DNA from: an uncultured Verrucomicrobiae bacterium
GTDB lineage: Bacteria > Verrucomicrobiota > Verrucomicrobiia > Chthoniobacterales > UBA10450
Reading direction: 5' to 3'
NCBI GenBank assembly: GCA_963735805.1
Contig: CAVTMK010000002.1
Location: forward strand, 1 to 64,000
DNA: 64,000 nt
This document shows, in pieces, positions 1 through 64,000 of this stretch (position 1 is the first letter of the stretch; every line of letters begins with the position of its first letter). Under the pieces are notes generated by a model. That model did no database searches. It had not been told where the DNA came from and was given only the letters and a program-made list of their open reading frames with translations. Both the position numbers and the translations under genes were made by a program.

Positions 1-43
1 TCTGGTGGAGAAATCCTTAGGGGTTCGAGTCCCCTCCCTGGCA
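1..43 (+). tRNA. 3' part of a long-variable-arm tRNA, probably tRNA-Leu (truncated by window edge)
   Basis: Variable arm GGAGAAATCC, T-arm AGGGG-TTCGAGT-CCCCT, acceptor 3' strand CCCTGGC plus discriminator A. Anticodon is outside the window; no encoded CCA. Confidence 0.85.
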
Positions 44-75
44 TCGTCAAACGCCAATCAAACGCTCGACCGATG

Positions 76-765
76 TTACAAGATCTGCCATTTCGGACGC
101 CGCCTCCGTGAGTCCGTCTCCCATAAACGGACTCCACCAAGAAAAGCATTCTCATTTCTTCCGCGCTCAATCCGGCTCGGTAATTGACTGAAATGGTGCA
201 CAAGGCCTCCCCCGAGGACGACGTAATCAGCGACAAACGATTTCCTTAGCTGAGTGACTGCGTAGGTCACTTCCCGCTTCCATTTTTTCTCGCCGAGCAG
301 AGCGAGACCCGGGATGCCGAGATAATTTTCAATAATATGATCGCGCCGATACGGCAAGTCGCCGAGTTCAAGAGGCATCAAAGTTTTGTTCCACACGAAT
401 GCGGATCCCAGTCCGGTACCGAGTCCCAGAAAGAGCATACGTCCGCCGTGGTAACTACCCAGCGCCTGCAGCGCAGCATCGTTGACAACGCGCACCGGAA
501 TGCCCAGCGCTCTGGTAAAGTTGAACCCAACCCATCCCCTGCCTAAATGCTTCGGATCTTTTGCGATCCGTCCTCTCCGCACCGGTGCAGGGAAGCCGAT
601 AGACGCCCTGTCAAACTTCCATCCGTGCACGGTTTCCCTAAGCCTTGCGACTAGTTGTTGCGGTTTGAGTCGCGGACCGGAAGGAAATTCACGTTCATCG
701 TGAGAGGATCTCAGTAGTTTTACGTATGTGCCGCCGACATCGACAACCAGAACTTTTTTTTTCAT
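76..765 (-). CDS. ROK-family sugar kinase (polyphosphate glucokinase-like)
   Basis: DVGGT, VVNDA, LGLGTGLGSA and ELG motifs; no Zn-binding Cys cluster, as in PPGK-type enzymes. Confidence 0.8.
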   Translation of the reverse strand: MKKKVLVVDVGGTYVKLLRSSHDEREFPSGPRLKPQQLVARLRETVHGWKFDRASIGFPAPVRRGRIAKDPKHLGRGWVGFNFTRALGIPVRVVNDAALQALGSYHGGRMLFLGLGTGLGSAFVWNKTLMPLELGDLPYRRDHIIENYLGIPGLALLGEKKWKREVTYAVTQLRKSFVADYVVLGGGLVHHFSQLPSRIERGRNENAFLGGVRLWETDSRRRRPKWQIL

Positions 766-789
766 GGCCCCCGACGCGTTCGGGAGATC

Positions 790-1824
790 CTAGCGGTCAC
801 GTCGTGCCATTCGCCCAAAACGCTGGAAAATGCTCTGCTGTTCCGGTTTTGCCGCCGTGCTTGCTGGCCAGCATTCCACTATTTCAAGGGCGACAAAACG
901 GAAAAGCATCTGCCGCGCAGATTTCAAATCCAGTCGTAGATTCTTCGCAATTTGCTGTAGCGAACGGGTGCCGTTGAATTGCGATGCGAACTGCGCCTCG
1001 TCCGGAGTCAGTTTCAGCTTTTGGACACGCTCGAAGCCGTCTTTCGTATAAGCCGGAATCGATGCCGGTTCGAAATGCGCAGTCTCATCGATATTCTCAA
1101 CAAGACGCAAGGTTTCGAGGGCCCAGTCACGGACATTCGGCTCCCCGGGCAGATCAGCGGCGTTTGTTAACAAGTCGGCGTTCTTTTCAAACATGATCCA
1201 CACCCGCGGTGCCGTCCAAAGCTGCGAGAACAGCTTTTGGCCAAATTGCTGCATCAGCTCGAGTGCTGACTCGCGAGCTATCAATTCCTGGCGAGCCAGA
1301 GCGAGAAAGAATGGAATCCCAGTCTCTCGCTGTTCGTCCCTCGCATTGGCCGCACTCCCCTCATCAACGTTAGCGAGCATGGCGGGTGTCTCCGGACAAT
1401 AAAACTCCGGGTCCCTCGTAGTAACAAAGATAATCTCGCCATCACGGGCAAAAAGATCGATTGGCTCCTGCTCCCAGGATGATCGCAGCAAGCCGGTGAG
1501 TTTTTCCTTTGAGATCGCTTGCAGGGCACGATTTAGTGGGAAGAAGGTCGTGTGACCGCAGAAATAAACATCGTCTGTTCGAGGCTCCTTTGAAGGAACG
1601 CTATCTTCGGCCGGATCGCTCGTGGCAGGCTCGCCCCAGTCGGCAGGCTGCTGGGATGCACTCCACCAATCGTCGGACTGAACGCCTTCCGGGTTCGGAG
1701 CCGCCTCTTGCGACGGTTCATCTGCCTGCGGAACATCTGGGTCGTCCGTTTGCTCTAGCTCTTCGCTATTCGAAGATTCGATTTCAGCTTCTATTGGCTT
1801 GGGTTCGCCGGATGATTTCCGCAT
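790..1824 (-). CDS. Hypothetical protein, acidic disordered N-terminus plus DUF4388-like domain
   Basis: Long ORF; 'ALQAISKEKLTGLL...LFARDGEIIFV' resembles DUF4388/PatA_N. Start uncertain (1824 or 1854). Confidence 0.6.
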   Translation of the reverse strand: MRKSSGEPKPIEAEIESSNSEELEQTDDPDVPQADEPSQEAAPNPEGVQSDDWWSASQQPADWGEPATSDPAEDSVPSKEPRTDDVYFCGHTTFFPLNRALQAISKEKLTGLLRSSWEQEPIDLFARDGEIIFVTTRDPEFYCPETPAMLANVDEGSAANARDEQRETGIPFFLALARQELIARESALELMQQFGQKLFSQLWTAPRVWIMFEKNADLLTNAADLPGEPNVRDWALETLRLVENIDETAHFEPASIPAYTKDGFERVQKLKLTPDEAQFASQFNGTRSLQQIAKNLRLDLKSARQMLFRFVALEIVECWPASTAAKPEQQSIFQRFGRMARRDR

Positions 1825-1878
1825 AATACTCCTCTCCTTGTAAGCAAACCGCATATACAGGCTTTATCAAGAATCCAA

Positions 1879-3300
1879 TCATGGCAATGACGATCTGTCG
1901 CAATTTGTAGAGAACCGTCGCGAAAGCTCGCGCCGGCTGACTTTTCCTCGCTCGTTCGCCGGGATTGTGTCCACGATGAAAATCCTCTTCGGCACCTGCC
2001 AGGTGCTCAGAGCGTCTCGACAAAACTGCAGCAGACCAGTTTCGCTTACGTTTGGCGCCGCTACCACGCAAGCTACTACTTCTTGATTACGCAAGGACGA
2101 TTCGCGGCCAAACACGACTGCTTGCCGCACGCCAGTGAAACGCAGCAAGTGCGCTTCCACTTCTGCAGGGTTCACTTTTTTACCGGCGACGTTAATGACA
2201 TCCGAAACCCTTCCGACGATTTTGAAGCCGGACTTATAGCGCGCCAACAGATCGTCGGGGACAAAAATTCCACCGCCCAACTTTTCTTCATCCGGATCTG
2301 GGAAATAGCCGTCGCCCACAGCAGCGCTGTGCACGCGAATCCGGGTCGCCGATGCTTTGGAATCGACCATTTCTAGCCTGACGCTATTCATCGCTTCGCC
2401 AACGAATCCTTCGTTCCGGTTCGCTGCTTCGCGGTCATAGCAGATCCCCCCACATTCAGATGCACCATAAAACGAGTGAATTGGCAGATTAAACTTTTGC
2501 CGGAATCTCTTTGCGATCGCGATCGAGAGAGGCGCGCCCGCAGAAATGCAAAGGCGGAGTTTCGATAATTTTGGAACGGGTTCCATTTCACAAAATGCCT
2601 GATAGAAAACGGGCATTCCCGGGAAAACCGTTGCGTTGCTGCGGACAAGATCGACGAGGATGGCGCGTGGTGTTCTGTCGCGACTGAGAACCATTGCTAC
2701 ACCTCGCGCAATCAACGGAGTGAGAAGATTGCTGAAACCGTAGGAGTGCGAGATAGGGATAACGGCAAAATTCAGATCGGCGTCAGTGAATCCCATCGTC
2801 TCGCAAATCTGATTGCAGTCGGCCAAAAGCTGCTTGCTGCGAAAGCGGACGGCTCGTGGTGTGGCTGTAGTGCCTGAGGTAAGCTTCAGGAGAGCTGGCC
2901 GATCATACCCCCAGTCTGGTGTGGTGTGGGCTGTCTTCCGCGGCAAAACCCTTGAGAAGTCTTCGCTCGGGCCAATGGACATTACACCCTTTGCACGGCA
3001 AGTCTCTAAGGCGGCATCGCGCTGTTGTGTGCTGATCGACTGTTCAAGCGGGAGAACGACCAGTTGTCTGCGCAAACAAGCGAGTAAAATCGACGGCCAA
3101 TCTGCGTGGTTGCCGACTTGGACGGCTAGAACGTCGCCCTCGGAAAAAAACTCGACGCTCGGCAGCAAGTCGCGCGTGCGCTGTTCGACATCGCCAAACG
3201 TGCGGACCACTTCGCCGCTGGCGGCAAAAATAGCCGGCGCATCCCGCTTTTGTGCAAGTGTTCTCTCCCACGCTTTCAATAATGGATCTGAGGATTTCAT
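1879..3300 (-). CDS. Class I adenylate-forming enzyme (acyl-CoA synthetase family)
   Basis: TSGTTATPR, YGASE, GRxxDVINVAGKKV and VPK motifs. Start set at MKSSD (3300) to avoid overlap with rpmE. Confidence 0.85.
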   Translation of the reverse strand: MKSSDPLLKAWERTLAQKRDAPAIFAASGEVVRTFGDVEQRTRDLLPSVEFFSEGDVLAVQVGNHADWPSILLACLRRQLVVLPLEQSISTQQRDAALETCRAKGVMSIGPSEDFSRVLPRKTAHTTPDWGYDRPALLKLTSGTTATPRAVRFRSKQLLADCNQICETMGFTDADLNFAVIPISHSYGFSNLLTPLIARGVAMVLSRDRTPRAILVDLVRSNATVFPGMPVFYQAFCEMEPVPKLSKLRLCISAGAPLSIAIAKRFRQKFNLPIHSFYGASECGGICYDREAANRNEGFVGEAMNSVRLEMVDSKASATRIRVHSAAVGDGYFPDPDEEKLGGGIFVPDDLLARYKSGFKIVGRVSDVINVAGKKVNPAEVEAHLLRFTGVRQAVVFGRESSLRNQEVVACVVAAPNVSETGLLQFCRDALSTWQVPKRIFIVDTIPANERGKVSRRELSRRFSTNCDRSSLP

Positions 3301-3350
3301 TGCTTGCGCGAAGCACGTCGCACGAGTAGATTCTGCGTCCCTTTCCGAAG

Positions 3351-3578
3351 ATGAAAACCGGTATTCATCCAGAGTATTACGACACCGACATGGTATGCGC
3401 ATGTGGCGCGGTGTATCACACCCGCTCCACGCGCCGCGATATTAAGATCGGTATTTGCGCCGCTTGTCATCCCTTTTTCACCGGCGAACAAAAGTTTGTG
3501 GATACGGCAGGACGCGTCGAGAAATTTGCCCGCCGCTACGGCAGCACCAAAGCTGCTCGCGCCGGCAAGAAAGCTTAG
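3351..3578 (+). CDS. rpmE: 50S ribosomal protein L31 (Zn-binding type)
   Basis: MKTGIHPEY, CxC...Cxx[16 protein letters not shown]. Confidence 0.97.
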
Positions 3579-3588
3579 CTATCTGTCT

Positions 3589-3638
3589 GTAGCTGGGGTT
3601 GTTGCCCCGGCCCATCCGCGGTCAGCGACCGCGGCTAC
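3589..3638. repeat. GTAG-type REP-like palindrome
   Basis: GTAGC...GCTAC ends enclosing GGGG/CCCC and CCGCGGTC-agc-GACCGCGG hairpins. Confidence 0.6.
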
Positions 3639-3644
3639 CATACC

Positions 3645-4730
3645 ATGGACTTCAAATCCCTTATTCAATTCAAATGCGAACGCTTCGAACAACTCGAGCG
3701 CGATATTGCCGACCCTGCGCTTTTTTCCAATCGCCAGCGAGCTCAAGCGATCATGCGCGAGCACGGGAGCACGAAACAATTGTTGGCGAAGTGGGAGGAA
3801 CTCGAAGCTGCGCGCAAACAATTGGACGACAATCGCGAGCTGGCGATGTCAGGCGATGTTGAAATCGCGGCGATCGCCGACGACGAGATCCCCGAGCTTG
3901 AAAAGCGTCTGGCCGATCTCGAACGCGAAGTTCAGATTGCGTTGCTGCCGCCAGATGAAAATGAAGACCGGGACGCCATCGTGGAAATCCGGGCGGGGAC
4001 GGGCGGAAACGAGGCAGCCATTTTTGCCGCCGATCTTTACCGGATGTATCATCGCTATGCGGAATCGGCGGGCCTGAAAACCGAGGACCTCGAATCGAGC
4101 CCGTCGGAGCTGGGTGGATTTAAAGAGGCGATTTTTCGCGTTTCGGGCGAGTCTGTTTTTCGCAAGCTCCGTTACGAAAGCGGAGTTCATCGTGTGCAGC
4201 GCGTGCCTGCGACAGAGGCGCAAGGTCGCATTCACACGTCGACTGCTACAGTCGCGGTTTTACCCGAGGCGGAAGACGTCGATCTCGAATTGAAACCCGA
4301 CGATTTACGAATTGAAGTCTCACGCTCTGGTGGCCCCGGCGGGCAAGGCGTGAACACGACCGACTCGGCCGTGCAGGTGTTGCACATTCCGACAGGCACA
4401 ATCGTGCGTTGTCAGGACGGTCGGAGCCAGATCAAGAACAAAGAGCGTGCATTATCGATCTTGCGGGCACGCCTTTTGGAGCGAAAGCAGCGCGAGGAAG
4501 CCGAAAAGTACAGCGCACAGCGCCGCGGACAGATCGGAACCGGTGGACGTGAAGAAAAAATTCGCACGTACAATTTTCCGCAGAACCGCGTGACCGATCA
4601 TCGCATCGGCCTGACGCTGCATAATCTAGATCGCGTGATCGAGGGCGATCTCGCCGGACTGATCAACGCGTTGCAAGCCGCCGACGTGGCTGAGCGGTTG
4701 AAAGAATCGGCGGTAACGGCTAGCGCATGA
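3645..4730 (+). CDS. prfA: Peptide chain release factor 1
   Basis: GGQ motif, PAT tripeptide, VHRVQRVP, IRTYNFPQNRVTDHRI. Confidence 0.97.
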   Translation: MDFKSLIQFKCERFEQLERDIADPALFSNRQRAQAIMREHGSTKQLLAKWEELEAARKQLDDNRELAMSGDVEIAAIADDEIPELEKRLADLEREVQIALLPPDENEDRDAIVEIRAGTGGNEAAIFAADLYRMYHRYAESAGLKTEDLESSPSELGGFKEAIFRVSGESVFRKLRYESGVHRVQRVPATEAQGRIHTSTATVAVLPEAEDVDLELKPDDLRIEVSRSGGPGGQGVNTTDSAVQVLHIPTGTIVRCQDGRSQIKNKERALSILRARLLERKQREEAEKYSAQRRGQIGTGGREEKIRTYNFPQNRVTDHRIGLTLHNLDRVIEGDLAGLINALQAADVAERLKESAVTASA

Positions 4731-4866
4731 TCCCGCCGCTGGCGAGTTCCGTTGCGTACGGCAAGAAAGAGACAAGACCACCCCGTAAACTGGCTCCAAA
4801 AGAATTCGCAGGCTCCACTTCGATTGAAAAGGAGCAATCAATGCCTTTTTCGGTTAATTACGCCGC

Positions 4867-5703
4867 ATGACCGTGCTCGAAGTGTTGCAAGCAACGGCCG
4901 CCTATTTCAAAAGACATAATGTCGAGAATGCGCGACTGAATTCAGAACAGTTGTTGGCCCATGTCCTGGGGCGCAAGCGGATCGACCTTTATCTGGAGTT
5001 CCAACGGCAACTGACTGAAGCAGAACTCGATCCGTTGCGCGATTTGGTGAAGCGTCGCAGCGAAGGCCAGCCACTCCAGCACTTGTTAGGTACCGTAGAA
5101 TTTTGCGGTCACGTTTTTCTTTGCGATAAACGCGCGATGGTTCCCCGACCAGAAACGGAGCAATTTGTGGAGCTCGTTGAATCGAGAATCCAGAATCCAG
5201 AATCGAGAATTGTGGATGTCGGCACTGGCAGCGGTGTGATTGCGCTCAGTCTTGCTGCGAAATTTCCCCAGGCAAAGATCATCGCCAATGATATTTCCGA
5301 TGTCGCGCTCGCGCTGGCACAAGAAAATGCCGTCAGGCTAAACCTGAACACCAAGGTGCAGTTCCTGAAAAGTCGTCTGCTGGAAAATGTCGAGGGAGAG
5401 TTCGACCTTATTGTCGCGAATCTTCCTTACATCTCCACACAGGATCGCCACACTCTTTCGCGTGAAGTATTGTGTGATCCGGAGACAGCACTTTTCGCCG
5501 GAGACCGAGGCGACGAACTGGTCCGCGAGCTGATTGATCAAGCCCCAAGCCGCCTTCGGTCTGGTGGAATGCTGGCCTTGGAGATAGGGCTTGGCCAGAG
5601 TGAGACGCTTCTTTCGGCTCTGGCGGAAAAAAATTACCGCGACATTTATTCGAACAACGATTATAACGGCGTGTCACGGTTCCTTTTTGCAAGGTATGGA
5701 TAA
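4867..5703 (+). CDS. prmC: Release factor glutamine methyltransferase
   Basis: VPRPETE, DVGTGSG, NLPY; downstream of prfA. Confidence 0.95.
   Translation: MTVLEVLQATAAYFKRHNVENARLNSEQLLAHVLGRKRIDLYLEFQRQLTEAELDPLRDLVKRRSEGQPLQHLLGTVEFCGHVFLCDKRAMVPRPETEQFVELVESRIQNPESRIVDVGTGSGVIALSLAAKFPQAKIIANDISDVALALAQENAVRLNLNTKVQFLKSRLLENVEGEFDLIVANLPYISTQDRHTLSREVLCDPETALFAGDRGDELVRELIDQAPSRLRSGGMLALEIGLGQSETLLSALAEKNYRDIYSNNDYNGVSRFLFARYG
5179..5210 (+). repeat. Tandem heptamer GAATC(C/G)A, about 4.5 copies, inside prmC
   Basis: gaatcga gaatcca gaatcca gaatcga gaat, read as ESRIQNPESRI. Confidence 0.8.
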
Positions 5704-6958
5704 GATCCTCGTCCACGGCGGTTATCCACTTTCAGGGTCTATCAAGATCAGCGGCTCGAAGAATTCTTCGCTACCGATCTTGGCTGCGACCTTGCTGACT
5801 CGAGAGCCTTGTATCGTTCATGGTGTGCCCGATCTCAGCGACACGCATTACATGCTGCAAATCTTAGCTCACTTGGGCGCTCAGGTAGAACGCGCAAGCG
5901 GGACCGTAAGTGTCACCGCAGAAAAGATCCACTCGGTCGCGCCTTACGACGTCGTGCGCAAAATGCGCGCTTCCGTGTGCGTGCTTGGACCGTCGCTGGG
6001 CCGTTGCAAGGAGGCGACGGTTGCTTTGCCAGGCGGTTGCGTCATTGGCGATCGGCCAATTGATTTGCATCTCAGGGGTTTTGAAGCGCTCGGTGCAGCG
6101 GTGCGCGTGGAGGGTGGCGACATCAAGGTTTTTGCGCCGAAACTGAGCGGCGCGATTATCAACATGCAGAGCAAATTCGGTCCGACCGTCCTCGGTACCG
6201 ATAACGTGATGATGGCCGCCGTTCTGGCCGACGGTGTGACAGTTATTGAAGGCGCGGCACAGGAGCCGGAGGTTGTGGACTTGGCAAACTTCCTGAATAA
6301 AATGGGTGCCAAGATCGAGGGCGCGGGAACGCGCCGGATCATTATCGAAGGCATCCCGGAATTGCACGGCGCAGAACACCGGGTGATCCCGGACCGGATT
6401 GAGGCCGGTACATTTCTGGTCGCAGGTGCAATTGCCGGAAAGGGCGTCACCGTCAAGCGAGTGGAGCCGGAACATCTCCGAACAGTTACGGATGCGCTGG
6501 CGAGTTGTGGCTTTCGCATTAACAGCGGCGACCATGAGATTTCAATCCTACCCAACGGCGACGCGAGAGCGCTGGAGCTAACAACGGCACCGTATCCCGG
6601 CTTTCCCACGGACATGCAGGCGCAGATGTGCGCGCTGCTCTCGATTACCAGGGGTACCAGTTCCGTGACCGAAAGTGTTTTTCCCCAGCGCTATATGCAT
6701 GTGGCGGAGCTGAAACGCATGGGCGCGCAGGTGCAATTGGAAGGCGCAACGGCGGTGATTGACGGTGTGGATTGTCTCCTTGGGGCACCGGTGATGGCGA
6801 GCGATCTGCGCGCGTCGGCCGCGCTGGTGCTTGCGGGCTTGAGAGCCGACGGTATTACCGAAGTTAGCCGCGTTTATCACATCGACCGCGGGTACGAACA
6901 TCTCGATGAAAAGTTGAGCGAGCTCGGCGCACACATCGAGCGTGCGAAAGCAGCCTAG
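5696..6958 (+). CDS. murA: UDP-N-acetylglucosamine 1-carboxyvinyltransferase
   Basis: [24 protein letters not shown] (active-site Cys retained), [14 protein letters not shown]. Confidence 0.97.
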
Positions 6959-7028
6959 CCCAATCTTTTTCCTTGCTCTTGTGGTGACCAACGGGCAGTC
7001 GTTGTGATACGCAAACGAAAGGATAAAT

Positions 7029-7400
7029 ATGGATCAAACACCTCCGCCGCCTCCATCAACTTCATCAGATGTCCGAACGTGGTGTGTTCTGTGTCATGCC
7101 AGCGCATTACTCGGATTGTTCTTTCATTTTCTGGGCCATATCCTGGGACCGCTTATCGTTTGGCTCATGAAACGTGGCGACTCGCCTGAAATCGATGCCT
7201 ACGGAAAGGAATCGCTCAATTTCCAAATCTCGATGCTGATCTATGACGCGGTCGCCGCGATTCTTTGCATCGTGCTCATAGGCGTTCCAATTTTGATCGC
7301 GCTTTGGGTGTTGAACACGGTACTTGTCATCATCGCGTCGGTGAAAGCCGGCCAGGGCGAATTCTACCGTTATCCCTTTACGATTCGGTTCATCAATTAA
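7029..7400 (+). CDS. DUF4870-family membrane protein
   Basis: Three hydrophobic segments, GPLIVWL, ESLNFQIS, YRYPFTIRF. Confidence 0.85.
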   Translation: MDQTPPPPPSTSSDVRTWCVLCHASALLGLFFHFLGHILGPLIVWLMKRGDSPEIDAYGKESLNFQISMLIYDAVAAILCIVLIGVPILIALWVLNTVLVIIASVKAGQGEFYRYPFTIRFIN

Positions 7401-7420
7401 ACGGCAAGGGCACGGTGAGG

Positions 7421-7451
7421 TTAAATCGCTGCGGTGTAATCGGCGATTTAA
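7421..7451. terminator. Hairpin between convergent genes, possible terminator
   Basis: TTAAATCGC...GCGATTTAA 9-bp inverted repeat; no clear U-tract. Confidence 0.35.
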
Positions 7452-7476
7452 GGATTCACCGATTTGCGTGGCGAAG

Positions 7477-8421
7477 TTATTCGTCGCCAGTTCTAGCGAG
7501 CATTCGCAACGTCTTTAAATTGGCCACATCTTCTCGTAAGTCCTTGCCCTTCGGGGTTTCGAGCACTTTCGGGATCTTGCGGAAGCGGCGGTCGCGCATG
7601 ATGAAGCGGAAAGCGGGAAGCCCGATTTTGCCCTTGCCGATGTGTTCATGTCGGTCTACGCGCGAACCGCAGGCGGTTTTGGAATCGTTTAGATGAATTG
7701 CCACAAGATGCTGTAGGCCAATTATGCGATCGAATTCACGGAATGTCCTCCGAGTCGAGACTTCGCTTCCGATATCATAACCCGCAGCAAAAATATGTGC
7801 GGTATCAAGGCAGACACATAATCGCTTCGGTTCGCGCACGCGGCTGATAATGTGCGCAAGGTGCTCGAATTTACTGCCCAGGCATGACCCCTGGCCAGCG
7901 GTTGTTTCCAACGCGATCCGCGTCTTAATTCTGGGAAGAGCAGAAAGCACCCGATCAATCGATTCTGCGACTTTTTTGAGTCCCGCCTCCTCGCCGGCCC
8001 CGAGGTGTGCACCGGGATGCAACACCAAAAATGGCAACTCCAGCTGATCGGCCCGAACTAATTCTTCCGATAGCGAGCGAATTGAATTTGCGTGAAATTG
8101 CCCATTAGTGGCGGCGAGATTGATGAGATAGTTCGCGTGCGCGAAGATCGATAATAATTTTTTGGGTTGGTGCCGGTCCCGAAAGGAGCGGATTTCGTCC
8201 CGAGCAAGGGGACGCGCGAACCATTGCATGTTATTCTTCACGAACATTTGCATAGCCGTGCAGTTGATCGAACGTGCGCGCTCAATCGCCAGGTTCACTC
8301 CACCGGCAATCGACATGTGCGCTCCAAGGAGAATTGGATGAATCGACGTCTGGGCGAATCCGCGGACCGGTGAAGACGCCATATCGGCGTCTCGGCGTTT
8401 CTTCGTTTTGTTCCGGTTCAC
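7477..8421 (-). CDS. nfo: Endonuclease IV
   Basis: GAHMSIAGG, HANYLINL, HPG, LETTAGQG, DTAH, HLNDSK, DRHEHIG. Start uncertain. Confidence 0.95.
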   Translation of the reverse strand: MNRNKTKKRRDADMASSPVRGFAQTSIHPILLGAHMSIAGGVNLAIERARSINCTAMQMFVKNNMQWFARPLARDEIRSFRDRHQPKKLLSIFAHANYLINLAATNGQFHANSIRSLSEELVRADQLELPFLVLHPGAHLGAGEEAGLKKVAESIDRVLSALPRIKTRIALETTAGQGSCLGSKFEHLAHIISRVREPKRLCVCLDTAHIFAAGYDIGSEVSTRRTFREFDRIIGLQHLVAIHLNDSKTACGSRVDRHEHIGKGKIGLPAFRFIMRDRRFRKIPKVLETPKGKDLREDVANLKTLRMLARTGDE

Positions 8422-10818
8422 TTATTGGCCCTTTAAGACAGCGGGGCGCCAATCCGGCTTCTTCAAACTCCCAGTGCCGGCGTACTCGAAAAGTTTATAC
8501 ACTGGTGTAAGCACCAAGCCGGGTCCCTTCATATTCAGCCGCAGATTAAAATCGAGCTTGTCATCGAGGAAATGGACATCGCCATGACCCAGCATGTTAA
8601 AGAGCGTCCCGTCTGCATCGAAATCGTCGGTATGAATGATTCCGTTATCGACCTTGACATTCGCGGTGGCGGTGTGCGCGACGTTGTATCCGCTCCCGGG
8701 AAGAATTCGGTTCAAAATTCCTGAAAGGGGCCCGAAAATCGGGATGGCGAAAACATCGCCGTCGGTTACTTCCACTTTTCCTCGGCCCCGCATCGTGCGG
8801 GCATCGTTGCCGAGGCCGGTGAAGTCGTACGTGCCATTCAAGACGCCGAGCGCTGTCTTATAGTTGTAGTACAAATTAGTCAGTAGCGGGAAATTGATTT
8901 CGCTTACAGAAATATTTGCCCGATAATGTGGATCGTTTCGTGCCAGTGAGATGTCGGCGTTTCCATGCAACGTGCCCGAAAGAAGCGCGCCGCGAAGGTC
9001 CATGATTTGCAATCGGTCGTTGGTGAAAAGCAATCGCGCGGAGATGCGATCGAACGGCAACGTTTTTCCAAGAAAAACATAATCCATTCCATTCGCGCCA
9101 TCTACCTTGACCTCCAGACGTGTGTTCTTGCCACCGTGAAATTGATACAAGCCATTCGCCGTGACGGATGGCGGCCGCCGAAACTTATACGGGACGACCG
9201 TGTTCCAAACCTTCGGATCGATCCAAAAAATTACCTCGGCAGGATTCAGAGAGCTTTTGATATTGGAGATGCGTACCTCGTGTTTCTTAAAATCGTAGGC
9301 AAAACTGCCAGAGCCGGAGCCCTCATTACGGGTCACGTGCAAATCCTCACAAGTAAGCGCCCCCTCGGCGAAGTGGATTTTGGCATCCGCGCTATTCAAC
9401 CACGTGCCGCGAAAGCGGGTTCGTCCCAAAACGACAGCGCCATCGCCCTTCCAACTTGCCGGGTCGTGATCCTGGCCTCGAATGGCGAGTCGGATGGTGG
9501 GCGAACGTTGCCATTGCCACTGCCGGAGAAATTCGTTCACCTCCGAGGGTGCGATCCCACGGATCGCATCCGGGGCAATTGTGCTTTCAATGTTTAAACG
9601 AAAATCCGCCGGCGCATCCAAAAGATCGGCTCGGACCTGGCCGGTTTGATTTCGGAGGCGCAGGTCCCTGACCAGTGTGCGTTCGCCGTCCCACGAAAAA
9701 TCAGCTACGAGATCGGAGAATGGAACTTTCTTGAAAGTGAACCGCCCAAAGGCAACGTGTCCAATAACATCAGGCCTGAAGCGATTCGATCCAAAATTTA
9801 CCAGGCCAGAAATTTCAGCCGTCGGCGGCGCTTGAAATTGAATGCTGGCAAATGGCTCGCCCAGTCCAAACGCGTCAAGAAAAGCTTTCAAATCCAGACT
9901 GCTGCGTGCCTGGAAACTCGCGCTGCTGCCTTCCACATTCCAATTGCCGCGCCCGGCAAAACTGCCCAAGCCGTCATTCCACTCGCAATGTGCAATGGTC
10001 AGTTGTTGATTGTTCCATTCTGCGACCGTGGAGAGGTCTCTGATTTCGTAGCTCCCCCGCTGCAGTCGATCGCCTCGGAGTGTCGCTTCCACGTGCGCCT
10101 TCTCGATCTCGGCGACGTCACCGCTAAATTTTATCTGCAAGGAGGGAGGCGTGCCCAAGAACCTGAACTTCTGCAATTCGTTCACCGCGCGTTGTGCAAT
10201 AAACAATCGCCTCTGCCATTCTTCAGCTGAAAGCGCGGGAGACGTTTGATAATTCTCCCGCTTGATTAGGTGCCCAGTGGCAGAAATCCGAATCCCGCAA
10301 AAGATTCCTTCCGCCTGGCTGACGTAAATTTGTTCTGGCGGAAAATAAACGTGTGCTCGCAAGCCGGTGAGCACGGCTTTATCGCCTTTTTCGTCGGCCG
10401 CCTTAAATGGAAAAATGATTTGGGCATCGCGCACATCGAGTGCGTTGAGGAACGGCTCATGATGGATCAGCGCAGCGTAATTTATATCAAGGGAGACCTC
10501 GCTGATCCGGGCCAGCGTGTTCTCGCGGTTCTTGTAATCAAAAATCCGAACGTTTTTTGCTACGAGACCACGAAACGGGTCCAGGGTCAGACGCCCAATG
10601 CTTGCCTCGACACCGCGCTTATGCAATTCCTCCACAACGCGGTAACGCCACTGCCGGCCAAAGCCTCTTTTGGCGAGGTAATAGCCGCCGCCGGCGATGC
10701 CAATTGCTACGCCAAGAATCACGAGACGCACGAAGGTCACGAAGATTCGATGTGCCCAGGTTGATTTTCGACGTCGTCGAAGGGGCCGAACCTGGGGTGG
10801 TTCGAGGACGGGCGGCAT
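8422..10818 (-). CDS. AsmA-like envelope protein
   Basis: Single N-terminal TM helix, long beta-rich body and AsmA-like C-terminus. Confidence 0.7.
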   Translation of the reverse strand: MPPVLEPPQVRPLRRRRKSTWAHRIFVTFVRLVILGVAIGIAGGGYYLAKRGFGRQWRYRVVEELHKRGVEASIGRLTLDPFRGLVAKNVRIFDYKNRENTLARISEVSLDINYAALIHHEPFLNALDVRDAQIIFPFKAADEKGDKAVLTGLRAHVYFPPEQIYVSQAEGIFCGIRISATGHLIKRENYQTSPALSAEEWQRRLFIAQRAVNELQKFRFLGTPPSLQIKFSGDVAEIEKAHVEATLRGDRLQRGSYEIRDLSTVAEWNNQQLTIAHCEWNDGLGSFAGRGNWNVEGSSASFQARSSLDLKAFLDAFGLGEPFASIQFQAPPTAEISGLVNFGSNRFRPDVIGHVAFGRFTFKKVPFSDLVADFSWDGERTLVRDLRLRNQTGQVRADLLDAPADFRLNIESTIAPDAIRGIAPSEVNEFLRQWQWQRSPTIRLAIRGQDHDPASWKGDGAVVLGRTRFRGTWLNSADAKIHFAEGALTCEDLHVTRNEGSGSGSFAYDFKKHEVRISNIKSSLNPAEVIFWIDPKVWNTVVPYKFRRPPSVTANGLYQFHGGKNTRLEVKVDGANGMDYVFLGKTLPFDRISARLLFTNDRLQIMDLRGALLSGTLHGNADISLARNDPHYRANISVSEINFPLLTNLYYNYKTALGVLNGTYDFTGLGNDARTMRGRGKVEVTDGDVFAIPIFGPLSGILNRILPGSGYNVAHTATANVKVDNGIIHTDDFDADGTLFNMLGHGDVHFLDDKLDFNLRLNMKGPGLVLTPVYKLFEYAGTGSLKKPDWRPAVLKGQ

Positions 10819-10824
10819 GGTGTT

Positions 10825-10898
10825 CGTTGAAGCGTTAAGGCGTTGCAGCGTTCAGGAGGTAGACCATTGTACGTCTTTAACGGTTCAACGCTTCAACG
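10825..10898. repeat. Inverted array of octamers (CGTTGAAG-like x4 / CTTCAACG-like x3)
   Basis: CGTTGAAG CGTTAAGG CGTTGCAG CGTTCAGG ... CTTTAACG GTTCAACG CTTCAACG. Confidence 0.8.
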
Positions 10899-11329
10899 TG
10901 ATATCAATCTCCGATCTTCCGGCAATTAATGCTTCACTGAATTTAGTCAGCACAATTTTCATCTCAATGGGCTGGTACTTCATCCGGAATGGCGCGTGGC
11001 GCCGGCATATGGCGTGCATGATCGCGGCGGTAGTTTCCTCGACTTGTTTTCTGACGGGCTACATCATTTATCATGCGAACGTAGGTGAAAAATCTTCGGG
11101 ATACACCGGATGGATCGCTGCCATTTACTTTCCAATATTGGCCTCGCACGTACTACTTGCTTTTGTGACGCTGCCTTTGGTGATTATTACGCTCGTTCAG
11201 GTTTTTCGTCGCCGATGGGATCGGCATAGACGAATCGCACGTTGGGCGATTCCGATCTGGCTTTATGTCTCAGTCACGGGCGTGCTTGTGTATTTGATGC
11301 TTTACAAATGGTTTCCTCCGGGAGCGTGA
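10898..11329 (+). CDS. DUF420 (YozB/CtaM-like) membrane protein
   Basis: LPAINASLN, H...M, ILASHVLLA, HRRIARW..PIWLYVSVTGVLVY; GTG start inferred. Confidence 0.85.
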   Translation: MISISDLPAINASLNLVSTIFISMGWYFIRNGAWRRHMACMIAAVVSSTCFLTGYIIYHANVGEKSSGYTGWIAAIYFPILASHVLLAFVTLPLVIITLVQVFRRRWDRHRRIARWAIPIWLYVSVTGVLVYLMLYKWFPPGA

Positions 11330-11403
11330 TGCCAAAATCTTGCACTTGGCCGTTAGTTGATGTTTGATCACACGGTGTTAATGCCGCGGATGAGAGAAGA
11401 TTT

Positions 11404-11862
11404 ATGGTGACGATTGCCACGTTCAATGATCCGGCCAAGGCGAGGCAACTAAAACGGCGCTTCCACGATGCGGGGTTGCGAGCCGATGTTCACAACGAGG
11501 CGCCCTTACAGCAGGTTGGCTTCATGTCGCGCCCGCAGGCGAATGCAAAAGTGATGGTGGAAGACACCGATTTCGAAAGAGCGCAAAATCTCATGGTGGA
11601 GTGGGAGGCGACTGATCCCGATATTTCGGGAGCTCTGGTCCGTTGCCCGCAATGCGGCTCCTCAAATATCGAATATCCCCAGATGACTCGAAAATTCGTG
11701 ACTCCCGCACTGGTCGGTGTACTTTGCGCACTCAAAATCATTCCCAAGGAGTTTTACTGCCAGGATTGCCATTTTACCTGGAGCAACCGGGAAGAGCCAA
11801 CCATCGGACGGCTCTGGCATCGCTTCTTTCCAGGAAGCGAATCCGGGACCGGTGCTTCGTAG
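11404..11862 (+). CDS. DUF2007-like protein with CxxC...CxxC zinc ribbon
   Basis: MVTIATFNDP N-terminus; CPQC and CQDC pairs flank a hydrophobic stretch. Confidence 0.7.
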   Translation: MVTIATFNDPAKARQLKRRFHDAGLRADVHNEAPLQQVGFMSRPQANAKVMVEDTDFERAQNLMVEWEATDPDISGALVRCPQCGSSNIEYPQMTRKFVTPALVGVLCALKIIPKEFYCQDCHFTWSNREEPTIGRLWHRFFPGSESGTGAS

Positions 11863-11986
11863 GCAAAGCCGATTCAGTGGCGGCGATTGATTCCTTGCAC
11901 ATGATTCTTCCTGCGATGGGTCCTTGTTTTTTCGCACGTGGCGACTCTCGGATCTTGCCAGGATTCTCGGTCGCGCTTTGCCCGCC

Positions 11987-12829
11987 ATGAAGTGGCTTTT
12001 TGTATTACTGCTGGCCTTGGTCATCTTTGGCGGCGCCGCCTGGTTCGGCTACAACACCTTTGTAAAAGAGGAAATCGCGGTGAAAAAAGAGCAGCGTGGA
12101 GAAGTTACGCCTGCTCCTGTGCCGGACATCAGCCTCCCCGAATTTCAAGCTGCCGCGCAACTGCGGCAGGAAGGGAAACTGACGGAGGCTCGCGATGCCC
12201 TCGTCGCGTTCATCCAAAAGTATCCCAGCGGGAAACATTTGGATGAAGCAAAGGATCTGCTCGGGGAAACAAACGTAGCGATTTTGCTTTCGCGTCATCC
12301 GTCTCCGGAAAAGGCGGAGTACGTCGTAAAATCCGGAGACGTGCTGGCCAAGATTGCGCGTAAACTGAAGACGACGCCGGAGATGATCATGCGCATGAAT
12401 AATCTGAGCGGCACGATGCTGCACATTGGCGACCGTTTGCTCGTTTCACACCCGGATTTCACAATTGTTATTCAACGAAAGGCGAATCTGATTGTGCTTT
12501 TGAATCGCGGCGCATTTTTCAAACAATATCATGTTCACGAAGCAAAGTTATCAGGCAAACAACCGGCCAAAATCTCAGCAAAAGTTGCCGAAATCATGGC
12601 TTGGAAGGACGGGAAACGTGTAGGTATCGGGAGCAGGGAGTACGCTGCCAGCACTCGGTGGATCCGCCTGGGCGGGGCGGCCTCTTACACTTTATATTCA
12701 GTGCCCGATTCTACTCATCCCAATCTCGACCAGCCGCCACCGCCAGTGGGACTCGGACTGGAGGCTTCCGACATTGAGGAGCTAAGCAGCCTTGTAAAGA
12801 ACGGCACGCCTGTCACCATTGTCGACTAA
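11987..12829 (+). CDS. Membrane-anchored LysM protein with degenerate YkuD-like C-terminus
   Basis: N-terminal TM, TPR-like helix pair, LysM (YVVKSGDVLAKIA...LHIGDRL), C-terminal ..VKNGTPVTIVD. Confidence 0.8.
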   Translation: MKWLFVLLLALVIFGGAAWFGYNTFVKEEIAVKKEQRGEVTPAPVPDISLPEFQAAAQLRQEGKLTEARDALVAFIQKYPSGKHLDEAKDLLGETNVAILLSRHPSPEKAEYVVKSGDVLAKIARKLKTTPEMIMRMNNLSGTMLHIGDRLLVSHPDFTIVIQRKANLIVLLNRGAFFKQYHVHEAKLSGKQPAKISAKVAEIMAWKDGKRVGIGSREYAASTRWIRLGGAASYTLYSVPDSTHPNLDQPPPPVGLGLEASDIEELSSLVKNGTPVTIVD

Positions 12830-12831
12830 GG

Positions 12832-12921
12832 CGTTGAAGTGCTGAAACGGTATCCGTTGACGCGGGTAAAATCGATGCGCTTACTTGACGCTTTAACGCT
12901 TCAACGCTTTAACCCTTAACG
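12832..12921. repeat. Second copy of the octamer repeat family
   Basis: CGTTGAAG ... CTTTAACG CTTCAACG CTTTAACC CTTAACG immediately before accA. Confidence 0.75.
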
Positions 12922-12924
12922 CCA

Positions 12925-13911
12925 ATGGAACTGCAACCGCTCGATTTTGAAAAACCGATCTTCGAGCTGGAACGGCGGTTGCAGGATCTAAAGAATCACT
13001 CCGACGAGCATGACGTCGATCTTGATTCGGCCGTTAAGGCCGTTGAGGAGAAACTTCGTGAAACGCGCCGGCAAATTTATAGCAAACTCACTGCCTGGCA
13101 GCGTGTGCAAATCGCGCGGCATACACAGCGGCCGTTCGCCATGGACTACATCGAACGCTGCTTTACAAACTGGATCGAGCTGCGTGGAGATCGCCGCTTT
13201 GCTGACGATCGAGCCATGCCTTGCGGTCTGGCCACCCTTGGCACGCAACGCTGTGTCGTTATCACTCACCAAAAGGGTCGCAACACGAAAGAAAATGTAA
13301 TGCGCAATTTCGGCTGCGCCCATCCTGAAGGTTATCGCAAAGCGCGGCGATTGATGCGACTGGCGGAAAAATTTCGTATGCCCGTGATCTCATTGATCGA
13401 CACACCGGGAGCGTTTCCCGGGATTGGATCGGAGGAACGCCACATTTCAGAGGCAATAGCTGTAAATCTTCTCGAAATGATGAGGCTTCGCGCGCCGATC
13501 ATTGCTGCGGTCATCGGCGAAGGCGGCTCAGGCGGAGCGCTAGGCATCGGCGTGGCGGACCGTGTATTGATCCTGGAAAATGCCTATTATTCCGTAATCA
13601 GCCCAGAAGCGTGTTCGGCGATTTTATGGAGAGACCGCCGGCACGCCGCTGAAGCGGCCGAAGCGCTTAAATTGACCGCACAGGATCTGTTGAAGCTGGA
13701 CGTAGTGGACCAAATTATTTCTGAACCGGAAGGTGGCGCACATCGGGGCTATGATTCCGTCGCCGGCAATCTCGGCACAGCATTGCGTCAAACACTTCAG
13801 GAGATTTCTAAAATTCCAACCGACGAACTATTGGAAAGACGATATCAAAAGTTTCGCCGGCTGGGTGTCTTCTCCGGAGGCAAAACTGGCACGACTTCAG
13901 CTCGTTTTTGA
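12925..13911 (+). CDS. accA: Acetyl-CoA carboxylase carboxyltransferase alpha subunit
   Basis: LDFEKPI, RNFG..HPEGYRKA, IDTPGAFPG, GEGGSGGAL, YSVISPE. Confidence 0.97.
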   Translation: MELQPLDFEKPIFELERRLQDLKNHSDEHDVDLDSAVKAVEEKLRETRRQIYSKLTAWQRVQIARHTQRPFAMDYIERCFTNWIELRGDRRFADDRAMPCGLATLGTQRCVVITHQKGRNTKENVMRNFGCAHPEGYRKARRLMRLAEKFRMPVISLIDTPGAFPGIGSEERHISEAIAVNLLEMMRLRAPIIAAVIGEGGSGGALGIGVADRVLILENAYYSVISPEACSAILWRDRRHAAEAAEALKLTAQDLLKLDVVDQIISEPEGGAHRGYDSVAGNLGTALRQTLQEISKIPTDELLERRYQKFRRLGVFSGGKTGTTSARF

Positions 13912-13915
13912 TGTG

Positions 13916-14716
13916 ATGGTTGGGAGTTGGGGAAAATTAGCGGGCATAGCGTGGCTTGGTGCAGTCGCTGTGGTCAGTGCGGCCACTGCCAGCACTGCTG
14001 AGCCCGAGTTTCGTTTCGACCGCGACACATTCGCGTTCGCTAATCAAACTGTGTTCGAATATCACGAAGGACACGCGTCTTTACGGAAATCGTCGACAGT
14101 AAGACGAGACGCATACAATCGCCATTGTTTCGTGTTATGCCGCACCGCCATGCAATTTAAAAAGTTTGCGCGATTCGATCCACGTGGCGCGCCCTTGGAC
14201 GATCCATCGTTGGCTGCTCGTGTTCGCGCTGTCACACACCAGGCCGCTTGGACAGAGCCATTGCCGAGAGATCGACGAATTGTTTTTCCAGGTTACAGGG
14301 ATCTACGCGAAATGAGCAAGGCACGCCGCGAACTTTTACAGCGAAACATCGGGCACGGCTGGCCAAGCTATTTCCGAATCAGCAATGCGCGCATGTTAAT
14401 TCAGGAGGGTCCCGGGTACCAGGAGCAGACTCACGCTCGCCTGAATGCAGCCTTGGCTCGCAGAAAGGTGTTTATTGGCTTCCTGACGACGTATCCGAGC
14501 TTCAGCATCAATCACTCGGTTTTAATTTATAAACAAAAGTCTTTTTCCCCGAATCCTGGAGTTGAGCGCTACTTCGTTTACGATCCCAATCACCCGGAAT
14601 CACCGCGCGAGCTGATCTGGTCTCCTGGTAATCGCAGTTTTTCGTACCAAAAAGATTGGGACTTTATTGGCGGCTTCGTTCGCGTGTATCAGGTTTACGA
14701 CAAGCCGTTGCAGTAA
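13916..14716 (+). CDS. Hypothetical exported protein
   Basis: Signal-peptide-like N-terminus; Cys (HCF), His (NHSV) and YDPN could form a papain-like triad (speculative). Confidence 0.65.
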   Translation: MVGSWGKLAGIAWLGAVAVVSAATASTAEPEFRFDRDTFAFANQTVFEYHEGHASLRKSSTVRRDAYNRHCFVLCRTAMQFKKFARFDPRGAPLDDPSLAARVRAVTHQAAWTEPLPRDRRIVFPGYRDLREMSKARRELLQRNIGHGWPSYFRISNARMLIQEGPGYQEQTHARLNAALARRKVFIGFLTTYPSFSINHSVLIYKQKSFSPNPGVERYFVYDPNHPESPRELIWSPGNRSFSYQKDWDFIGGFVRVYQVYDKPLQ

Positions 14717-14741
14717 GAACGATTCTCTGAAGAGGACGCAA

Positions 14742-14843
14742 ATGCCTGAAACTCCATCACCACCCAAGCCGACTCCACCCAGCCCAACGCCGCCTCCTGA
14801 ACCATTGCCGCCGAATCCACCGGTCCCGCCAATGGGCCGGTGA
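14742..14843 (+). CDS. 33-aa proline-rich microprotein
   Basis: GAGGA SD 5 nt upstream; MPETPSPPKPTPPSPTPPPEPLPPNPPVPPMGR; all four Pro codons used. Confidence 0.55.
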   Translation: MPETPSPPKPTPPSPTPPPEPLPPNPPVPPMGR

Positions 14844-14847
14844 GGAT

Positions 14848-15651
14848 TTATTTTGCGGATGGAAATAAGAACTGCAGCGCTGGGTCGACCCGCGCCGCCC
14901 AGGCCCTTTCGCTATGATCGGCGCCTTGAGCTTCCATGTACTGGAGATCCTTGTTGAGCTTCCAGCCTTTCTCGACAAGACGATTGAGTAACTCTCGCGC
15001 GTGTTCCCAACCAGGTTCGGCTGTGCCGGTATCCAGCCAGATTTTCAACGGTGGTTTTTGCTCGATCGAATCGACGAGTCGATAAATTGCGAAATTGTCC
15101 CACCAGATTGATGGCGACATCACCATAAGCCGTCCGAAGACTTGAGGGTATAAAATTCCAATCGCCAGCGTAACGAGACCGCCCAGGGATGAACCGCCCA
15201 GCCCTGTGAATTCCGCGCCCGGGATGGTTCGATATTTCCGGTCGATGTACGGTTTGAGTTCGTTCATTAGAAAGTACCCATACTTTCGGGCCAGACCCTT
15301 GCTGCGTTTCTTGCGTTTTGCCCTGACGTCAATAACTCCTCGCGTCGGGGCGTATTCGTCAACACGTTGCTCGCCTGTGTTGGCAACCGCCACGACGATG
15401 AGTGATTCGACAAGGTTCTCTTTGATCAAGCGTTCGGCTGCCTCGTCCACACCCCATTCCACGCCCGAAAACGAAGTTGCAGCATCGAAAACATTTTGGC
15501 CGTCCTGCAAATAGAGCACTGGATAGCGCTGTTGAGAGAAACGGCGGTAATCGCGCGGCAAATAAACCAGAACATCCCGCCGATTCCCGAGAATCTTCGA
15601 CGGAAACGCGCGGTGGCGTTTGATGTTTCCAGTGAGCGTGTGTTTGGGCAT
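14848..15651 (-). CDS. Alpha/beta-hydrolase, putative esterase family
   Basis: VYLP, YPVLYLQDGQN, GSSLGG nucleophile elbow, DTGT, HSE. Confidence 0.9.
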   Translation of the reverse strand: MPKHTLTGNIKRHRAFPSKILGNRRDVLVYLPRDYRRFSQQRYPVLYLQDGQNVFDAATSFSGVEWGVDEAAERLIKENLVESLIVVAVANTGEQRVDEYAPTRGVIDVRAKRKKRSKGLARKYGYFLMNELKPYIDRKYRTIPGAEFTGLGGSSLGGLVTLAIGILYPQVFGRLMVMSPSIWWDNFAIYRLVDSIEQKPPLKIWLDTGTAEPGWEHARELLNRLVEKGWKLNKDLQYMEAQGADHSERAWAARVDPALQFLFPSAK

Positions 15652-15781
15652 TGAAAAACGAGACGCTTCGCCGAAAATCCAATGTAACGCAAGCCTCGCA
15701 AGTCCGTCCATCCGGACATGTCCATCTGTTGATGAGCTTGCGATTTGACCGCCCCGCTACCAAGATGACGGGCTACTTTCA

Positions 15782-16489
15782 ATGAACGAACGTTACATCA
15801 AATGGTACACGCCTTGGTTGAGCCGCGAATTTGAAATGCTTGTGTTCGGAAATGGCGGCCTGCCGCTAATTCTCTTCCCGACCTCATTTGGCCGCTATTA
15901 CCAAAACAAAGATTTCGGTCTGATCGGGTCGGTGAGCGACTATGTGGATGCGGGCAGGCTGACAGTTTATTGCCCGGACGCCATCGATCTGGAAAGCTTT
16001 TACAATAAATCGATTCATCCAGCCGACCGGATGCGCACCCATAACGCGTATGAAAATGTAATCGTGCACGATGTGTTCGATCTCGCGCGCCGTGAATGTA
16101 ATTGCCATCGTGTAGCGGTCAGCGGAGCCAGTCTTGGGGCCTATCACGCCGCGAATATTGCCTTTCGTCACCCGGACGCCGTCAGTCACCTCATCAGCTT
16201 GAGCGGCTCATTCGATATCAGCTCGTTTTTCGACGGCTATCATGACGACGACATTTATTTCAACAGCCCCTTTGAATATCTACCCAACGTGCCCGACCCG
16301 TGGAAATACAATCACATGAGCATCATCCTCGGCACTGGTGAATGGGACAACACACGCCACGAATCCTATCGCTTATCTGAAATTTTGAATTCAAAGGGCG
16401 TTAAGCACTGGCTCGACGACGGTAAGTGGCGCGGCCACGATTGGAACTACTGGCGCGACATGCTGCCGCATTATTTGTCCGTATTATGA
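15782..16489 (+). CDS. Esterase-family alpha/beta-hydrolase
   Basis: FPTS, GASLGA, GEWD, HDWNYW. Confidence 0.88.
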   Translation: MNERYIKWYTPWLSREFEMLVFGNGGLPLILFPTSFGRYYQNKDFGLIGSVSDYVDAGRLTVYCPDAIDLESFYNKSIHPADRMRTHNAYENVIVHDVFDLARRECNCHRVAVSGASLGAYHAANIAFRHPDAVSHLISLSGSFDISSFFDGYHDDDIYFNSPFEYLPNVPDPWKYNHMSIILGTGEWDNTRHESYRLSEILNSKGVKHWLDDGKWRGHDWNYWRDMLPHYLSVL

Positions 16490-16502
16490 TCTTTTCGTGC
16501 CG

Positions 16503-17078
16503 ATGAAAGTGGTGATTGCCGCAACCGGCGCCAGCGGAACGATCTATCTGCAAAGGTTGCTTGCGCAGATTGATTGTGTCGCGCACGAGGTTCACCTGGT
16601 GATGAGCACACATGCGAATGAGGTAGCGAGGCAGGAGCTCGATGATTTCAAGATCCCCCCGAATGTCTCGCAGCACTCTGAAAATGATATGAACGTGCCA
16701 TTCGTCAGCGGCTCAACACGTTTCGACGCGATGGTGATTGTTCCTTGTTCGATGGCAACTCTGGGACGAATCGCTTCCGGTTCGAGCGATAGTGTGCTGT
16801 TGCGGGCCGCCGATGTTTTCTTGAAGGAACGCCGGAAATTGATTCTCGTTCCACGCGAAACACCCTGGAATTTGATTCACGCACGCAATGTAGTGAGCTT
16901 GCTTGAAGCGGGAGCGGTTGTGTTGCCGGCGATGCCTTCGTTCTACAGCCGTCCAGATAGCGTAACCTCAATCGTGGATACGGTAGTCTGGCGTATTCTG
17001 GATCAAATTGGGTTGCCGAGCCCCAAGACGTATCGTTGGGGAGAGAAGAACGCCTCAGCGAAACGTACGAAAAATTGA
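16503..17078 (+). CDS. ubiX: Flavin prenyltransferase
   Basis: TGASG, SGS, PCSMATL, RAADV.LKERR.LILVPRETP, PSFY. Confidence 0.93.
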   Translation: MKVVIAATGASGTIYLQRLLAQIDCVAHEVHLVMSTHANEVARQELDDFKIPPNVSQHSENDMNVPFVSGSTRFDAMVIVPCSMATLGRIASGSSDSVLLRAADVFLKERRKLILVPRETPWNLIHARNVVSLLEAGAVVLPAMPSFYSRPDSVTSIVDTVVWRILDQIGLPSPKTYRWGEKNASAKRTKN

Positions 17079-17719
17079 AGATCGAAGGTTGCCTCGCGCG
17101 ATGGTTGATCGCGTTTGGAGTTTATTTGTTGCAGATTTGGGCGCGAACGCTGCGTTATGAGCTCGACGACCCGGCTGGAATCGCTGGCAAACCGGTGACG
17201 GAAAATTATATCGGCGCGCTGTGGCACAATCGACTGCTCATCTTTCCATTGGTCTTGCGGCGGTTTTTTCCAAATCGCGGCGGTGCAGCCCTTATAAGCG
17301 CCAGTCGTGACGGCGATTTGCTCGCCGCCGCAATCCGCCGCTTTGGCTACGAAGTGGTTCGCGGTTCGAGCTCTCGCCTTGGAGCGAGCGCAATTCTTCA
17401 GCTGACAGAGGTGCTGGCGTCCGGCCGCGATGTGGTAATCACTCCAGACGGTCCGCGTGGGCCGGCTTACGAACTGGGTCCGGGGATTATTTTCCTTGCC
17501 CAGAAATCAGGGGCCGCAGTATTGCCGATGAATCTGGAATATTCGCATTGCTGGCGGCTGGGGAGTTGGGACCGTTTCATCGTACCGCGGCCATTTGCAA
17601 GAGTACGCGTCCTAATCGGCCGGCCGCATCGCGTCGAAGCAACAAGTACACCTGAGGAATTTGAAAAGGAACGCGTGGCGTTGCAGAACTGCATGATGGC
17701 ATTGGTTACGATGCGCTGA
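17075..17719 (+). CDS. DUF374 / lysophospholipid acyltransferase family protein
   Basis: [38 protein letters not shown] start overlaps the ubiX stop. Confidence 0.85.
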
Positions 17720-17780
17720 AGCGGCTAACGCAATGCTCACTTGCACGCCGGACGCTCGCAGGCAGGATTGCCTGCTCATT

Positions 17781-18659
17781 ATGCCTAACCTCATCGATGG
17801 ACGTGCGATCGCGGAGAAAGTTTATGTCGAATTGCGGCGCGAGATTGCGGAACTAAAAGCAAAAGGCCTGACCCCCGGTCTTGCCGTCGTTCTTGTGGGA
17901 GACGACCCAGCCTCCCGCGCGTACGTGCGGGCGAAGGACAAAATGTGTCGCGAGCTTGGGTTGCACTCCGTGAAGTTGGAACTGCCGGCGTCAACCACTC
18001 AAATGGACCTTCTCCGTCGCGTTAAAGAATTGAACGCCGACTCCACTATTCATGGAATTCTGGTGCAATCGCCGCCCCCCGCGCACATTGACGAAGCGGC
18101 CATTGTTCGCGCGCTCGATCCACGCAAAGACGTGGATGGATTTCATCCGGAGAACGTCGCGAAGCTGGTACTCGACGATCCAAGCGGCTTTGTTCCGTGC
18201 ACGCCGTTGGGCGTCCAGCGGCTGCTGATAGAAAGCAAGATCAACCTGAATGGCGCGCACGTGGTGGTCCTCGGGCGCAGCATGATTGTGGGGAAACCGC
18301 TGGCCCTGCTTCTCATGCAGAAAAACCAGGAGGCTAACGCCACGGTCACGGTCGTGCATTCGCGAAGTCGCGATCTCGCGGAGATTACTCGCGCGGCCGA
18401 TATTATCGTTGCCGCGATTGGTCGCGCGGAATTTGTGAAAGCCGAACACGTGCGCGCGGGTGCCGTCGTTATCGATGTTGGCATTAATCGCGTGGAGGAT
18501 GGAGCGGCGCAGCGTGGTTATCGCCTCGTGGGCGATGTCGCATTTGACGAAGTCTCAAAGAAAGCGAGCGCAATCACGCCAGTTCCCGGCGGCGTGGGGC
18601 CGATGACCATCGCGATGCTGATGTCCAACACGGTCAAAGCGGCTCGGCAATCGGTGTAG
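17781..18659 (+). CDS. folD: Methylene-THF dehydrogenase/cyclohydrolase
   Basis: [38 protein letters not shown]. Confidence 0.97.
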
Positions 18660-18711
18660 CCACGTGCCTGCGGCACGTCCATCCCAAACGTCCCACATGG
18701 CCATGGCTACA
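18655..18711. repeat. GTAG-type REP-like palindrome between convergent genes
   Basis: TGTAGCCA...TGGCTACA with inner ACGTGCC-tgc-GGCACGT hairpin. Confidence 0.7.
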
Positions 18712-19789
18712 ACTCGGGTGAAACAATTTTAGCGGTGAGCAATCTCAAGGTTGCCGGATTGATTCGCGCCGCGTGAACAAAGAGCGACCCGAAGCGTGGT
18801 GATAGAACCGCCCGCCGGGCCAAGCGATTAATCCAAAGCCGCCCTCGATACATTTCGGCACACGCGCGGGCAAATTCGCGAAGAACCAGTCGCCGATCTT
18901 CGCCTGTAACGATTTTCATAATCGCGGCGGCTGCGAGTTCTCCGGAGCGAATTGCGTAATAGATTCCTTCGCCGGTGAATGGTTCTACTACGCGGGCCGC
19001 GTCGCCGATGAAAAGAAGATTTTCATGGGCCCAAGGAACGGCCGCCCGGGTGAGGGGTGTGATGGAACGCCACGGTTGATCGGCTGGGATCTCGAAATGT
19101 CGTTGTGCCCATTGTCGCAGTTTGGAAATCGTAGTCGGCCTTCCCACAAGGCAAAGATTGAGTTCGGAGTCATTTACCGGAGCCTGACCGGAGTACCCTT
19201 CCCGAAGAAATTGCAACACGACGCGCCTGCCGAAATTCCGCGGGAGCGGGATATGCGCCTGTAATGCGACACGTTCCCGCGTTGGACGTGGCAGTAAATT
19301 GCGCAAGCGCGCGATCGTAGAGTTTCGGCCATCTGCCGCAACTAACACCCGCGCGCGAAAAGTTTCCCCAGCGGCAGTCACAATTTTCCAATCGCGCTCC
19401 TGGGCCAAGGATGTGACGATGGTTTTCTCGTGAACCCGCGCGCCAACCTGAGAAGCGTGCCTCAGCAAAAGATCGTCGAAGAGACTGCGTTTTACCGAAA
19501 TCTCGCAATCATCTCCGGTTGGAAGATCGACGATGATTTTGTGACCGTCGATGGCGATGAACTCGACCGCCGTAAGGTCGGAATGCCCCAAATCCAAAAC
19601 CCGCTGCACAAGGCCGAGCCGCTCCAGTACACGCCAGCACGATGGATTCAGGCAATCGCCACACACTTTTTCCCGCGGAAATCTTTCCCGCTCGAGAATG
19701 AGTGTTCGAACGCCGGCCAAGGCACAAAATGCTGCACAACTCGATCCGGCGGGACCGCCGCCCACGATCGCCACGTCAAACAGTTCCAT
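18707..19789 (-). CDS. FAD-dependent oxidoreductase, geranylgeranyl reductase-like
   Basis: GGGPAG, FPREKVCG, AADG, GDAA..VEPFTGEGI. Confidence 0.88.
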   Translation of the reverse strand: MELFDVAIVGGGPAGSSCAAFCALAGVRTLILERERFPREKVCGDCLNPSCWRVLERLGLVQRVLDLGHSDLTAVEFIAIDGHKIIVDLPTGDDCEISVKRSLFDDLLLRHASQVGARVHEKTIVTSLAQERDWKIVTAAGETFRARVLVAADGRNSTIARLRNLLPRPTRERVALQAHIPLPRNFGRRVVLQFLREGYSGQAPVNDSELNLCLVGRPTTISKLRQWAQRHFEIPADQPWRSITPLTRAAVPWAHENLLFIGDAARVVEPFTGEGIYYAIRSGELAAAAIMKIVTGEDRRLVLREFARACAEMYRGRLWINRLARRAVLSPRFGSLFVHAARINPATLRLLTAKIVSPEL

Positions 19790-19803
19790 CCTGGATTTCG
19801 GTA

Positions 19804-19866
19804 GTGATCAGTGAACGATGATTTGTGATCAACATGTCCGTCCACCGTTCACGCATCACTGATCAC
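19804..19866. repeat. Intergenic inverted repeat
   Basis: GTGATCAGTGA (19804-14) / TCACTGATCAC (19856-66), perfect 11 bp. Confidence 0.65.
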
Positions 19867-19940
19867 ATGTATTACTTGCATGTCTATGCCGCCCGAATCC
19901 TGCTAGCGTGCGATCCAATATCGGGACAAATTGAAATCGC

Positions 19941-21023
19941 ATGAGCTGGTCTCTCCCGATCTTCCGAATCGCCGGAATCCAGTTGCGGATTCACATTACG
20001 TTCTTATTGCTGATTGCCTGGCTGGCTTTCGGTTACTACACGCAAGGTGGCTCCGCAGTGGCGGCGAGCCGCGTGATTTTTGTTCTGCTTCTCTTCCTTT
20101 GCGTGGTGCTGCACGAATTCGGACACGCATTCGCTGCGAAAGCGTTCGGAATTAATACGCCGGACATCACGTTGTTACCGATCGGCGGAGTGGCGCGACT
20201 GGAACGAATGCCGGAAGAGCCAGTACAGGAATTAATCATCGCGGTCGCCGGGCCATTGGTGAATGTGGTGATCGCGCTCGGTTTGTTTGTGGCAGGCGGA
20301 TCGCAGGCATTGCTCAATCCCGCGACACTCGAAGGTGGCGGTCTCATTGCGCAGTTGATGACGATTAACATTATCCTGGTCCTTTTTAATCTGTTGCCGG
20401 CATTTCCAATGGACGGCGGTCGCGTGCTGCGCGCTCTTCTTGCCACGCGGATGAGCTACGCGCGTGCGACGCAGGTTGCCGCGAACGTCGGCCAAGCTTT
20501 CGCATTCGTCTTTGGTTTCATCGGGTTGCTGTGGAATCCGTTTCTGCTCTTCATCGCGCTTTTCGTATACATCGGCGCGTCGCAAGAAGCGGCCCTGGCT
20601 CAGATGAAAGATGTTTCGCGCCGGTTTCCAGTGTCCAGCGCGATGGTACGGGAATTTCGAACGCTCGCGGAAGACGCGAGCCTGCAAGAAGCGGTGGACG
20701 CACTGCTTGCAACTTCGCAGCACGATTTTCCAGTCGTTGACACCGCCGGCAACGTTGCCGGTTTGTTGACCCGTCAGGATCTGATCGCTGCGTTGCGAAA
20801 AAACGATCCCGCGCTGCGCGTAGGCGAAGTGATGCGGCGGGATATTCCTACGGTGACTACTGGAACACGCTTTGAAGATGCGTTTCGGATCATGCAGGAG
20901 TGCAATTGCCCGGCGGTGCCCGTGCTGGACCGAATGAAGCGCCTGGTCGGGTTACTCACTCCGGAGAACGTGACGGAGCTGATGATGGTGCAATCCGCCA
21001 TGCCGCGACGACGGGTTTTGTGA
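19941..21023 (+). CDS. Site-2 protease (M50) with CBS pair
   Basis: HEFGH, NLLPAFPMDGGR, two C-terminal CBS domains. Confidence 0.93.
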   Translation: MSWSLPIFRIAGIQLRIHITFLLLIAWLAFGYYTQGGSAVAASRVIFVLLLFLCVVLHEFGHAFAAKAFGINTPDITLLPIGGVARLERMPEEPVQELIIAVAGPLVNVVIALGLFVAGGSQALLNPATLEGGGLIAQLMTINIILVLFNLLPAFPMDGGRVLRALLATRMSYARATQVAANVGQAFAFVFGFIGLLWNPFLLFIALFVYIGASQEAALAQMKDVSRRFPVSSAMVREFRTLAEDASLQEAVDALLATSQHDFPVVDTAGNVAGLLTRQDLIAALRKNDPALRVGEVMRRDIPTVTTGTRFEDAFRIMQECNCPAVPVLDRMKRLVGLLTPENVTELMMVQSAMPRRRVL

Positions 21024-21029
21024 TGCAGT

Positions 21030-22127
21030 CTATGAGCTGATGCGCATTGGCATCAGGACGTAGAGGAACGGGGTCTGAATTTTCAAAACGCCCGGGCTCA
21101 TCTCGTCGATGAGATCGAGAAAGACTTCGTCCTCGGTCAAAGCGCGCAGGGGCGCCATGAGAAATTCCGGATTAAATGCGATGGAGAAATCGCGACCCTT
21201 GTAGGCAACGGCTAGAGATTCCTTTGCTTCACCTACTTCCGGGGTCGTTGCGGTAATATCGATGTTGTTCTTCCCGAAATTCAGTTTCACCGAGTGCGAT
21301 TTATCACTGGCGAGTAACGAGACGCGTCGCAGCGAATTTAAAAATGTTTCGCGTTCGAGTTTGATTCGCTCTTTTGCCTCGGACGGAATGACCTGGCGAT
21401 AGTTTGGGTAATTGCCTTCGATCAACTTCGAAACGAGCAGCGTCTTGTTGAGATCAAACGCGATCTGCCCGCTGCCCATGCTAACCTTGATTTCGCCATC
21501 GTCCGTCAGCAGGCGTTGCAATTCTGTTACCGCTTTGGTCGGAACGATGAGGTCCGCTTCATGGCTGCGCGGGAACTCAAGCTCGATTTCGACCATGGCC
21601 AGCCGCCGCCCGTCCGTCGCCGCCAGCGTCAGTTTGTTGTCTTTGAAGCTGAACAGAACGCCGTTGAGAACGTAGCGAGTCTCATCCGTCGATATCGCGT
21701 AAGAAGTTTTGCGCAGTCCGTCGCGCAAATCTTTCTGCCGAATCGTGACAACTTTAGCACCCTCGAATTTCGGCAGGGGAGGGAATTCTTCCTCGGGCAA
21801 CCCAAGGATTTTAAAAAAGCTTTGGCCGCTTCGGATGGAAGCGGCATTCTTTCCGTTAACATCTATTTGAATTTCGCTCGCAGGCAGTTCACGGACAATG
21901 TTGAAGAGACGACGGGCTGGAAGGGTGGTGGCTCCTTCTTTCTCGACGTCTGCTTCGCAAGTGCCGCGCACGCCGACATCAAGATCGGTTGTTGTGAGAT
22001 GGATTTCTCCGCCGTGCGCTTGCAAAAGAACGTTGGAAAGAATGGGGAGAGTAGTGCGGGTGCTAACGACGTTTTGTACCTGCTGCAGCCCTTCGAGCAG
22101 TTTTTCTTTGGCGACGCTGAATTTCAT
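21030..22127 (-). CDS. dnaN: DNA polymerase III beta clamp
   Basis: TLPILSNVLL, ATDGRRL, LIEGNYPNY, LMPMR. Confidence 0.97.
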   Translation of the reverse strand: MKFSVAKEKLLEGLQQVQNVVSTRTTLPILSNVLLQAHGGEIHLTTTDLDVGVRGTCEADVEKEGATTLPARRLFNIVRELPASEIQIDVNGKNAASIRSGQSFFKILGLPEEEFPPLPKFEGAKVVTIRQKDLRDGLRKTSYAISTDETRYVLNGVLFSFKDNKLTLAATDGRRLAMVEIELEFPRSHEADLIVPTKAVTELQRLLTDDGEIKVSMGSGQIAFDLNKTLLVSKLIEGNYPNYRQVIPSEAKERIKLERETFLNSLRRVSLLASDKSHSVKLNFGKNNIDITATTPEVGEAKESLAVAYKGRDFSIAFNPEFLMAPLRALTEDEVFLDLIDEMSPGVLKIQTPFLYVLMPMRISS

Positions 22128-22261
22128 TATGACGGTTTAAGATGTAAAGCTTTGGGTTTTAATCGGCAACCGCAATCTGATGTCGGCCAAGTGCGCCGCG
22201 ACGACCGAATTTGTAGCTGCCGCAGCCGGAATCGCAAGCTGGAAACGCACCCACGGGAGGC

Positions 22262-23623
22262 TCAACGCTGAAGGGAACTGTCAATGAAGGATATGGTCTG
22301 GCGAATGTTATCTTGTTCTGACATCCGTTTCTTTACCAGTTTGCAGGCATGCAGCACCGTGCCGTGATCGCGGCCACCGAAGGCGTCGCCGATTTCATTC
22401 AAAGACGCCTTGGTAAGCTCCCGCGCGAGATACATCGCCACCTGCCGCGGAAAGGCGATACTGGCCGGGCGCCGCTTGCTGGTCATATCGGCTATGCGAA
22501 CATCAAAATGTTCGGCTACGCGCCGCTGAATCTGATCGATTGTGATGGAATGGCGGCCTTCCTCCTGCAGAATATCCTTCAGCAAATGCTCCACCACTTC
22601 CTGGGTGAGTTCTTTGCCGCTAAGTGAGGCAAATGAGGCCACCCGCATCAATGCGCCTTCAAGCCGGCGCACGTTCGTCCGAATCCGGCTGGCGAGAAAT
22701 TGAAAAATTTCATCGCGCAATACGATCTGCATGCCGCGCGCTTTCTTCCGCAAAATCGCCATACGGGTTTCGATGTCCGGCGGTTGAAGCTCAGCGGTAA
22801 GTCCCCATTCAAAGCGCGAAACGAGACGGTGCTCCAGGTTTGCGATCTCGGACGCGGGTCGATCGCTGGAAAGGACAATCTGTTTATGCCCATCGAAAAG
22901 GGTGTTAAATGTGTGGAAGAATTCTTCCTGGGAACGCTCTTTGCCTCCGAGAAATTGGATATCGTCAATCAAAAGGAGATCGACCTGGCGATAACGCTTT
23001 CGGAATTTGACCAGATTACTGTGTTGAATGGCATCGATGAACTCGTTGATAAACAGTTCGCTGGAAACGTAGATGACTTTTACATTTCTCTTCTTTGCCC
23101 AGACGTACTGACCGATTGCTTGCATCAAATGAGTCTTGCCAAGCCCCACACCACCATAGATGAACAACGGGTTGTACGTGCGCGCGGGCGCCTGCGCTAC
23201 CGCGAGAGCAGCGGCATGGGCAATTTCATTGTTCGGACCGACCACGAACGATTCGAATGTGTTCCGTGGATTAAGTCCGGGCACAGTTGTGCCTGGTTTT
23301 GTGTCGGCGGGCGGTTCAGGCAAAATTTTTTCCAGCGGCGCAGCATCCTCGGCGGGTATTTGCGGACCGGGGCCCGATGGAGAGCAGAACTTTATTGGCC
23401 GCGGACCGCCGAACGTCGTCACGATGGCAGTTTGCAATGCCGGCATGTAGTTACTTTCTATCCAAAACTGATAGATGTTGTTTGGAACACGAAAAGTGAG
23501 GGACTTGTCTTTCGCCTCGACAAGTTCGACGGCCGAAAACCACCGTTTAAAACTATCAGCGCTGATCTGCGGCTTGAGCGCGGCTGATAATTGCTGCCAT
23601 AGCTGTGCGCATTTTTTGTCCAT
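22262..23623 (-). CDS. dnaA: Chromosomal replication initiator
   Basis: YNPLFIYGGVGLGKTHL, LLIDDIQF, SRFEWGL, GGRDHGTV. Start at MDKKC. Confidence 0.97.
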   Translation of the reverse strand: MDKKCAQLWQQLSAALKPQISADSFKRWFSAVELVEAKDKSLTFRVPNNIYQFWIESNYMPALQTAIVTTFGGPRPIKFCSPSGPGPQIPAEDAAPLEKILPEPPADTKPGTTVPGLNPRNTFESFVVGPNNEIAHAAALAVAQAPARTYNPLFIYGGVGLGKTHLMQAIGQYVWAKKRNVKVIYVSSELFINEFIDAIQHSNLVKFRKRYRQVDLLLIDDIQFLGGKERSQEEFFHTFNTLFDGHKQIVLSSDRPASEIANLEHRLVSRFEWGLTAELQPPDIETRMAILRKKARGMQIVLRDEIFQFLASRIRTNVRRLEGALMRVASFASLSGKELTQEVVEHLLKDILQEEGRHSITIDQIQRRVAEHFDVRIADMTSKRRPASIAFPRQVAMYLARELTKASLNEIGDAFGGRDHGTVLHACKLVKKRMSEQDNIRQTISFIDSSLQR

Positions 23624-24060
23624 AGCAGACTTGTTAACAGTGTTACGCAATTGCCACACTCGCTGATACAGCGGAAAATCGTTGGGTAACCGCCGGGTGA
23701 CATCGGGTTGATCGCCATAGTAACTTCCCGGAGATGTACTTAAGAAAACTGTCAAAAGTGCCCAAATACGAGGGAAAATAGACCACGCTATGCGTTAGTG
23801 ATCGACTGGATGCCTGCAAGTGACGTTGTCCATTCCATCGTTGTCCAGGGGAGCTCTTCGTGTCGTTCATTCTCGGTGCTAAAAGTTTCTCAGAAATGTT
23901 CACAACTTATTCACAGGCGCTTTGTTTCAGCCTCGCCAGCGGGCTTGAGACTAGAAATCACTTTCAAAACCGACAAGAAAAAAATGAATAAAAAAATGAA
24001 TTTTATTTTTCATCGCGAACAAAAATTCTCTTGACTGGAAAAGCGAAACGCGCGTGCCGG
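23624..24060. other. Candidate replication origin (oriC)
   Basis: Non-coding region upstream of dnaA. TTATTCACA (23907-15) is a DnaA-box consensus match; ATGTTCACA (23896-904) and TTGTTAACA (23631-39) are degenerate boxes. AT-rich tract 23978-24013. Genes point away on both sides. Confidence 0.65.
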
Positions 24061-24311
24061 AGGCAAAACCAAAAAATTACTCCAGTTGAGTCTGCGCCAG
24101 CCTTGTCGGCAAACCGGAGCGAAGATTCCGGGGCCAAACGATCGGGCTAGCGGTATCGTTTACGGCCGGTCGCGATTTGACCGAATTGACCCGTGCACGC
24201 AATTTCCCCACCTCCCGACTGGCTACCGGGATGCCAATCAAAAATGCGGGCGACCCCGAACCAAAAATGACGAACTGGGAAGCGAACTGCAGTGTCAATT
24301 GTAACCGAGCG

Positions 24312-24830
24312 ATGCGGCGAACTTTGACCAGTGTGGCCATTCTTCTTCTCTCTGCGGTGCATGCATACCCCGTAGATGAACTGTTGCCACCGTTTGGATT
24401 TCGTTGGAACGACTCAATGGCTCGTGTGGAAGATGTTTTGCATCGCGCGAAAGCCAGAATTACCGCGCGGCAAAAAAAGGAGAACCGTGATGTCTGGACG
24501 GTGGAGGGACTCGTCCATCCTGGATTAAAGCGCACTCTGTTTGTTTTTAGACAGAGAGCATTGGTCGAAGTGGAACTGCAATACGAATACGAAAACTGGA
24601 ACATCGAGCGCTACAACCAGCGGATGGGAGAAATTCGCAAATACTTCGACGAAAAATACGGAACAGGGAAACTGGTATCGCGTAACCGTGATACCGATAC
24701 AGACGTGATCCAAACGCTGGTTGGCTATCAATGGATGGTCGGCGCGACGATGCTCGAACTTTTTTATTTTTCAGCCCAGCATGACTCTCTTGTTTATCGG
24801 ACCATCAGCGTAGACTACAAAGCGATGTAG
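24312..24830 (+). CDS. Hypothetical exported protein
   Basis: Signal peptide MRRTLTSVAILLLSAVHA; PPFGFRW start of mature domain. Confidence 0.7.
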   Translation: MRRTLTSVAILLLSAVHAYPVDELLPPFGFRWNDSMARVEDVLHRAKARITARQKKENRDVWTVEGLVHPGLKRTLFVFRQRALVEVELQYEYENWNIERYNQRMGEIRKYFDEKYGTGKLVSRNRDTDTDVIQTLVGYQWMVGATMLELFYFSAQHDSLVYRTISVDYKAM

Positions 24831-24954
24831 TTGGCTCGGGCTCATCGCCGTGCCGACTGCGCGCTTGCCGAACCTTGTCGTCGCTTTTTTTTCTAGTGTT
24901 GGACGACGCGACAAGTTATCACGTCCTCCTACTAAATGAGCCGAGGAGTTCTTC

Positions 24955-27475
24955 ATGCCGGCGTCTAATCTCGCGGGATCCGTGAGTGCGACGATTACGC
25001 AGCTTCTTGCGAAGCTTGGAACGGATCCGCAAACCGGTTTGGCTTCCGCCCAGCTGCAGGAACGTGCCAACAAGTATGGGCCAAACGCGCTGCCGGAAGA
25101 AAAGAAAAGCGCGGTCTCTGCTTTCCTCGCCTATTTCTGGGGACCTATAGCATGGATGATCGAAGCTGCTGCCCTGATGGCGTTGATTGTAAGGGACTGG
25201 GGCGATTTCGCGATCATCACTTCACTCCTGTTGTTTAACGCCTTGTTAGGGTTCTGGGAGGAGCATGAGGCTTCCAACGCGCTTGACGCGCTGAAGAGTT
25301 CCCTCGCGTTGAAAGCGCGCGTTCTGCGTGACGGAAAATGGGAGCAAGTTGACGCGCGAACGCTGGTGCCTGGAGATATTGTTCGTTTGTATCTTGGTGA
25401 CGTTGTACCCGCCGACTGCAAGCTGATCCGGGGCGGTTACATCAACATCGACCAATCGGCGCTGACAGGGGAGTCGTTGCCGGTGACGAAGAAATCGGGC
25501 GAGGATGCATACTCGGGTTCGGTCGTCAAAGAAGGAGAAATGGTCGCCGTAGTTACTGCTACTGGAGTGAACACGTTCTTTGGGCGCACGGCAAAATTAG
25601 TAGCTGGAGCTGGAAGCGTTTCTCACTTTCAGAGAGCTATAATGAAGATCGGCAACTTCCTTATTATTCTGGCGCTGGTCTTGGTCGTGATCCTGGTAGC
25701 CAGCCGCCTTTTCGACCTGCGTGGCCACTACGATCGAGTTGTTTTGTTAAGGCTCGCGGAAATCGTTCTCATTCTTTTGGTGGCATCGGTGCCCGTGGCC
25801 ATGCCAGCCGTACTCTCGGTAACGATGGCGTTGGGCGCACGGTTGCTTGCCAGGAGCAAAGCAATTGTTTCTCGACTGGAGTCGATTGAGGAATTGGCGG
25901 GCGTCGACGTGCTTTGTTCTGATAAGACCGGCACGTTGACTCAGAACAAGCTTACACTGGGTGAAGCAGTGCCCTGGGCGGGAACCGATGCAGCGACGTT
26001 GATTCTCATGGCATCATTGGCTTCACGGAGGGCAGATAACGATCCGATTGATCTGGCAGTAATGGCTGGCATAGAGGACCCAAGTGGTACTTAAGACCTA
26101 TCAACAGGAAAAGTATGTTCCTTTCAATCCGGTAGATAAACGGACTGAAGCGACAATTAGGGATACTTCCGGTAAGCTTTTTAGAGTTACAAAGGGCGCG
26201 CCACAAGTGATTCTCGCCCTGACGAAGCTCTCTGGTGGCGACCTGGAAAAAGCCAGTCAGACGATAAACAGTTTAGCTAGCCGCGGCTATCGGACCATTG
26301 GCGTTGCTGTTGCTCAAGGCGATGGCCCTTGGGTTTTCTTGGGAATTCTTCCGTTACTTGATCCGCCTCGGCCCGATTCCAAGAGTACCATAGCAAGGGC
26401 GCGTGCCTACGGCGTCAAGGTAAAGATGGTTACCGGCGATAACGTCGCTATAGCCAGACAGATCGCGTCTGAGCTGGATATGGGCACAAATATTCAACCT
26501 GCGACCGAGCTTTTCCCTGGCGATGTTACAAAAGGGCAAATCCCGCTGGATGCCGCTCAAAAGATCGATGACGCCGATGGTTTCGCCGAGGTTTTTCCGG
26601 AACATAAGTACGCTATCGTAAAAATACTGCAGGAAAACGACCACATCGTGGGAATGACCGGTGACGGCGTCAATGACGCTCCGGCTCTCAAGCAAGCGGA
26701 CGTCGGCATTGCCGTTTCCGGAGCCACTGAGGCAGCTCGGGCAGCAGCAGCCGTAATTCTAACTGCGCCCGGTCTCTCGGTTATTATTGAAGGGATCGCA
26801 GAATCCAGGCGAATCTTCGAACGGATGATGAGTTATGTGTTGTATCGCATCGCCATGACCATCGCTATCATGGTCTTTGTGGTACTGGCATCGATCTACT
26901 ACCATTTCTTTCCGCTGACCGCGATCATGCTTATCGCTCTTGCTCTCCTCGACGACGTTCCCATCATGACGATCGCTTTCGATAATGCCAGCGTGCCGCC
27001 TCAGCCAGTAAGATGGGAGCTGGACCGCGTGTTGGTGATTTCGTCGGTCCTGGGGCTACTAGGTGTTATTCAAAGCTTTGGTCTGCTCTACCTCGGAGAT
27101 ACTCTTCATCATCTCGATCATCCACAGCTGCAGACAATGATGTTTCTGCAACTTGTAGCTGGCGGGCACCTCATGTTATTCGTGACTCGCACCCGATGCG
27201 CGTTCTGGAAGCCGCCATATCCAAACCCGAAACTCTTCTTTGCAATTGTGGCTACCCAAATCGCAGCAGTGTTCATGTGTAGCGAGGGCTGGCTGGTGCC
27301 GGCGCTTCCTTGGAGGATCATTGGTTTTGTTTGGGCTTACAACCTCATTTGGATGATCGTTCAGGACACCGTTAAACTTGGACTTTACGGAATCCTGGAC
27401 CCGGCTCGCTCATGGAAAAAGTCACTTTTCCAGCCACTTCGAGTTTCCATGACACGCAGAGCGGCGGTTCGTTAA
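24955..27475 (+). pseudogene. Plasma-membrane H+-efflux P-type ATPase (P3A), split by a +1 frameshift near 26086
   Basis: TGES, VPVAMP and DKTGT in the first ORF; DPPR, TGDN, GDGVNDAP and ALLDD in the second. Removing one G at 26086/7 gives continuous IEDPSVLKTYQQ. Confidence 0.85.
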
Positions 27476-27491
27476 TATCAAGAACAATGAC

Positions 27492-28355
27492 ATGCCTAAC
27501 TACCGCAAAAAACTTATCGTAAAACCTGATTCGAAGATCCGGCTAAAGCATTTCAATCCCGGTTATCACGGCAAACATGAGTCGCATAAGTCGGCTTTGA
27601 CAGAGATTCAGGGAAACCTTCAGAAAATGGATAAGCTGCAATACTGCATGTACGCGGAGAACAAGCATTCACTTCTCATCGTGTTGCAGGGACTCGACGC
27701 CGCTGGCAAAGACGGCGTAGTTCGTCACGTTCTGACCGGCATGAATCCGGAAGGTTGCGTTTGCGCTAACTTCAAGCAACCGACGAAGGAGGAATTGGCG
27801 CACGATTTCCTCTGGCGCGTGCATCCACACGTGCCTGGCAAAGGCTCAGTGGCCATTTTCAATCGTTCCCACTATGAAGACGTGCTGGTAGCAAGGGTTC
27901 ACGGGCTGGTGCCGGAAAAAGTTTGGTCGACGCGCTACGATCAGATTAACGATTTTGAACGGTTAATCACGACCGAAAATAACACAACGGTTCTCAAATT
28001 TTTCCTCCACATTTCCAAAGAGGAACAGCTTGCACGGTTTAAGAAACGATTGGACGACCCGGCGCGTCAGTGGAAAATCAGCGACTCTGATTACAAGGAA
28101 CGCGAATACTGGGGGGACTACGTCAAGGCTTTCGAGGATGTACTTACCAAGACGAGCACTGAGTATGCCCCTTGGTTTATAATCCCCTCAAATCACAAGT
28201 GGTTTCGCGATTTGGCCATCTCACAGATCATAGTCGGCCAAATGGAAGAGATGGACATGAAGTTGCCGAAACCAACTGTGAACCTCGCCGAAATTCGCCG
28301 TGAATATCATCAGGCGAAGGATGGGGAGAACTCGGATCGTCGGAAGAAGCGGTAA
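27492..28355 (+). CDS. ppk2: Polyphosphate kinase 2 family (class III-like)
   Basis: QGLDAAGKDG, FKQPT.EE.AHDFLWR, FNRSHYEDVL, WKISDSD. Confidence 0.93.
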   Translation: MPNYRKKLIVKPDSKIRLKHFNPGYHGKHESHKSALTEIQGNLQKMDKLQYCMYAENKHSLLIVLQGLDAAGKDGVVRHVLTGMNPEGCVCANFKQPTKEELAHDFLWRVHPHVPGKGSVAIFNRSHYEDVLVARVHGLVPEKVWSTRYDQINDFERLITTENNTTVLKFFLHISKEEQLARFKKRLDDPARQWKISDSDYKEREYWGDYVKAFEDVLTKTSTEYAPWFIIPSNHKWFRDLAISQIIVGQMEEMDMKLPKPTVNLAEIRREYHQAKDGENSDRRKKR

Positions 28356-28358
28356 CAC

Positions 28359-29759
28359 TTGGTCGAGACCACGCCATCGCAACGCCTGACTTTGCTGCTG
28401 GATGGTTCGCCGCTGAAACCGGTCCAGCGATGGCTCTGGGTGCTTTCGACCGGAGGCACATTACTTGATGGCTTCGCAATCTTTGTTCTCGGCGTCGCGA
28501 TGCCGCTGATCATCGCTGAGTTTCAGTTTGCCCCCGATGTGGTCGGTCTAATCGGAGCCAGTCTGGTCTTGGGTGCTGTCTTTGGAGCCGGACTTGGCGG
28601 GCCAATGGCGGACCATCTTGGCCGAAAAAAATTGATGCTCGCCGACATGCTAATCATCGCAGCGGGCGCCTTAATCAGCGGGTTGGCGAAGGGATTCCCA
28701 ATGCTCTTTATCGGACAACTACTCGTTGGCGTCGGAGTTGGCATCGATTTCCCCGCCAGTAGCAGTTACGTCTCCGAAATATTGCCGAAACGCAGTCGTG
28801 CGCGAATGATGGTGGCTACAATTGCATGCCAAGCAGTCGGCATGTTGTTTGCCGCTGCGATTGCACTCGTGCTGCTGAAGAATTCGCGCAGCGCCGAAAT
28901 TTGGCGAGTTTTTCTGGCGACAGAGGGGATCATTGCGCTTCTCTTTTTTTTGCTGCGCCTCTCGGAACCGGACAGTCCACATTGGTTGATGATTCGAGGC
29001 AGATTTGCCGAGGCCGCTCGCGCGTTTATCCGCATCATGCCCGAGCAGGCAGAAGCAGCGCTACAAATCACCACCGAAGCGGGATGGGCAAAGGCTGGAA
29101 ATTCGACTGCATCAGCGAAGACGCCCGGAATAGCGATTCTTTTCTCGCGTCCCTATCGAGGGCGCACGGTGCTTGTCGCGGTTCCCTGGTTCTTAATGGA
29201 TATCGCCACTTATGGTATCGGACTTTTCACGCCGATTATTCTGGGTGCAATTGGCCTATCAGGAAAGAAAGGCGGCGTCATCGCTCCTGACTTCGTCGCC
29301 GCAAGGGGAAGTGCTGCGATCGATTTATTCCTCTTCCTGGGTTTTCTTCTGGGAATTTGGGCCGTGCCGCGCTTCGGGCGCATCCGCATGCAGGCCATTG
29401 GTTTCGCGAGCATGGCTTTCGGCATGCTGTTGCTAATGGTCGCTGTTCAGCTATCGAATTTCAGCCTTCACATTCCACTAGTGTTCGCCGGATTCATCGT
29501 ATTCAACTTGCTAATGAACGCTGGACCCAATTCCACGACGTTCACGCTTGCGCCAATCCTGTTTCCGACACAACTGAGGGGCACCGCCAGCGGTTTCGCC
29601 GCTGGTGTGGCTAAGATCGGAGCGACTCTAGGTGTCTTCGTCCTGCCAGTCTTAAAAGGCAAGTTCGGCGTCCCCGCCGTCCTTGGAATGATGGCGGTTG
29701 TTAGTGTGCTGGGTCTGATCGTGACCTTGGCGTTCGGGCACGAGGATACGGAAGATTGA
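28359..29759 (+). CDS. MFS transporter (sugar/phosphate porter-like)
   Basis: About 12 TM; DHLGRKK, GVGIDFP, NAGPNSTTF, FPT.LRG. Confidence 0.88.
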   Translation: MVETTPSQRLTLLLDGSPLKPVQRWLWVLSTGGTLLDGFAIFVLGVAMPLIIAEFQFAPDVVGLIGASLVLGAVFGAGLGGPMADHLGRKKLMLADMLIIAAGALISGLAKGFPMLFIGQLLVGVGVGIDFPASSSYVSEILPKRSRARMMVATIACQAVGMLFAAAIALVLLKNSRSAEIWRVFLATEGIIALLFFLLRLSEPDSPHWLMIRGRFAEAARAFIRIMPEQAEAALQITTEAGWAKAGNSTASAKTPGIAILFSRPYRGRTVLVAVPWFLMDIATYGIGLFTPIILGAIGLSGKKGGVIAPDFVAARGSAAIDLFLFLGFLLGIWAVPRFGRIRMQAIGFASMAFGMLLLMVAVQLSNFSLHIPLVFAGFIVFNLLMNAGPNSTTFTLAPILFPTQLRGTASGFAAGVAKIGATLGVFVLPVLKGKFGVPAVLGMMAVVSVLGLIVTLAFGHEDTED

Positions 29760-29811
29760 ACTGAACCGAGAGTCAGCGACAGCGCGCGTGGCCAGCCAAT
29801 CGCTCTGAGCG

Positions 29812-29846
29812 CAAGAAACGCACAGCGTTTAGCAAACACCGCGCAG
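29812..29846 (+). promoter_or_regulatory. Island operator 1 (21-bp-period direct repeat)
   Basis: CAAGAAACGCACAGCGTTTAG CAAACACCGCGCAG; CAATAT at 29867; ATG 46 nt after the second CAA. Confidence 0.8.
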
Positions 29847-29878
29847 ACCTGTCCCCCCGGTCAAAGCAATATTGCGCC

Positions 29879-30415
29879 ATGAAATTTAAGGATGTTGCCC
29901 TCAAGCAGTCGCGGTTACGGAACCCAGTTGCTACGAAGACTCTCGGAGATGGACAGCAGCCGATCACTGTCAGAAAAATTCTCGTGCCGACCGACTTTTC
30001 TGCCGCATCGAGGAAATCTCTGTCCTACGCACTACGCTTTGCGAAAGGACTAAATTCTGAAATCACATTGCTGCATATTCTTGAGCCGGATACTCCGCTG
30101 ACATTGTCTGGGCGGCCGGCTACGGCAGCATTCTCAAAAGAGGAATTGGTTGATGCGGAAGAAGCGTTGCGTGGTTTAACCGATTCGGCCAAAGCGGCTG
30201 GCGCCGCCGCTACAAAGTCAATACTCCGCACCGGGGTTGCGACGCACGAGATCGTCGAGACAGCCAAGGAGCTCGATGTCGATCTGATTGTGATTGCCAC
30301 GCATGGTTTCAGTGGTTGGAAACATTTCGCCATCGGCAGCACGGCCGAACGCGTCGCTCGAGCCGCGCCATGCCCAGTGCTCGTCGTTCGCGAAAAGGAA
30401 CACGATTTTATCTGA
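29879..30415 (+). CDS. Universal stress protein (single domain)
   Basis: [33 protein letters not shown]. Confidence 0.93.
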   Translation: MKFKDVALKQSRLRNPVATKTLGDGQQPITVRKILVPTDFSAASRKSLSYALRFAKGLNSEITLLHILEPDTPLTLSGRPATAAFSKEELVDAEEALRGLTDSAKAAGAAATKSILRTGVATHEIVETAKELDVDLIVIATHGFSGWKHFAIGSTAERVARAAPCPVLVVREKEHDFI

Positions 30416-30420
30416 GTACC

Positions 30421-30615
30421 ATGAAGCCGAAATCGTCACTCAAGAGGCGCACAACAGGCCACTCGAATCAAAAAGCGACGAACCGATCCCGAAAGCACCT
30501 CTCACGTCCCCAATGTCAACATCGGCATGGCCGGTTCGAATTTTCATGCGGGATCGACATGACACGGGCGTTGGTCGTCAAGGAATCCATAAAAGAGGAA
30601 GAAAGAGAACACTGA
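30421..30615 (+). CDS. Possible 64-aa hypothetical protein
   Basis: ATG 5 nt after the USP stop; the ORF fills the gap to the next gene; no recognisable motif. Confidence 0.35.
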   Translation: MKPKSSLKRRTTGHSNQKATNRSRKHLSRPQCQHRHGRFEFSCGIDMTRALVVKESIKEEEREH

Positions 30616-30625
30616 CGCAACTAAA

Positions 30626-31192
30626 ATGAAAACCCAAACCCAGACAAGAAAAGGAAACGAAACGAAAACAGAAGCCGAGGCACTGGCTACACGCGTGGCG
30701 CTACATCCATTCCTCGCTGGAATGGACCATGCGCAGCTAACGTTGCTAACCGATTGCGCTATAGAGGCGCACTTCAAACCTGGCGAGATCATTTTGCGCG
30801 AAGGCGAACTCGCCAATCGCTTTTATTTGATCGAGAGCGGGAAAGTGGTGCTGCAGTCCGGGAAAGATTCCGTGATCGTAGATACAATCGGCGCCGGTGA
30901 TTTGCTGGGCTGGTCGTGGATGTTTCCTCCTCACGTGTGGCATTTCAGCGCCCGCGCTGTGGAGCCGACGGAAGCAATCTTTTTCTACGGCACAATACTG
31001 CGTGAGTATTGCGAGCGTGATCCCTCGTTAGGCTACGAGCTTTTCAAACGCATGGCGCCGATCATGCTGCGGCGGTTGCAAGCCGCACGCGATAAAATGT
31101 TGGCCATCCATCATGGGCGGGCATCGCTTGAGCCGGTGGTCTTGGAGTCGCCATTCATGGACCAGGAGCAGGATGCCCTGGAGGATTCTTGA
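30626..31192 (+). CDS. Stand-alone cNMP-binding-fold protein (no HTH)
   Basis: HPFL, FKPGEIILREGE.ANRFYLIESGKV, GDLLGWSW. Confidence 0.88.
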   Translation: MKTQTQTRKGNETKTEAEALATRVALHPFLAGMDHAQLTLLTDCAIEAHFKPGEIILREGELANRFYLIESGKVVLQSGKDSVIVDTIGAGDLLGWSWMFPPHVWHFSARAVEPTEAIFFYGTILREYCERDPSLGYELFKRMAPIMLRRLQAARDKMLAIHHGRASLEPVVLESPFMDQEQDALEDS

Positions 31193-31449
31193 AAACGCGA
31201 ACCGATGACAGGGAATACCGCGGCCTCGTTACCGATCTACTTGCCGGCGCTTCCATTCTCCGGAAAGAAGCGGCGAGATTGGCCAAAGACGCCGATTGCC
31301 TTCACGAAACCATCGACCGGATGCACGCGGCAGCCGACCGCCTCCACCGAAGAATTGAGCAAACACATATCCGAATTCGCACCTACAGATCGCTCAATCG
31401 CATTCGCAAGTCGCCCGCCCGCCGCGGCTCCGGCTGCCAACAGTCTTGA
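31189..31449 (+). CDS. Small hypothetical coiled-coil protein
   Basis: TTG start overlaps the upstream stop; heptad-like pattern. Confidence 0.4.
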   Translation: MKTRTDDREYRGLVTDLLAGASILRKEAARLAKDADCLHETIDRMHAAADRLHRRIEQTHIRIRTYRSLNRIRKSPARRGSGCQQS

Positions 31450-31491
31450 CGCTGCCATTCGTGCGATCGAAACTAGGTCTTTTCCTGATGT

Positions 31492-32412
31492 ATGGTCGAG
31501 GCCGGTGCAAGCCGAGCGGAATCGAATAAGCAACTTATCGACATGTTGCGCCGGTCTCGATTATTTCGGGATTACGAGAGTGTCTTTACTAAGGCGACTG
31601 GCCTGCCGCTGGTGCTTCGGCCGTTGGAATTTTGGCAACTCGCGCATCACGGCAAAAAACACGAAAATCCATTCTGCGCTCTCCTTGCCGAAAACCCCGC
31701 CACTCTCAGCGTTTGTCTGCAAGCGCACCAGGACATGATCGACCACACGGGATCAATTCCCCACAGTGTCACATGTCCATTTGGTCTGACCGAGACGGCC
31801 GTGCCAGTGAAGCTCGGAGCTAACGTCATTGGGTATTTGCGGATTGGTCAGGTCTTGCGGCATTTACCGGCAAAGTCAGACGCCAACAAGGTGAGTCGAG
31901 CGCTGGAGCGATGCGGGGTTCCGTTCAAAAGCGAAGTTCGCAAAGCATGGGAGAGCAATCCTCTCATGCCACCCGACAAGTACAATGCCATTGTGCGGTT
32001 GCTCTCGTTTTTTGCCGAGCAACTCTCAGGTTTGGCGAACCAACTGGTCATCGAATCGCAAAACATTGAGCCACCGCTCGTGCAAAAGGCGCGTGATTAC
32101 ATCGACAAACACAAGATGGAGCCGCTTTCTTTGGACGCCGTCGCAAAAGCAGCAGGTGCAAGCGTCTTCCATTTTTGCAAAGTTTTCCACAAAGCGACCG
32201 GCTTAAAGTTTACAGATTACGTCGCGCGGGTCCGGCTGGAAGACGCGCGCACACAGCTGCTGAATCCGAATCGGCGCATCAGCGAAGTCGCGTACGACGT
32301 TGGCTTTCAATCGCTGACGCAATTCAATCGCGTTTTCAAGCGCGTGTTCGGGCAATCGCCGAGCAAGTTTCGCGAGCGGCTCGTTGCGAACCAGTCACGG
32401 AAAATTGGATAA
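31492..32412 (+). CDS. AraC/XylS-family regulator with N-terminal PocR sensor domain
   Basis: F..ATGLP, NPFC, VC, TCPFGLTETAVPV, IGQV (PocR pattern); C-terminal double HTH ISEVAYDVGFQSLTQFNRVFK. Confidence 0.92.
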   Translation: MVEAGASRAESNKQLIDMLRRSRLFRDYESVFTKATGLPLVLRPLEFWQLAHHGKKHENPFCALLAENPATLSVCLQAHQDMIDHTGSIPHSVTCPFGLTETAVPVKLGANVIGYLRIGQVLRHLPAKSDANKVSRALERCGVPFKSEVRKAWESNPLMPPDKYNAIVRLLSFFAEQLSGLANQLVIESQNIEPPLVQKARDYIDKHKMEPLSLDAVAKAAGASVFHFCKVFHKATGLKFTDYVARVRLEDARTQLLNPNRRISEVAYDVGFQSLTQFNRVFKRVFGQSPSKFRERLVANQSRKIG

Positions 32413-32482
32413 GAGCCGCAGCTACAGCTGGCGGACGTATAACTCGCGATCGTAGGGTTTGGTATTAAAAAACGGCGATTCG

Positions 32483-33457
32483 TCATTCAATCACCCCCAG
32501 GCCTTTTCTGGTGGATTTAGCCACGCGCATACAACGCAGCTCACACTCCCCCCGTCCTAGGGCTAGCCACCGACTTTCAAATTCCACCCACCGCTGCTCC
32601 TCGGGCAGCATGGTGTGGCTCACGGGAAATTCCATGATTTCGCAGGGCGCCACGAAATGGTTTGCAATGGAATAGACGGTTTCAGCTGGAACCACCGGAT
32701 CATTGAGTCCCAGACCAATGAGCGTTTCGCAGGAAACCATCCCAGCGAAGTTCACCGCGTCGAAATAGCGGAGCACTAACATGATGTCTTCGGTGGCCTC
32801 GGCACGCTCTTTAAGGTAATGCGCGATCTCCGCACCGGAACCAGATTTGACCAGGAAATATCGCCCCTCCGCCCATCCAAAGGTCGGCACGCCGAGCACA
32901 AGAAGATCCGACGTGTCCCAAATCGCCTCCGCCATAAGGGCGAGTCCGCCCGCGAAGCTGAATCCATAAGTCAGATGTCGGGTGGTCTGTCCCGCGAAGA
33001 GATCGCGGGCCAGGTGCATCGTGCGGCCGTAGTCGCAAACCGCACCGCGCAGAATGGATGTCTCGGGCGACTCGATTCCAGTCAGCACATATCCCCAGGG
33101 CGAAGGGGCCGGGACGGCCGCCGCCGAGTGGCCAAAGCCACGAATGTCAATGCCAACCACATTGTATCCAGCCTGAGCCCATTTCCACTGGATCTCGCAC
33201 TGCGAATGGTAGCCGTGGCTATGCACAACAAGCGGGCGTGGCGCGCCATCCAGCCAGCCGAGGCTGTAGCCAGTGATTTCGACCGCGCCTAACGAATGAA
33301 ACGTGAACTGGCACAATTCAAGCGACGGGTGACTCTCGTAGGTCACGGGTATCCGGCGCACGCTTGGATCGATAGCATTCAGCTCCTCGCACGTCTTCGC
33401 CCAGAACGATTCGAAATCCGGGGGGCGGGTTAGAGGCGGGCGAATCTGGCGTTTCAT
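32483..33457 (-). CDS. Acetylxylan esterase / cephalosporin-C deacetylase-like (CE7/AXE1) hydrolase
   Basis: PPDFESFW N-terminus, HGY, DIRG, GFSFAGG nucleophile, YFDAVNFA, DPVVP, terminal His. Confidence 0.85.
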   Translation of the reverse strand: MKRQIRPPLTRPPDFESFWAKTCEELNAIDPSVRRIPVTYESHPSLELCQFTFHSLGAVEITGYSLGWLDGAPRPLVVHSHGYHSQCEIQWKWAQAGYNVVGIDIRGFGHSAAAVPAPSPWGYVLTGIESPETSILRGAVCDYGRTMHLARDLFAGQTTRHLTYGFSFAGGLALMAEAIWDTSDLLVLGVPTFGWAEGRYFLVKSGSGAEIAHYLKERAEATEDIMLVLRYFDAVNFAGMVSCETLIGLGLNDPVVPAETVYSIANHFVAPCEIMEFPVSHTMLPEEQRWVEFESRWLALGRGECELRCMRVAKSTRKGLGVIE

Positions 33458-33482
33458 GAGACGCGCACGACGGCTCGCGAGG

Positions 33483-33512
33483 TTGCAGGCGTCGTAGCCG
33501 CTCTTCTATACT
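33483..33512 (+). promoter_or_regulatory. Sigma70-like promoter of the cNMP-acyltransferase pair
   Basis: TTGCAG-18 bp-TATACT, ending 9 nt before the ATG at 33522. Confidence 0.5.
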
Positions 33513-33521
33513 CCGAACGCG

Positions 33522-34001
33522 ATGCATGTCGAACAGGTCGTCCAGATCCCATTTTTTCAAGGGCTCCCGGCCGAAGCGCTCCGGCAAGTCGCTGCCGACG
33601 CGACCGTGCTCAGATTGGAACGCGGTCGGATCCTCATGTCGCAGCATGACGCTGCCGAGCATCTGTTCTTTCTGATTTCCGGCGTGGTGCAGTTTTACAT
33701 TCATTTTCAAGGCGTGGACGATCTGCTCGTCGGGACAATCCGTGAGCGAGGCGCGTTGCTCGGCTGGTCGGTTTTCCGGAAGCCCTATCGCTACACGGTC
33801 ACTATCCGTTGCGAAGAGGATTGCCAGGTCATGCGCCTCCCTCGCGAAACCATCATGGAACTGGTGCAAACGCAGCCGCGTCTTGGCTACCTCCTGTTAA
33901 AGCGGGTTGCCGCGACCCTCGCCAATAGACTTGAACAGACGCGCGATATTCTCGTTAGCTCCGCGACCTCAGGCGTGATGCCGACGGTGGGCGCCACATG
34001 A
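33522..34001 (+). CDS. Stand-alone cNMP-binding-fold protein
   Basis: IPFFQGL, LFFLISGVV, GALLGWS; ATGA-coupled to the next gene. Confidence 0.85.
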   Translation: MHVEQVVQIPFFQGLPAEALRQVAADATVLRLERGRILMSQHDAAEHLFFLISGVVQFYIHFQGVDDLLVGTIRERGALLGWSVFRKPYRYTVTIRCEEDCQVMRLPRETIMELVQTQPRLGYLLLKRVAATLANRLEQTRDILVSSATSGVMPTVGAT

Positions 34002-35503
34002 AATCAACCATCGAACTGATTCGGGAATCACCATTCTTCGAGACCTTCCCGTCCGAAGACATCGACGCGCTTGCCGCGCACGCGGGAATGCAAAGCGTCG
34101 CGGCCGGCGACGTAATCCTGCGGGAGAACGATCCGGCCGACGCGCTCTACATGATGGTGGCTGGCCAGGTGCGCCTCTCGTTCGAGATGGCCGAGGCACA
34201 TACCAGATCGCGTACGTCAGAAGAAGATCGCATTCTTATCCGGACGCTGACGGAACCAGGGCGGATCATTGGGTGGTCGGCGATGGTCGAGCCATATCAT
34301 TATCGCGCCACGGCGACGGCCATCGAGAACACCCACCTGCTGGTATTCGAACGTTCATGGCTGGAGCGACGCGCGGAAGAGTTGCCTGAGTTTGGAGTGC
34401 AACTAATGACGCGGATCCTCTGGGTGCTCGGCAACCGGTTACGAGAGGCGCGCATCCGGCTCGTGGCCAGCCGGTATGAGGAGGAAGCGCTTGCCATTCG
34501 CGCGCTAATCGAGGAAAGCGGCTCCGAGCTCAGCGTCACATCGCCCCTGCACAAGCTGCCCATTTATCTCGAGCGTAGGCTTACTCTGTCCGATGCCTTT
34601 CAAACGCTCGAGCTGCTCCGCCACCATGGCGACCCACTTGAGGCCAGTCTCGCGCGGATGTGCCTTGAAATTCTGAAGAACGTCCGCAAAGAACTTGATG
34701 TCTATCGGCGACTCCAGCAAATCTACGAAGCGGTGAGCGCGGCGCCGGAAGACACAACGCCAGAAGAGGTGAGGCGGCGCTGCTGCGTGGAATTCTGCCG
34801 GCTGTTCGAGCGCGTCGATTACATCATTGAGGGAGAAGAAAACCTACCCGCCGAGGCGGGGCACATCTTCGTCATGAACCACCTCGCTAATCATCCCGAG
34901 AACACGTTGCCTAACGATTTCCAGCTCACGCTCGACACACATTTTGTCTCCTGCATGGTGCTCAGCCCGAAGTATGGCGAGCCGCCGGTTCGCGTCATTC
35001 GCAAGTCGAACCCTCACGAATACGGCCACCAGAAGTATTTCGATCGTCTGGGATACATCTATGTCTATGCAAAACATGTCGATGAAGACGAACGCAACCC
35101 GCAGTTGCTGGCGGAGCAGCGGCGGCGGGTTTTCCTAGAAACCGCCGCCCGCTGCCTTCGCGACGGTCGGAACCTTGTAATCTGTCCCGAAGGAGCATCC
35201 ACCTCGACCGAACGCTCCCCGCTGCCGTTTAAAGCGGGGGCTTTCCGCCTCGCGGCCTTCGTCGACTCCGAACCATTGATCGTACCGGTAGTGGTGGCGC
35301 ATTTCGATCGCAAGATCACGCGGACCACTCTCATCGCGTGCGTGCACAAACCCTTCCTCCTGTCCGATCACGTTGCGAAGCCGGTGCAGGATGAAGCGCT
35401 CTTCGCGTTCATCGCCGAGTTCGGGGAGAAAATGCGCGCCTGGGTGCACGACGCTGCCGCTCGCGCCGCGGTCGGGGCGACACCTCGCTCCAGCATCTCG
35501 TAG
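33998..35503 (+). CDS. cNMP-binding domain fused to a PlsC-type acyltransferase domain
   Basis: N-terminal SPFFETF...ILREND.ADALYMMVAGQV...IIGWS; C-terminal IEGEENLP, IFVMNH, ICPEG, PFKAGAFRLA, IVPV. Confidence 0.85.
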   Translation: MKSTIELIRESPFFETFPSEDIDALAAHAGMQSVAAGDVILRENDPADALYMMVAGQVRLSFEMAEAHTRSRTSEEDRILIRTLTEPGRIIGWSAMVEPYHYRATATAIENTHLLVFERSWLERRAEELPEFGVQLMTRILWVLGNRLREARIRLVASRYEEEALAIRALIEESGSELSVTSPLHKLPIYLERRLTLSDAFQTLELLRHHGDPLEASLARMCLEILKNVRKELDVYRRLQQIYEAVSAAPEDTTPEEVRRRCCVEFCRLFERVDYIIEGEENLPAEAGHIFVMNHLANHPENTLPNDFQLTLDTHFVSCMVLSPKYGEPPVRVIRKSNPHEYGHQKYFDRLGYIYVYAKHVDEDERNPQLLAEQRRRVFLETAARCLRDGRNLVICPEGASTSTERSPLPFKAGAFRLAAFVDSEPLIVPVVVAHFDRKITRTTLIACVHKPFLLSDHVAKPVQDEALFAFIAEFGEKMRAWVHDAAARAAVGATPRSSIS

Positions 35504-35650
35504 CGCTGGCCTCGCGCTTATCGACACAACGCAATCACGACGGCGAAGACCAGGTATAGGCCAATCAGGATGGTCCAACCTACGCGATGCAATCGTGCAT
35601 CGGCAATCGGCCTAACGACTAATCGTTTCGTCGATCTTGTTCTTCCTATA

Positions 35651-35734
35651 ATTTTTCTTCACCTCGTTTCCGATGAATCGAAGTTCGTGACAAGAAGCGA
35701 GCTGGTGATCGACGGCGGCTACACGGCGCGGTAG
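35651..35734 (+). pseudogene. C-terminal remnant of a short-chain dehydrogenase (SDR)
   Basis: Reads IFLHLVSDESKFVTRSELVIDGGYTAR*, matching the classical SDR end (LASDE..FVTG..LVIDGG), with no upstream body. Confidence 0.75.
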
Positions 35735-35956
35735 AGGCCCCTTAGTAACCACCCAATTCGTTGATTTCCGACGACGTTCCTGATGGAGAGCAAGAGGGAA
35801 CAGCCGGGCTTCTTTCGAAAAACTGTTTAAGGGGCCAGTCCGGCGAGGATGTGTGTCAAACGACCGACGAGGAAATTCGGATACTCCCATCCAAGCCACT
35901 AACCGCCAAATCGTTTTAGCGGTAATGGACGCTGGGTCGCAGTTCGATGCGACTGC

Positions 35957-35991
35957 CAAGAATTGCGCTGTTCTTCGCAAGATTTGCCGAG
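35957..35991 (+). promoter_or_regulatory. Island operator 2
   Basis: CAAGAATTGCGCTGTTCTTCG CAAGATTTGCCGAG; CAAATT at 36013. Confidence 0.8.
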
Positions 35992-36041
35992 CGGGATTGC
36001 CACGTCTGATCTCAAATTGAAATTAAGAAAGGCAAAATAAC

Positions 36042-36539
36042 ATGAAAGTACAAGACGTAATGACATATGAAGTGCAGACTTGCCGTCCTGAAACCAATCT
36101 GGCCGATGCAGCGATGCGGATGTGGCGAGGCGATTGCGGTATCCTGCCGGTAGTGACCGACGGTCAGAAAGTCGTCGGTGTGATCACCGATCGGGATATT
36201 TGCATGGCCGCTGCGACCAAACGTCGCGACCTTACGCAAATCCGCGTTAAAGAGGTGATCTCCGGAAAGGTTTACGGCTGCTCGTCGGATAGCGACATTC
36301 ACGAGGCGCTCAAAATCATGCAACAGAAACAGGTGCGGCGGCTGCCGATCATCAGTGCCGAAGACGGAAGACTCGAAGGCATATTGTCGATGAACGATGT
36401 CGCGCTCAAAGCCGAAGGAGGTCGAGACGCTCAACTCTCGGCCCAGGATGTGGAGACGACGCTGCGAGGTATCTGCGCGCATCGGGAGCTTCCATTGGCC
36501 AGGCCTATGCAACAATCGGTCGCGCAAAGCGCGGCCTAG
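36042..36539 (+). CDS. CBS-pair protein (Hrp1/Rv2626c-like)
   Basis: MKVQDVMT, CGILPVV, GVITDRDI, QVRRLPI, GILSMND. Confidence 0.9.
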   Translation: MKVQDVMTYEVQTCRPETNLADAAMRMWRGDCGILPVVTDGQKVVGVITDRDICMAAATKRRDLTQIRVKEVISGKVYGCSSDSDIHEALKIMQQKQVRRLPIISAEDGRLEGILSMNDVALKAEGGRDAQLSAQDVETTLRGICAHRELPLARPMQQSVAQSAA

Positions 36540-36568
36540 AACCGCAAACGGAGACAACGGAGCAACCT

Positions 36569-37030
36569 ATGAAATCACATCAACCCGACGTTTTCGGAAC
36601 CACACTGGCAAAAACAAATTTGTGGCTCGAGCAAATGAGCGATGCACTTCATTGGGACGATCATCACAAGGCGTATCACGGACTGCGCGCGGTGCTGCAT
36701 GCGTTGCGAGACCGTTTGCCTGTTCCGGAAGCGGTCCATCTTGGCGCGCAACTGCCGATGTTAGTACGCGGGTTCTACTATGACGGTTGGAAACCGACTT
36801 CCACGCCGGTGAAGTTCAAAACAGCACAGGAGTTTTACGATGCCGTAAAAGCAAATTTTACCGCCGATCAAAACATCAATCCCAAACGCCTGACGGAGGC
36901 CGTGCTGCGATTGCTTACCAGACATATCACGCCCGGTGAGCTGGCGAAGTTGCGCTCAATTTTTCCGCCTCATCTTCGCGAGATCTGGCTCGGAGCGGAA
37001 CAAACCGTCGATCTTTCCGAGTATGTATGA
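36569..37030 (+). CDS. DUF2267-family protein
   Basis: KTNLWL, LRAVLHALRDRL, HLGAQLPMLVRGFYYDGW. Confidence 0.88.
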   Translation: MKSHQPDVFGTTLAKTNLWLEQMSDALHWDDHHKAYHGLRAVLHALRDRLPVPEAVHLGAQLPMLVRGFYYDGWKPTSTPVKFKTAQEFYDAVKANFTADQNINPKRLTEAVLRLLTRHITPGELAKLRSIFPPHLREIWLGAEQTVDLSEYV

Positions 37031-37440
37031 CTGCAGCGTCGCTGATCATTGTAGCTGATCGCGGTAGCCTGCGCGCATACGGCGTGGAGCAAACGCCCAC
37101 ACGCGGGCCTCACCTCAGACTGGTGCAGGCGTTTGAAGTCACTGATGTCATAAACGCTCCGAGCACGCGGCACACCACGCCAATGACCGATTGGCCTCAA
37201 CTGGAGGCAGAAATGGATCACCAAATTTGCAGGGAACTCGCGGCCGAGATTGCGAAAATTGCTGAGCGCAGTCCCGGTGAAGGCTGGTCGCTTGCCGCTC
37301 CAGCGTCGATTCACGCAGCGATTGTCGATCTTCTGCCATTGGAAATCCGGGAACGCATCGTGGAGCACTTGAAATCCGACCTGGTTAAGATTGAGCCCGC
37401 GAAGCTACCCGAACATTTTCGATCGCTTCAACCAATCTAA
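37027..37440 (+). CDS. Host-attachment-protein family (baeRF1/pelota-like fold)
   Basis: IIVADRG..RAY N-terminus, LAAP, C-terminal KSDLVK...L..HF. Confidence 0.65.
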   Translation: MTAASLIIVADRGSLRAYGVEQTPTRGPHLRLVQAFEVTDVINAPSTRHTTPMTDWPQLEAEMDHQICRELAAEIAKIAERSPGEGWSLAAPASIHAAIVDLLPLEIRERIVEHLKSDLVKIEPAKLPEHFRSLQPI

Positions 37441-37508
37441 TTCGCACAGGTGCCTCAGAAACAGTTCAAACGTAATCAACGAAAACAAGATGAGAATGGA
37501 TAAACCTT

Positions 37509-37742
37509 ATGGCTAAATGCGAACATTGCGGAAACGAATATGACAAGGCATTCGAGGTTAGCTTTCAGGGAAAAATGCATGTCTTCGACAGCTTCGAGTG
37601 TGCGATTCAGGCGATGGCGCCGGAATGCAATCATTGCCATTGCAAAATTATTGGCCACGGCGTGGAAAACGGCGGCCAAATATTTTGTTGCGCCAATTGC
37701 GCGCGCGAGCGTGGTGAAAACCGGCTGCGCGATCGGATCTAA
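37509..37742 (+). CDS. Small Cys-rich metal-binding protein (two TRASH-like repeats)
   Basis: 9 Cys in 77 aa: CEHC...FDSFEC and CNHCHC...FCCANC. Confidence 0.8.
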   Translation: MAKCEHCGNEYDKAFEVSFQGKMHVFDSFECAIQAMAPECNHCHCKIIGHGVENGGQIFCCANCARERGENRLRDRI

Positions 37743-37802
37743 ATCAGTTTAAGTTTTCTGACAAAGCTCCAGGCACCGCGACGACAGTTTTCACCGAGTG
37801 AT

Positions 37803-38765
37803 ATGACAGAGGCAACTTCCACAACAGGTTCCGGCTCGCAGCTGGAGTTCAAGATCGAAAGAATTCTGGTACCGCTGGATTTCTCTCCCGCATCAATGGA
37901 AGCGCTGGAGTACGCTATTTCGCTGGCGAAACAATTTCGAGCCGCCATTCATCTTGTGCATGTGTACCCACCTGATGAGGCTGCTTCAATGCCGGGCGCA
38001 GCGCATCTCTTACTGCAATCAGCCGAAGCGATCGAGCGTCTAAATGAGGAATTAACTGGGATTCATCGCAAGCGGGTTGAGCCGTTTTGTCCGGAGAATT
38101 GTCACGTTCGCAGCGGTCGACCATACGAGCAGATTATCCGTTTGGCTCGCGAGATTGCTGCTGACTTAATCGTTCTTTCGACGCGCGGCCATAGCGGCCT
38201 CAAGCATCTTTTACTTGGCAGCACAGCGGAACGAGTCGTCCGCAGCGCCCCGTGCCCCGTGCTTGTCGCGCGGAAACGGAAACGAAGATCGAAGGCGAGG
38301 CCCGAAGCATTCGCCATCCGCACCATCCTGGTTCCGACGGATTTCTCGCAGTGTGCGCTCGCGGGAGCCGAGTACGCAGCGTTTTTGGCAAGGACGCTTG
38401 GTGCCACGCTCCGTCTCTTTCACGCGATCTATCCCTATACAAATTACGTGTTCGTTGACCGTGCCGGCGTCCGTCTCTCCGGGCTGGTTGAAGCGGTGGA
38501 AGAAACAGCTCGACAGGAAATGGACGCACTCAAACAGATGAATTTTTTGAGCGGTCTGCCCGTTCAAACCCAGACTCTTCCGGGTCACGCAGTGGACGAG
38601 ATCTGCGCCGCAGCGAGCCAGCCGAATGTGGATCTCATCGTTACTTCCACCCATGGCCGCACAGGATTCAAACATGCGGTCATCGGGAGCGTGGCTGAAC
38701 ATGTCGTCCGCTACGCCGATTGTTCAGTCCTGGTTATTCCCAGCCGCTCTCACCCCAAATCCTGA
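37803..38765 (+). CDS. Universal stress protein (tandem domains)
   Basis: Two ILVPxDFS...GS.AE.VVR units. Confidence 0.93.
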   Translation: MTEATSTTGSGSQLEFKIERILVPLDFSPASMEALEYAISLAKQFRAAIHLVHVYPPDEAASMPGAAHLLLQSAEAIERLNEELTGIHRKRVEPFCPENCHVRSGRPYEQIIRLAREIAADLIVLSTRGHSGLKHLLLGSTAERVVRSAPCPVLVARKRKRRSKARPEAFAIRTILVPTDFSQCALAGAEYAAFLARTLGATLRLFHAIYPYTNYVFVDRAGVRLSGLVEAVEETARQEMDALKQMNFLSGLPVQTQTLPGHAVDEICAAASQPNVDLIVTSTHGRTGFKHAVIGSVAEHVVRYADCSVLVIPSRSHPKS

Positions 38766-38850
38766 TCTTTCGGTGCCAGCTTGCAACGGACGGGTTTGCG
38801 TTTTGGCATGCGGCCGTATTTCGCCGCTGTTTCATTCTGGGGGCCCTGCA

Positions 38851-38885
38851 CAAGAATTGGACAATCCTTCGCAAAATCCGGCAAG
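38851..38885 (+). promoter_or_regulatory. Island operator 3
   Basis: CAAGAATTGGACAATCCTTCG CAAAATCCGGCAAG. Confidence 0.75.
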
Positions 38886-38931
38886 TGATTGGCGGAAGGC
38901 ATTGTCTATTTGCGTTCGAGCGGCACGACAA

Positions 38932-39333
38932 ATGAATTCCTCACCACGGCAAAAGCGGAAACCAGGCAGCGCCAGCGAAGAAACCGTATTCGAATTTCAG
39001 AACCTCGAAATCACGCGAGACGTGCTGGTGATACATTTCTTCAAAGAGAAGACCATCATTCCTCTGAAAGACATCGCCTCGTACCATTTCGACTGGTATC
39101 TGCATGACCCGACTTTTGCGAAGAAGTGGTGGTTCCTTGTCTTGATAGTAAGGCTTAAAAACGGCGACGAGGAAGGGGGCCACATCACGACCGTCAAATT
39201 CAATTATCTCAGCGACGACTCCGAATTGCGAAAAGAGATCGAAACTAAAATCTCGCGCGCAATAGACACTGCGCTTTCGCGCGCAAGCATCGCGACAAAA
39301 AACGATTCCTGTGCAGCAACACGCAACGAGTGA
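38932..39333 (+). CDS. Hypothetical protein (PH-like pattern possible)
   Basis: ORF downstream of operator 3; IIPLKDI beta-rich pattern ending in a helix. Confidence 0.6.
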   Translation: MNSSPRQKRKPGSASEETVFEFQNLEITRDVLVIHFFKEKTIIPLKDIASYHFDWYLHDPTFAKKWWFLVLIVRLKNGDEEGGHITTVKFNYLSDDSELRKEIETKISRAIDTALSRASIATKNDSCAATRNE

Positions 39334-39468
39334 GGTTCGGTCGAGCGGAGCGAGAAGCGGAAGTGAATTTTATCGCCATCAAAATGCTGCTCGACGGCCG
39401 GGCCAAGATCCACAGAGTTTATATGGATTGATGCGTATTTCGGAGTCGAATTCAAACAACTCGCTGCA

Positions 39469-39503
39469 CAAGAAACGAACTACTTTTCACAAGCAATGAC
39501 ATG
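39469..39503 (+). promoter_or_regulatory. Island operator 4
   Basis: CAAGAAACGAACTACTTTTCA CAAGCAATGACATG; CATTTT at 39524; ATG at +46. Confidence 0.8.
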
Positions 39504-39535
39504 CTGACCTCTGCGAAACCAAGCATTTTCGACTC

Positions 39536-40639
39536 ATGAAAAAACTGAGCATTGGAAACATTCTGGTGCCGATCGATTTCTCGAAGATGTCGATCCAGGC
39601 TATCGAAACTGCGAAAGGCTTGGCCCAGCCCTTTGGTGCCACCATCCATCTTGTGCACGTTCATCACTGGCAGTACTCCGCCGATTTTGTGGGACCGGTC
39701 ATCTCATCGGGATTTTTGCCCGCATCGTTCGAAGAGCATCGCAATAAACACTTGGCTGAGGAGTTCAAGACAATCGCCAGCAAAGCTCGATTATCCCCAC
39801 GCGATAAAACCCACCTGAGAACAGGCGCCTCTGCATTTCAGGAGATTTGCACGCTGGCCCGGCAAATTCCCGCCGATCTGATCGTCATGCCGACACACGG
39901 CTACACCGGGATCAAGCATGTGTTCCTCGGGAGCACGACGGAACGCGTCGTGCAGCATGCGCCCTGCCCAGTATTTGTTGTGCGACAACTCGGCAAACGG
40001 CCGGCCGAAGAAAAGTTTCGCTACAAGAAGGTTCTCGTACCGGTCGATTTCTCCGATTGCTCGCAGAAAGCGCTCCAGTACGCCATCGGGTTCGCGAATG
40101 AATTTGGGGCCGAGATCGTTTTGCTGCATGCCACTTACCTCGGTTACATCTATTCCGCCGAGGGCACGGCCCTGTATGACATTCCAGGCTTGCAAAAGGC
40201 TGCTCGCAAAGAAGCCGAGCACCAAATGCAAACGCTTGTCCGGGCGGCAAAGTTTGGACAAGTAAAATTTGAGACGGTCTTTACCGAGGCCTCGCCTGTC
40301 TTGGATATTTGCGCCTTTGCAAAACACCACGACGTCGATCTGATTATTACGTCGACGCACGGGGTGACCGGTTTCGAGCATGTCTTAATTGGGAGCATCG
40401 CAGAGAAAGTGGTCCGACATGCGCCCTGTTCCGTTCTGGTCGTGCCATCGCACCTTCGGATCAGAGCGGCGAATCTGGCAAAAACGCCCGGCACCAGGAC
40501 CCGCGCAGCAGGCCAACAGCAACCACCCAAATCATCGAGAGGCAAAGCGCTCACGAAAAAAGATCGAAGGCTCGTTGCGAATGCCTTTCCCGAGCGCCGC
40601 AAAACGAACAAGTTTCGCGAATCGCATTTCGGTCGATGA
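39536..40639 (+). CDS. Universal stress protein (tandem) with basic C-terminal tail
   Basis: Two USP units plus an about 60-aa K/R-rich tail. Confidence 0.93.
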   Translation: MKKLSIGNILVPIDFSKMSIQAIETAKGLAQPFGATIHLVHVHHWQYSADFVGPVISSGFLPASFEEHRNKHLAEEFKTIASKARLSPRDKTHLRTGASAFQEICTLARQIPADLIVMPTHGYTGIKHVFLGSTTERVVQHAPCPVFVVRQLGKRPAEEKFRYKKVLVPVDFSDCSQKALQYAIGFANEFGAEIVLLHATYLGYIYSAEGTALYDIPGLQKAARKEAEHQMQTLVRAAKFGQVKFETVFTEASPVLDICAFAKHHDVDLIITSTHGVTGFEHVLIGSIAEKVVRHAPCSVLVVPSHLRIRAANLAKTPGTRTRAAGQQQPPKSSRGKALTKKDRRLVANAFPERRKTNKFRESHFGR

Positions 40640-41463
40640 CAAAAGCCTTAGTCACGGCTGATTCCGGGATCACCTCGACGCGGCATGCTGTCGAACTGCG
40701 CGACGTGAGCATGAGCTTCGGCGGCAAACAGGTTCTCGATGACGTTTCTCTGGTCGTCGATCCCCAGGAGCGCCTCGTCATCATCGGGCAAAGCGGCGCG
40801 GGCAAAACGACGATTCTGCGGTTGATCCTGGGCATTCTGAAACCCAACAAAGGCTCGGTCTTGTTCAAGCAACACAAGGTTTCACAAATGAACGATCACG
40901 AGCTGGAAGCAATTCGTATGCGGATGGGAATGGTATATCAAGATGCGGCGTTGCTAAGCTCGCTCACGGTGCGCGAAAACCTTGCTCTTCCTTTGCAGGA
41001 GTTGACGAACAAAACGCCCGTCGAAATCGACAAGCTAGTCGATGAAAAATTAGAAATGGTCGAGCTGACTGGTGAAGGCAAAGCGATGCCGTTCGAATTA
41101 AGTGGCGGCATGCGCAAACGCGTCGGGCTTGCTCGTGCACTGATGATAGAGCCAGAATTAATTCTGTTCGACGAACCGACCCAGGGGTTGGATCCAGTCA
41201 TAGCCGCATTGATCGATGAGCTGATAATCGATCTTACCAAAAGAACGAAAACGACGTCCATCATCGTTACCCATCTAATGGACAGCGCGTTTCGCGTGGC
41301 CACCCGCATGGCCATGTTGCACCGTGGAAAAATCATCGAACAAGGAACACCCCAGCACATGCGGCAATCAAAGAATCCGGTGGTCGTACAGTTCTTAAGC
41401 GGTAGCACCGAGGGCCCAATCTTTGAGCGCAGCAAATATCACATGCTCTCACCGGCCGATTAA
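40636..41463 (+). CDS. ABC transporter ATP-binding protein (MlaF/Mkl-like)
   Basis: GQSGAGKT, ELSGGMRKRVGLARAL, LFDEPTQGLDP, NPVVVQFL.G..EGP. Confidence 0.9.
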   Translation: MTKALVTADSGITSTRHAVELRDVSMSFGGKQVLDDVSLVVDPQERLVIIGQSGAGKTTILRLILGILKPNKGSVLFKQHKVSQMNDHELEAIRMRMGMVYQDAALLSSLTVRENLALPLQELTNKTPVEIDKLVDEKLEMVELTGEGKAMPFELSGGMRKRVGLARALMIEPELILFDEPTQGLDPVIAALIDELIIDLTKRTKTTSIIVTHLMDSAFRVATRMAMLHRGKIIEQGTPQHMRQSKNPVVVQFLSGSTEGPIFERSKYHMLSPAD

Positions 41464-41715
41464 CATCGAACAAAAACGCTTACCTTCATCCATATCGAAG
41501 ACCAAGAACTCGGCGCGGGACTCTCCTGTGGAACTGCTTTCCGCCCCGCGCTAGGCCTCGTCGCGCCCGCAACGCACTCTACAAATCCAGGCGCACGGAT
41601 CGCCGCAGATATAACCAGCGCAACAACAAGCGGGAAAGCGCATAAGAGATGTAAGAACGCTCAGGTTGAATTTGACGAAAAACTCGGAATTTAACCTTCT
41701 TTTTCGCCGCCTGGT

Positions 41716-41910
41716 CTACTCCACTTTAGGTTGACCGATGATCTTCAACTGCGACTCTGGTCTTTGGATTCGTTCATGCTTCTGCTCAGGAGGTTCAGTT
41801 GCGATCTCCTTGATTTCCCTGGTAATTGCAACCGATTGAAACGTATCCGCAGTGGAGAGTTTCTTTAAGAGTTCCTGAATCCTTGCAGCCTTCTCGTGTT
41901 CAAGAAACAT
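41716..41910 (-). CDS. 64-aa hypothetical protein
   Basis: Helical charged ORF whose ATG is 45 nt from a minus-strand operator copy. Confidence 0.6.
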   Translation of the reverse strand: MFLEHEKAARIQELLKKLSTADTFQSVAITREIKEIATEPPEQKHERIQRPESQLKIIGQPKVE

Positions 41911-41941
41911 ACTAACCTTTCGTCAGCGCGGCGCCCAACTG

Positions 41942-41976
41942 CTCATCAATCTTTGTGAGAATCTGTTCAGATTCTG
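41942..41976 (-). promoter_or_regulatory. Island operator 5b (minus strand)
   Basis: CAGAATCTGAACAGATTCTCA CAAAGATTGATGAG on the minus strand; ATG at +45. Confidence 0.65.
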
Positions 41977-41991
41977 CGCCGCGCTCGCGCC

Positions 41992-42026
41992 CAAGAAATG
42001 AGCAGCATTTAGCAATTCGCGCTGAG
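41992..42026 (+). promoter_or_regulatory. Island operator 5
   Basis: CAAGAAATGAGCAGCATTTAG CAATTCGCGCTGAG; CAATAT at 42046; ATG at +45. Confidence 0.8.
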
Positions 42027-42057
42027 CCAGCGCTTTTTGCCGGCGCAATATGGCTCA

Positions 42058-43065
42058 ATGAAAAATGTGTTAGACCCTCCCAGTTCAAAACACTTATCTG
42101 CCAAATCACGGCGGGGCGTTACACGGTCGCGGTTGCTTGGAATTAAGCGCATCCTGGTCCCGATCGATTTTTCGCGCCCATCATTAAAGGCGATTCCCTA
42201 CGCACTTTCGGCCTCGCGGCAATTCAGCGCAGGCGTGCATCTTTTGCACGTAGTTGATACCACTCAGTACCCGCCTCCGACGTTGCTTACGCTTCCGCTG
42301 GTTCCGCAATCAGAATGGAACAGGCGATTGATGAAACGGCTGAAGGCTGTTGCCTTGAAATATCAAAGCAATGGCAATGTCTCCGCACTGGAACTGCGCA
42401 CCGGCACGGCCTGCGAGGAGATTTGCGCGACCGCACGGGAGATGAAGGCGGATCTGATTGTTATCTCGACCCACGGATACACAGGTTACAAGCACATGTT
42501 TCTCGGCAGCACTGCGGAACGGGTTGTCCAACATTCGCCATGCCCGGTTCTTGTCGTACGTGGGAACCTCAGACATTGGAACGGAGCCGTTGACCCGCGC
42601 ACACGCATGGGCTTTCAACTCAGGAGGATTCTTGTGCCAACCGATTTTTCGGAATGTTCACGCGCCGGATTTGATTACGGTCTTCAACTGGCACGCGATT
42701 TCAAGGCAGAGTTGCGCCTGGTCCACGTAATTAATCCGCACGCCTATCCGTTCGGAGACAAGTATGCTGCGCTCGATCCGGCACAGCTCGTGCGCGATGT
42801 GGTGAACGCGGCGCAAAAGCAGATGCGTTCGATGGCAGCAAAAGCCAAGGTCCGATATTCCGCCCGTGTGATTCAAGGTTCGCCGGCAATCCAAATTTGC
42901 AATGCGGCAAACGAAGATGTCGATCTCATTGTCATTTCGACGCATGGCCGCACCGGGTTCGAACATGTCCTCATCGGCAGCGTGACAGAGCGCGTTGTGC
43001 GCCATGCACACTGCCCAGTGCTGGTCATTCCGGCACGGCCAAAATCCAACAAAAACAAAACATGA
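42058..43065 (+). CDS. Universal stress protein (tandem)
   Basis: Two USP units; start at MKNVLD. Confidence 0.93.
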
Positions 43066-43724
43066 AAACACAATTCTTAAACCGATTCGAGGCCGGCCAA
43101 CTTCTGGCGCAAAAGCTCCCAGCTTATGCAAATCGGAACGACGTGCTTGTTCTCGCATTGCCCCGCGGCGGCGTCCCTGTCGCAGCCGAAGTGGCCAAAG
43201 CCTTAAAAGCGCCACTTGATGTGTTCGTTGTACGCAAGCTTGGATTGCCTTACCACCCGGAGCTGGCGATGGGGGCAATCGCCACCGGCGGCGTACGTGT
43301 GTTCAATGGCGATATTGTAAATTCGCTGCAGATACCCGACCAAGTCATTGACGCAGTGAGCGCGCAGGAGTACGCCGAGCTTCAGCGAAGGGAGAAAGCT
43401 TATCGTGACGATCTTCCACCACCGGAGGTTGAAGGCAAAACCGTCATCCTTGTCGATGACGGCATCGCGACTGGCTCAACCATGTTTGCTGCCATTGCGG
43501 CCCTACGACAGTTGAATGCCGCGTCTATCGTCGTTGCAACGCCTGTTGTCGCACCAACGACGTATCAAGAAATCCAGCGGGCAGCCGATGAAGTTGCGGC
43601 GGTAATGACCCCGGAAGACTTCTACGCGGTCGGCCAATGGTACCAGGATTTCTCGCAGACCGGCGACGATGAGGTTCGCGACCTTCTTGCGCAGGCCGCT
43701 CAGCGACAGCCTGTAGGAGCCTGA
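43062..43724 (+). CDS. Phosphoribosyltransferase-like protein (Rv2030c N-terminal type)
   Basis: [51 protein letters not shown]. Confidence 0.9.
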
Positions 43725-43729
43725 GCAAA

Positions 43730-43764
43730 CAAAAAATGTGCAGTTGTTCCCAAAATTCGGCGAG
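43730..43764 (+). promoter_or_regulatory. Island operator 6
   Basis: CAAAAAATGTGCAGTTGTTCC CAAAATTCGGCGAG. Confidence 0.72.
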
Positions 43765-43851
43765 TCTGGTCAATGAGAATCGGCTTCACTGTTCGCACAC
43801 CCAAACACAAACCATAAAAGTGCAAGATGCAATGAAGGTCGATGAAACCCC

Positions 43852-44832
43852 ATGAAAACGCCTACGAAGGAACGCAGCACGACTTCATTGCATCGGTTTG
43901 AGGCGAGAACGCTTTCGGGGTTGCCTCTGCCTGCCGTTGAAATAAAGACAATCCTTGTCCCTTTGGATTTTTCGCCGGCGTCGATCGAGGCGTTAAGTTA
44001 CGCCGTTCCGCTGGCGAAGAAATTTGGTGCTGTAGTACATCTGGTTCACGTCAGCTACAAAAAGGACGCTTCGGAGGTATTCCGGCTAGACGAGCTCACA
44101 TTCGAGACTGTCGAGTGGATTGATTTTTTACGGGACCGGCTGTCACTAGTTCACCAGAAACACCTCCCTCCTTTTTGGCCGAAGAACGATCATGTGCGTG
44201 CTGGAGAACCGTATGAGCAGATCTGCGAGCTTGCGCGCGAAATCGATGCCGGCCTCATCGTCATTGGGACACGCGGGCACACGGGCTTCAATCGCATGCT
44301 TCTTGGCAGCACCGCAGAGCGAGTGATTCGCTTCGCGTCGCGTCCTGTCCTCGTGGTCCGAAGACACGAGCGCAAGCAACCAAAAGAATTCATGCTCCGC
44401 AAAATTCTGGCACCGGTCGATTTCTCTGAATGCAGCATGTTCGGCGCGCTGGACGCGGCATTTTTCGCAAAAACGTTCGACGCAAAACTTTTGTTATTAC
44501 ACGTGTTCGCCGGCGTAATGCCAGTAGAGACTGGCAAGGCCAGCAAAGCCAAAAATGACGCGATCGATTTGAAGAATGCCCAGCTCGACATGGAAGCGTT
44601 CACGCAACTCGATTTCCTGCGCAAAGTGAAACACGCAACGGAAATTCGCGCTGGCTACCCAGTAGACGAAATCTGCCGCGAGGCAGCAAAGTCGGAAGTC
44701 GACCTTGTGGTGATCGCCACGCACGGACGCACCGGATTCAATCGCATGTTCCTCGGCAGTGTCGCAGAGCACGTGGTCCGTTACGCAGAATGTCCAGTGT
44801 TGGTCGTGCCCGGTCATCCGTCCGCTTCGTAA
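43852..44832 (+). CDS. Universal stress protein (tandem)
   Basis: Two USP units; the first has the full G-2x-G-9x-GS motif. Confidence 0.93.
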   Translation: MKTPTKERSTTSLHRFEARTLSGLPLPAVEIKTILVPLDFSPASIEALSYAVPLAKKFGAVVHLVHVSYKKDASEVFRLDELTFETVEWIDFLRDRLSLVHQKHLPPFWPKNDHVRAGEPYEQICELAREIDAGLIVIGTRGHTGFNRMLLGSTAERVIRFASRPVLVVRRHERKQPKEFMLRKILAPVDFSECSMFGALDAAFFAKTFDAKLLLLHVFAGVMPVETGKASKAKNDAIDLKNAQLDMEAFTQLDFLRKVKHATEIRAGYPVDEICREAAKSEVDLVVIATHGRTGFNRMFLGSVAEHVVRYAECPVLVVPGHPSAS

Positions 44833-44842
44833 CAAAAATTGT

Positions 44843-46177
44843 ATGCCAAAATCTCTGGTTGATCTCGTCAGTGAAAAATCGGAAGCCCTGGTTGGTTCGC
44901 CTAACGACTTTGATTCCCTTGTCGATTTAATCGGCGATGCGCGTTTTGTTTTGCTCGGCGAAGCAAGTCACGGGACGCATGAGTTTTATCGAATTCGGGC
45001 ACAAATCTCGAAAGTCCTGATAGCCAGACGCGGTTTTAGTGCCATCGCGGTAGAAGCCGATTGGCCGGACGCATATCGCCTGAACCGATTCGTTCGCGGG
45101 GTAGGGAATGACAGCGACAGCGTGGAGGCACTAGGTGGATTTCGACGCTTCCCACAATGGATGTGGCGAAATGCTGATGTACTCGATTTTGTCGGTTGGC
45201 TCCGCGAACACAATGACGAGCAAGCGTTTGAAGATCGGAAGTGTGGATTCTACGGCCTCGATCTTTACAGTTTGCATGCTTCGATTGAGGCGGTGCTCGC
45301 TTATCTGGACAAGCTCGACCCGGAGACAGCAAAACGCGCGCGAAATTACTACAGTTGTTTCGAGCACTTTGGTAAAGACATCACAACTTACGGATATGCT
45401 GCCGGCTTTCACATGACCCCGTCCTGCGAGGAGGCTGTCGTAGAAAGCCTCGTCGAGCTGCGCCGCAAAGCGATGGATTACCTGCAACGCGACGGCCAGG
45501 TCGCGGCCGATGCATATTTTTGCGCGGAACAAAACGCGCTGGTTGTGCGAAACGCCGAAGAGTATTACCGGAATATGTTTCGGCGCGAAATTTCCTCATG
45601 GAACCTGCGCGATAGCCACATGATGGAGTCGCTCCTTCGCATCGCAATTCATCTGAGCAACCAAAAACCGCCGGCGAAAGTTATCGTTTGGGCGCACAAT
45701 TCACACTTGGGCGACGCGCGCGCGACACAAATGGGCGACCGGGGAGAACTCAATCTCGGCCAGCTGGTACGCGAACATTTTGGAAAGGAAGTCGTTTCCA
45801 TCGGGTTCACTACCTACGACGGCACAGTCACGGCGGCGTCCGACTGGGACGGACCGGCTGAGCGCAAAAATGTGCGTCCGGCGCATCCGGACAGTTATGA
45901 AGCGCTTTTTCATCAGGTTGATGTTCCAAATTTCTTTCTCGACTTCAGAAAAAGTGTTGATGTTACCGCGTTGCTGCGCAATGAACGTCTCGAGCGAGCG
46001 ATTGGTGTCATTTACCGCCCGGATACAGAATTGATCAGTCATTACTTCCATGCACGCTTACCAGATCAATTCGACGCCATCCTGCATTACGATCACACTC
46101 GCGCTGTTGAACCGCTTGAACGGACCGCTGAATGGGAAATGGGTGAAGTTGAAGAAACCTTCCCCAGCGGGCTTTGA
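44843..46177 (+). CDS. Erythromycin-esterase-family protein (Rv2030c C-terminal type)
   Basis: LGEASHGTHEFY, VEADWPDA, FPQWMWRN, WAHNSHLGDARAT, ERAIGVIYRP, ETFPSGL. Confidence 0.92.
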   Translation: MPKSLVDLVSEKSEALVGSPNDFDSLVDLIGDARFVLLGEASHGTHEFYRIRAQISKVLIARRGFSAIAVEADWPDAYRLNRFVRGVGNDSDSVEALGGFRRFPQWMWRNADVLDFVGWLREHNDEQAFEDRKCGFYGLDLYSLHASIEAVLAYLDKLDPETAKRARNYYSCFEHFGKDITTYGYAAGFHMTPSCEEAVVESLVELRRKAMDYLQRDGQVAADAYFCAEQNALVVRNAEEYYRNMFRREISSWNLRDSHMMESLLRIAIHLSNQKPPAKVIVWAHNSHLGDARATQMGDRGELNLGQLVREHFGKEVVSIGFTTYDGTVTAASDWDGPAERKNVRPAHPDSYEALFHQVDVPNFFLDFRKSVDVTALLRNERLERAIGVIYRPDTELISHYFHARLPDQFDAILHYDHTRAVEPLERTAEWEMGEVEETFPSGL

Positions 46178-46184
46178 ATTCGTT

Positions 46185-46985
46185 GTGTCTGCGCCGAAGC
46201 TTTGCTTTTTCATTCTGGCCGCTGCTGTCCTCCCTTTATCGGGTCAGACACCTTTCGACCAAAACGTCCAACTCTCGCCGCAAGCCAGGCAGGTCGGTGG
46301 TGTCGCAGTCCCGGTGCCGAAAGAGATCTTCCGTTCCCTGGATCAATTCCGGGACGCGAACTGGCGTGCTGTAAAGCGACCTGAGGTAGCTGGCTGGAAA
46401 TCACACGGTGACCAGGCGCAGATTGCAACGTTGCTCGGAGTCGTAATAGCGGAAGGTTTCATCGCAATGGAAGCGGAAGATTCAGCCGAAGTGAAAGATC
46501 TCGGTCGCACCGTGTTGACGCTAGCGCGAGGGCTTGGCGTGGGAGATCGCGCTCTCCGCCGAAGCCGCAGCATCATAGAATTTGCGGATAAGAACGAATG
46601 GGCGGCTGCACGGCAGGAATGGGACGGTGTGCTTTCAGATATCGAAGGCGGAATGATTGAACTCAAGAGTACACAGCTTGCCCAACTGGTAAGTGTCGGG
46701 GGATGGCTGCGCGGCACCGAGGCGTTATCTGCGCTGGTACGTCAGAAGTATTCATCCCAGGGTTCCGCGCTCATTCAGCAACCGGTTCTTATTGACTATT
46801 TGGAGAAAGAACTGCTCGCAATGAGCAGTGACAGCCAAGCTCGTCCTATAGTTGTGAAGCTGCTCGATGGAATACGCAGAATTCGCAGGCTAACCGAAAA
46901 TGGGCCTTTGCCTGAAGAAACTGTCCGGAAAGTGCACGGCATTTGCAAAGAGCTGGTGCCACTGTCATCACGGCGGCTTGAGTAA
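46185..46985 (+). CDS. Hypothetical exported helical protein
   Basis: Signal-peptide-like start (GTG inferred); 266-codon ORF. Confidence 0.7.
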   Translation: MSAPKLCFFILAAAVLPLSGQTPFDQNVQLSPQARQVGGVAVPVPKEIFRSLDQFRDANWRAVKRPEVAGWKSHGDQAQIATLLGVVIAEGFIAMEAEDSAEVKDLGRTVLTLARGLGVGDRALRRSRSIIEFADKNEWAAARQEWDGVLSDIEGGMIELKSTQLAQLVSVGGWLRGTEALSALVRQKYSSQGSALIQQPVLIDYLEKELLAMSSDSQARPIVVKLLDGIRRIRRLTENGPLPEETVRKVHGICKELVPLSSRRLE

Positions 46986-46994
46986 ATTCTCAAC

Positions 46995-47546
46995 TTGAAG
47001 CCACGTACGAGAGCGCTTCATCGAATCGAAGTTTTTGTCGATCGAATCGAGCAGCTTTTCAATTCGATGGATCCGTCGCCGTTCCACGAAAGGGACCTCG
47101 ACGAGGACGCGGAAGAATTTATCGTCGGTTGGGCGCGGGAATTTCCGCGGCACGACCCAGTTTCGCTAGTTGTCCACGTCAATCAGCTTCCCGGGCACGG
47201 TGACGCGCAACACCTGCTTGAAACCGCTGTGCATAATTATTTTGCCTATCGGGCAAAACTAAACCGACTTGAGTTTCGCTATCTTCTCAAACAAGGCCGG
47301 ACCAGCCTAATGATCGGGTTGGCGTTTCTGGCCGCCTGCATGCTCATGAGCCAGTTGCTGCGTCATCGAGCCGGAACATTACCGATTGTCCTTCGGGAAG
47401 GCCTGATCATCGCCGGTTGGGTGGCCATGTGGCGTCCCATGGAAATATTCCTTTACGAATGGTGGCCGCTCCTGCGCAGGGGCCGCCTCTACCAAAAACT
47501 CAGTCAGATGCGCGTGGAAGTGCGCATACGCAACGCGCAAGACTAA
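46995..47546 (+). CDS. Conserved-looking hypothetical membrane protein
   Basis: LFNSMDPSPFHERDLD, two TM segments, GWVAMWRPMEIFLYEWWP. Confidence 0.8.
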   Translation: MKPRTRALHRIEVFVDRIEQLFNSMDPSPFHERDLDEDAEEFIVGWAREFPRHDPVSLVVHVNQLPGHGDAQHLLETAVHNYFAYRAKLNRLEFRYLLKQGRTSLMIGLAFLAACMLMSQLLRHRAGTLPIVLREGLIIAGWVAMWRPMEIFLYEWWPLLRRGRLYQKLSQMRVEVRIRNAQD

Positions 47547-47550
47547 GGCT

Positions 47551-50004
47551 GTGGTCGCTGGTCTAACAAGCGCGGAAGCCCAAAGACGTCTGGCCGAATT
47601 TGGGGAAAACCGAATAAGCAGTCAACGACGCACCGGAGCGCTCGCGCTTTTCATCGCCCAATTTAAGAGCCCGATTATTCTGATTTTGATTGGCGCGGTG
47701 ATCGTGTCCCTGTTCTTGCAGGACCGCACGGATGCAACCTTGATTCTCGCAATCGTGCTGGCGAGCGGCGTGCTCGGATTCTGGCAGGAATATGCCGCCA
47801 CCGATGCGGTGGCGAAATTGCGCGCGCTCGTCGAGACAAAGACACGCGTCTTGCGCGATGGCGCTGAAGCGATCGTTCCGCTGGCGGATGTTGTGCCCGG
47901 TGATGTGGCGTTGCTTTCCGCTGGAGCAATCATTCCCGGTGATGGGCGTTTGCTCGAAGTCCGCGAGCTATTCGTCAACGAAGCCGCTCTCACAGGTGAA
48001 ACATTCCCAGCGGAGAAAAGCGTTGCCGGACCCTCAATGGCGGACAATCCCAAAGCGGAAGTTTACCTCGGCACGAATGTGGTGAGCGGTTCGGGCAGAG
48101 CCGAGATCGTCGCTACAGGCAAGAACACGCGATTCGGTAAAATTGCGGAGCGTTTGCAGTTGCGCCGCCCGGAAACAGAGTTCGAACGCGGCGTGAGGCG
48201 GTTCGGCTATCTACTCGCGCAGATCACGCTCTTACTGGTACTCGCGATCTTTGCCTTCAACGTCTTCCTGCACAAACCGGTATTCGATTCGTTTCTGTTC
48301 GCGCTTGCGCTTGCCGTTGGGCTGACGCCACAACTGCTTCCGGCGATCATCACGATCAATCTTTCTCACGGTGCGCGGCGGATGGCACAGCAAAAAGTGA
48401 TTGTGAAACGCCTGGCTGCTATCGAGAACTTCGGAAGCATGAATGTGCTCTGCTCGGACAAGACCGGGACGATCACAGAAGGCATAATAGACGTTCACGC
48501 GGCGGTGGACGCCCGCGGCGCGGAATGCGAAAAAGCGATGTTTTACGCGTACCTCAATGCCTCAAACGAAACCGGGTTCATTAATCCAATCGACGAAGCA
48601 ATTCGTGCGCATCCGGCGTGGGACTGCACTGGCTGGAACAAGCTCGACGAGCTTCCCTACGACTTTGCTCGAAAACGGTTGAGCATTCTTCTCGAAAAAG
48701 AACGGCGGCACGTACTGATTACGAAAGGAGCGCTGCGGCAGATTCTGGAAATCTGCTCGGCCATCGAGCGCAACGACGGTACGCGAGACAAGATCGACAA
48801 TGCGCGCGATGAGATCGACGAACAACTGCGCACGCTCAGTTCGCAGGGATGCCGGGTGCTGGGCATCGCTTATCGCGAATGCGGTTCCGATATTTCCGCC
48901 ATCACTCACGAGACCGAAACCGACATGATTTTCCTGGGACTCGTGGCGTTGTCCGATCCACCAAAAGCCGGTATTGAATCCACTTTAAGCGAACTGCGCG
49001 ATCTCGGCATTCGATTAAAGATCATTACCGGCGACAACGTCTTGATCGCCACGCACCTGGCGCAGCAAGTAGGTCTGAACACGGAAAAAGTCCTCGCCGG
49101 GCGCGACATTCAAATGATGAGCGACGCCGCGCTCATTCCACGGGCGAGCGATGTCGATGTGTTTGCCGAAATCGAGCCTGGCCAGAAGGAGCGATTGATC
49201 CTTGCGCTTAAGAAAGCTGGTCATGTGGTTGGTTATATCGGCGACGGGATCAATGATGTGTCCGCTCTGCACGTTTCGGATGTGAGTTTGTCGGTTGATA
49301 GTGCTGTCGATGTTGCCCGCGAGGCGGCAGATTTTGTCCTCCTCGAACACGATCTTGAGGTTCTGGTCGACGGCGTGCGCGAAGGCCGGCGCACCTTTGC
49401 GAATACGCTCAAGTATGTCTTCATCGCCACGAGTGCGAATTTTGGAAACATGTTCAGCATGGCCGGCGCTTCACTGCTACTGCCATTTTTGCCTTTGTTG
49501 CCGAAGCAAATCCTACTCATCAATTTACTGACCGATCTTCCTGAGATGACCATAGCGAATGACAACGTTGATCCCGAGCTCACCGAGCGTCCGCGGCGCT
49601 GGGATATTCGTTTCATTCGCCGCTTCATGATTGTATTTGGTCTGGTGAGCTCCGTTTTCGATTTCCTGACTTTCGGCGTTTTGATCTGGTTAAACGCAAC
49701 CATTGAACAATTTAGGGCCGGCTGGTTCATCGAATCAATCGCCTCAGCGGCTCTAATTGTCCTCGTCGTGCGCACGCGTCGTCCATTTTTCAGAAGCCGT
49801 CCCAGCAAACTACTCGCGCTAGCCACGCTGGTCGTCGTCGTTGTTGCCGCGCTGATACCGTATCTTCCGTTTGCATCCGTGCTGGGTTTTCAAACCATGC
49901 CAGGGCATTTTTATCCGATCATAACTTTGATCGTTTTCGCATATGTCGCAGCTGCGGAGGCGACCAAGGTTTTTTTCTACCGCAGGATCGCGAACGCGCG
50001 ATGA
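47551..50004 (+). CDS. mgtA: Mg2+-transporting P-type ATPase (P3B)
   Basis: AVGLTPQLLP, IENFGSM, DKTGT, DPPK, SANFGNMFS. Confidence 0.9.
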   Translation: MVAGLTSAEAQRRLAEFGENRISSQRRTGALALFIAQFKSPIILILIGAVIVSLFLQDRTDATLILAIVLASGVLGFWQEYAATDAVAKLRALVETKTRVLRDGAEAIVPLADVVPGDVALLSAGAIIPGDGRLLEVRELFVNEAALTGETFPAEKSVAGPSMADNPKAEVYLGTNVVSGSGRAEIVATGKNTRFGKIAERLQLRRPETEFERGVRRFGYLLAQITLLLVLAIFAFNVFLHKPVFDSFLFALALAVGLTPQLLPAIITINLSHGARRMAQQKVIVKRLAAIENFGSMNVLCSDKTGTITEGIIDVHAAVDARGAECEKAMFYAYLNASNETGFINPIDEAIRAHPAWDCTGWNKLDELPYDFARKRLSILLEKERRHVLITKGALRQILEICSAIERNDGTRDKIDNARDEIDEQLRTLSSQGCRVLGIAYRECGSDISAITHETETDMIFLGLVALSDPPKAGIESTLSELRDLGIRLKIITGDNVLIATHLAQQVGLNTEKVLAGRDIQMMSDAALIPRASDVDVFAEIEPGQKERLILALKKAGHVVGYIGDGINDVSALHVSDVSLSVDSAVDVAREAADFVLLEHDLEVLVDGVREGRRTFANTLKYVFIATSANFGNMFSMAGASLLLPFLPLLPKQILLINLLTDLPEMTIANDNVDPELTERPRRWDIRFIRRFMIVFGLVSSVFDFLTFGVLIWLNATIEQFRAGWFIESIASAALIVLVVRTRRPFFRSRPSKLLALATLVVVVVAALIPYLPFASVLGFQTMPGHFYPIITLIVFAYVAAAEATKVFFYRRIANAR

Positions 50005-50023
50005 GGTTATGGCACACCGGCCG

Positions 50024-50058
50024 CAATATTTGCGCAGTTAAAGCCAAGTTGCGGTTAT
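50024..50058 (+). promoter_or_regulatory. Island operator 7 (more degenerate)
   Basis: CAATATTTGCGCAGTTAAAGC CAAGTTGCGGTTAT; CATGCT at 50079. Confidence 0.6.
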
Positions 50059-50105
50059 CGCCGAAGCCCGTGCCGAACCATGCTTCGACTGACAAAGGAG
50101 GCATT

Positions 50106-50288
50106 ATGAAAAGAGTTGTACTAACAGTTCTCGAACCAGCGAACATGACTTTACTGCTCGCGTTCACAATCGGTTTCGGCATCGCGGTGCACCCCGTGTT
50201 CTTTCTCGCGGCTTTGCTGCTAGCGATCGCCGCGCTTGTCGAAGCAGTTGCTAACGCGACTGGCCAACTGACGCATCGGCATCCGTGA
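50106..50288 (+). CDS. 60-aa hydrophobic membrane microprotein
   Basis: Strong SD AAGGAGG; two hydrophobic segments; stop overlaps the next GTG. Confidence 0.7.
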   Translation: MKRVVLTVLEPANMTLLLAFTIGFGIAVHPVFFLAALLLAIAALVEAVANATGQLTHRHP

Positions 50289-51085
50289 GACCAACAGGAG
50301 CGACCACTCAGGCTGCCAAAGACCACGCGGCGCCCTTCCTCGCATCGAGGTGGACAATCGCGTTGATCGCTGCGCTGCTGCTTTCAATCGGCGCATCTTC
50401 GTTTCTGTACGCTATCCACTTGAAATCGGAAACCGGTGAAAAGAGTCGCACCGGCCAGAGCGAAAAAATGGGAAAGCTTGGCGAGGTCGATCGCGGCCCG
50501 CGCGGCAAGAAAGAGATCGCGCTCACGTTCGATGCGGGAGCTGAAGCCGAGTGCTTTGACGATTTGATCACAGCCCTCGCGAACACACATGCCAGCAGCA
50601 CGTTCTTCATAACGGGAAGATTCGTCCATGACCATTCAGACTGCACCGCGGAAATCACAAAGCATGGTCACGAAGTTGGAAATCACACCTGGAGTCATCT
50701 GAATTTGACCCAGCAACCGGATAATGTGGTGCGCGATGAAATCATGCGCGCCGAAGGCGCCATTTTTCAAGCCTCCGGGCAAACTCCGAAACCCAGATTC
50801 CGGGCCCCGTACGGAATTCGGGATGAACGCGTCTTGAAAATTGCGAACAATCTCGGTTACCGATCAATCCAGTGGACCCTCGATAGTCTCGATGGAGTCG
50901 AGCCTGCAAAGAGTTCGCAGTTCCTCATCGATCGGATCACCAGCAAAAGCGACGCCGAACTCGACGGGGCAATCATTTTAATGCACGTAGGCGTTCGCAG
51001 CACTGCGGACGCGTTGCCGGCAATTATCGCCAATTTGCAAGGGCGGGGTTTCCATCTCGTCACGATCTCCGACCTTTTGCAATGA
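50285..51085 (+). CDS. Polysaccharide deacetylase (CE4/NodB), membrane-anchored
   Basis: LTFDAG, NHTWSH, FRAPYG, IILMH. Confidence 0.88.
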
Positions 51086-51771
51086 AAACCTCATCAACTT
51101 TGCGTCTCCGCGCTCGCCAACGGCTTATTCGTAGAATTCTGGTTCCGGTCGACTTCTCGGACTGTTCACTGGCAGGTCTAAGGTATGCGGTTCGATTCGC
51201 CAAGAAGGTGGGTGCACGCATCATCGTCCTGCACGTCACTGATCTCGGCCCGGTTATGATGACCAGTGGCGGCGGCGATTACGATTCGTCGACTTATATG
51301 GAAGCGGCGCGGCGTCGATGTGGCGATCAGATGCAAGCTTTTCTGAAGCGCGTCGATTGCGGTGGTGTTCCAGTCGATACATCGGCGGTTGCCGGATACT
51401 GCCCGGTCGCGATTTATGAAGCCGCTGCAAAGAAACATGCCGACTTGATTATTATCTCGACGCATGGGCGGACTGGTTTGCGTCGTGCGCTGATTGGCAG
51501 CGTCGCTGAAGGCACAGTGCGACATGCCGCGTGCCCGGTGCTCGTTGTGCCGTCGTTTACGGGTGAGCGGAAAAGAGGCGGTAAACAAAACCGCGCGCCG
51601 GCGAGGCCTCGCAACAGTTGGCAAAAAGTCACGCACATAGCGAAGTCAAATCCATCTGCGACCGCTCAGGGAGCACCGAAACCGAAACAAAGCGGGCGAG
51701 CAAGAAATGCGCGGCAAATCGCAATCGCTGCGAAGCGTAAATTTGCACGCAGCGCAAGAGTTCAAACATGA
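51082..51771 (+). CDS. Universal stress protein (single) with basic tail
   Basis: ILVPVDFS...STHGRTG...GSVAE; about 70-aa basic extension. Confidence 0.9.
51701..51735 (+). promoter_or_regulatory. Island operator 8 (within the USP tail coding sequence)
   Basis: CAAGAAATGCGCGGCAAATCG CAATCGCTGCGAAG; ATG at +46 (51768). Confidence 0.78.
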
Positions 51772-52154
51772 AGACAACAGTTATGCTTCTACTAACCAAC
51801 GATAACGGATTGGAAGATCTCGTTGCCAAAATTCTGTCGGAGATTGGCGGTGTGAGCCATCTCACACACGCCGCGGGCGAGGCGTTAGAAATTATCTGCG
51901 GCGTGCACGACCTCGATCTTGCCATAATCGACTTCGAACATGGCGCCCACGGAATAACGCTGCTCAGCGCGATCACCACGGTGCGAGAAGATCTTCCTGT
52001 AATCGTGATTACCCACGACGACGAACAACATGTCGAAGCGCTGGCCTACGCCAATGGGGCTGCGGCTTGCTTTCCAAAAGCAGTGTTGGCGACAGAGTTG
52101 GCGACCGCGATTCGCAAATTACAACGGCCGCAACCAGAACTGGCTCACGCTTAA
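51768..52154 (+). CDS. Stand-alone response-regulator receiver domain
   Basis: DLAIID phospho-Asp, PVIVIT, GA..CFPK. Confidence 0.8.
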
Positions 52155-52172
52155 CCAAAGGAGAACGCGGCA

Positions 52173-53237
52173 ATGGAAAAGATGAAAGCCAACGTTTTCC
52201 ACGGACCAAACAATATCCGCATCGAAGAAGTGCCGCGCCCGCATGCTGGCGCTGGCGAAGCGGTCATTCGGATTACGCTCACGACCATTTGCGGGACCGA
52301 CCTTCATATTCTACGGGGCGAATATGCCGTGAAACCCGGACTCGTAATTGGACACGAACCGGTCGGCGTGATCGAAGAACTCGGCGAAGGATTGTCCGGA
52401 TACAAAATCGGCGATCGCGTGCTCGTCGGCGCCATCACACCTTGCGGTCAATGCCGCGCCTGTTTGTCTGCACAATGGGCTCAATGCGGGCACGGTGAAG
52501 GTGTCGAAGCAATCGGCGGCTGGCGTTTCGGCAACACCATCAATGGCGCGCAAGCTGAATATCTTTTGATTCCGAACGCGCAGGCAAATCTCGCGAAAAT
52601 TCCAGACAAATTGAGTGACGAACAGGTCGTGCTGCTTGCCGATATCGCTTCCACCGGATTCAGCGGGGCCGAATCGGCCGACATTCATATTGGAGATACG
52701 GCGGCCGTTTTTGCACAGGGACCAATCGGTCTGTGCGCGACGGCAGGCGCAAAATTGATGGGTGCTTCATTCATCGTCACTGTGGAAAGCGATCCCGTCC
52801 GGATGAAAATGTCGCAGCGGATGGGCGCCGACGTCGTGCTTGATCCAAAACAGTGTGACGTCGTTGCGGAGATCAGGAAGCTGACCGGAGGCGGGGCGGA
52901 TGTGGCGATTGAAGCGCTGGGGCTTCAGGAGACATTTGAAAATAGTCTTCGTTGTCTGCGTGCAGGCGGGACGTTGAGCAGCCTCGGCGTTTACTCGGGA
53001 AAACTCCAAGTGCCTTACGATGCCTTCGCTGCCGGCATTGGCGACTACAAGATCGTGACCACACTTTGCCCCGGTGGAAAAGAACGAATGCGGCGCTTGA
53101 TGTCGATGGTGCAATCGAAGCGCTTTGATCCGACGCCACTGCTGACGCACAGTTTCAAGCTCGATCAAATCGTCGAGGCGTACGAACTTTTTGGTTCGCG
53201 CCGCGAAGGTTGCCTCAAGGTCGCGATCCGGCCATAA
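52173..53237 (+). CDS. Zn-dependent alcohol dehydrogenase (MDR, FDH-like)
   Basis: CGTDLH, GHE, C..C..C...C structural Zn site, GPIG. Confidence 0.92.
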   Translation: MEKMKANVFHGPNNIRIEEVPRPHAGAGEAVIRITLTTICGTDLHILRGEYAVKPGLVIGHEPVGVIEELGEGLSGYKIGDRVLVGAITPCGQCRACLSAQWAQCGHGEGVEAIGGWRFGNTINGAQAEYLLIPNAQANLAKIPDKLSDEQVVLLADIASTGFSGAESADIHIGDTAAVFAQGPIGLCATAGAKLMGASFIVTVESDPVRMKMSQRMGADVVLDPKQCDVVAEIRKLTGGGADVAIEALGLQETFENSLRCLRAGGTLSSLGVYSGKLQVPYDAFAAGIGDYKIVTTLCPGGKERMRRLMSMVQSKRFDPTPLLTHSFKLDQIVEAYELFGSRREGCLKVAIRP

Positions 53238-53272
53238 GGATGTTCGGCTCGAATGCCGAATCCAGCGACACG

Positions 53273-54208
53273 ATGAAACGCATCCTGACTTTGACCATCA
53301 ATCCTGCGATTGATGCGAGCTGTTCGGTCGAAACCGTGTTTCCTGATCATAAATTGCGTTCGGGTCCGGTTTGTCACGAACCGGGCGGAGGCGGCGTGAA
53401 TGTCTCGCGGGCGATTCGCAATCTAGGCGGCGAATCGACGGTTCTTTATCTCGCCGGTGGACCTAGCGGCCAAATGCTCGGGTTGTTGCTGGACCGCGAA
53501 GGATTGATACACGAGGCCATATCAGTCGAAGATTGGACGCGGGAAAACCTCACAGTGACGGAACGGACGAGAGGGGCGGAATATCGTTTCGTTACGCCGG
53601 GTCCGAATTTACGCGCAGAGGAATGGCAAGCTTGTCTGGCAAGAATCGGCGGCCTCGATCCGATGCCTGACTTTGTTGTGGCAAGCGGCAGTCTGCCGCC
53701 AGGTGCGCCGGCTGATTTCTACGGGCGTCTGGCGAAGGTGGTTTCCGTGAAGCACAGTCGTTTTGTTCTAGATAGCTCTGGCGCAGCACTGGCAGAAGGT
53801 TTGCGAAGCGGCAGCGTTTATCTGACAAAGCCAAGTATGCGTGAGTTGCGCGGGGTGGTCGGACGCGAACTGATCCATGAAAAGGAGCAAGCAGAAGCAG
53901 CCATGGAGATCGTGAAAACCGAGCAGGCTCAAATCGTTGTCGTGTCGTTAGGCTTGGCGGGAGCGCTTCTGGTGACGGCGACAGGATGCGAACGCATTCC
54001 CTCACCGGCGGTCCCGGTGAAAAGCAAAGTGGGCGCCGGGGACAGTATGGTAGCGGGTATTGTGCTAGGTCTAGCTCGGGACATGCCCGTCCGCGATGCC
54101 GTCTGTCTCGGAATCGCCTGCGGCACCGCCACCGTAATGATGCCTGGAACCCAGCTTTGTCGGCGCCAAGATGCTGATCGTCTTTTCAGGCAGATACTCG
54201 ATGAGTAA
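53273..54208 (+). CDS. pfkB: PfkB / 1-phosphofructokinase-family hexose kinase
   Basis: TLTINPAID, PGGGGVNVSR, SGSLPPG, VGAGDSMV. Confidence 0.9.
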   Translation: MKRILTLTINPAIDASCSVETVFPDHKLRSGPVCHEPGGGGVNVSRAIRNLGGESTVLYLAGGPSGQMLGLLLDREGLIHEAISVEDWTRENLTVTERTRGAEYRFVTPGPNLRAEEWQACLARIGGLDPMPDFVVASGSLPPGAPADFYGRLAKVVSVKHSRFVLDSSGAALAEGLRSGSVYLTKPSMRELRGVVGRELIHEKEQAEAAMEIVKTEQAQIVVVSLGLAGALLVTATGCERIPSPAVPVKSKVGAGDSMVAGIVLGLARDMPVRDAVCLGIACGTATVMMPGTQLCRRQDADRLFRQILDE

Positions 54209-54311
54209 TGAACCGAAGTTTGCGGCAAACTCTGCAAGCAAGTCTTGGAGCAGTTGTCCCAACCTCGTCTTTGAGAATTGCGCCATCGGTTAGCCAGCTT
54301 TCCCGCATGAC

Positions 54312-54346
54312 CAAGAAATGCGTGGAAATTCGCAATAACCGCGAAG
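54312..54346 (+). promoter_or_regulatory. Island operator 9
   Basis: CAAGAAATGCGTGGAAATTCG CAATAACCGCGAAG; CAAGCT at 54366. Confidence 0.8.
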
Positions 54347-54426
54347 GCAAAAGAACGTCGTTGGTCAAGCTAGACTCGACGTCAACAAACGGGACTAGTT
54401 TGGTTGCTGTTTAGAAAAGGATATTT

Positions 54427-56916
54427 ATGAAGAGCGGAGCCTCAGGGCGACAGTTGAAGGATTGGCCAAAATCCGACGCAGAAATGGAGCAGCTTGCCGG
54501 CAGCGTTACGCACAGCACTCCAGGTGGTCGCTACATCAAATGGTTTCGCGAAATCGGGATCCAAGATGTGCCGCTGGTCGGCGGCAAGACGGCGTCGTTA
54601 GGCGAAATGTTTCGCGAACTCGCGCCGAAGGGAGTCAAAGTGCCGGATGGCTTTGCCATCACCGCTGTCGGTTACTGGCACATTCTCCACGAGACTCAAC
54701 TCGATCAATTTATCGAGACACAACTTCGCGGCTTGGAAATTAACGATGTAAAGCAGTTGCAAAAACGCGGCGTGGCCATTCGTGACGCGGTTCTTGCCGC
54801 GAAGCTGCCCACCGATTTGCGTCGGGAGATTTTGGACGCCTACGATCAGTTATGCCGGGACTCCGACGGGCCCATTTCCGTTGCAGTCCGAAGCAGCGCG
54901 ACAGCAGAAGATTTACCCGAGGCCAGCTTCGCCGGCGCCCAGGAAACTTTCCTCAACGTGACCGGGCACGATCGCGTAATTGAGGCGTGCCGCCGCTGTT
55001 ACGCCTCGCTTTTCACTGACCGTGCAATCTCATATCGGGCTGAGCGAGGGTTCGCCCATGACAAGGTCGGTTTGTCAATCGCCGTGCAGACGATGGTGCA
55101 CTCGGACGTCGGTAGTTCGGGCGTTATTTTTACAATCGATACCGAGACTGGATTTCGCGACGCAATTTTGATCAACGCTTCATATGGACTTGGAGAAAAT
55201 GTCGTAAAGGGCTTCGTGAATCCGGACGAGTTCTACGTGTTTAAAACAACGTTGAAGACCGACTTTCGTCCGATTCTGCAAAAGATTGCAGGCAGCAAAG
55301 AATTAAAACTTGTTTACGATACAGTTGCTGCCGGCGGCACGCGCAATATTCCAGTCCCGCCCCAGGATCGCCGCCGCTTCTCGATTTCGGACGACGAAAT
55401 CCTTCAGCTCGCGCGGTGGGCCTGTATGATCGAAGAACACTACAGCGCAAAAAACGGTCGACCGACTCCAATGGACGTCGAGTTCGCCAAGGATGGCCGC
55501 ACTGGTGAATTATTCATTCTTCAGGCGCGGCCCGAAACGGTCGAATCCCGGAAGAACACGGCCGTAATGGAACATTACCGCCTCAAATCGCGTGGCTCAA
55601 TTTTGATCCAAGGACGAAGTGTTGGAATGAAGATCGCGGCCGGGGTAGTGCGAGTGATAGCCGATCCAAAACATCTCGATGATTTTCAGGAAGGCGAGAT
55701 TTTGGTCGCCGACAAAACCGATCCGGATTGGGAACCGATCATGAAACAAGCGGCGGCGATTGTGACCAATCGTGGCGGCCGCACCTGTCATGCGGCAATC
55801 GTCAGTCGCGAACTCGGAGTTCCGGCAATCGTTGGAACGGAACACGGCACAGAATTGTTGCGTAATGGACAAAGCGTCACCGTCTCATGCGCCGAGGGCG
55901 ATATCGGTTTTGTTTACGAGGGCAAGTTGCCGTTCGAAGTGCAGCGCACGAATCTGAAAGACCTCTCGCGGCCGCGGACAAATGTGATGATGAACGTCGC
56001 GAACCCAGAGGAAGCATTCGCGCTGTCGTTTATTCCGAATGATGGCGTCGGCCTGGCGCGCGAGGAGTTCATCATCAGCAACTACATTAAAGTGCATCCG
56101 TTGGCGTTGCTCGATTACGCAAAAATCACCGATCCCGAAGTCAAAGCGAACATTGACCACTTGACGGTCGGTTACGACGACAAACCGCAGTTCTTCGTGG
56201 ATAAACTTGCGCAAGGTGTGGCCATGATCGCTGCCGCATTCTATCCGAAGGATGTGATCGTGCGTTTGAGTGATTTCAAGACAAACGAATATGCAAATCT
56301 GATTGGTGGCCGCGCTTATGAGCCCATTGAAGAAAATCCGATGCTCGGTTTCCGCGGCGCGTCACGCTATTACAATGAAAGATATCAGGCAGGTTTCGCA
56401 CTCGAATGCCGCGCCATGAAAAAAGTCCGCGATGAGATGGGCCTGACGAATTTGAAACTGATGATTCCTTTCTGCCGAACTGTCGATGAAGGCCGCAAGG
56501 TCATCGCAGAAATGCAGAAGCACGGCCTCAAGCGCGGCGAGGCTGGCCTCGAGATTTATGTAATGTGTGAAATTCCCAGCAACGTCATTCTAGCCAACGA
56601 GTTCGCGGAGATTTTTGATGGCTTCAGCATCGGTTCGAACGATCTGACTCAACTCATTCTTGGCGTGGATCGCGACAGCGAGATCGTGGCCGATATTTTC
56701 GACGAACGAAACGCCGCTGTGAAAAAGATGATCTCTGACGTCATTGTAGTCGCACGCGCAAAACAACGAAAAATCGGCATCTGCGGCCAAGCGCCCAGCG
56801 ATTATCCTGAGTTCGCTCAATTTTTAGTGGAGCAAAAAATCGACAGCATTTCGTTAAATCCCGACACTGTCCTCCAAACCACGCGAGCGATTCTCGAAAC
56901 GGAAAAAGAGCGATAA
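54427..56916 (+). CDS. ppsA: Phosphoenolpyruvate synthase
   Basis: VGGK.ASLGEM, AVRSSATAEDLP.ASFAG, GGRTCHAAI phospho-His, FSIGSNDLTQ. Confidence 0.96.
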   Translation: MKSGASGRQLKDWPKSDAEMEQLAGSVTHSTPGGRYIKWFREIGIQDVPLVGGKTASLGEMFRELAPKGVKVPDGFAITAVGYWHILHETQLDQFIETQLRGLEINDVKQLQKRGVAIRDAVLAAKLPTDLRREILDAYDQLCRDSDGPISVAVRSSATAEDLPEASFAGAQETFLNVTGHDRVIEACRRCYASLFTDRAISYRAERGFAHDKVGLSIAVQTMVHSDVGSSGVIFTIDTETGFRDAILINASYGLGENVVKGFVNPDEFYVFKTTLKTDFRPILQKIAGSKELKLVYDTVAAGGTRNIPVPPQDRRRFSISDDEILQLARWACMIEEHYSAKNGRPTPMDVEFAKDGRTGELFILQARPETVESRKNTAVMEHYRLKSRGSILIQGRSVGMKIAAGVVRVIADPKHLDDFQEGEILVADKTDPDWEPIMKQAAAIVTNRGGRTCHAAIVSRELGVPAIVGTEHGTELLRNGQSVTVSCAEGDIGFVYEGKLPFEVQRTNLKDLSRPRTNVMMNVANPEEAFALSFIPNDGVGLAREEFIISNYIKVHPLALLDYAKITDPEVKANIDHLTVGYDDKPQFFVDKLAQGVAMIAAAFYPKDVIVRLSDFKTNEYANLIGGRAYEPIEENPMLGFRGASRYYNERYQAGFALECRAMKKVRDEMGLTNLKLMIPFCRTVDEGRKVIAEMQKHGLKRGEAGLEIYVMCEIPSNVILANEFAEIFDGFSIGSNDLTQLILGVDRDSEIVADIFDERNAAVKKMISDVIVVARAKQRKIGICGQAPSDYPEFAQFLVEQKIDSISLNPDTVLQTTRAILETEKER

Positions 56917-56920
56917 ATCT

Positions 56921-57847
56921 GTGAAAGAGAAAAACGAATCTCTGATCGTCTGTGGAACCGATTTTTCCGCGATGGCGACAGAAGCGGTTGACCTTGCAGC
57001 GGCGATGGCGAAACGCCTAGACACAAGACTTGTCCTTGTCCACGTCGACGAATCTTACGGAATGGCTTCAGTGGATTCCAAATTGTTCGACGCGGCTGTT
57101 GCGCACGGACGTCCTGAGCTCAATCAGATGGCGGATCGATTGAGGGAATTGGGAACTGACGTCGAAGTAAGGCTCCTTTGTGGGTCTGCGTTTGATAAAT
57201 TGGTAACAGTCGCAAACAAATCCCGAGCACGGCTCATCGTCGTTGGCGCAGTAGGACATAGTCTCGTTAGGCGATTGCTTGTCGGAAGCGTAGCTGAACG
57301 CACGGCTGAAACTTCGCCGATTCCCACCCTGGTGGTGCGTCCTGGTGGAAGGCTTCTCTCCTGGATTCAAGGTGAGCACGCTTTGAAAATTCTGGTCGGA
57401 TACGATTTCTCTGCTGCCAGCGATGCCGCTTTAGATTGGCTGAATCAGCTCCGAAATATTGGCAAATGCCAAATCACCGTACTCTACAGTAATTGGCCTC
57501 CGGACGAAGCGCGTCGGCTGGGATATGAAGGACCGCTGCCCCTGGCGGATAATCCGAAGGCGATTCAAAAGAATCTTGAGCGTGATTTGAAGAAACGCGT
57601 TGCGACGTTTCTGCCGAAGCAACAAGTAAACGCCATCGTAGAGCCCGGCTGGGGAAATCCGGAAGGATACTTGTTCGAAATGGCTGGCGGCCAACATATG
57701 GATCTGATCGTCGTCGGAACTCATCAGCGACGTGGCTTGGGCGGCATTCTTCTGGGGTCGGTTTCGCGTGCTGTCTTACATCACGCAAAAATGTCAGTGG
57801 CGGTCGTCCCTCCGGTTGAAAACGCCATGCGAAAATCAAAGGAATGA
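56921..57847 (+). CDS. Universal stress protein (tandem, divergent)
   Basis: CGTDFS...GSVAE and VGYDFS...GSVSR. Confidence 0.9.
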   Translation: MKEKNESLIVCGTDFSAMATEAVDLAAAMAKRLDTRLVLVHVDESYGMASVDSKLFDAAVAHGRPELNQMADRLRELGTDVEVRLLCGSAFDKLVTVANKSRARLIVVGAVGHSLVRRLLVGSVAERTAETSPIPTLVVRPGGRLLSWIQGEHALKILVGYDFSAASDAALDWLNQLRNIGKCQITVLYSNWPPDEARRLGYEGPLPLADNPKAIQKNLERDLKKRVATFLPKQQVNAIVEPGWGNPEGYLFEMAGGQHMDLIVVGTHQRRGLGGILLGSVSRAVLHHAKMSVAVVPPVENAMRKSKE

Positions 57848-58389
57848 GAACCAGACCATCAGGGCAGCGTCGTCGCGCCCGAATGGACCTACAACGTATA
57901 TTGGTGCCAGTCGATTTCTCGGAATCGTCCGCGGGCGCATTACGCCATGCCGTGGAACTCGCTGTGGAATCGGGCGGCTCGCTGATAATAGTTCACGTCG
58001 TTCCGTCTGACTACGGATGGTTGGGGATCGGGCGTGACGAATCACGCGATTTAGATCGCTCATTGCAGCGGCAGGCGGCAAATCGATTGGAGGGCTTGGC
58101 AGATGAACATGTAGACCACAAGGTGGTTGCGGAACTGGAGGTTCGTATCGGCCAGCCGGCAACACAGATCGCTGCTGCAGCGACTGACTCAAAATGCAAT
58201 CTGATTGTCATGGCGACGCATGGACTTACCGGGCTCGACCGGTATCTCATCGGCAGCGTTGCCGATCGGGTCGCGCGACTAGCTCCTTGTCCGGTGCTTC
58301 TAATCCCGCCTGTGAGGCGCCCGATTGTTGGAGCACTTCCATCCCAAACTGTCCTTCGGTTTAAACACAAACCCAAGCGGGGTCGCTGA
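57844..58389 (+). CDS. Universal stress protein (single)
   Basis: [27 protein letters not shown]. Confidence 0.9.
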   Translation: MRTRPSGQRRRARMDLQRILVPVDFSESSAGALRHAVELAVESGGSLIIVHVVPSDYGWLGIGRDESRDLDRSLQRQAANRLEGLADEHVDHKVVAELEVRIGQPATQIAAAATDSKCNLIVMATHGLTGLDRYLIGSVADRVARLAPCPVLLIPPVRRPIVGALPSQTVLRFKHKPKRGR

Positions 58390-58411
58390 GTCTGCGCAAG
58401 AATCTGCGGCC

Positions 58412-61135
58412 ATGCAACCCGTTGATGCTCCTTGCTGGCATCATACGAGCGTGGATGAGGTCGTCCGATGTTTTAGAACCAATCTTGCGAATGGCCTTTC
58501 GCTCAGTGAAGTCAGATCACGAGCAAAAGAATATGGACCAAACAAGCTGGCCGAACCGCGACCTCGGCGTTGGTTGTCAAAGCTGCTTAGCCAGTTCAAT
58601 CAACTGGTTCTTTGGATTCTAATCGCCGCGACACTTCTGTCGGCAGTCCTGGGCGACTGGCTGGAAGCCGGGGCGATTCTGGCAATCGTTCTTTTAAACG
58701 CGCTGCTCGGATTTTTTCAGGAACAAAAAGCCGAGAAGGCCCTTTCTTCGCTCAAAGAGCTTTCTTCTCCTGTTGCCAAGGTAATCCGGGACGGCTCACT
58801 GCGCATTCTTCCAGCGGAAACGCTCGTTCCGGGAGACGTCGTTGAAGTTGAGGCAGGCGACCACGTCCCGGCAGACGCACGGCTGGTTACAACATTCGCA
58901 TTGAAGATGCAGGAAGCCGCTCTCACTGGTGAATCGACGCCCATTGAAAAGGACAGCGTTGCAGTGTTACCCCACGATGTTGGTATTGCTGAGCGCGCCA
59001 ATGTGGTGTTCACAGGAACCACGGTCGTCGCCGGTAAAGGTCGTGGCGTAGTCACAGCGATCGGAATGAATACCGAATTGGGTCGCATCGCCGGGTTCCT
59101 GATCACGGAAAAACGCGAACCGACACCGCTCCAGAAACGATTGGCGGAGCTGGGTCGCGTGCTTATTATCGCCTGTCTCAGTCTGGTGGCTGTCATTTTC
59201 GTTTTAGAGCTGCTCCGCGGCGAAAGTCTGGCGCAAACCTTTCTCATGGCGGTCAGCCTGGCGGTGGCGGCGGTGCCCGAAGGATTGCCGGCGGTGGTGG
59301 CCATTGCCCTTGCCCTGGGTTTGCAGCGCATGGTTAAGCGAAACGCTCTCATCCGCCGATTGGCCAGTGTCGAAACGCTCGGCTCGGTGACCGTGATCTG
59401 CTCTGACAAGACAGGGACGCTAACACGCAACGAAATGATGGTTACGGAAATCGTAACCGGCACTGGACGGTACAAAGTTACTGGAACCGGTTATGGGCCG
59501 GATGGAGAATTCGTTGCGCTTGCGGTCGGACCAGACGGCGATAGCGGACCTGCAAACCCGCGAAATGACCCTGACCTCGCAATGGCGTTGACCATCGGCA
59601 TCTGGTGCAACAATGCGAGACTGGATCCGCCAAGCGATCATGATGAGCACTGGAGAATCTTCGGCGACCCAACTGAGGGCGCTCTCATCGTCGCGGCGAG
59701 AAAGGCCGGGGTCGAGCGTGGCCCCGATTGCTCCATCATTCACGAGATCCCGTTCGACTCAACTCGCAAATTGATGTCGATCGTGGTGAAAAACGCGCAG
59801 CGGCGAGCTGTCATTTATACCAAGGGTGCGCCCGAATTACTTCTGGAACGCTGCGCATTTGAACGCCGGGATGGAAAGATCGTGTCGTTGTCACCGGCGC
59901 GCCGCGAGAAACTACTACGGCAAAGCAGCGACATGGCCAACCGTGCGCTGCGATTACTTGCGCTTGCCTATCGAGATCTCGACAACGATTCACCGGAATA
60001 TCGAGAACAGGATTTGGTTTTTGCGGGGCTGGTTGGAATGATTGATCCGCCGCGCGAAGAAGCGCGTACAGCGGTCGCGAAATGCCAGTCGGCAGGCGTA
60101 CGTCCGGTAATGATGACCGGCGATCATCCAGCAACTGCCCTTGCTGTTGCGCAAGCGTTGAACGTTGCAAGCGACGCTGAAGCTCGGATCACCGGTTTGG
60201 AACTTGATGCACTCTCCGAGCAGGAGTTGCTAGCGAGGGTGGAACGTCTTGCCGTATACGCGCGTGTTTCGCCAGAGCACAAGCTAAGAGTCATACAAGC
60301 GCTCAAAGCGAACGGCCAGGTTGTCGCGATGACGGGCGACGGCGTGAATGACGCGCCTGCAGTCAAGATGGCCGACATCGGAATCGCGATGGGGATTACT
60401 GGTACGGACGTGACGAAGGAGGTGTCGGACATGGTTCTGACAGACGACAACTTTGCTTCCATCGTCAACGCAGTTGAAGAAGGGCGAGGCATCTACAACA
60501 ACATCCAGGAGTTCGTCCATTATCTCCTTTCCTGTAACATTAGCGAAGTCGCGCTGGTCCTCTTTGCGGCTCTTGTCGGATGGCCCGTTCCGCTGCTTCC
60601 AATCCAGATACTTTGGATCAATCTTATCACCGATGGATTACCAGCGCTGGCGCTTGCCATGGAAAAACCGGAGCCGAACATAATGAAGCGCCGCCCGCGG
60701 CCACCAAGGGAGCCGTTCTTTACCCGCCGGCGTGGATCGCAAATTCTTATTCACGGCTTTGTTCTGTCGGCGGTAAACATTGGAGGGTTCGCCTATTCCT
60801 ATATTAGAGCGGGGAGTTCGTATGCGCAGGCGACGGCCTTCTACATCACAACCTTCGCCCAGCTTTTCTTCTCCTTCGCTTGCCGCAGTCAGCGTTACAC
60901 GCTTCCGCAACTTGGCGTCTTTACGAATCCGTACCTTCTCGCAGCGATTGTCCTTTCTGGGATATTGCAGATTTCCTTGCTCTGGTTTCCGTTAACGCGA
61001 AACGTATTTTTCCAAACCGCGCCACAATTTGGCTCTGATTGGTTGATCATTCTTTTGCTGGCGCTCGCTCCGGTGTCATTGGTCGAGATCACGAAAATTG
61101 TCCGTCGTCGATACGGGTGCAAAAGCGTGATCTGA
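58412..61135 (+). CDS. P2A-type cation (Ca2+-like) P-type ATPase, CtpF-like
   Basis: TGES, VPEGLP, DKTGT, GDPTE, LSCNISE, QILWINLITDGLPALAL. Confidence 0.92.
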   Translation: MQPVDAPCWHHTSVDEVVRCFRTNLANGLSLSEVRSRAKEYGPNKLAEPRPRRWLSKLLSQFNQLVLWILIAATLLSAVLGDWLEAGAILAIVLLNALLGFFQEQKAEKALSSLKELSSPVAKVIRDGSLRILPAETLVPGDVVEVEAGDHVPADARLVTTFALKMQEAALTGESTPIEKDSVAVLPHDVGIAERANVVFTGTTVVAGKGRGVVTAIGMNTELGRIAGFLITEKREPTPLQKRLAELGRVLIIACLSLVAVIFVLELLRGESLAQTFLMAVSLAVAAVPEGLPAVVAIALALGLQRMVKRNALIRRLASVETLGSVTVICSDKTGTLTRNEMMVTEIVTGTGRYKVTGTGYGPDGEFVALAVGPDGDSGPANPRNDPDLAMALTIGIWCNNARLDPPSDHDEHWRIFGDPTEGALIVAARKAGVERGPDCSIIHEIPFDSTRKLMSIVVKNAQRRAVIYTKGAPELLLERCAFERRDGKIVSLSPARREKLLRQSSDMANRALRLLALAYRDLDNDSPEYREQDLVFAGLVGMIDPPREEARTAVAKCQSAGVRPVMMTGDHPATALAVAQALNVASDAEARITGLELDALSEQELLARVERLAVYARVSPEHKLRVIQALKANGQVVAMTGDGVNDAPAVKMADIGIAMGITGTDVTKEVSDMVLTDDNFASIVNAVEEGRGIYNNIQEFVHYLLSCNISEVALVLFAALVGWPVPLLPIQILWINLITDGLPALALAMEKPEPNIMKRRPRPPREPFFTRRRGSQILIHGFVLSAVNIGGFAYSYIRAGSSYAQATAFYITTFAQLFFSFACRSQRYTLPQLGVFTNPYLLAAIVLSGILQISLLWFPLTRNVFFQTAPQFGSDWLIILLLALAPVSLVEITKIVRRRYGCKSVI

Positions 61136-61138
61136 ATC

Positions 61139-61498
61139 ATGAAAACAGCCGAAGCGCGAGCTGAGCCTTCTGCGGAAACAATGGGGTTGGAGCGTCGTCC
61201 GGTTCTCAAGACAATGGTTGCGCCGAGGAAAATCAGTTGCGTTAGACGCGTGGTCAAAGAGCACAGGACGGATGAAACGGAGTTTTCGATTCTGATCAGC
61301 GATCACTGGCAGGGCAAGGGATTGGGCTCGGCGCGTCTGAGGTTGCTCGTGCAACTCCGACGCAGAGACCGCCTAGGGCGAATCATTGGCCATATTTCAG
61401 CTGAGAACATCACAATGAAAACCGTGAGCCAAGAAGCCGGGTTTGATCTGCATTTCGATCGAAGCGATAGCGAATGGGGGGCTGAGATGAATTTGTGA
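61139..61498 (+). pseudogene. Truncated GNAT domain resembling the C-terminus of acyl-CoA-ligase/GNAT (Pat-type) acetyltransferases
   Basis: EFSILISDHWQGKGLG and ENITM...GF; the N-terminal part of the fold is missing or degenerate. Confidence 0.6.
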
Positions 61499-62481
61499 AG
61501 GTCGCCGTCTTTGGCACCAGAAGTTACGATCGTGAATTTCTTGGCGCGGCAAATCATTCGCGTCACGAATTACATTTCTTTGAGCCGCACTTGAACGAGC
61601 AAACGGCCGGCCTCGCAGCCGGATTCAATGCCGTTTGCGTTTTTGTCAATGATCAGGTTGGCGCGGCAACGATTACAGCGTTGAACTCGTTAGGCGTACG
61701 TCTGATTGCGCTGCGTTGCGCCGGATACAACAATGTCGATCTAAGTGCCGCTAAGAAACATGGCATCACCGTCGTGCGCGTCCCCGGATATTCGCCTTAC
61801 GCAGTGGCGGAGCACGCGATCGGTTTGGTGCTGGCGCTCGATCGCAAACTGCATCGCGCATCCAACCGGGTGCGTGAAGGCAATTTCGCGCTCGACGGTC
61901 TGCTCGGGTTCGATCTCCACGGCAAAACTGTTGGAATCATCGGCACCGGAAAAATTGGGACTGTCGTGGCGCAAATTCTCACTGGCTTTGGTTGCCCGAC
62001 ATTGGTATTCGATCCGATTCCGAACGAGAAATGTCGATCCTTGGGAGCCCGTTACGTCGAGTTGGAAGAGCTCCTCGCGCAGTCCGACATCGTCACTTTA
62101 CACTGCCCGCTTACACCGGAGAACAAGCACATGATCAACGCCGCTGCGATCGCAAAGATGAAAACCGGAGTGATGCTGATTAATACCAGCCGGGGTGCGC
62201 TGCTAGACACGGTGGCCGTAATCGAGGCCCTAAAGAGCGGCAAGATCGGATATCTCGGTCTTGACGTTTACGAAGAAGAGGAACAGATCTTTTTCGAAGA
62301 TCGCTCTGGTCTAATCATTCCCGATGACGTGTTCGCGCGGCTATTAACTTTCCCAAATGTCATCATTACGGGTCACCAGGCCTTCTTTACGCGGGAAGCT
62401 TTAGAAAACATCGCGGCTGTTACCGTACACAACCTCACGAGCTTCGAAAATGGACTGAAGCTTGAAAATCAGCTTATTTGA
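61495..62481 (+). CDS. ldhA: D-lactate dehydrogenase (D-2-hydroxyacid DH)
   Basis: [44 protein letters not shown]. Confidence 0.9.
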
Positions 62482-62547
62482 GGACGCTCGGGACGAGACG
62501 ACGGCAACAGTGCTGGTTCGCGGCTGATCACCGCCCCGACAGGAGCG

Positions 62548-62582
62548 CAAGAAATGACCAATCTTTGCCAAGCCAGGACAGG
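62548..62582 (+). promoter_or_regulatory. Island operator 10
   Basis: CAAGAAATGACCAATCTTTGC CAAGCCAGGACAGG; CACACT at 62603; ATG at +46. Confidence 0.8.
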
Positions 62583-62614
62583 CTGCGCTTCCATAAATTA
62601 CGCACACTTACGGC

Positions 62615-63118
62615 ATGAGAATCACAAGCATCATCGGCCTTGCCGTAAGTCTAATTCTAGTGGCTGGCAACGCGTGCGCCGTTCAACCAGCGAAAGCGGA
62701 ACCCAAGCTCCATAGCGGCAGCATCCAGCCGTTCACGTATGGCAACGTTGTTGCTCATTTCAAGGCCGCTGGACTTCGGACTACCGAAGTACAAAAGCGT
62801 TGCACCATCTTTTTCGAGGGCAGATGGAAGAATGCTAACATTTATGACTATTGCGTTATCATGGTGGAAAACTCCGATGAAGATGTGCAAGTGACGTTTT
62901 ATCTTACTGACGCCCATGAGATGAATTGGGTAACAGAATTCCTCGACGCCCCATTCTTTGCTCAACCGGAAACGCAAAAGCTCTTTGGCTTGATTAATTC
63001 GGGACACGACATTCGCGGAGAAAAAGTCGGCCGCTTTCGTGTGGATTTTAATCGCTGGCAACCGCGCCATGCCGAGATTCTCGTGTTTAGCCTCACCCCA
63101 GTTCGCGCTCGAGGTTAA
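62615..63118 (+). CDS. Hypothetical exported protein
   Basis: Signal-peptide-like N-terminus; start supported by operator spacing. Confidence 0.7.
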   Translation: MRITSIIGLAVSLILVAGNACAVQPAKAEPKLHSGSIQPFTYGNVVAHFKAAGLRTTEVQKRCTIFFEGRWKNANIYDYCVIMVENSDEDVQVTFYLTDAHEMNWVTEFLDAPFFAQPETQKLFGLINSGHDIRGEKVGRFRVDFNRWQPRHAEILVFSLTPVRARG

Positions 63119-63305
63119 TCAAGCCTTGATGACGCGATCGCGGTGAGGAGGGCTCCGATGACTCCTGAGAACTGACCAGCGAGAAACGGCGAACCGCGAC
63201 AAACATAGCTCGGGAAATTTCCTCGTTTTTCAAACGCCAGTTGTCCAAAGGATGCGAACAGATGTCTCGACTCCCAAGCGATCCATCCCGAATAGTAATA
63301 ACACG

Positions 63306-64000
63306 ATGGCCCAGGCTATTGCCTCTCCAAAGCTCAGACATCAGCCGCCAATCAGTCGGTTTTGGGAATCTGTCACCGTTCTACATCGTCGGAGAACCAG
63401 CATCATCGCTGCCTTTTCGGTTATGGCGATCCTAGTGCATCTCGTTCTGCGTTTTGGCTTACACATTTCTCCGGGAGTTTCCCAAATTCCGCTTGCTGCT
63501 GTGCTGGTTTTTGGTGGTGTTCCTCTCGTTTACGAACTAGCCGGAAATCTTTTACGCCGTGAATTCGGCTCTGATCTGCTTGCCGGACTTTCGATCGTCA
63601 CTTCTGTCTTGCTTCACGAATACCTCGCTGGCGCGATCGTCGTATTGATGCTTTCCGGCGGCGAGGCGCTCGAAAATTATGCATTACGCAATGCATCTTC
63701 GGTCTTGCGGGCTTTAGCAAAACGGATGCCCGCCATCGCACATCGGAAACGAGATTCCGTAGTCAGCGACGTGGCGCTCGATGACATCGCGGTGGGCGAC
63801 ACACTAGTTATTTATCCGCACGACATTTCTCCAGTGGACGGAACTGTGATTGATGGGCACGGAGTAATGAACGAAGCGTTCCTCACCGGGGAACCTTTCG
63901 AGATCACGAAAGCGCCCGGATCCGCCGTCATTTCCGGCGCGGTGAATGGTGAGTCCGTTCTCACTATCACAGCCTCGCGTCGTGCGGTCGATTCGCGCTA
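63306..64000 (+). CDS. Heavy-metal P1B-type ATPase, 5' part (runs off window; absent from the ORF track)
   Basis: Translated by hand: MAQAIASPK...EFGSDLLAGLSI...MLSGGEALENYA...PVDG...NEAFLTGEP...ISGAVNG. Confidence 0.88.
   Translation, partial: MAQAIASPKLRHQPPISRFWESVTVLHRRRTSIIAAFSVMAILVHLVLRFGLHISPGVSQIPLAAVLVFGGVPLVYELAGNLLRREFGSDLLAGLSIVTSVLLHEYLAGAIVVLMLSGGEALENYALRNASSVLRALAKRMPAIAHRKRDSVVSDVALDDIAVGDTLVIYPHDISPVDGTVIDGHGVMNEAFLTGEPFEITKAPGSAVISGAVNGESVLTITASRRAVDSR

Follow-up and report, generated by a model that had tools for sequence, protein, structure and literature searches.

Gene content and putative operators of the island

The window, that is, the whole stretch of 64,000 nucleotides analyzed here, comes from an uncultured Verrucomicrobiae bacterium, and its 24-64 kb portion is an island of stress-related genes. 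The 42 ORFs of the island that were scanned encode 8 universal stress proteins (usp), CBS, DUF2267, phosphoribosyltransferase (PRTase) and erythromycin-esterase family proteins, three proteins with cNMP-binding domains, P-type ATPases, a receiver-only protein, an alcohol dehydrogenase (ADH), pfkB, ppsA and a D-2-hydroxyacid dehydrogenase. The initial annotation recorded 11 copies of a tandem motif upstream of these genes, in which CAA-N5-G occurs twice with a period of 21 bp, and each of the 11 was found where it had been placed. The composition described for the half-sites is also exact on recount: the first half reads CAAGAAWYG in 8 of the 11, G occupies position 9 in all 22 half-sites, and the second half has AG at positions 13-14 in 8 of the 11.

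The first operator (29812..29847, + strand) precedes an operon that starts with a single-domain universal stress protein (29879..30415, +; Pfam Usp), followed by a stand-alone cNMP-binding-domain protein (30626..31192, +; Pfam cNMP_binding only, with no HTH found) and a PocR(GAF-fold)-AraC protein (31492..32412, +; Pfam PocR and HTH_18), hereinafter the 31492 protein, which we propose as the binder of the operator. A candidate -10 element, CAATAT, lies at 29867-29872, and the ATG at 29879 appears to be leaderless. The 79 loci that carry the closest 31492 orthologues (53-89% identity; mostly records titled Ca. Udaeobacter, Chthoniobacterales or Verrucomicrobiae), taken together with the window, yield 80 sequences, of which 57 contain the cluster of this usp and 58 that of the cNMP protein; the latter, co-located with the regulator, might modulate it. 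Additional cNMP-binding-domain proteins without an HTH are encoded at 33522-34001 and 33998-35503.

The operator at 35957..35992 (+) is leadered, with the ATG at +85, and lies ahead of genes for CBS (36042), DUF2267 and host-attachment/baeRF12 proteins. It is followed by the sites at 38851..38886 (+), ahead of a 133-aa ORF (38932) with no Pfam match, and at 39469..39504 (+), ahead of a tandem-domain usp (39536, apparently leaderless) and an ABC ATPase. Two operators stand back to back at divergent promoters (41941-42027), a layout that recurs in many relatives with offsets of ~22-38 bp: the one at 41941..41976 on the - strand, with CAG as the first triplet, precedes a 64-aa ORF (ATG 41910), and the one at 41992..42027 (+) precedes a usp (42058, apparently leaderless) and the phosphoribosyltransferase gene. 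The site at 43730..43765 (+) is followed by a usp (43852), the erythromycin-esterase family gene, genes of unknown function and a P-type ATPase. A weaker operator (50024..50059, +) precedes a 60-aa hydrophobic ORF (50106), a polysaccharide deacetylase and a usp; comparable sites precede similar ORFs in two of the related loci (L009 and L014). The remaining sites are at 51701..51736 (+), ahead of the receiver-only protein (51768, apparently leaderless), a Zn alcohol dehydrogenase and pfkB, at 54312..54347 (+), ahead of ppsA, two usp, a P-type ATPase, GNAT and the D-2-hydroxyacid dehydrogenase, and at 62548..62583 (+), ahead of a 167-aa protein (62615, apparently leaderless) that has no Pfam match and is conserved, with its cluster in 24 of the 80 sequences. 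The sites thus lie upstream of island genes, as had been claimed, but the one at 51701 is in the tail of an ORF (51082-51771) and not in a clean intergenic region.

No operator was found between 24000 and 29800 of the window. This part includes a P-type ATPase that occupies two consecutive ORFs (24955-27475; 379 and 463 aa), apparently a split gene, which adjoins ppk2 and an MFS gene and is close to dnaA (22262-23755).

Specificity of the putative operator

The operator can be written as gCAARAAWYGC..AG-N6-gCAA-N5-GC.GAG, a direct repeat with a 21-bp period that ends ~33 bp before the predicted start. In a leave-one-out test, 9 of the 11 sites score 20-37 bits; the sites at 41976 (11.6 bits) and 50024 (6.3 bits) are weak. 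With a matrix derived only from the sites of relatives, 10 of the 11 are the top 10 matches of the 3.52-Mb genome and the site at 50024 ranks 12th. The initial annotation had named matches in random sequence at a similar density as evidence that would count against the motif; the full matrix is specific, given that the reversed matrix of the relatives has 0 matches of at least 20 bits in the genome compared to 10 real ones, and that the matrix of the 11 window sites yields 0 and 2 such matches in two Markov-simulated genomes. For the bare core (two CAA-N5-G at 21 bp), the genome outside the island gives 205 matches, compared to 129-206 for other periods, and the 24-64 kb island gives 12, compared to 1-8. 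The bare core is thus common by chance genome-wide; specificity comes from the flanking columns.

A probable 12th site lies just past the window (G000:C2:65753, minus strand, 19.5 bits) and two more flank a paralogue of the regulator at C2:1184647, so that the regulon in this genome is limited to the island and these three sites. Further matches at C1:236106, C2:55448 and C2:1634963 are within long ORFs and were dropped as chance. Other readings of the motif were rejected. It shows partial symmetry (AAA at 5-7, TTT at 17-19), yet the strongest columns repeat directly, not in inverted orientation; the aligned sites have no GG at -24, as a sigma54 promoter would; and the search for an RNA element gave no Rfam match and no tRNA.

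Promoter layout

The ATG lies 66-67 nt after the first C of the operator in 6 of the 11 window sites; in one of these, the 41976 site, GAAAGG precedes the ATG, and so five window sites look leaderless. The same spacing dominates in the 79 loci, where the ATG is at +66..69 in 151 of the 241 unique sites. A start codon falls at +64..71 in 180 sites, 176 of which have no Shine-Dalgarno sequence; the other 61 include 34 with both a Shine-Dalgarno sequence and an ATG at +76..99. The high share of leaderless starts across the regulon suggests that leaderless translation may be common in this lineage.

Beyond the matrix, the sites of the 79 loci have A at +57 (71%) and T at +61 (79%), and these positions would correspond to the two key bases, A-11 and T-7, of a sigma70-type -10 element. 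Of the 180 near-start sites, 98 place the T 7 nt ahead of the start. When sites are picked by the bare core alone (361 matches), the same two positions stand out (A57 62%, T61 67%), along with A34 (78%) and G35 (84%). With the ATG as +1, we infer half-sites at about -68..-54 and -47..-33, which agree to 1-2 nt with the positions of CphR, described as bound at -69..-55 and -49..-35 (PMC6205950). The proximal half would then overlap the -35 region, ending near -33 if the leaderless ATG is the predicted start.

Conservation in close relatives

The window matrix finds 248 sites of at least 18 bits in 73 of the 79 loci, compared to 1 for the reversed matrix and 0 for ten permuted matrices, and only the period of 21 bp is enriched (264 matches versus at most 6 for each of the periods 17-20 and 22-26). 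Conservation upstream of orthologues, on which the initial annotation had staked the motif, is borne out: among the 64 orthologous genes with enough flank, 48 have a same-strand site at most 2.6 kb upstream of the regulator, usually ahead of the usp-cNMP pair. Divergent orthologues with other neighbours (20 loci inspected) often have a site directly behind the regulator stop; one of them (L099) has only weak sites.

At the genus level (57 genomes), at least 4 pattern sites are present in 24 of the 26 genomes with an orthologue and in 2 of the 31 without one (reversed pattern, 0-2), a co-occurrence that is confounded by the joint inheritance of regulator and island, by fragmented assemblies and by the non-independence of kin. 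Two genomes with an orthologue (G059 and G075) have only 1 and 2 sites. Conversely, G002 has 13 pattern sites, several of 38-44 bits, and keeps the usp-cNMP genes; the regulator is missing from its usual locus without a remnant, and no PocR domain was found in the assembly, which is 90% complete, 8% contaminated and in 200 contigs. Relocation to unassembled DNA, recent loss or binding by the single-domain AraC protein of this genome would each explain this.

Some relatives have over 20 such promoters, compared to about a dozen in the genome studied here, and in close relatives the targets further include PFOR, PFK, hsp20 and a phosphoketolase-like gene. Several relatives also encode single-domain AraC HTH proteins of 125-190 aa, similar to SoxS/MarA, 11 of 12 of which have an operator directly upstream (L044:11097, L080:14142, L036:13288, L047:2315, L029:12542 and 7 more, with another such locus at L117:1237-1677); these proteins are a possible second regulatory tier. 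No single-domain AraC paralogue was found in the genome studied here. Orthologues with 74-75% identity are present in MAGs titled Nitrospirota, Alphaproteobacteria and Gemmatimonadaceae (L053, L057 and L068, respectively), through either mis-binning or island transfer.

The candidate regulator and its sensor domain

The 31492 ORF encodes 306 aa, with PocR (PF10114) at 63 bits (cut-off 23.9) and HTH_18 at 86 bits (cut-off 33.6); its atlas matches are PocR at 97-100%. In the AF2 model (pLDDT 95.9), the C-terminal domain resembles the AraC-type double HTH of AdpA (Z 16.1, rmsd 1.9, 110 aligned residues), with recognition helices at ~225-236 and ~275-286, and the N-terminal domain has the GAF fold (NifA GAF, Z 9.9, rmsd 2.4, 106 aligned). 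No solved structure that matches the sensor domain by sequence was found.

The sensor domain contains Cys62, Cys75, His79 and Cys95 (Cys3+His) and lacks the fourth Cys that is typical of the family: among the 139 representatives spanning this part, all four of Cys62, Cys72, Cys75 and Cys95 occur in 110, and the 31492-type pattern in 14. In a quick tree, the loss of Cys72 coincides with the gain of His79 in one 14-row clade nested among the four-Cys proteins (SH-aLRT 98). Residues 72, 75 and 79 are on one face of the helix 69-86 in the AF2 model. A four-ligand centre is suggested by how widespread the fourth Cys is and by the His that takes its place on this helix face where it is lost. Distant PocR-AraC proteins from other classes, for which no cco link is shown, have the Cys62/75/95 triad too; on its own, the triad is therefore no mark of oxygen sensing.

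Only two PocR domains were found in the genome. The paralogue (G000:C2:1184647-1185528; L001:12624-13676) is 43% identical to the 31492 protein and keeps one of the four sensor Cys; operator variants lie on either side of it, preceding hsp20 and a 57-aa ORF. This paralogue is widespread in the genus, including genomes without the island.

Link to the cbb3 oxidase in other families

Within the order, 11 loci with distant homologues of the regulator were annotated: in 4 of them the homologue faces the cbb3 oxidase operon, and in one it follows hemE-hemN-hemY-hemH. Across 151 genomes of the phylum, the regulator family is present in 24, ccoN in 29 and both in 15, in 13 of which the regulator is at most 4.1 kb from ccoN. 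All 15 have an operator or a variant at the cco promoter, compared to none of 6 genomes of the same class that have ccoN and lack the regulator family, 3 of them from one genus. The unchanged matrix detects the site in 10 of the 15 (10-37 bits) and a box-A variant accounts for the other 5. Specifically, the Udaeobacter matrix gives 23-37 bits in all 7 genomes of the family f19 and 22 in G027, as well as 19.4 in G165 and 10.2 in G206, even though in these two the regulator is 37 kb away or on another contig. The best score in the six control genomes is -5.7, or 1.9 without box A (3.2 kb); the PocR domain was not found in five of these and was found weakly in the sixth (G153). In 8 ccoN genomes of other classes, no site was found at cco; these operons seem to start further upstream and therefore were omitted from the control count.

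The variant, found in five genomes of the family f18, differs in box A, keeps the TGC..AG core and, in four of the five, lies ~66-70 nt before an ATG. A pattern derived from these sites matches once per genome, a circular result because the variant was picked by eye, and hence one that shows only uniqueness per genome.

The cco and hemN genes are typical FNR/FixK targets. Genome-wide, five f19 genomes have 18 sites (control, 1), ahead of cco (5), hemN (3), usp (3), acetyl-CoA hydrolase/transferase (2), multiheme cytochromes (2) and three other genes, namely, an EF-G-like gene, an FG-GAP protein and one unknown. In the genome studied here, the usp targets are present, but no ccoN scores above the cut-off. 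In f18, the cbb3 operon begins with a conserved ORF (L128, L129, L130:2524-3015, L132 and L151) that is ~160 aa long, rich in Cys and without a Pfam match, and ORFs with similar N-termini lie divergent from the cbb3 operon in f19.

The box-A changes are accompanied by changes in recognition helix 3. The sequence of this helix is S[VAT]F[HY]FCK in proteins whose box A is CAA, whereas box A departs from CAA in f18 (STRHFCK), f2 (SNQY) and f4 (HPTYFSE), and both helix 6 (S[LI][ST]QFNR) and box B stay similar; this covariation covers three clades and was judged by eye, with no statistical test. The assignment of helix to box follows XylS. For CphR, each sub-motif is described as meeting one HTH (PMC6205950).

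A candidate low-oxygen regulon

Our best overall explanation, to which we assign a probability of about 0.7, is that the island belongs to an FNR/FixK-like low-oxygen regulon run by the 31492-type AraC protein, possibly an Fe-S sensor. The initial annotation had proposed one activator for a stress island. The proposed co-ordination of these genes is supported; the generic stress label is not, because the cbb3 oxidase and hemN link in relatives points to low oxygen. That link had escaped the initial annotation, as had the leaderless layout of the promoters, the Cys-bearing PocR/GAF sensor domain and the fact that the operon of the regulator has a site of its own. The idea that an AraC-type activator uses a XylS-like tandem operator is strengthened by the 21-bp period, the two sub-boxes per half, the predicted -35 position and the tracking of the site with the 31492 family. 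Judging from sequence and comparative data, the 31492 protein very probably binds the repeat and the regulon is probably induced at low oxygen; an Fe-S cofactor in the sensor is a possibility to which we give slightly less than even odds.

Under this explanation, two subunits of the 31492 protein would bind head to tail on the repeat, with box A (gCAA) and box B (C..AG) of each half contacted by the two HTHs of one subunit. From its position over -35, the proximal half would recruit the sigma70 RNA polymerase to promoters with weak -10 elements, and transcription of many of them would start on the ATG. The GAF-fold PocR sensor, with four conserved Cys (Cys3+His here), would most simply hold a metal or Fe-S centre and activate when oxygen falls. 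The regulon would be a low-oxygen survival set that, in the genome studied here, consists of the 8 usp, CBS, PRTase/esterase, ADH, pfkB and ppsA, and would be extended by PFOR, hsp20 and PFK in close relatives and by the cbb3 oxidase, hemN, usp and multiheme cytochromes in other families. Because the regulator operon carries its own site, positive feedback is likely. With the same signal ahead of classic low-oxygen genes in relatives, the activator may do the job of FNR with unrelated protein parts. A more ambitious version, which we hold still more tentatively than the cofactor, is that this is Verrucomicrobiae's own FNR: an AraC-family activator with an oxygen-labile Fe-S cluster in the PocR domain (Cys4, or Cys3His in the Udaeobacter lineage) that would control the whole low-oxygen programme through the 21-bp tandem operator, with the Cys-less and single-domain paralogues as further tiers.

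The alternative that survives best, although we consider it unlikely, keeps the 31492 protein as the binder and assigns oxygen sensing elsewhere: the Cys site would hold Zn or a small metabolite, such as a fermentation alcohol or diol, or the protein would be a FixK-like second tier under a FixLJ-type system. Salmonella PocR is described as responding to 1,2-propanediol (PMC11264322; PMC13725321) and PocR has been termed a hydrocarbon sensor (PMC13725321, PMC5847659, bioRxiv 10.1101/2021.08.30.458270), which is consistent with a metabolite ligand, as is the presence of the Cys triad in the PocR-AraC proteins seen in general; here, the targets are oxygen genes and not genes of diol catabolism, and the fourth Cys of most representatives, with His in its place here, hints at a four-ligand centre. 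As for a second tier, genes for a PAS kinase and FixJ/NarL-type proteins adjoin homologues in L100, L110 and L114, a FixL-like ORF is present in 6 of the 79 loci, FixL-like/NarL-like pairs are encoded also in the genome studied here, and the paralogue lost 3 of the 4 Cys, yet has sites nearby. Against this, two-component genes are absent from 73 of the 79 loci.

It is considerably less probable that some other protein, that is, a single-domain AraC paralogue, a response regulator, a Crp-family protein or an alternative sigma factor, binds the operator and that the PocR-AraC gene is a mere member of the regulon. The many strong sites of G002, together with its one single-domain AraC protein, and the position of the regulator operon behind a site would fit this possibility. 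Neither a single-domain AraC paralogue nor a Crp/Fnr HTH was found in the genome studied here, where three weak matches to the latter read as MarR and GntR types; Crp-like genes are present in only 4 and NarL-like genes in only 6 of the 79 loci; the site tracks the 31492 family at cco promoters and varies with its helix 3; and the separate A-11/T-7 element argues against a sigma-factor motif. Finally, chance matches or remnants of duplicated promoters have a negligible probability, since, common as the bare core is, the full-matrix controls give 0-1 matches against 248, period 21 alone is enriched and other families retain the site in front of unrelated genes.

The FNR/FixK box itself was rejected as a real signal: TTGAT-N4-ATCAA is not enriched (2 matches with at most 1 mismatch, 2.68 expected), and with up to 2 mismatches it occurs in 1 of the 11 promoters and was not found in the 7 f19 cco loci. 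One genome that lacks the regulator has a perfect FNR-type box far ahead of cco (L157:2049), probably by chance. The Crp-family genes in G096, G200 and the 4 loci have 2-3 Cys in frame and lack an FNR-like Cys cluster, and G027, G150 and G182 yielded no Crp-family gene; the gene that adjoins the Crp-family gene in G096 and G200 resembles what we take to be an Fe-S repair protein.

Ca. Udaeobacter and its kin, largely uncultured, are among the commonest soil bacteria. For the question of how they cope with waterlogged, low-oxygen soil, a candidate master regulator, an operator and a target list can now be named. Should the more ambitious version hold, one-component oxygen sensors would gain a new class and PocR domains a cofactor; if the Cys hold an Fe-S cluster, FNR would have evolved convergently on the AraC scaffold. 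The helix-3/box-A covariation, in turn, is a natural test set for DNA recognition by AraC proteins. Full-text searches of the openly accessible literature gave nothing on a PocR-AraC oxygen regulator, the gCAA operator or Udaeobacter promoters. The type of operator is known; the regulator, the regulon and the likely role as an FNR analogue appear to be undescribed.

Comparison with known systems

The closest counterparts are the dimeric AraC activators XylS, BenR, CphR and MekR, which share the 21-bp direct repeats with two sub-boxes each and the C-terminal double HTH; their proximal copy is at -35, as is predicted here. The period is the same as in the XylS and MekR sites (PMC4514859, PMC5481539, PMC6449761), and the XylS operator is given as a TGCA-N6-GGNTA-N6 repeat (PMC4514859), from which gCAA-N5-GC..AG differs in box B. 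Unlike the XylS-type systems, the one described here has a GAF-fold PocR sensor, would serve about a dozen mostly leaderless promoters instead of one catabolic operon and does not target aromatic catabolism.

Salmonella PocR, the cob/pdu activator, combines the same PocR sensor with an AraC HTH and has its box just upstream of -35 (PMC11264322), a likeness drawn from the domains and the box position. The 31492 family is distinguished by its four-Cys or Cys3His pattern and oxygen-linked regulon, and no pdu or cob genes were found among the annotated neighbours or targets. The single-domain AraC genes behind the motif in relatives are reminiscent of the SoxR-SoxS and MarA cascades, with the difference that an AraC protein already occupies the first tier here and that the single-domain tier is absent from the genome studied.

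CBS, PRTase/esterase and pfkB are shared with the mycobacterial DosR regulon, as is autoinduction, which is likely here. The gene content of the island resembles the Burkholderia lxa locus, a low-oxygen island of ~50 kb also rich in usp (six USPs), as well as the DosR and Anr regulons, with USPs and hsp20 in common with DosR (PMC12071387). In contrast to the heme kinase and NarL-type regulator of DosR, the candidate regulator here is a one-component AraC protein, and neither a NarL-type regulator nor a sensor kinase was found among the 42 island ORFs scanned.

The FNR/Anr/FixK regulons share cco, hemN and usp, with sites ahead of these genes in f19. FNR and FixK are a Cys-bearing sensor and its Cys-poor counterpart, similar to the 31492 protein and its paralogues. 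The 31492 protein itself combines a GAF-fold sensor with an AraC HTH, as opposed to the Crp/Fnr fold, and its putative operator is a direct repeat in place of TTGAT-N4-ATCAA.
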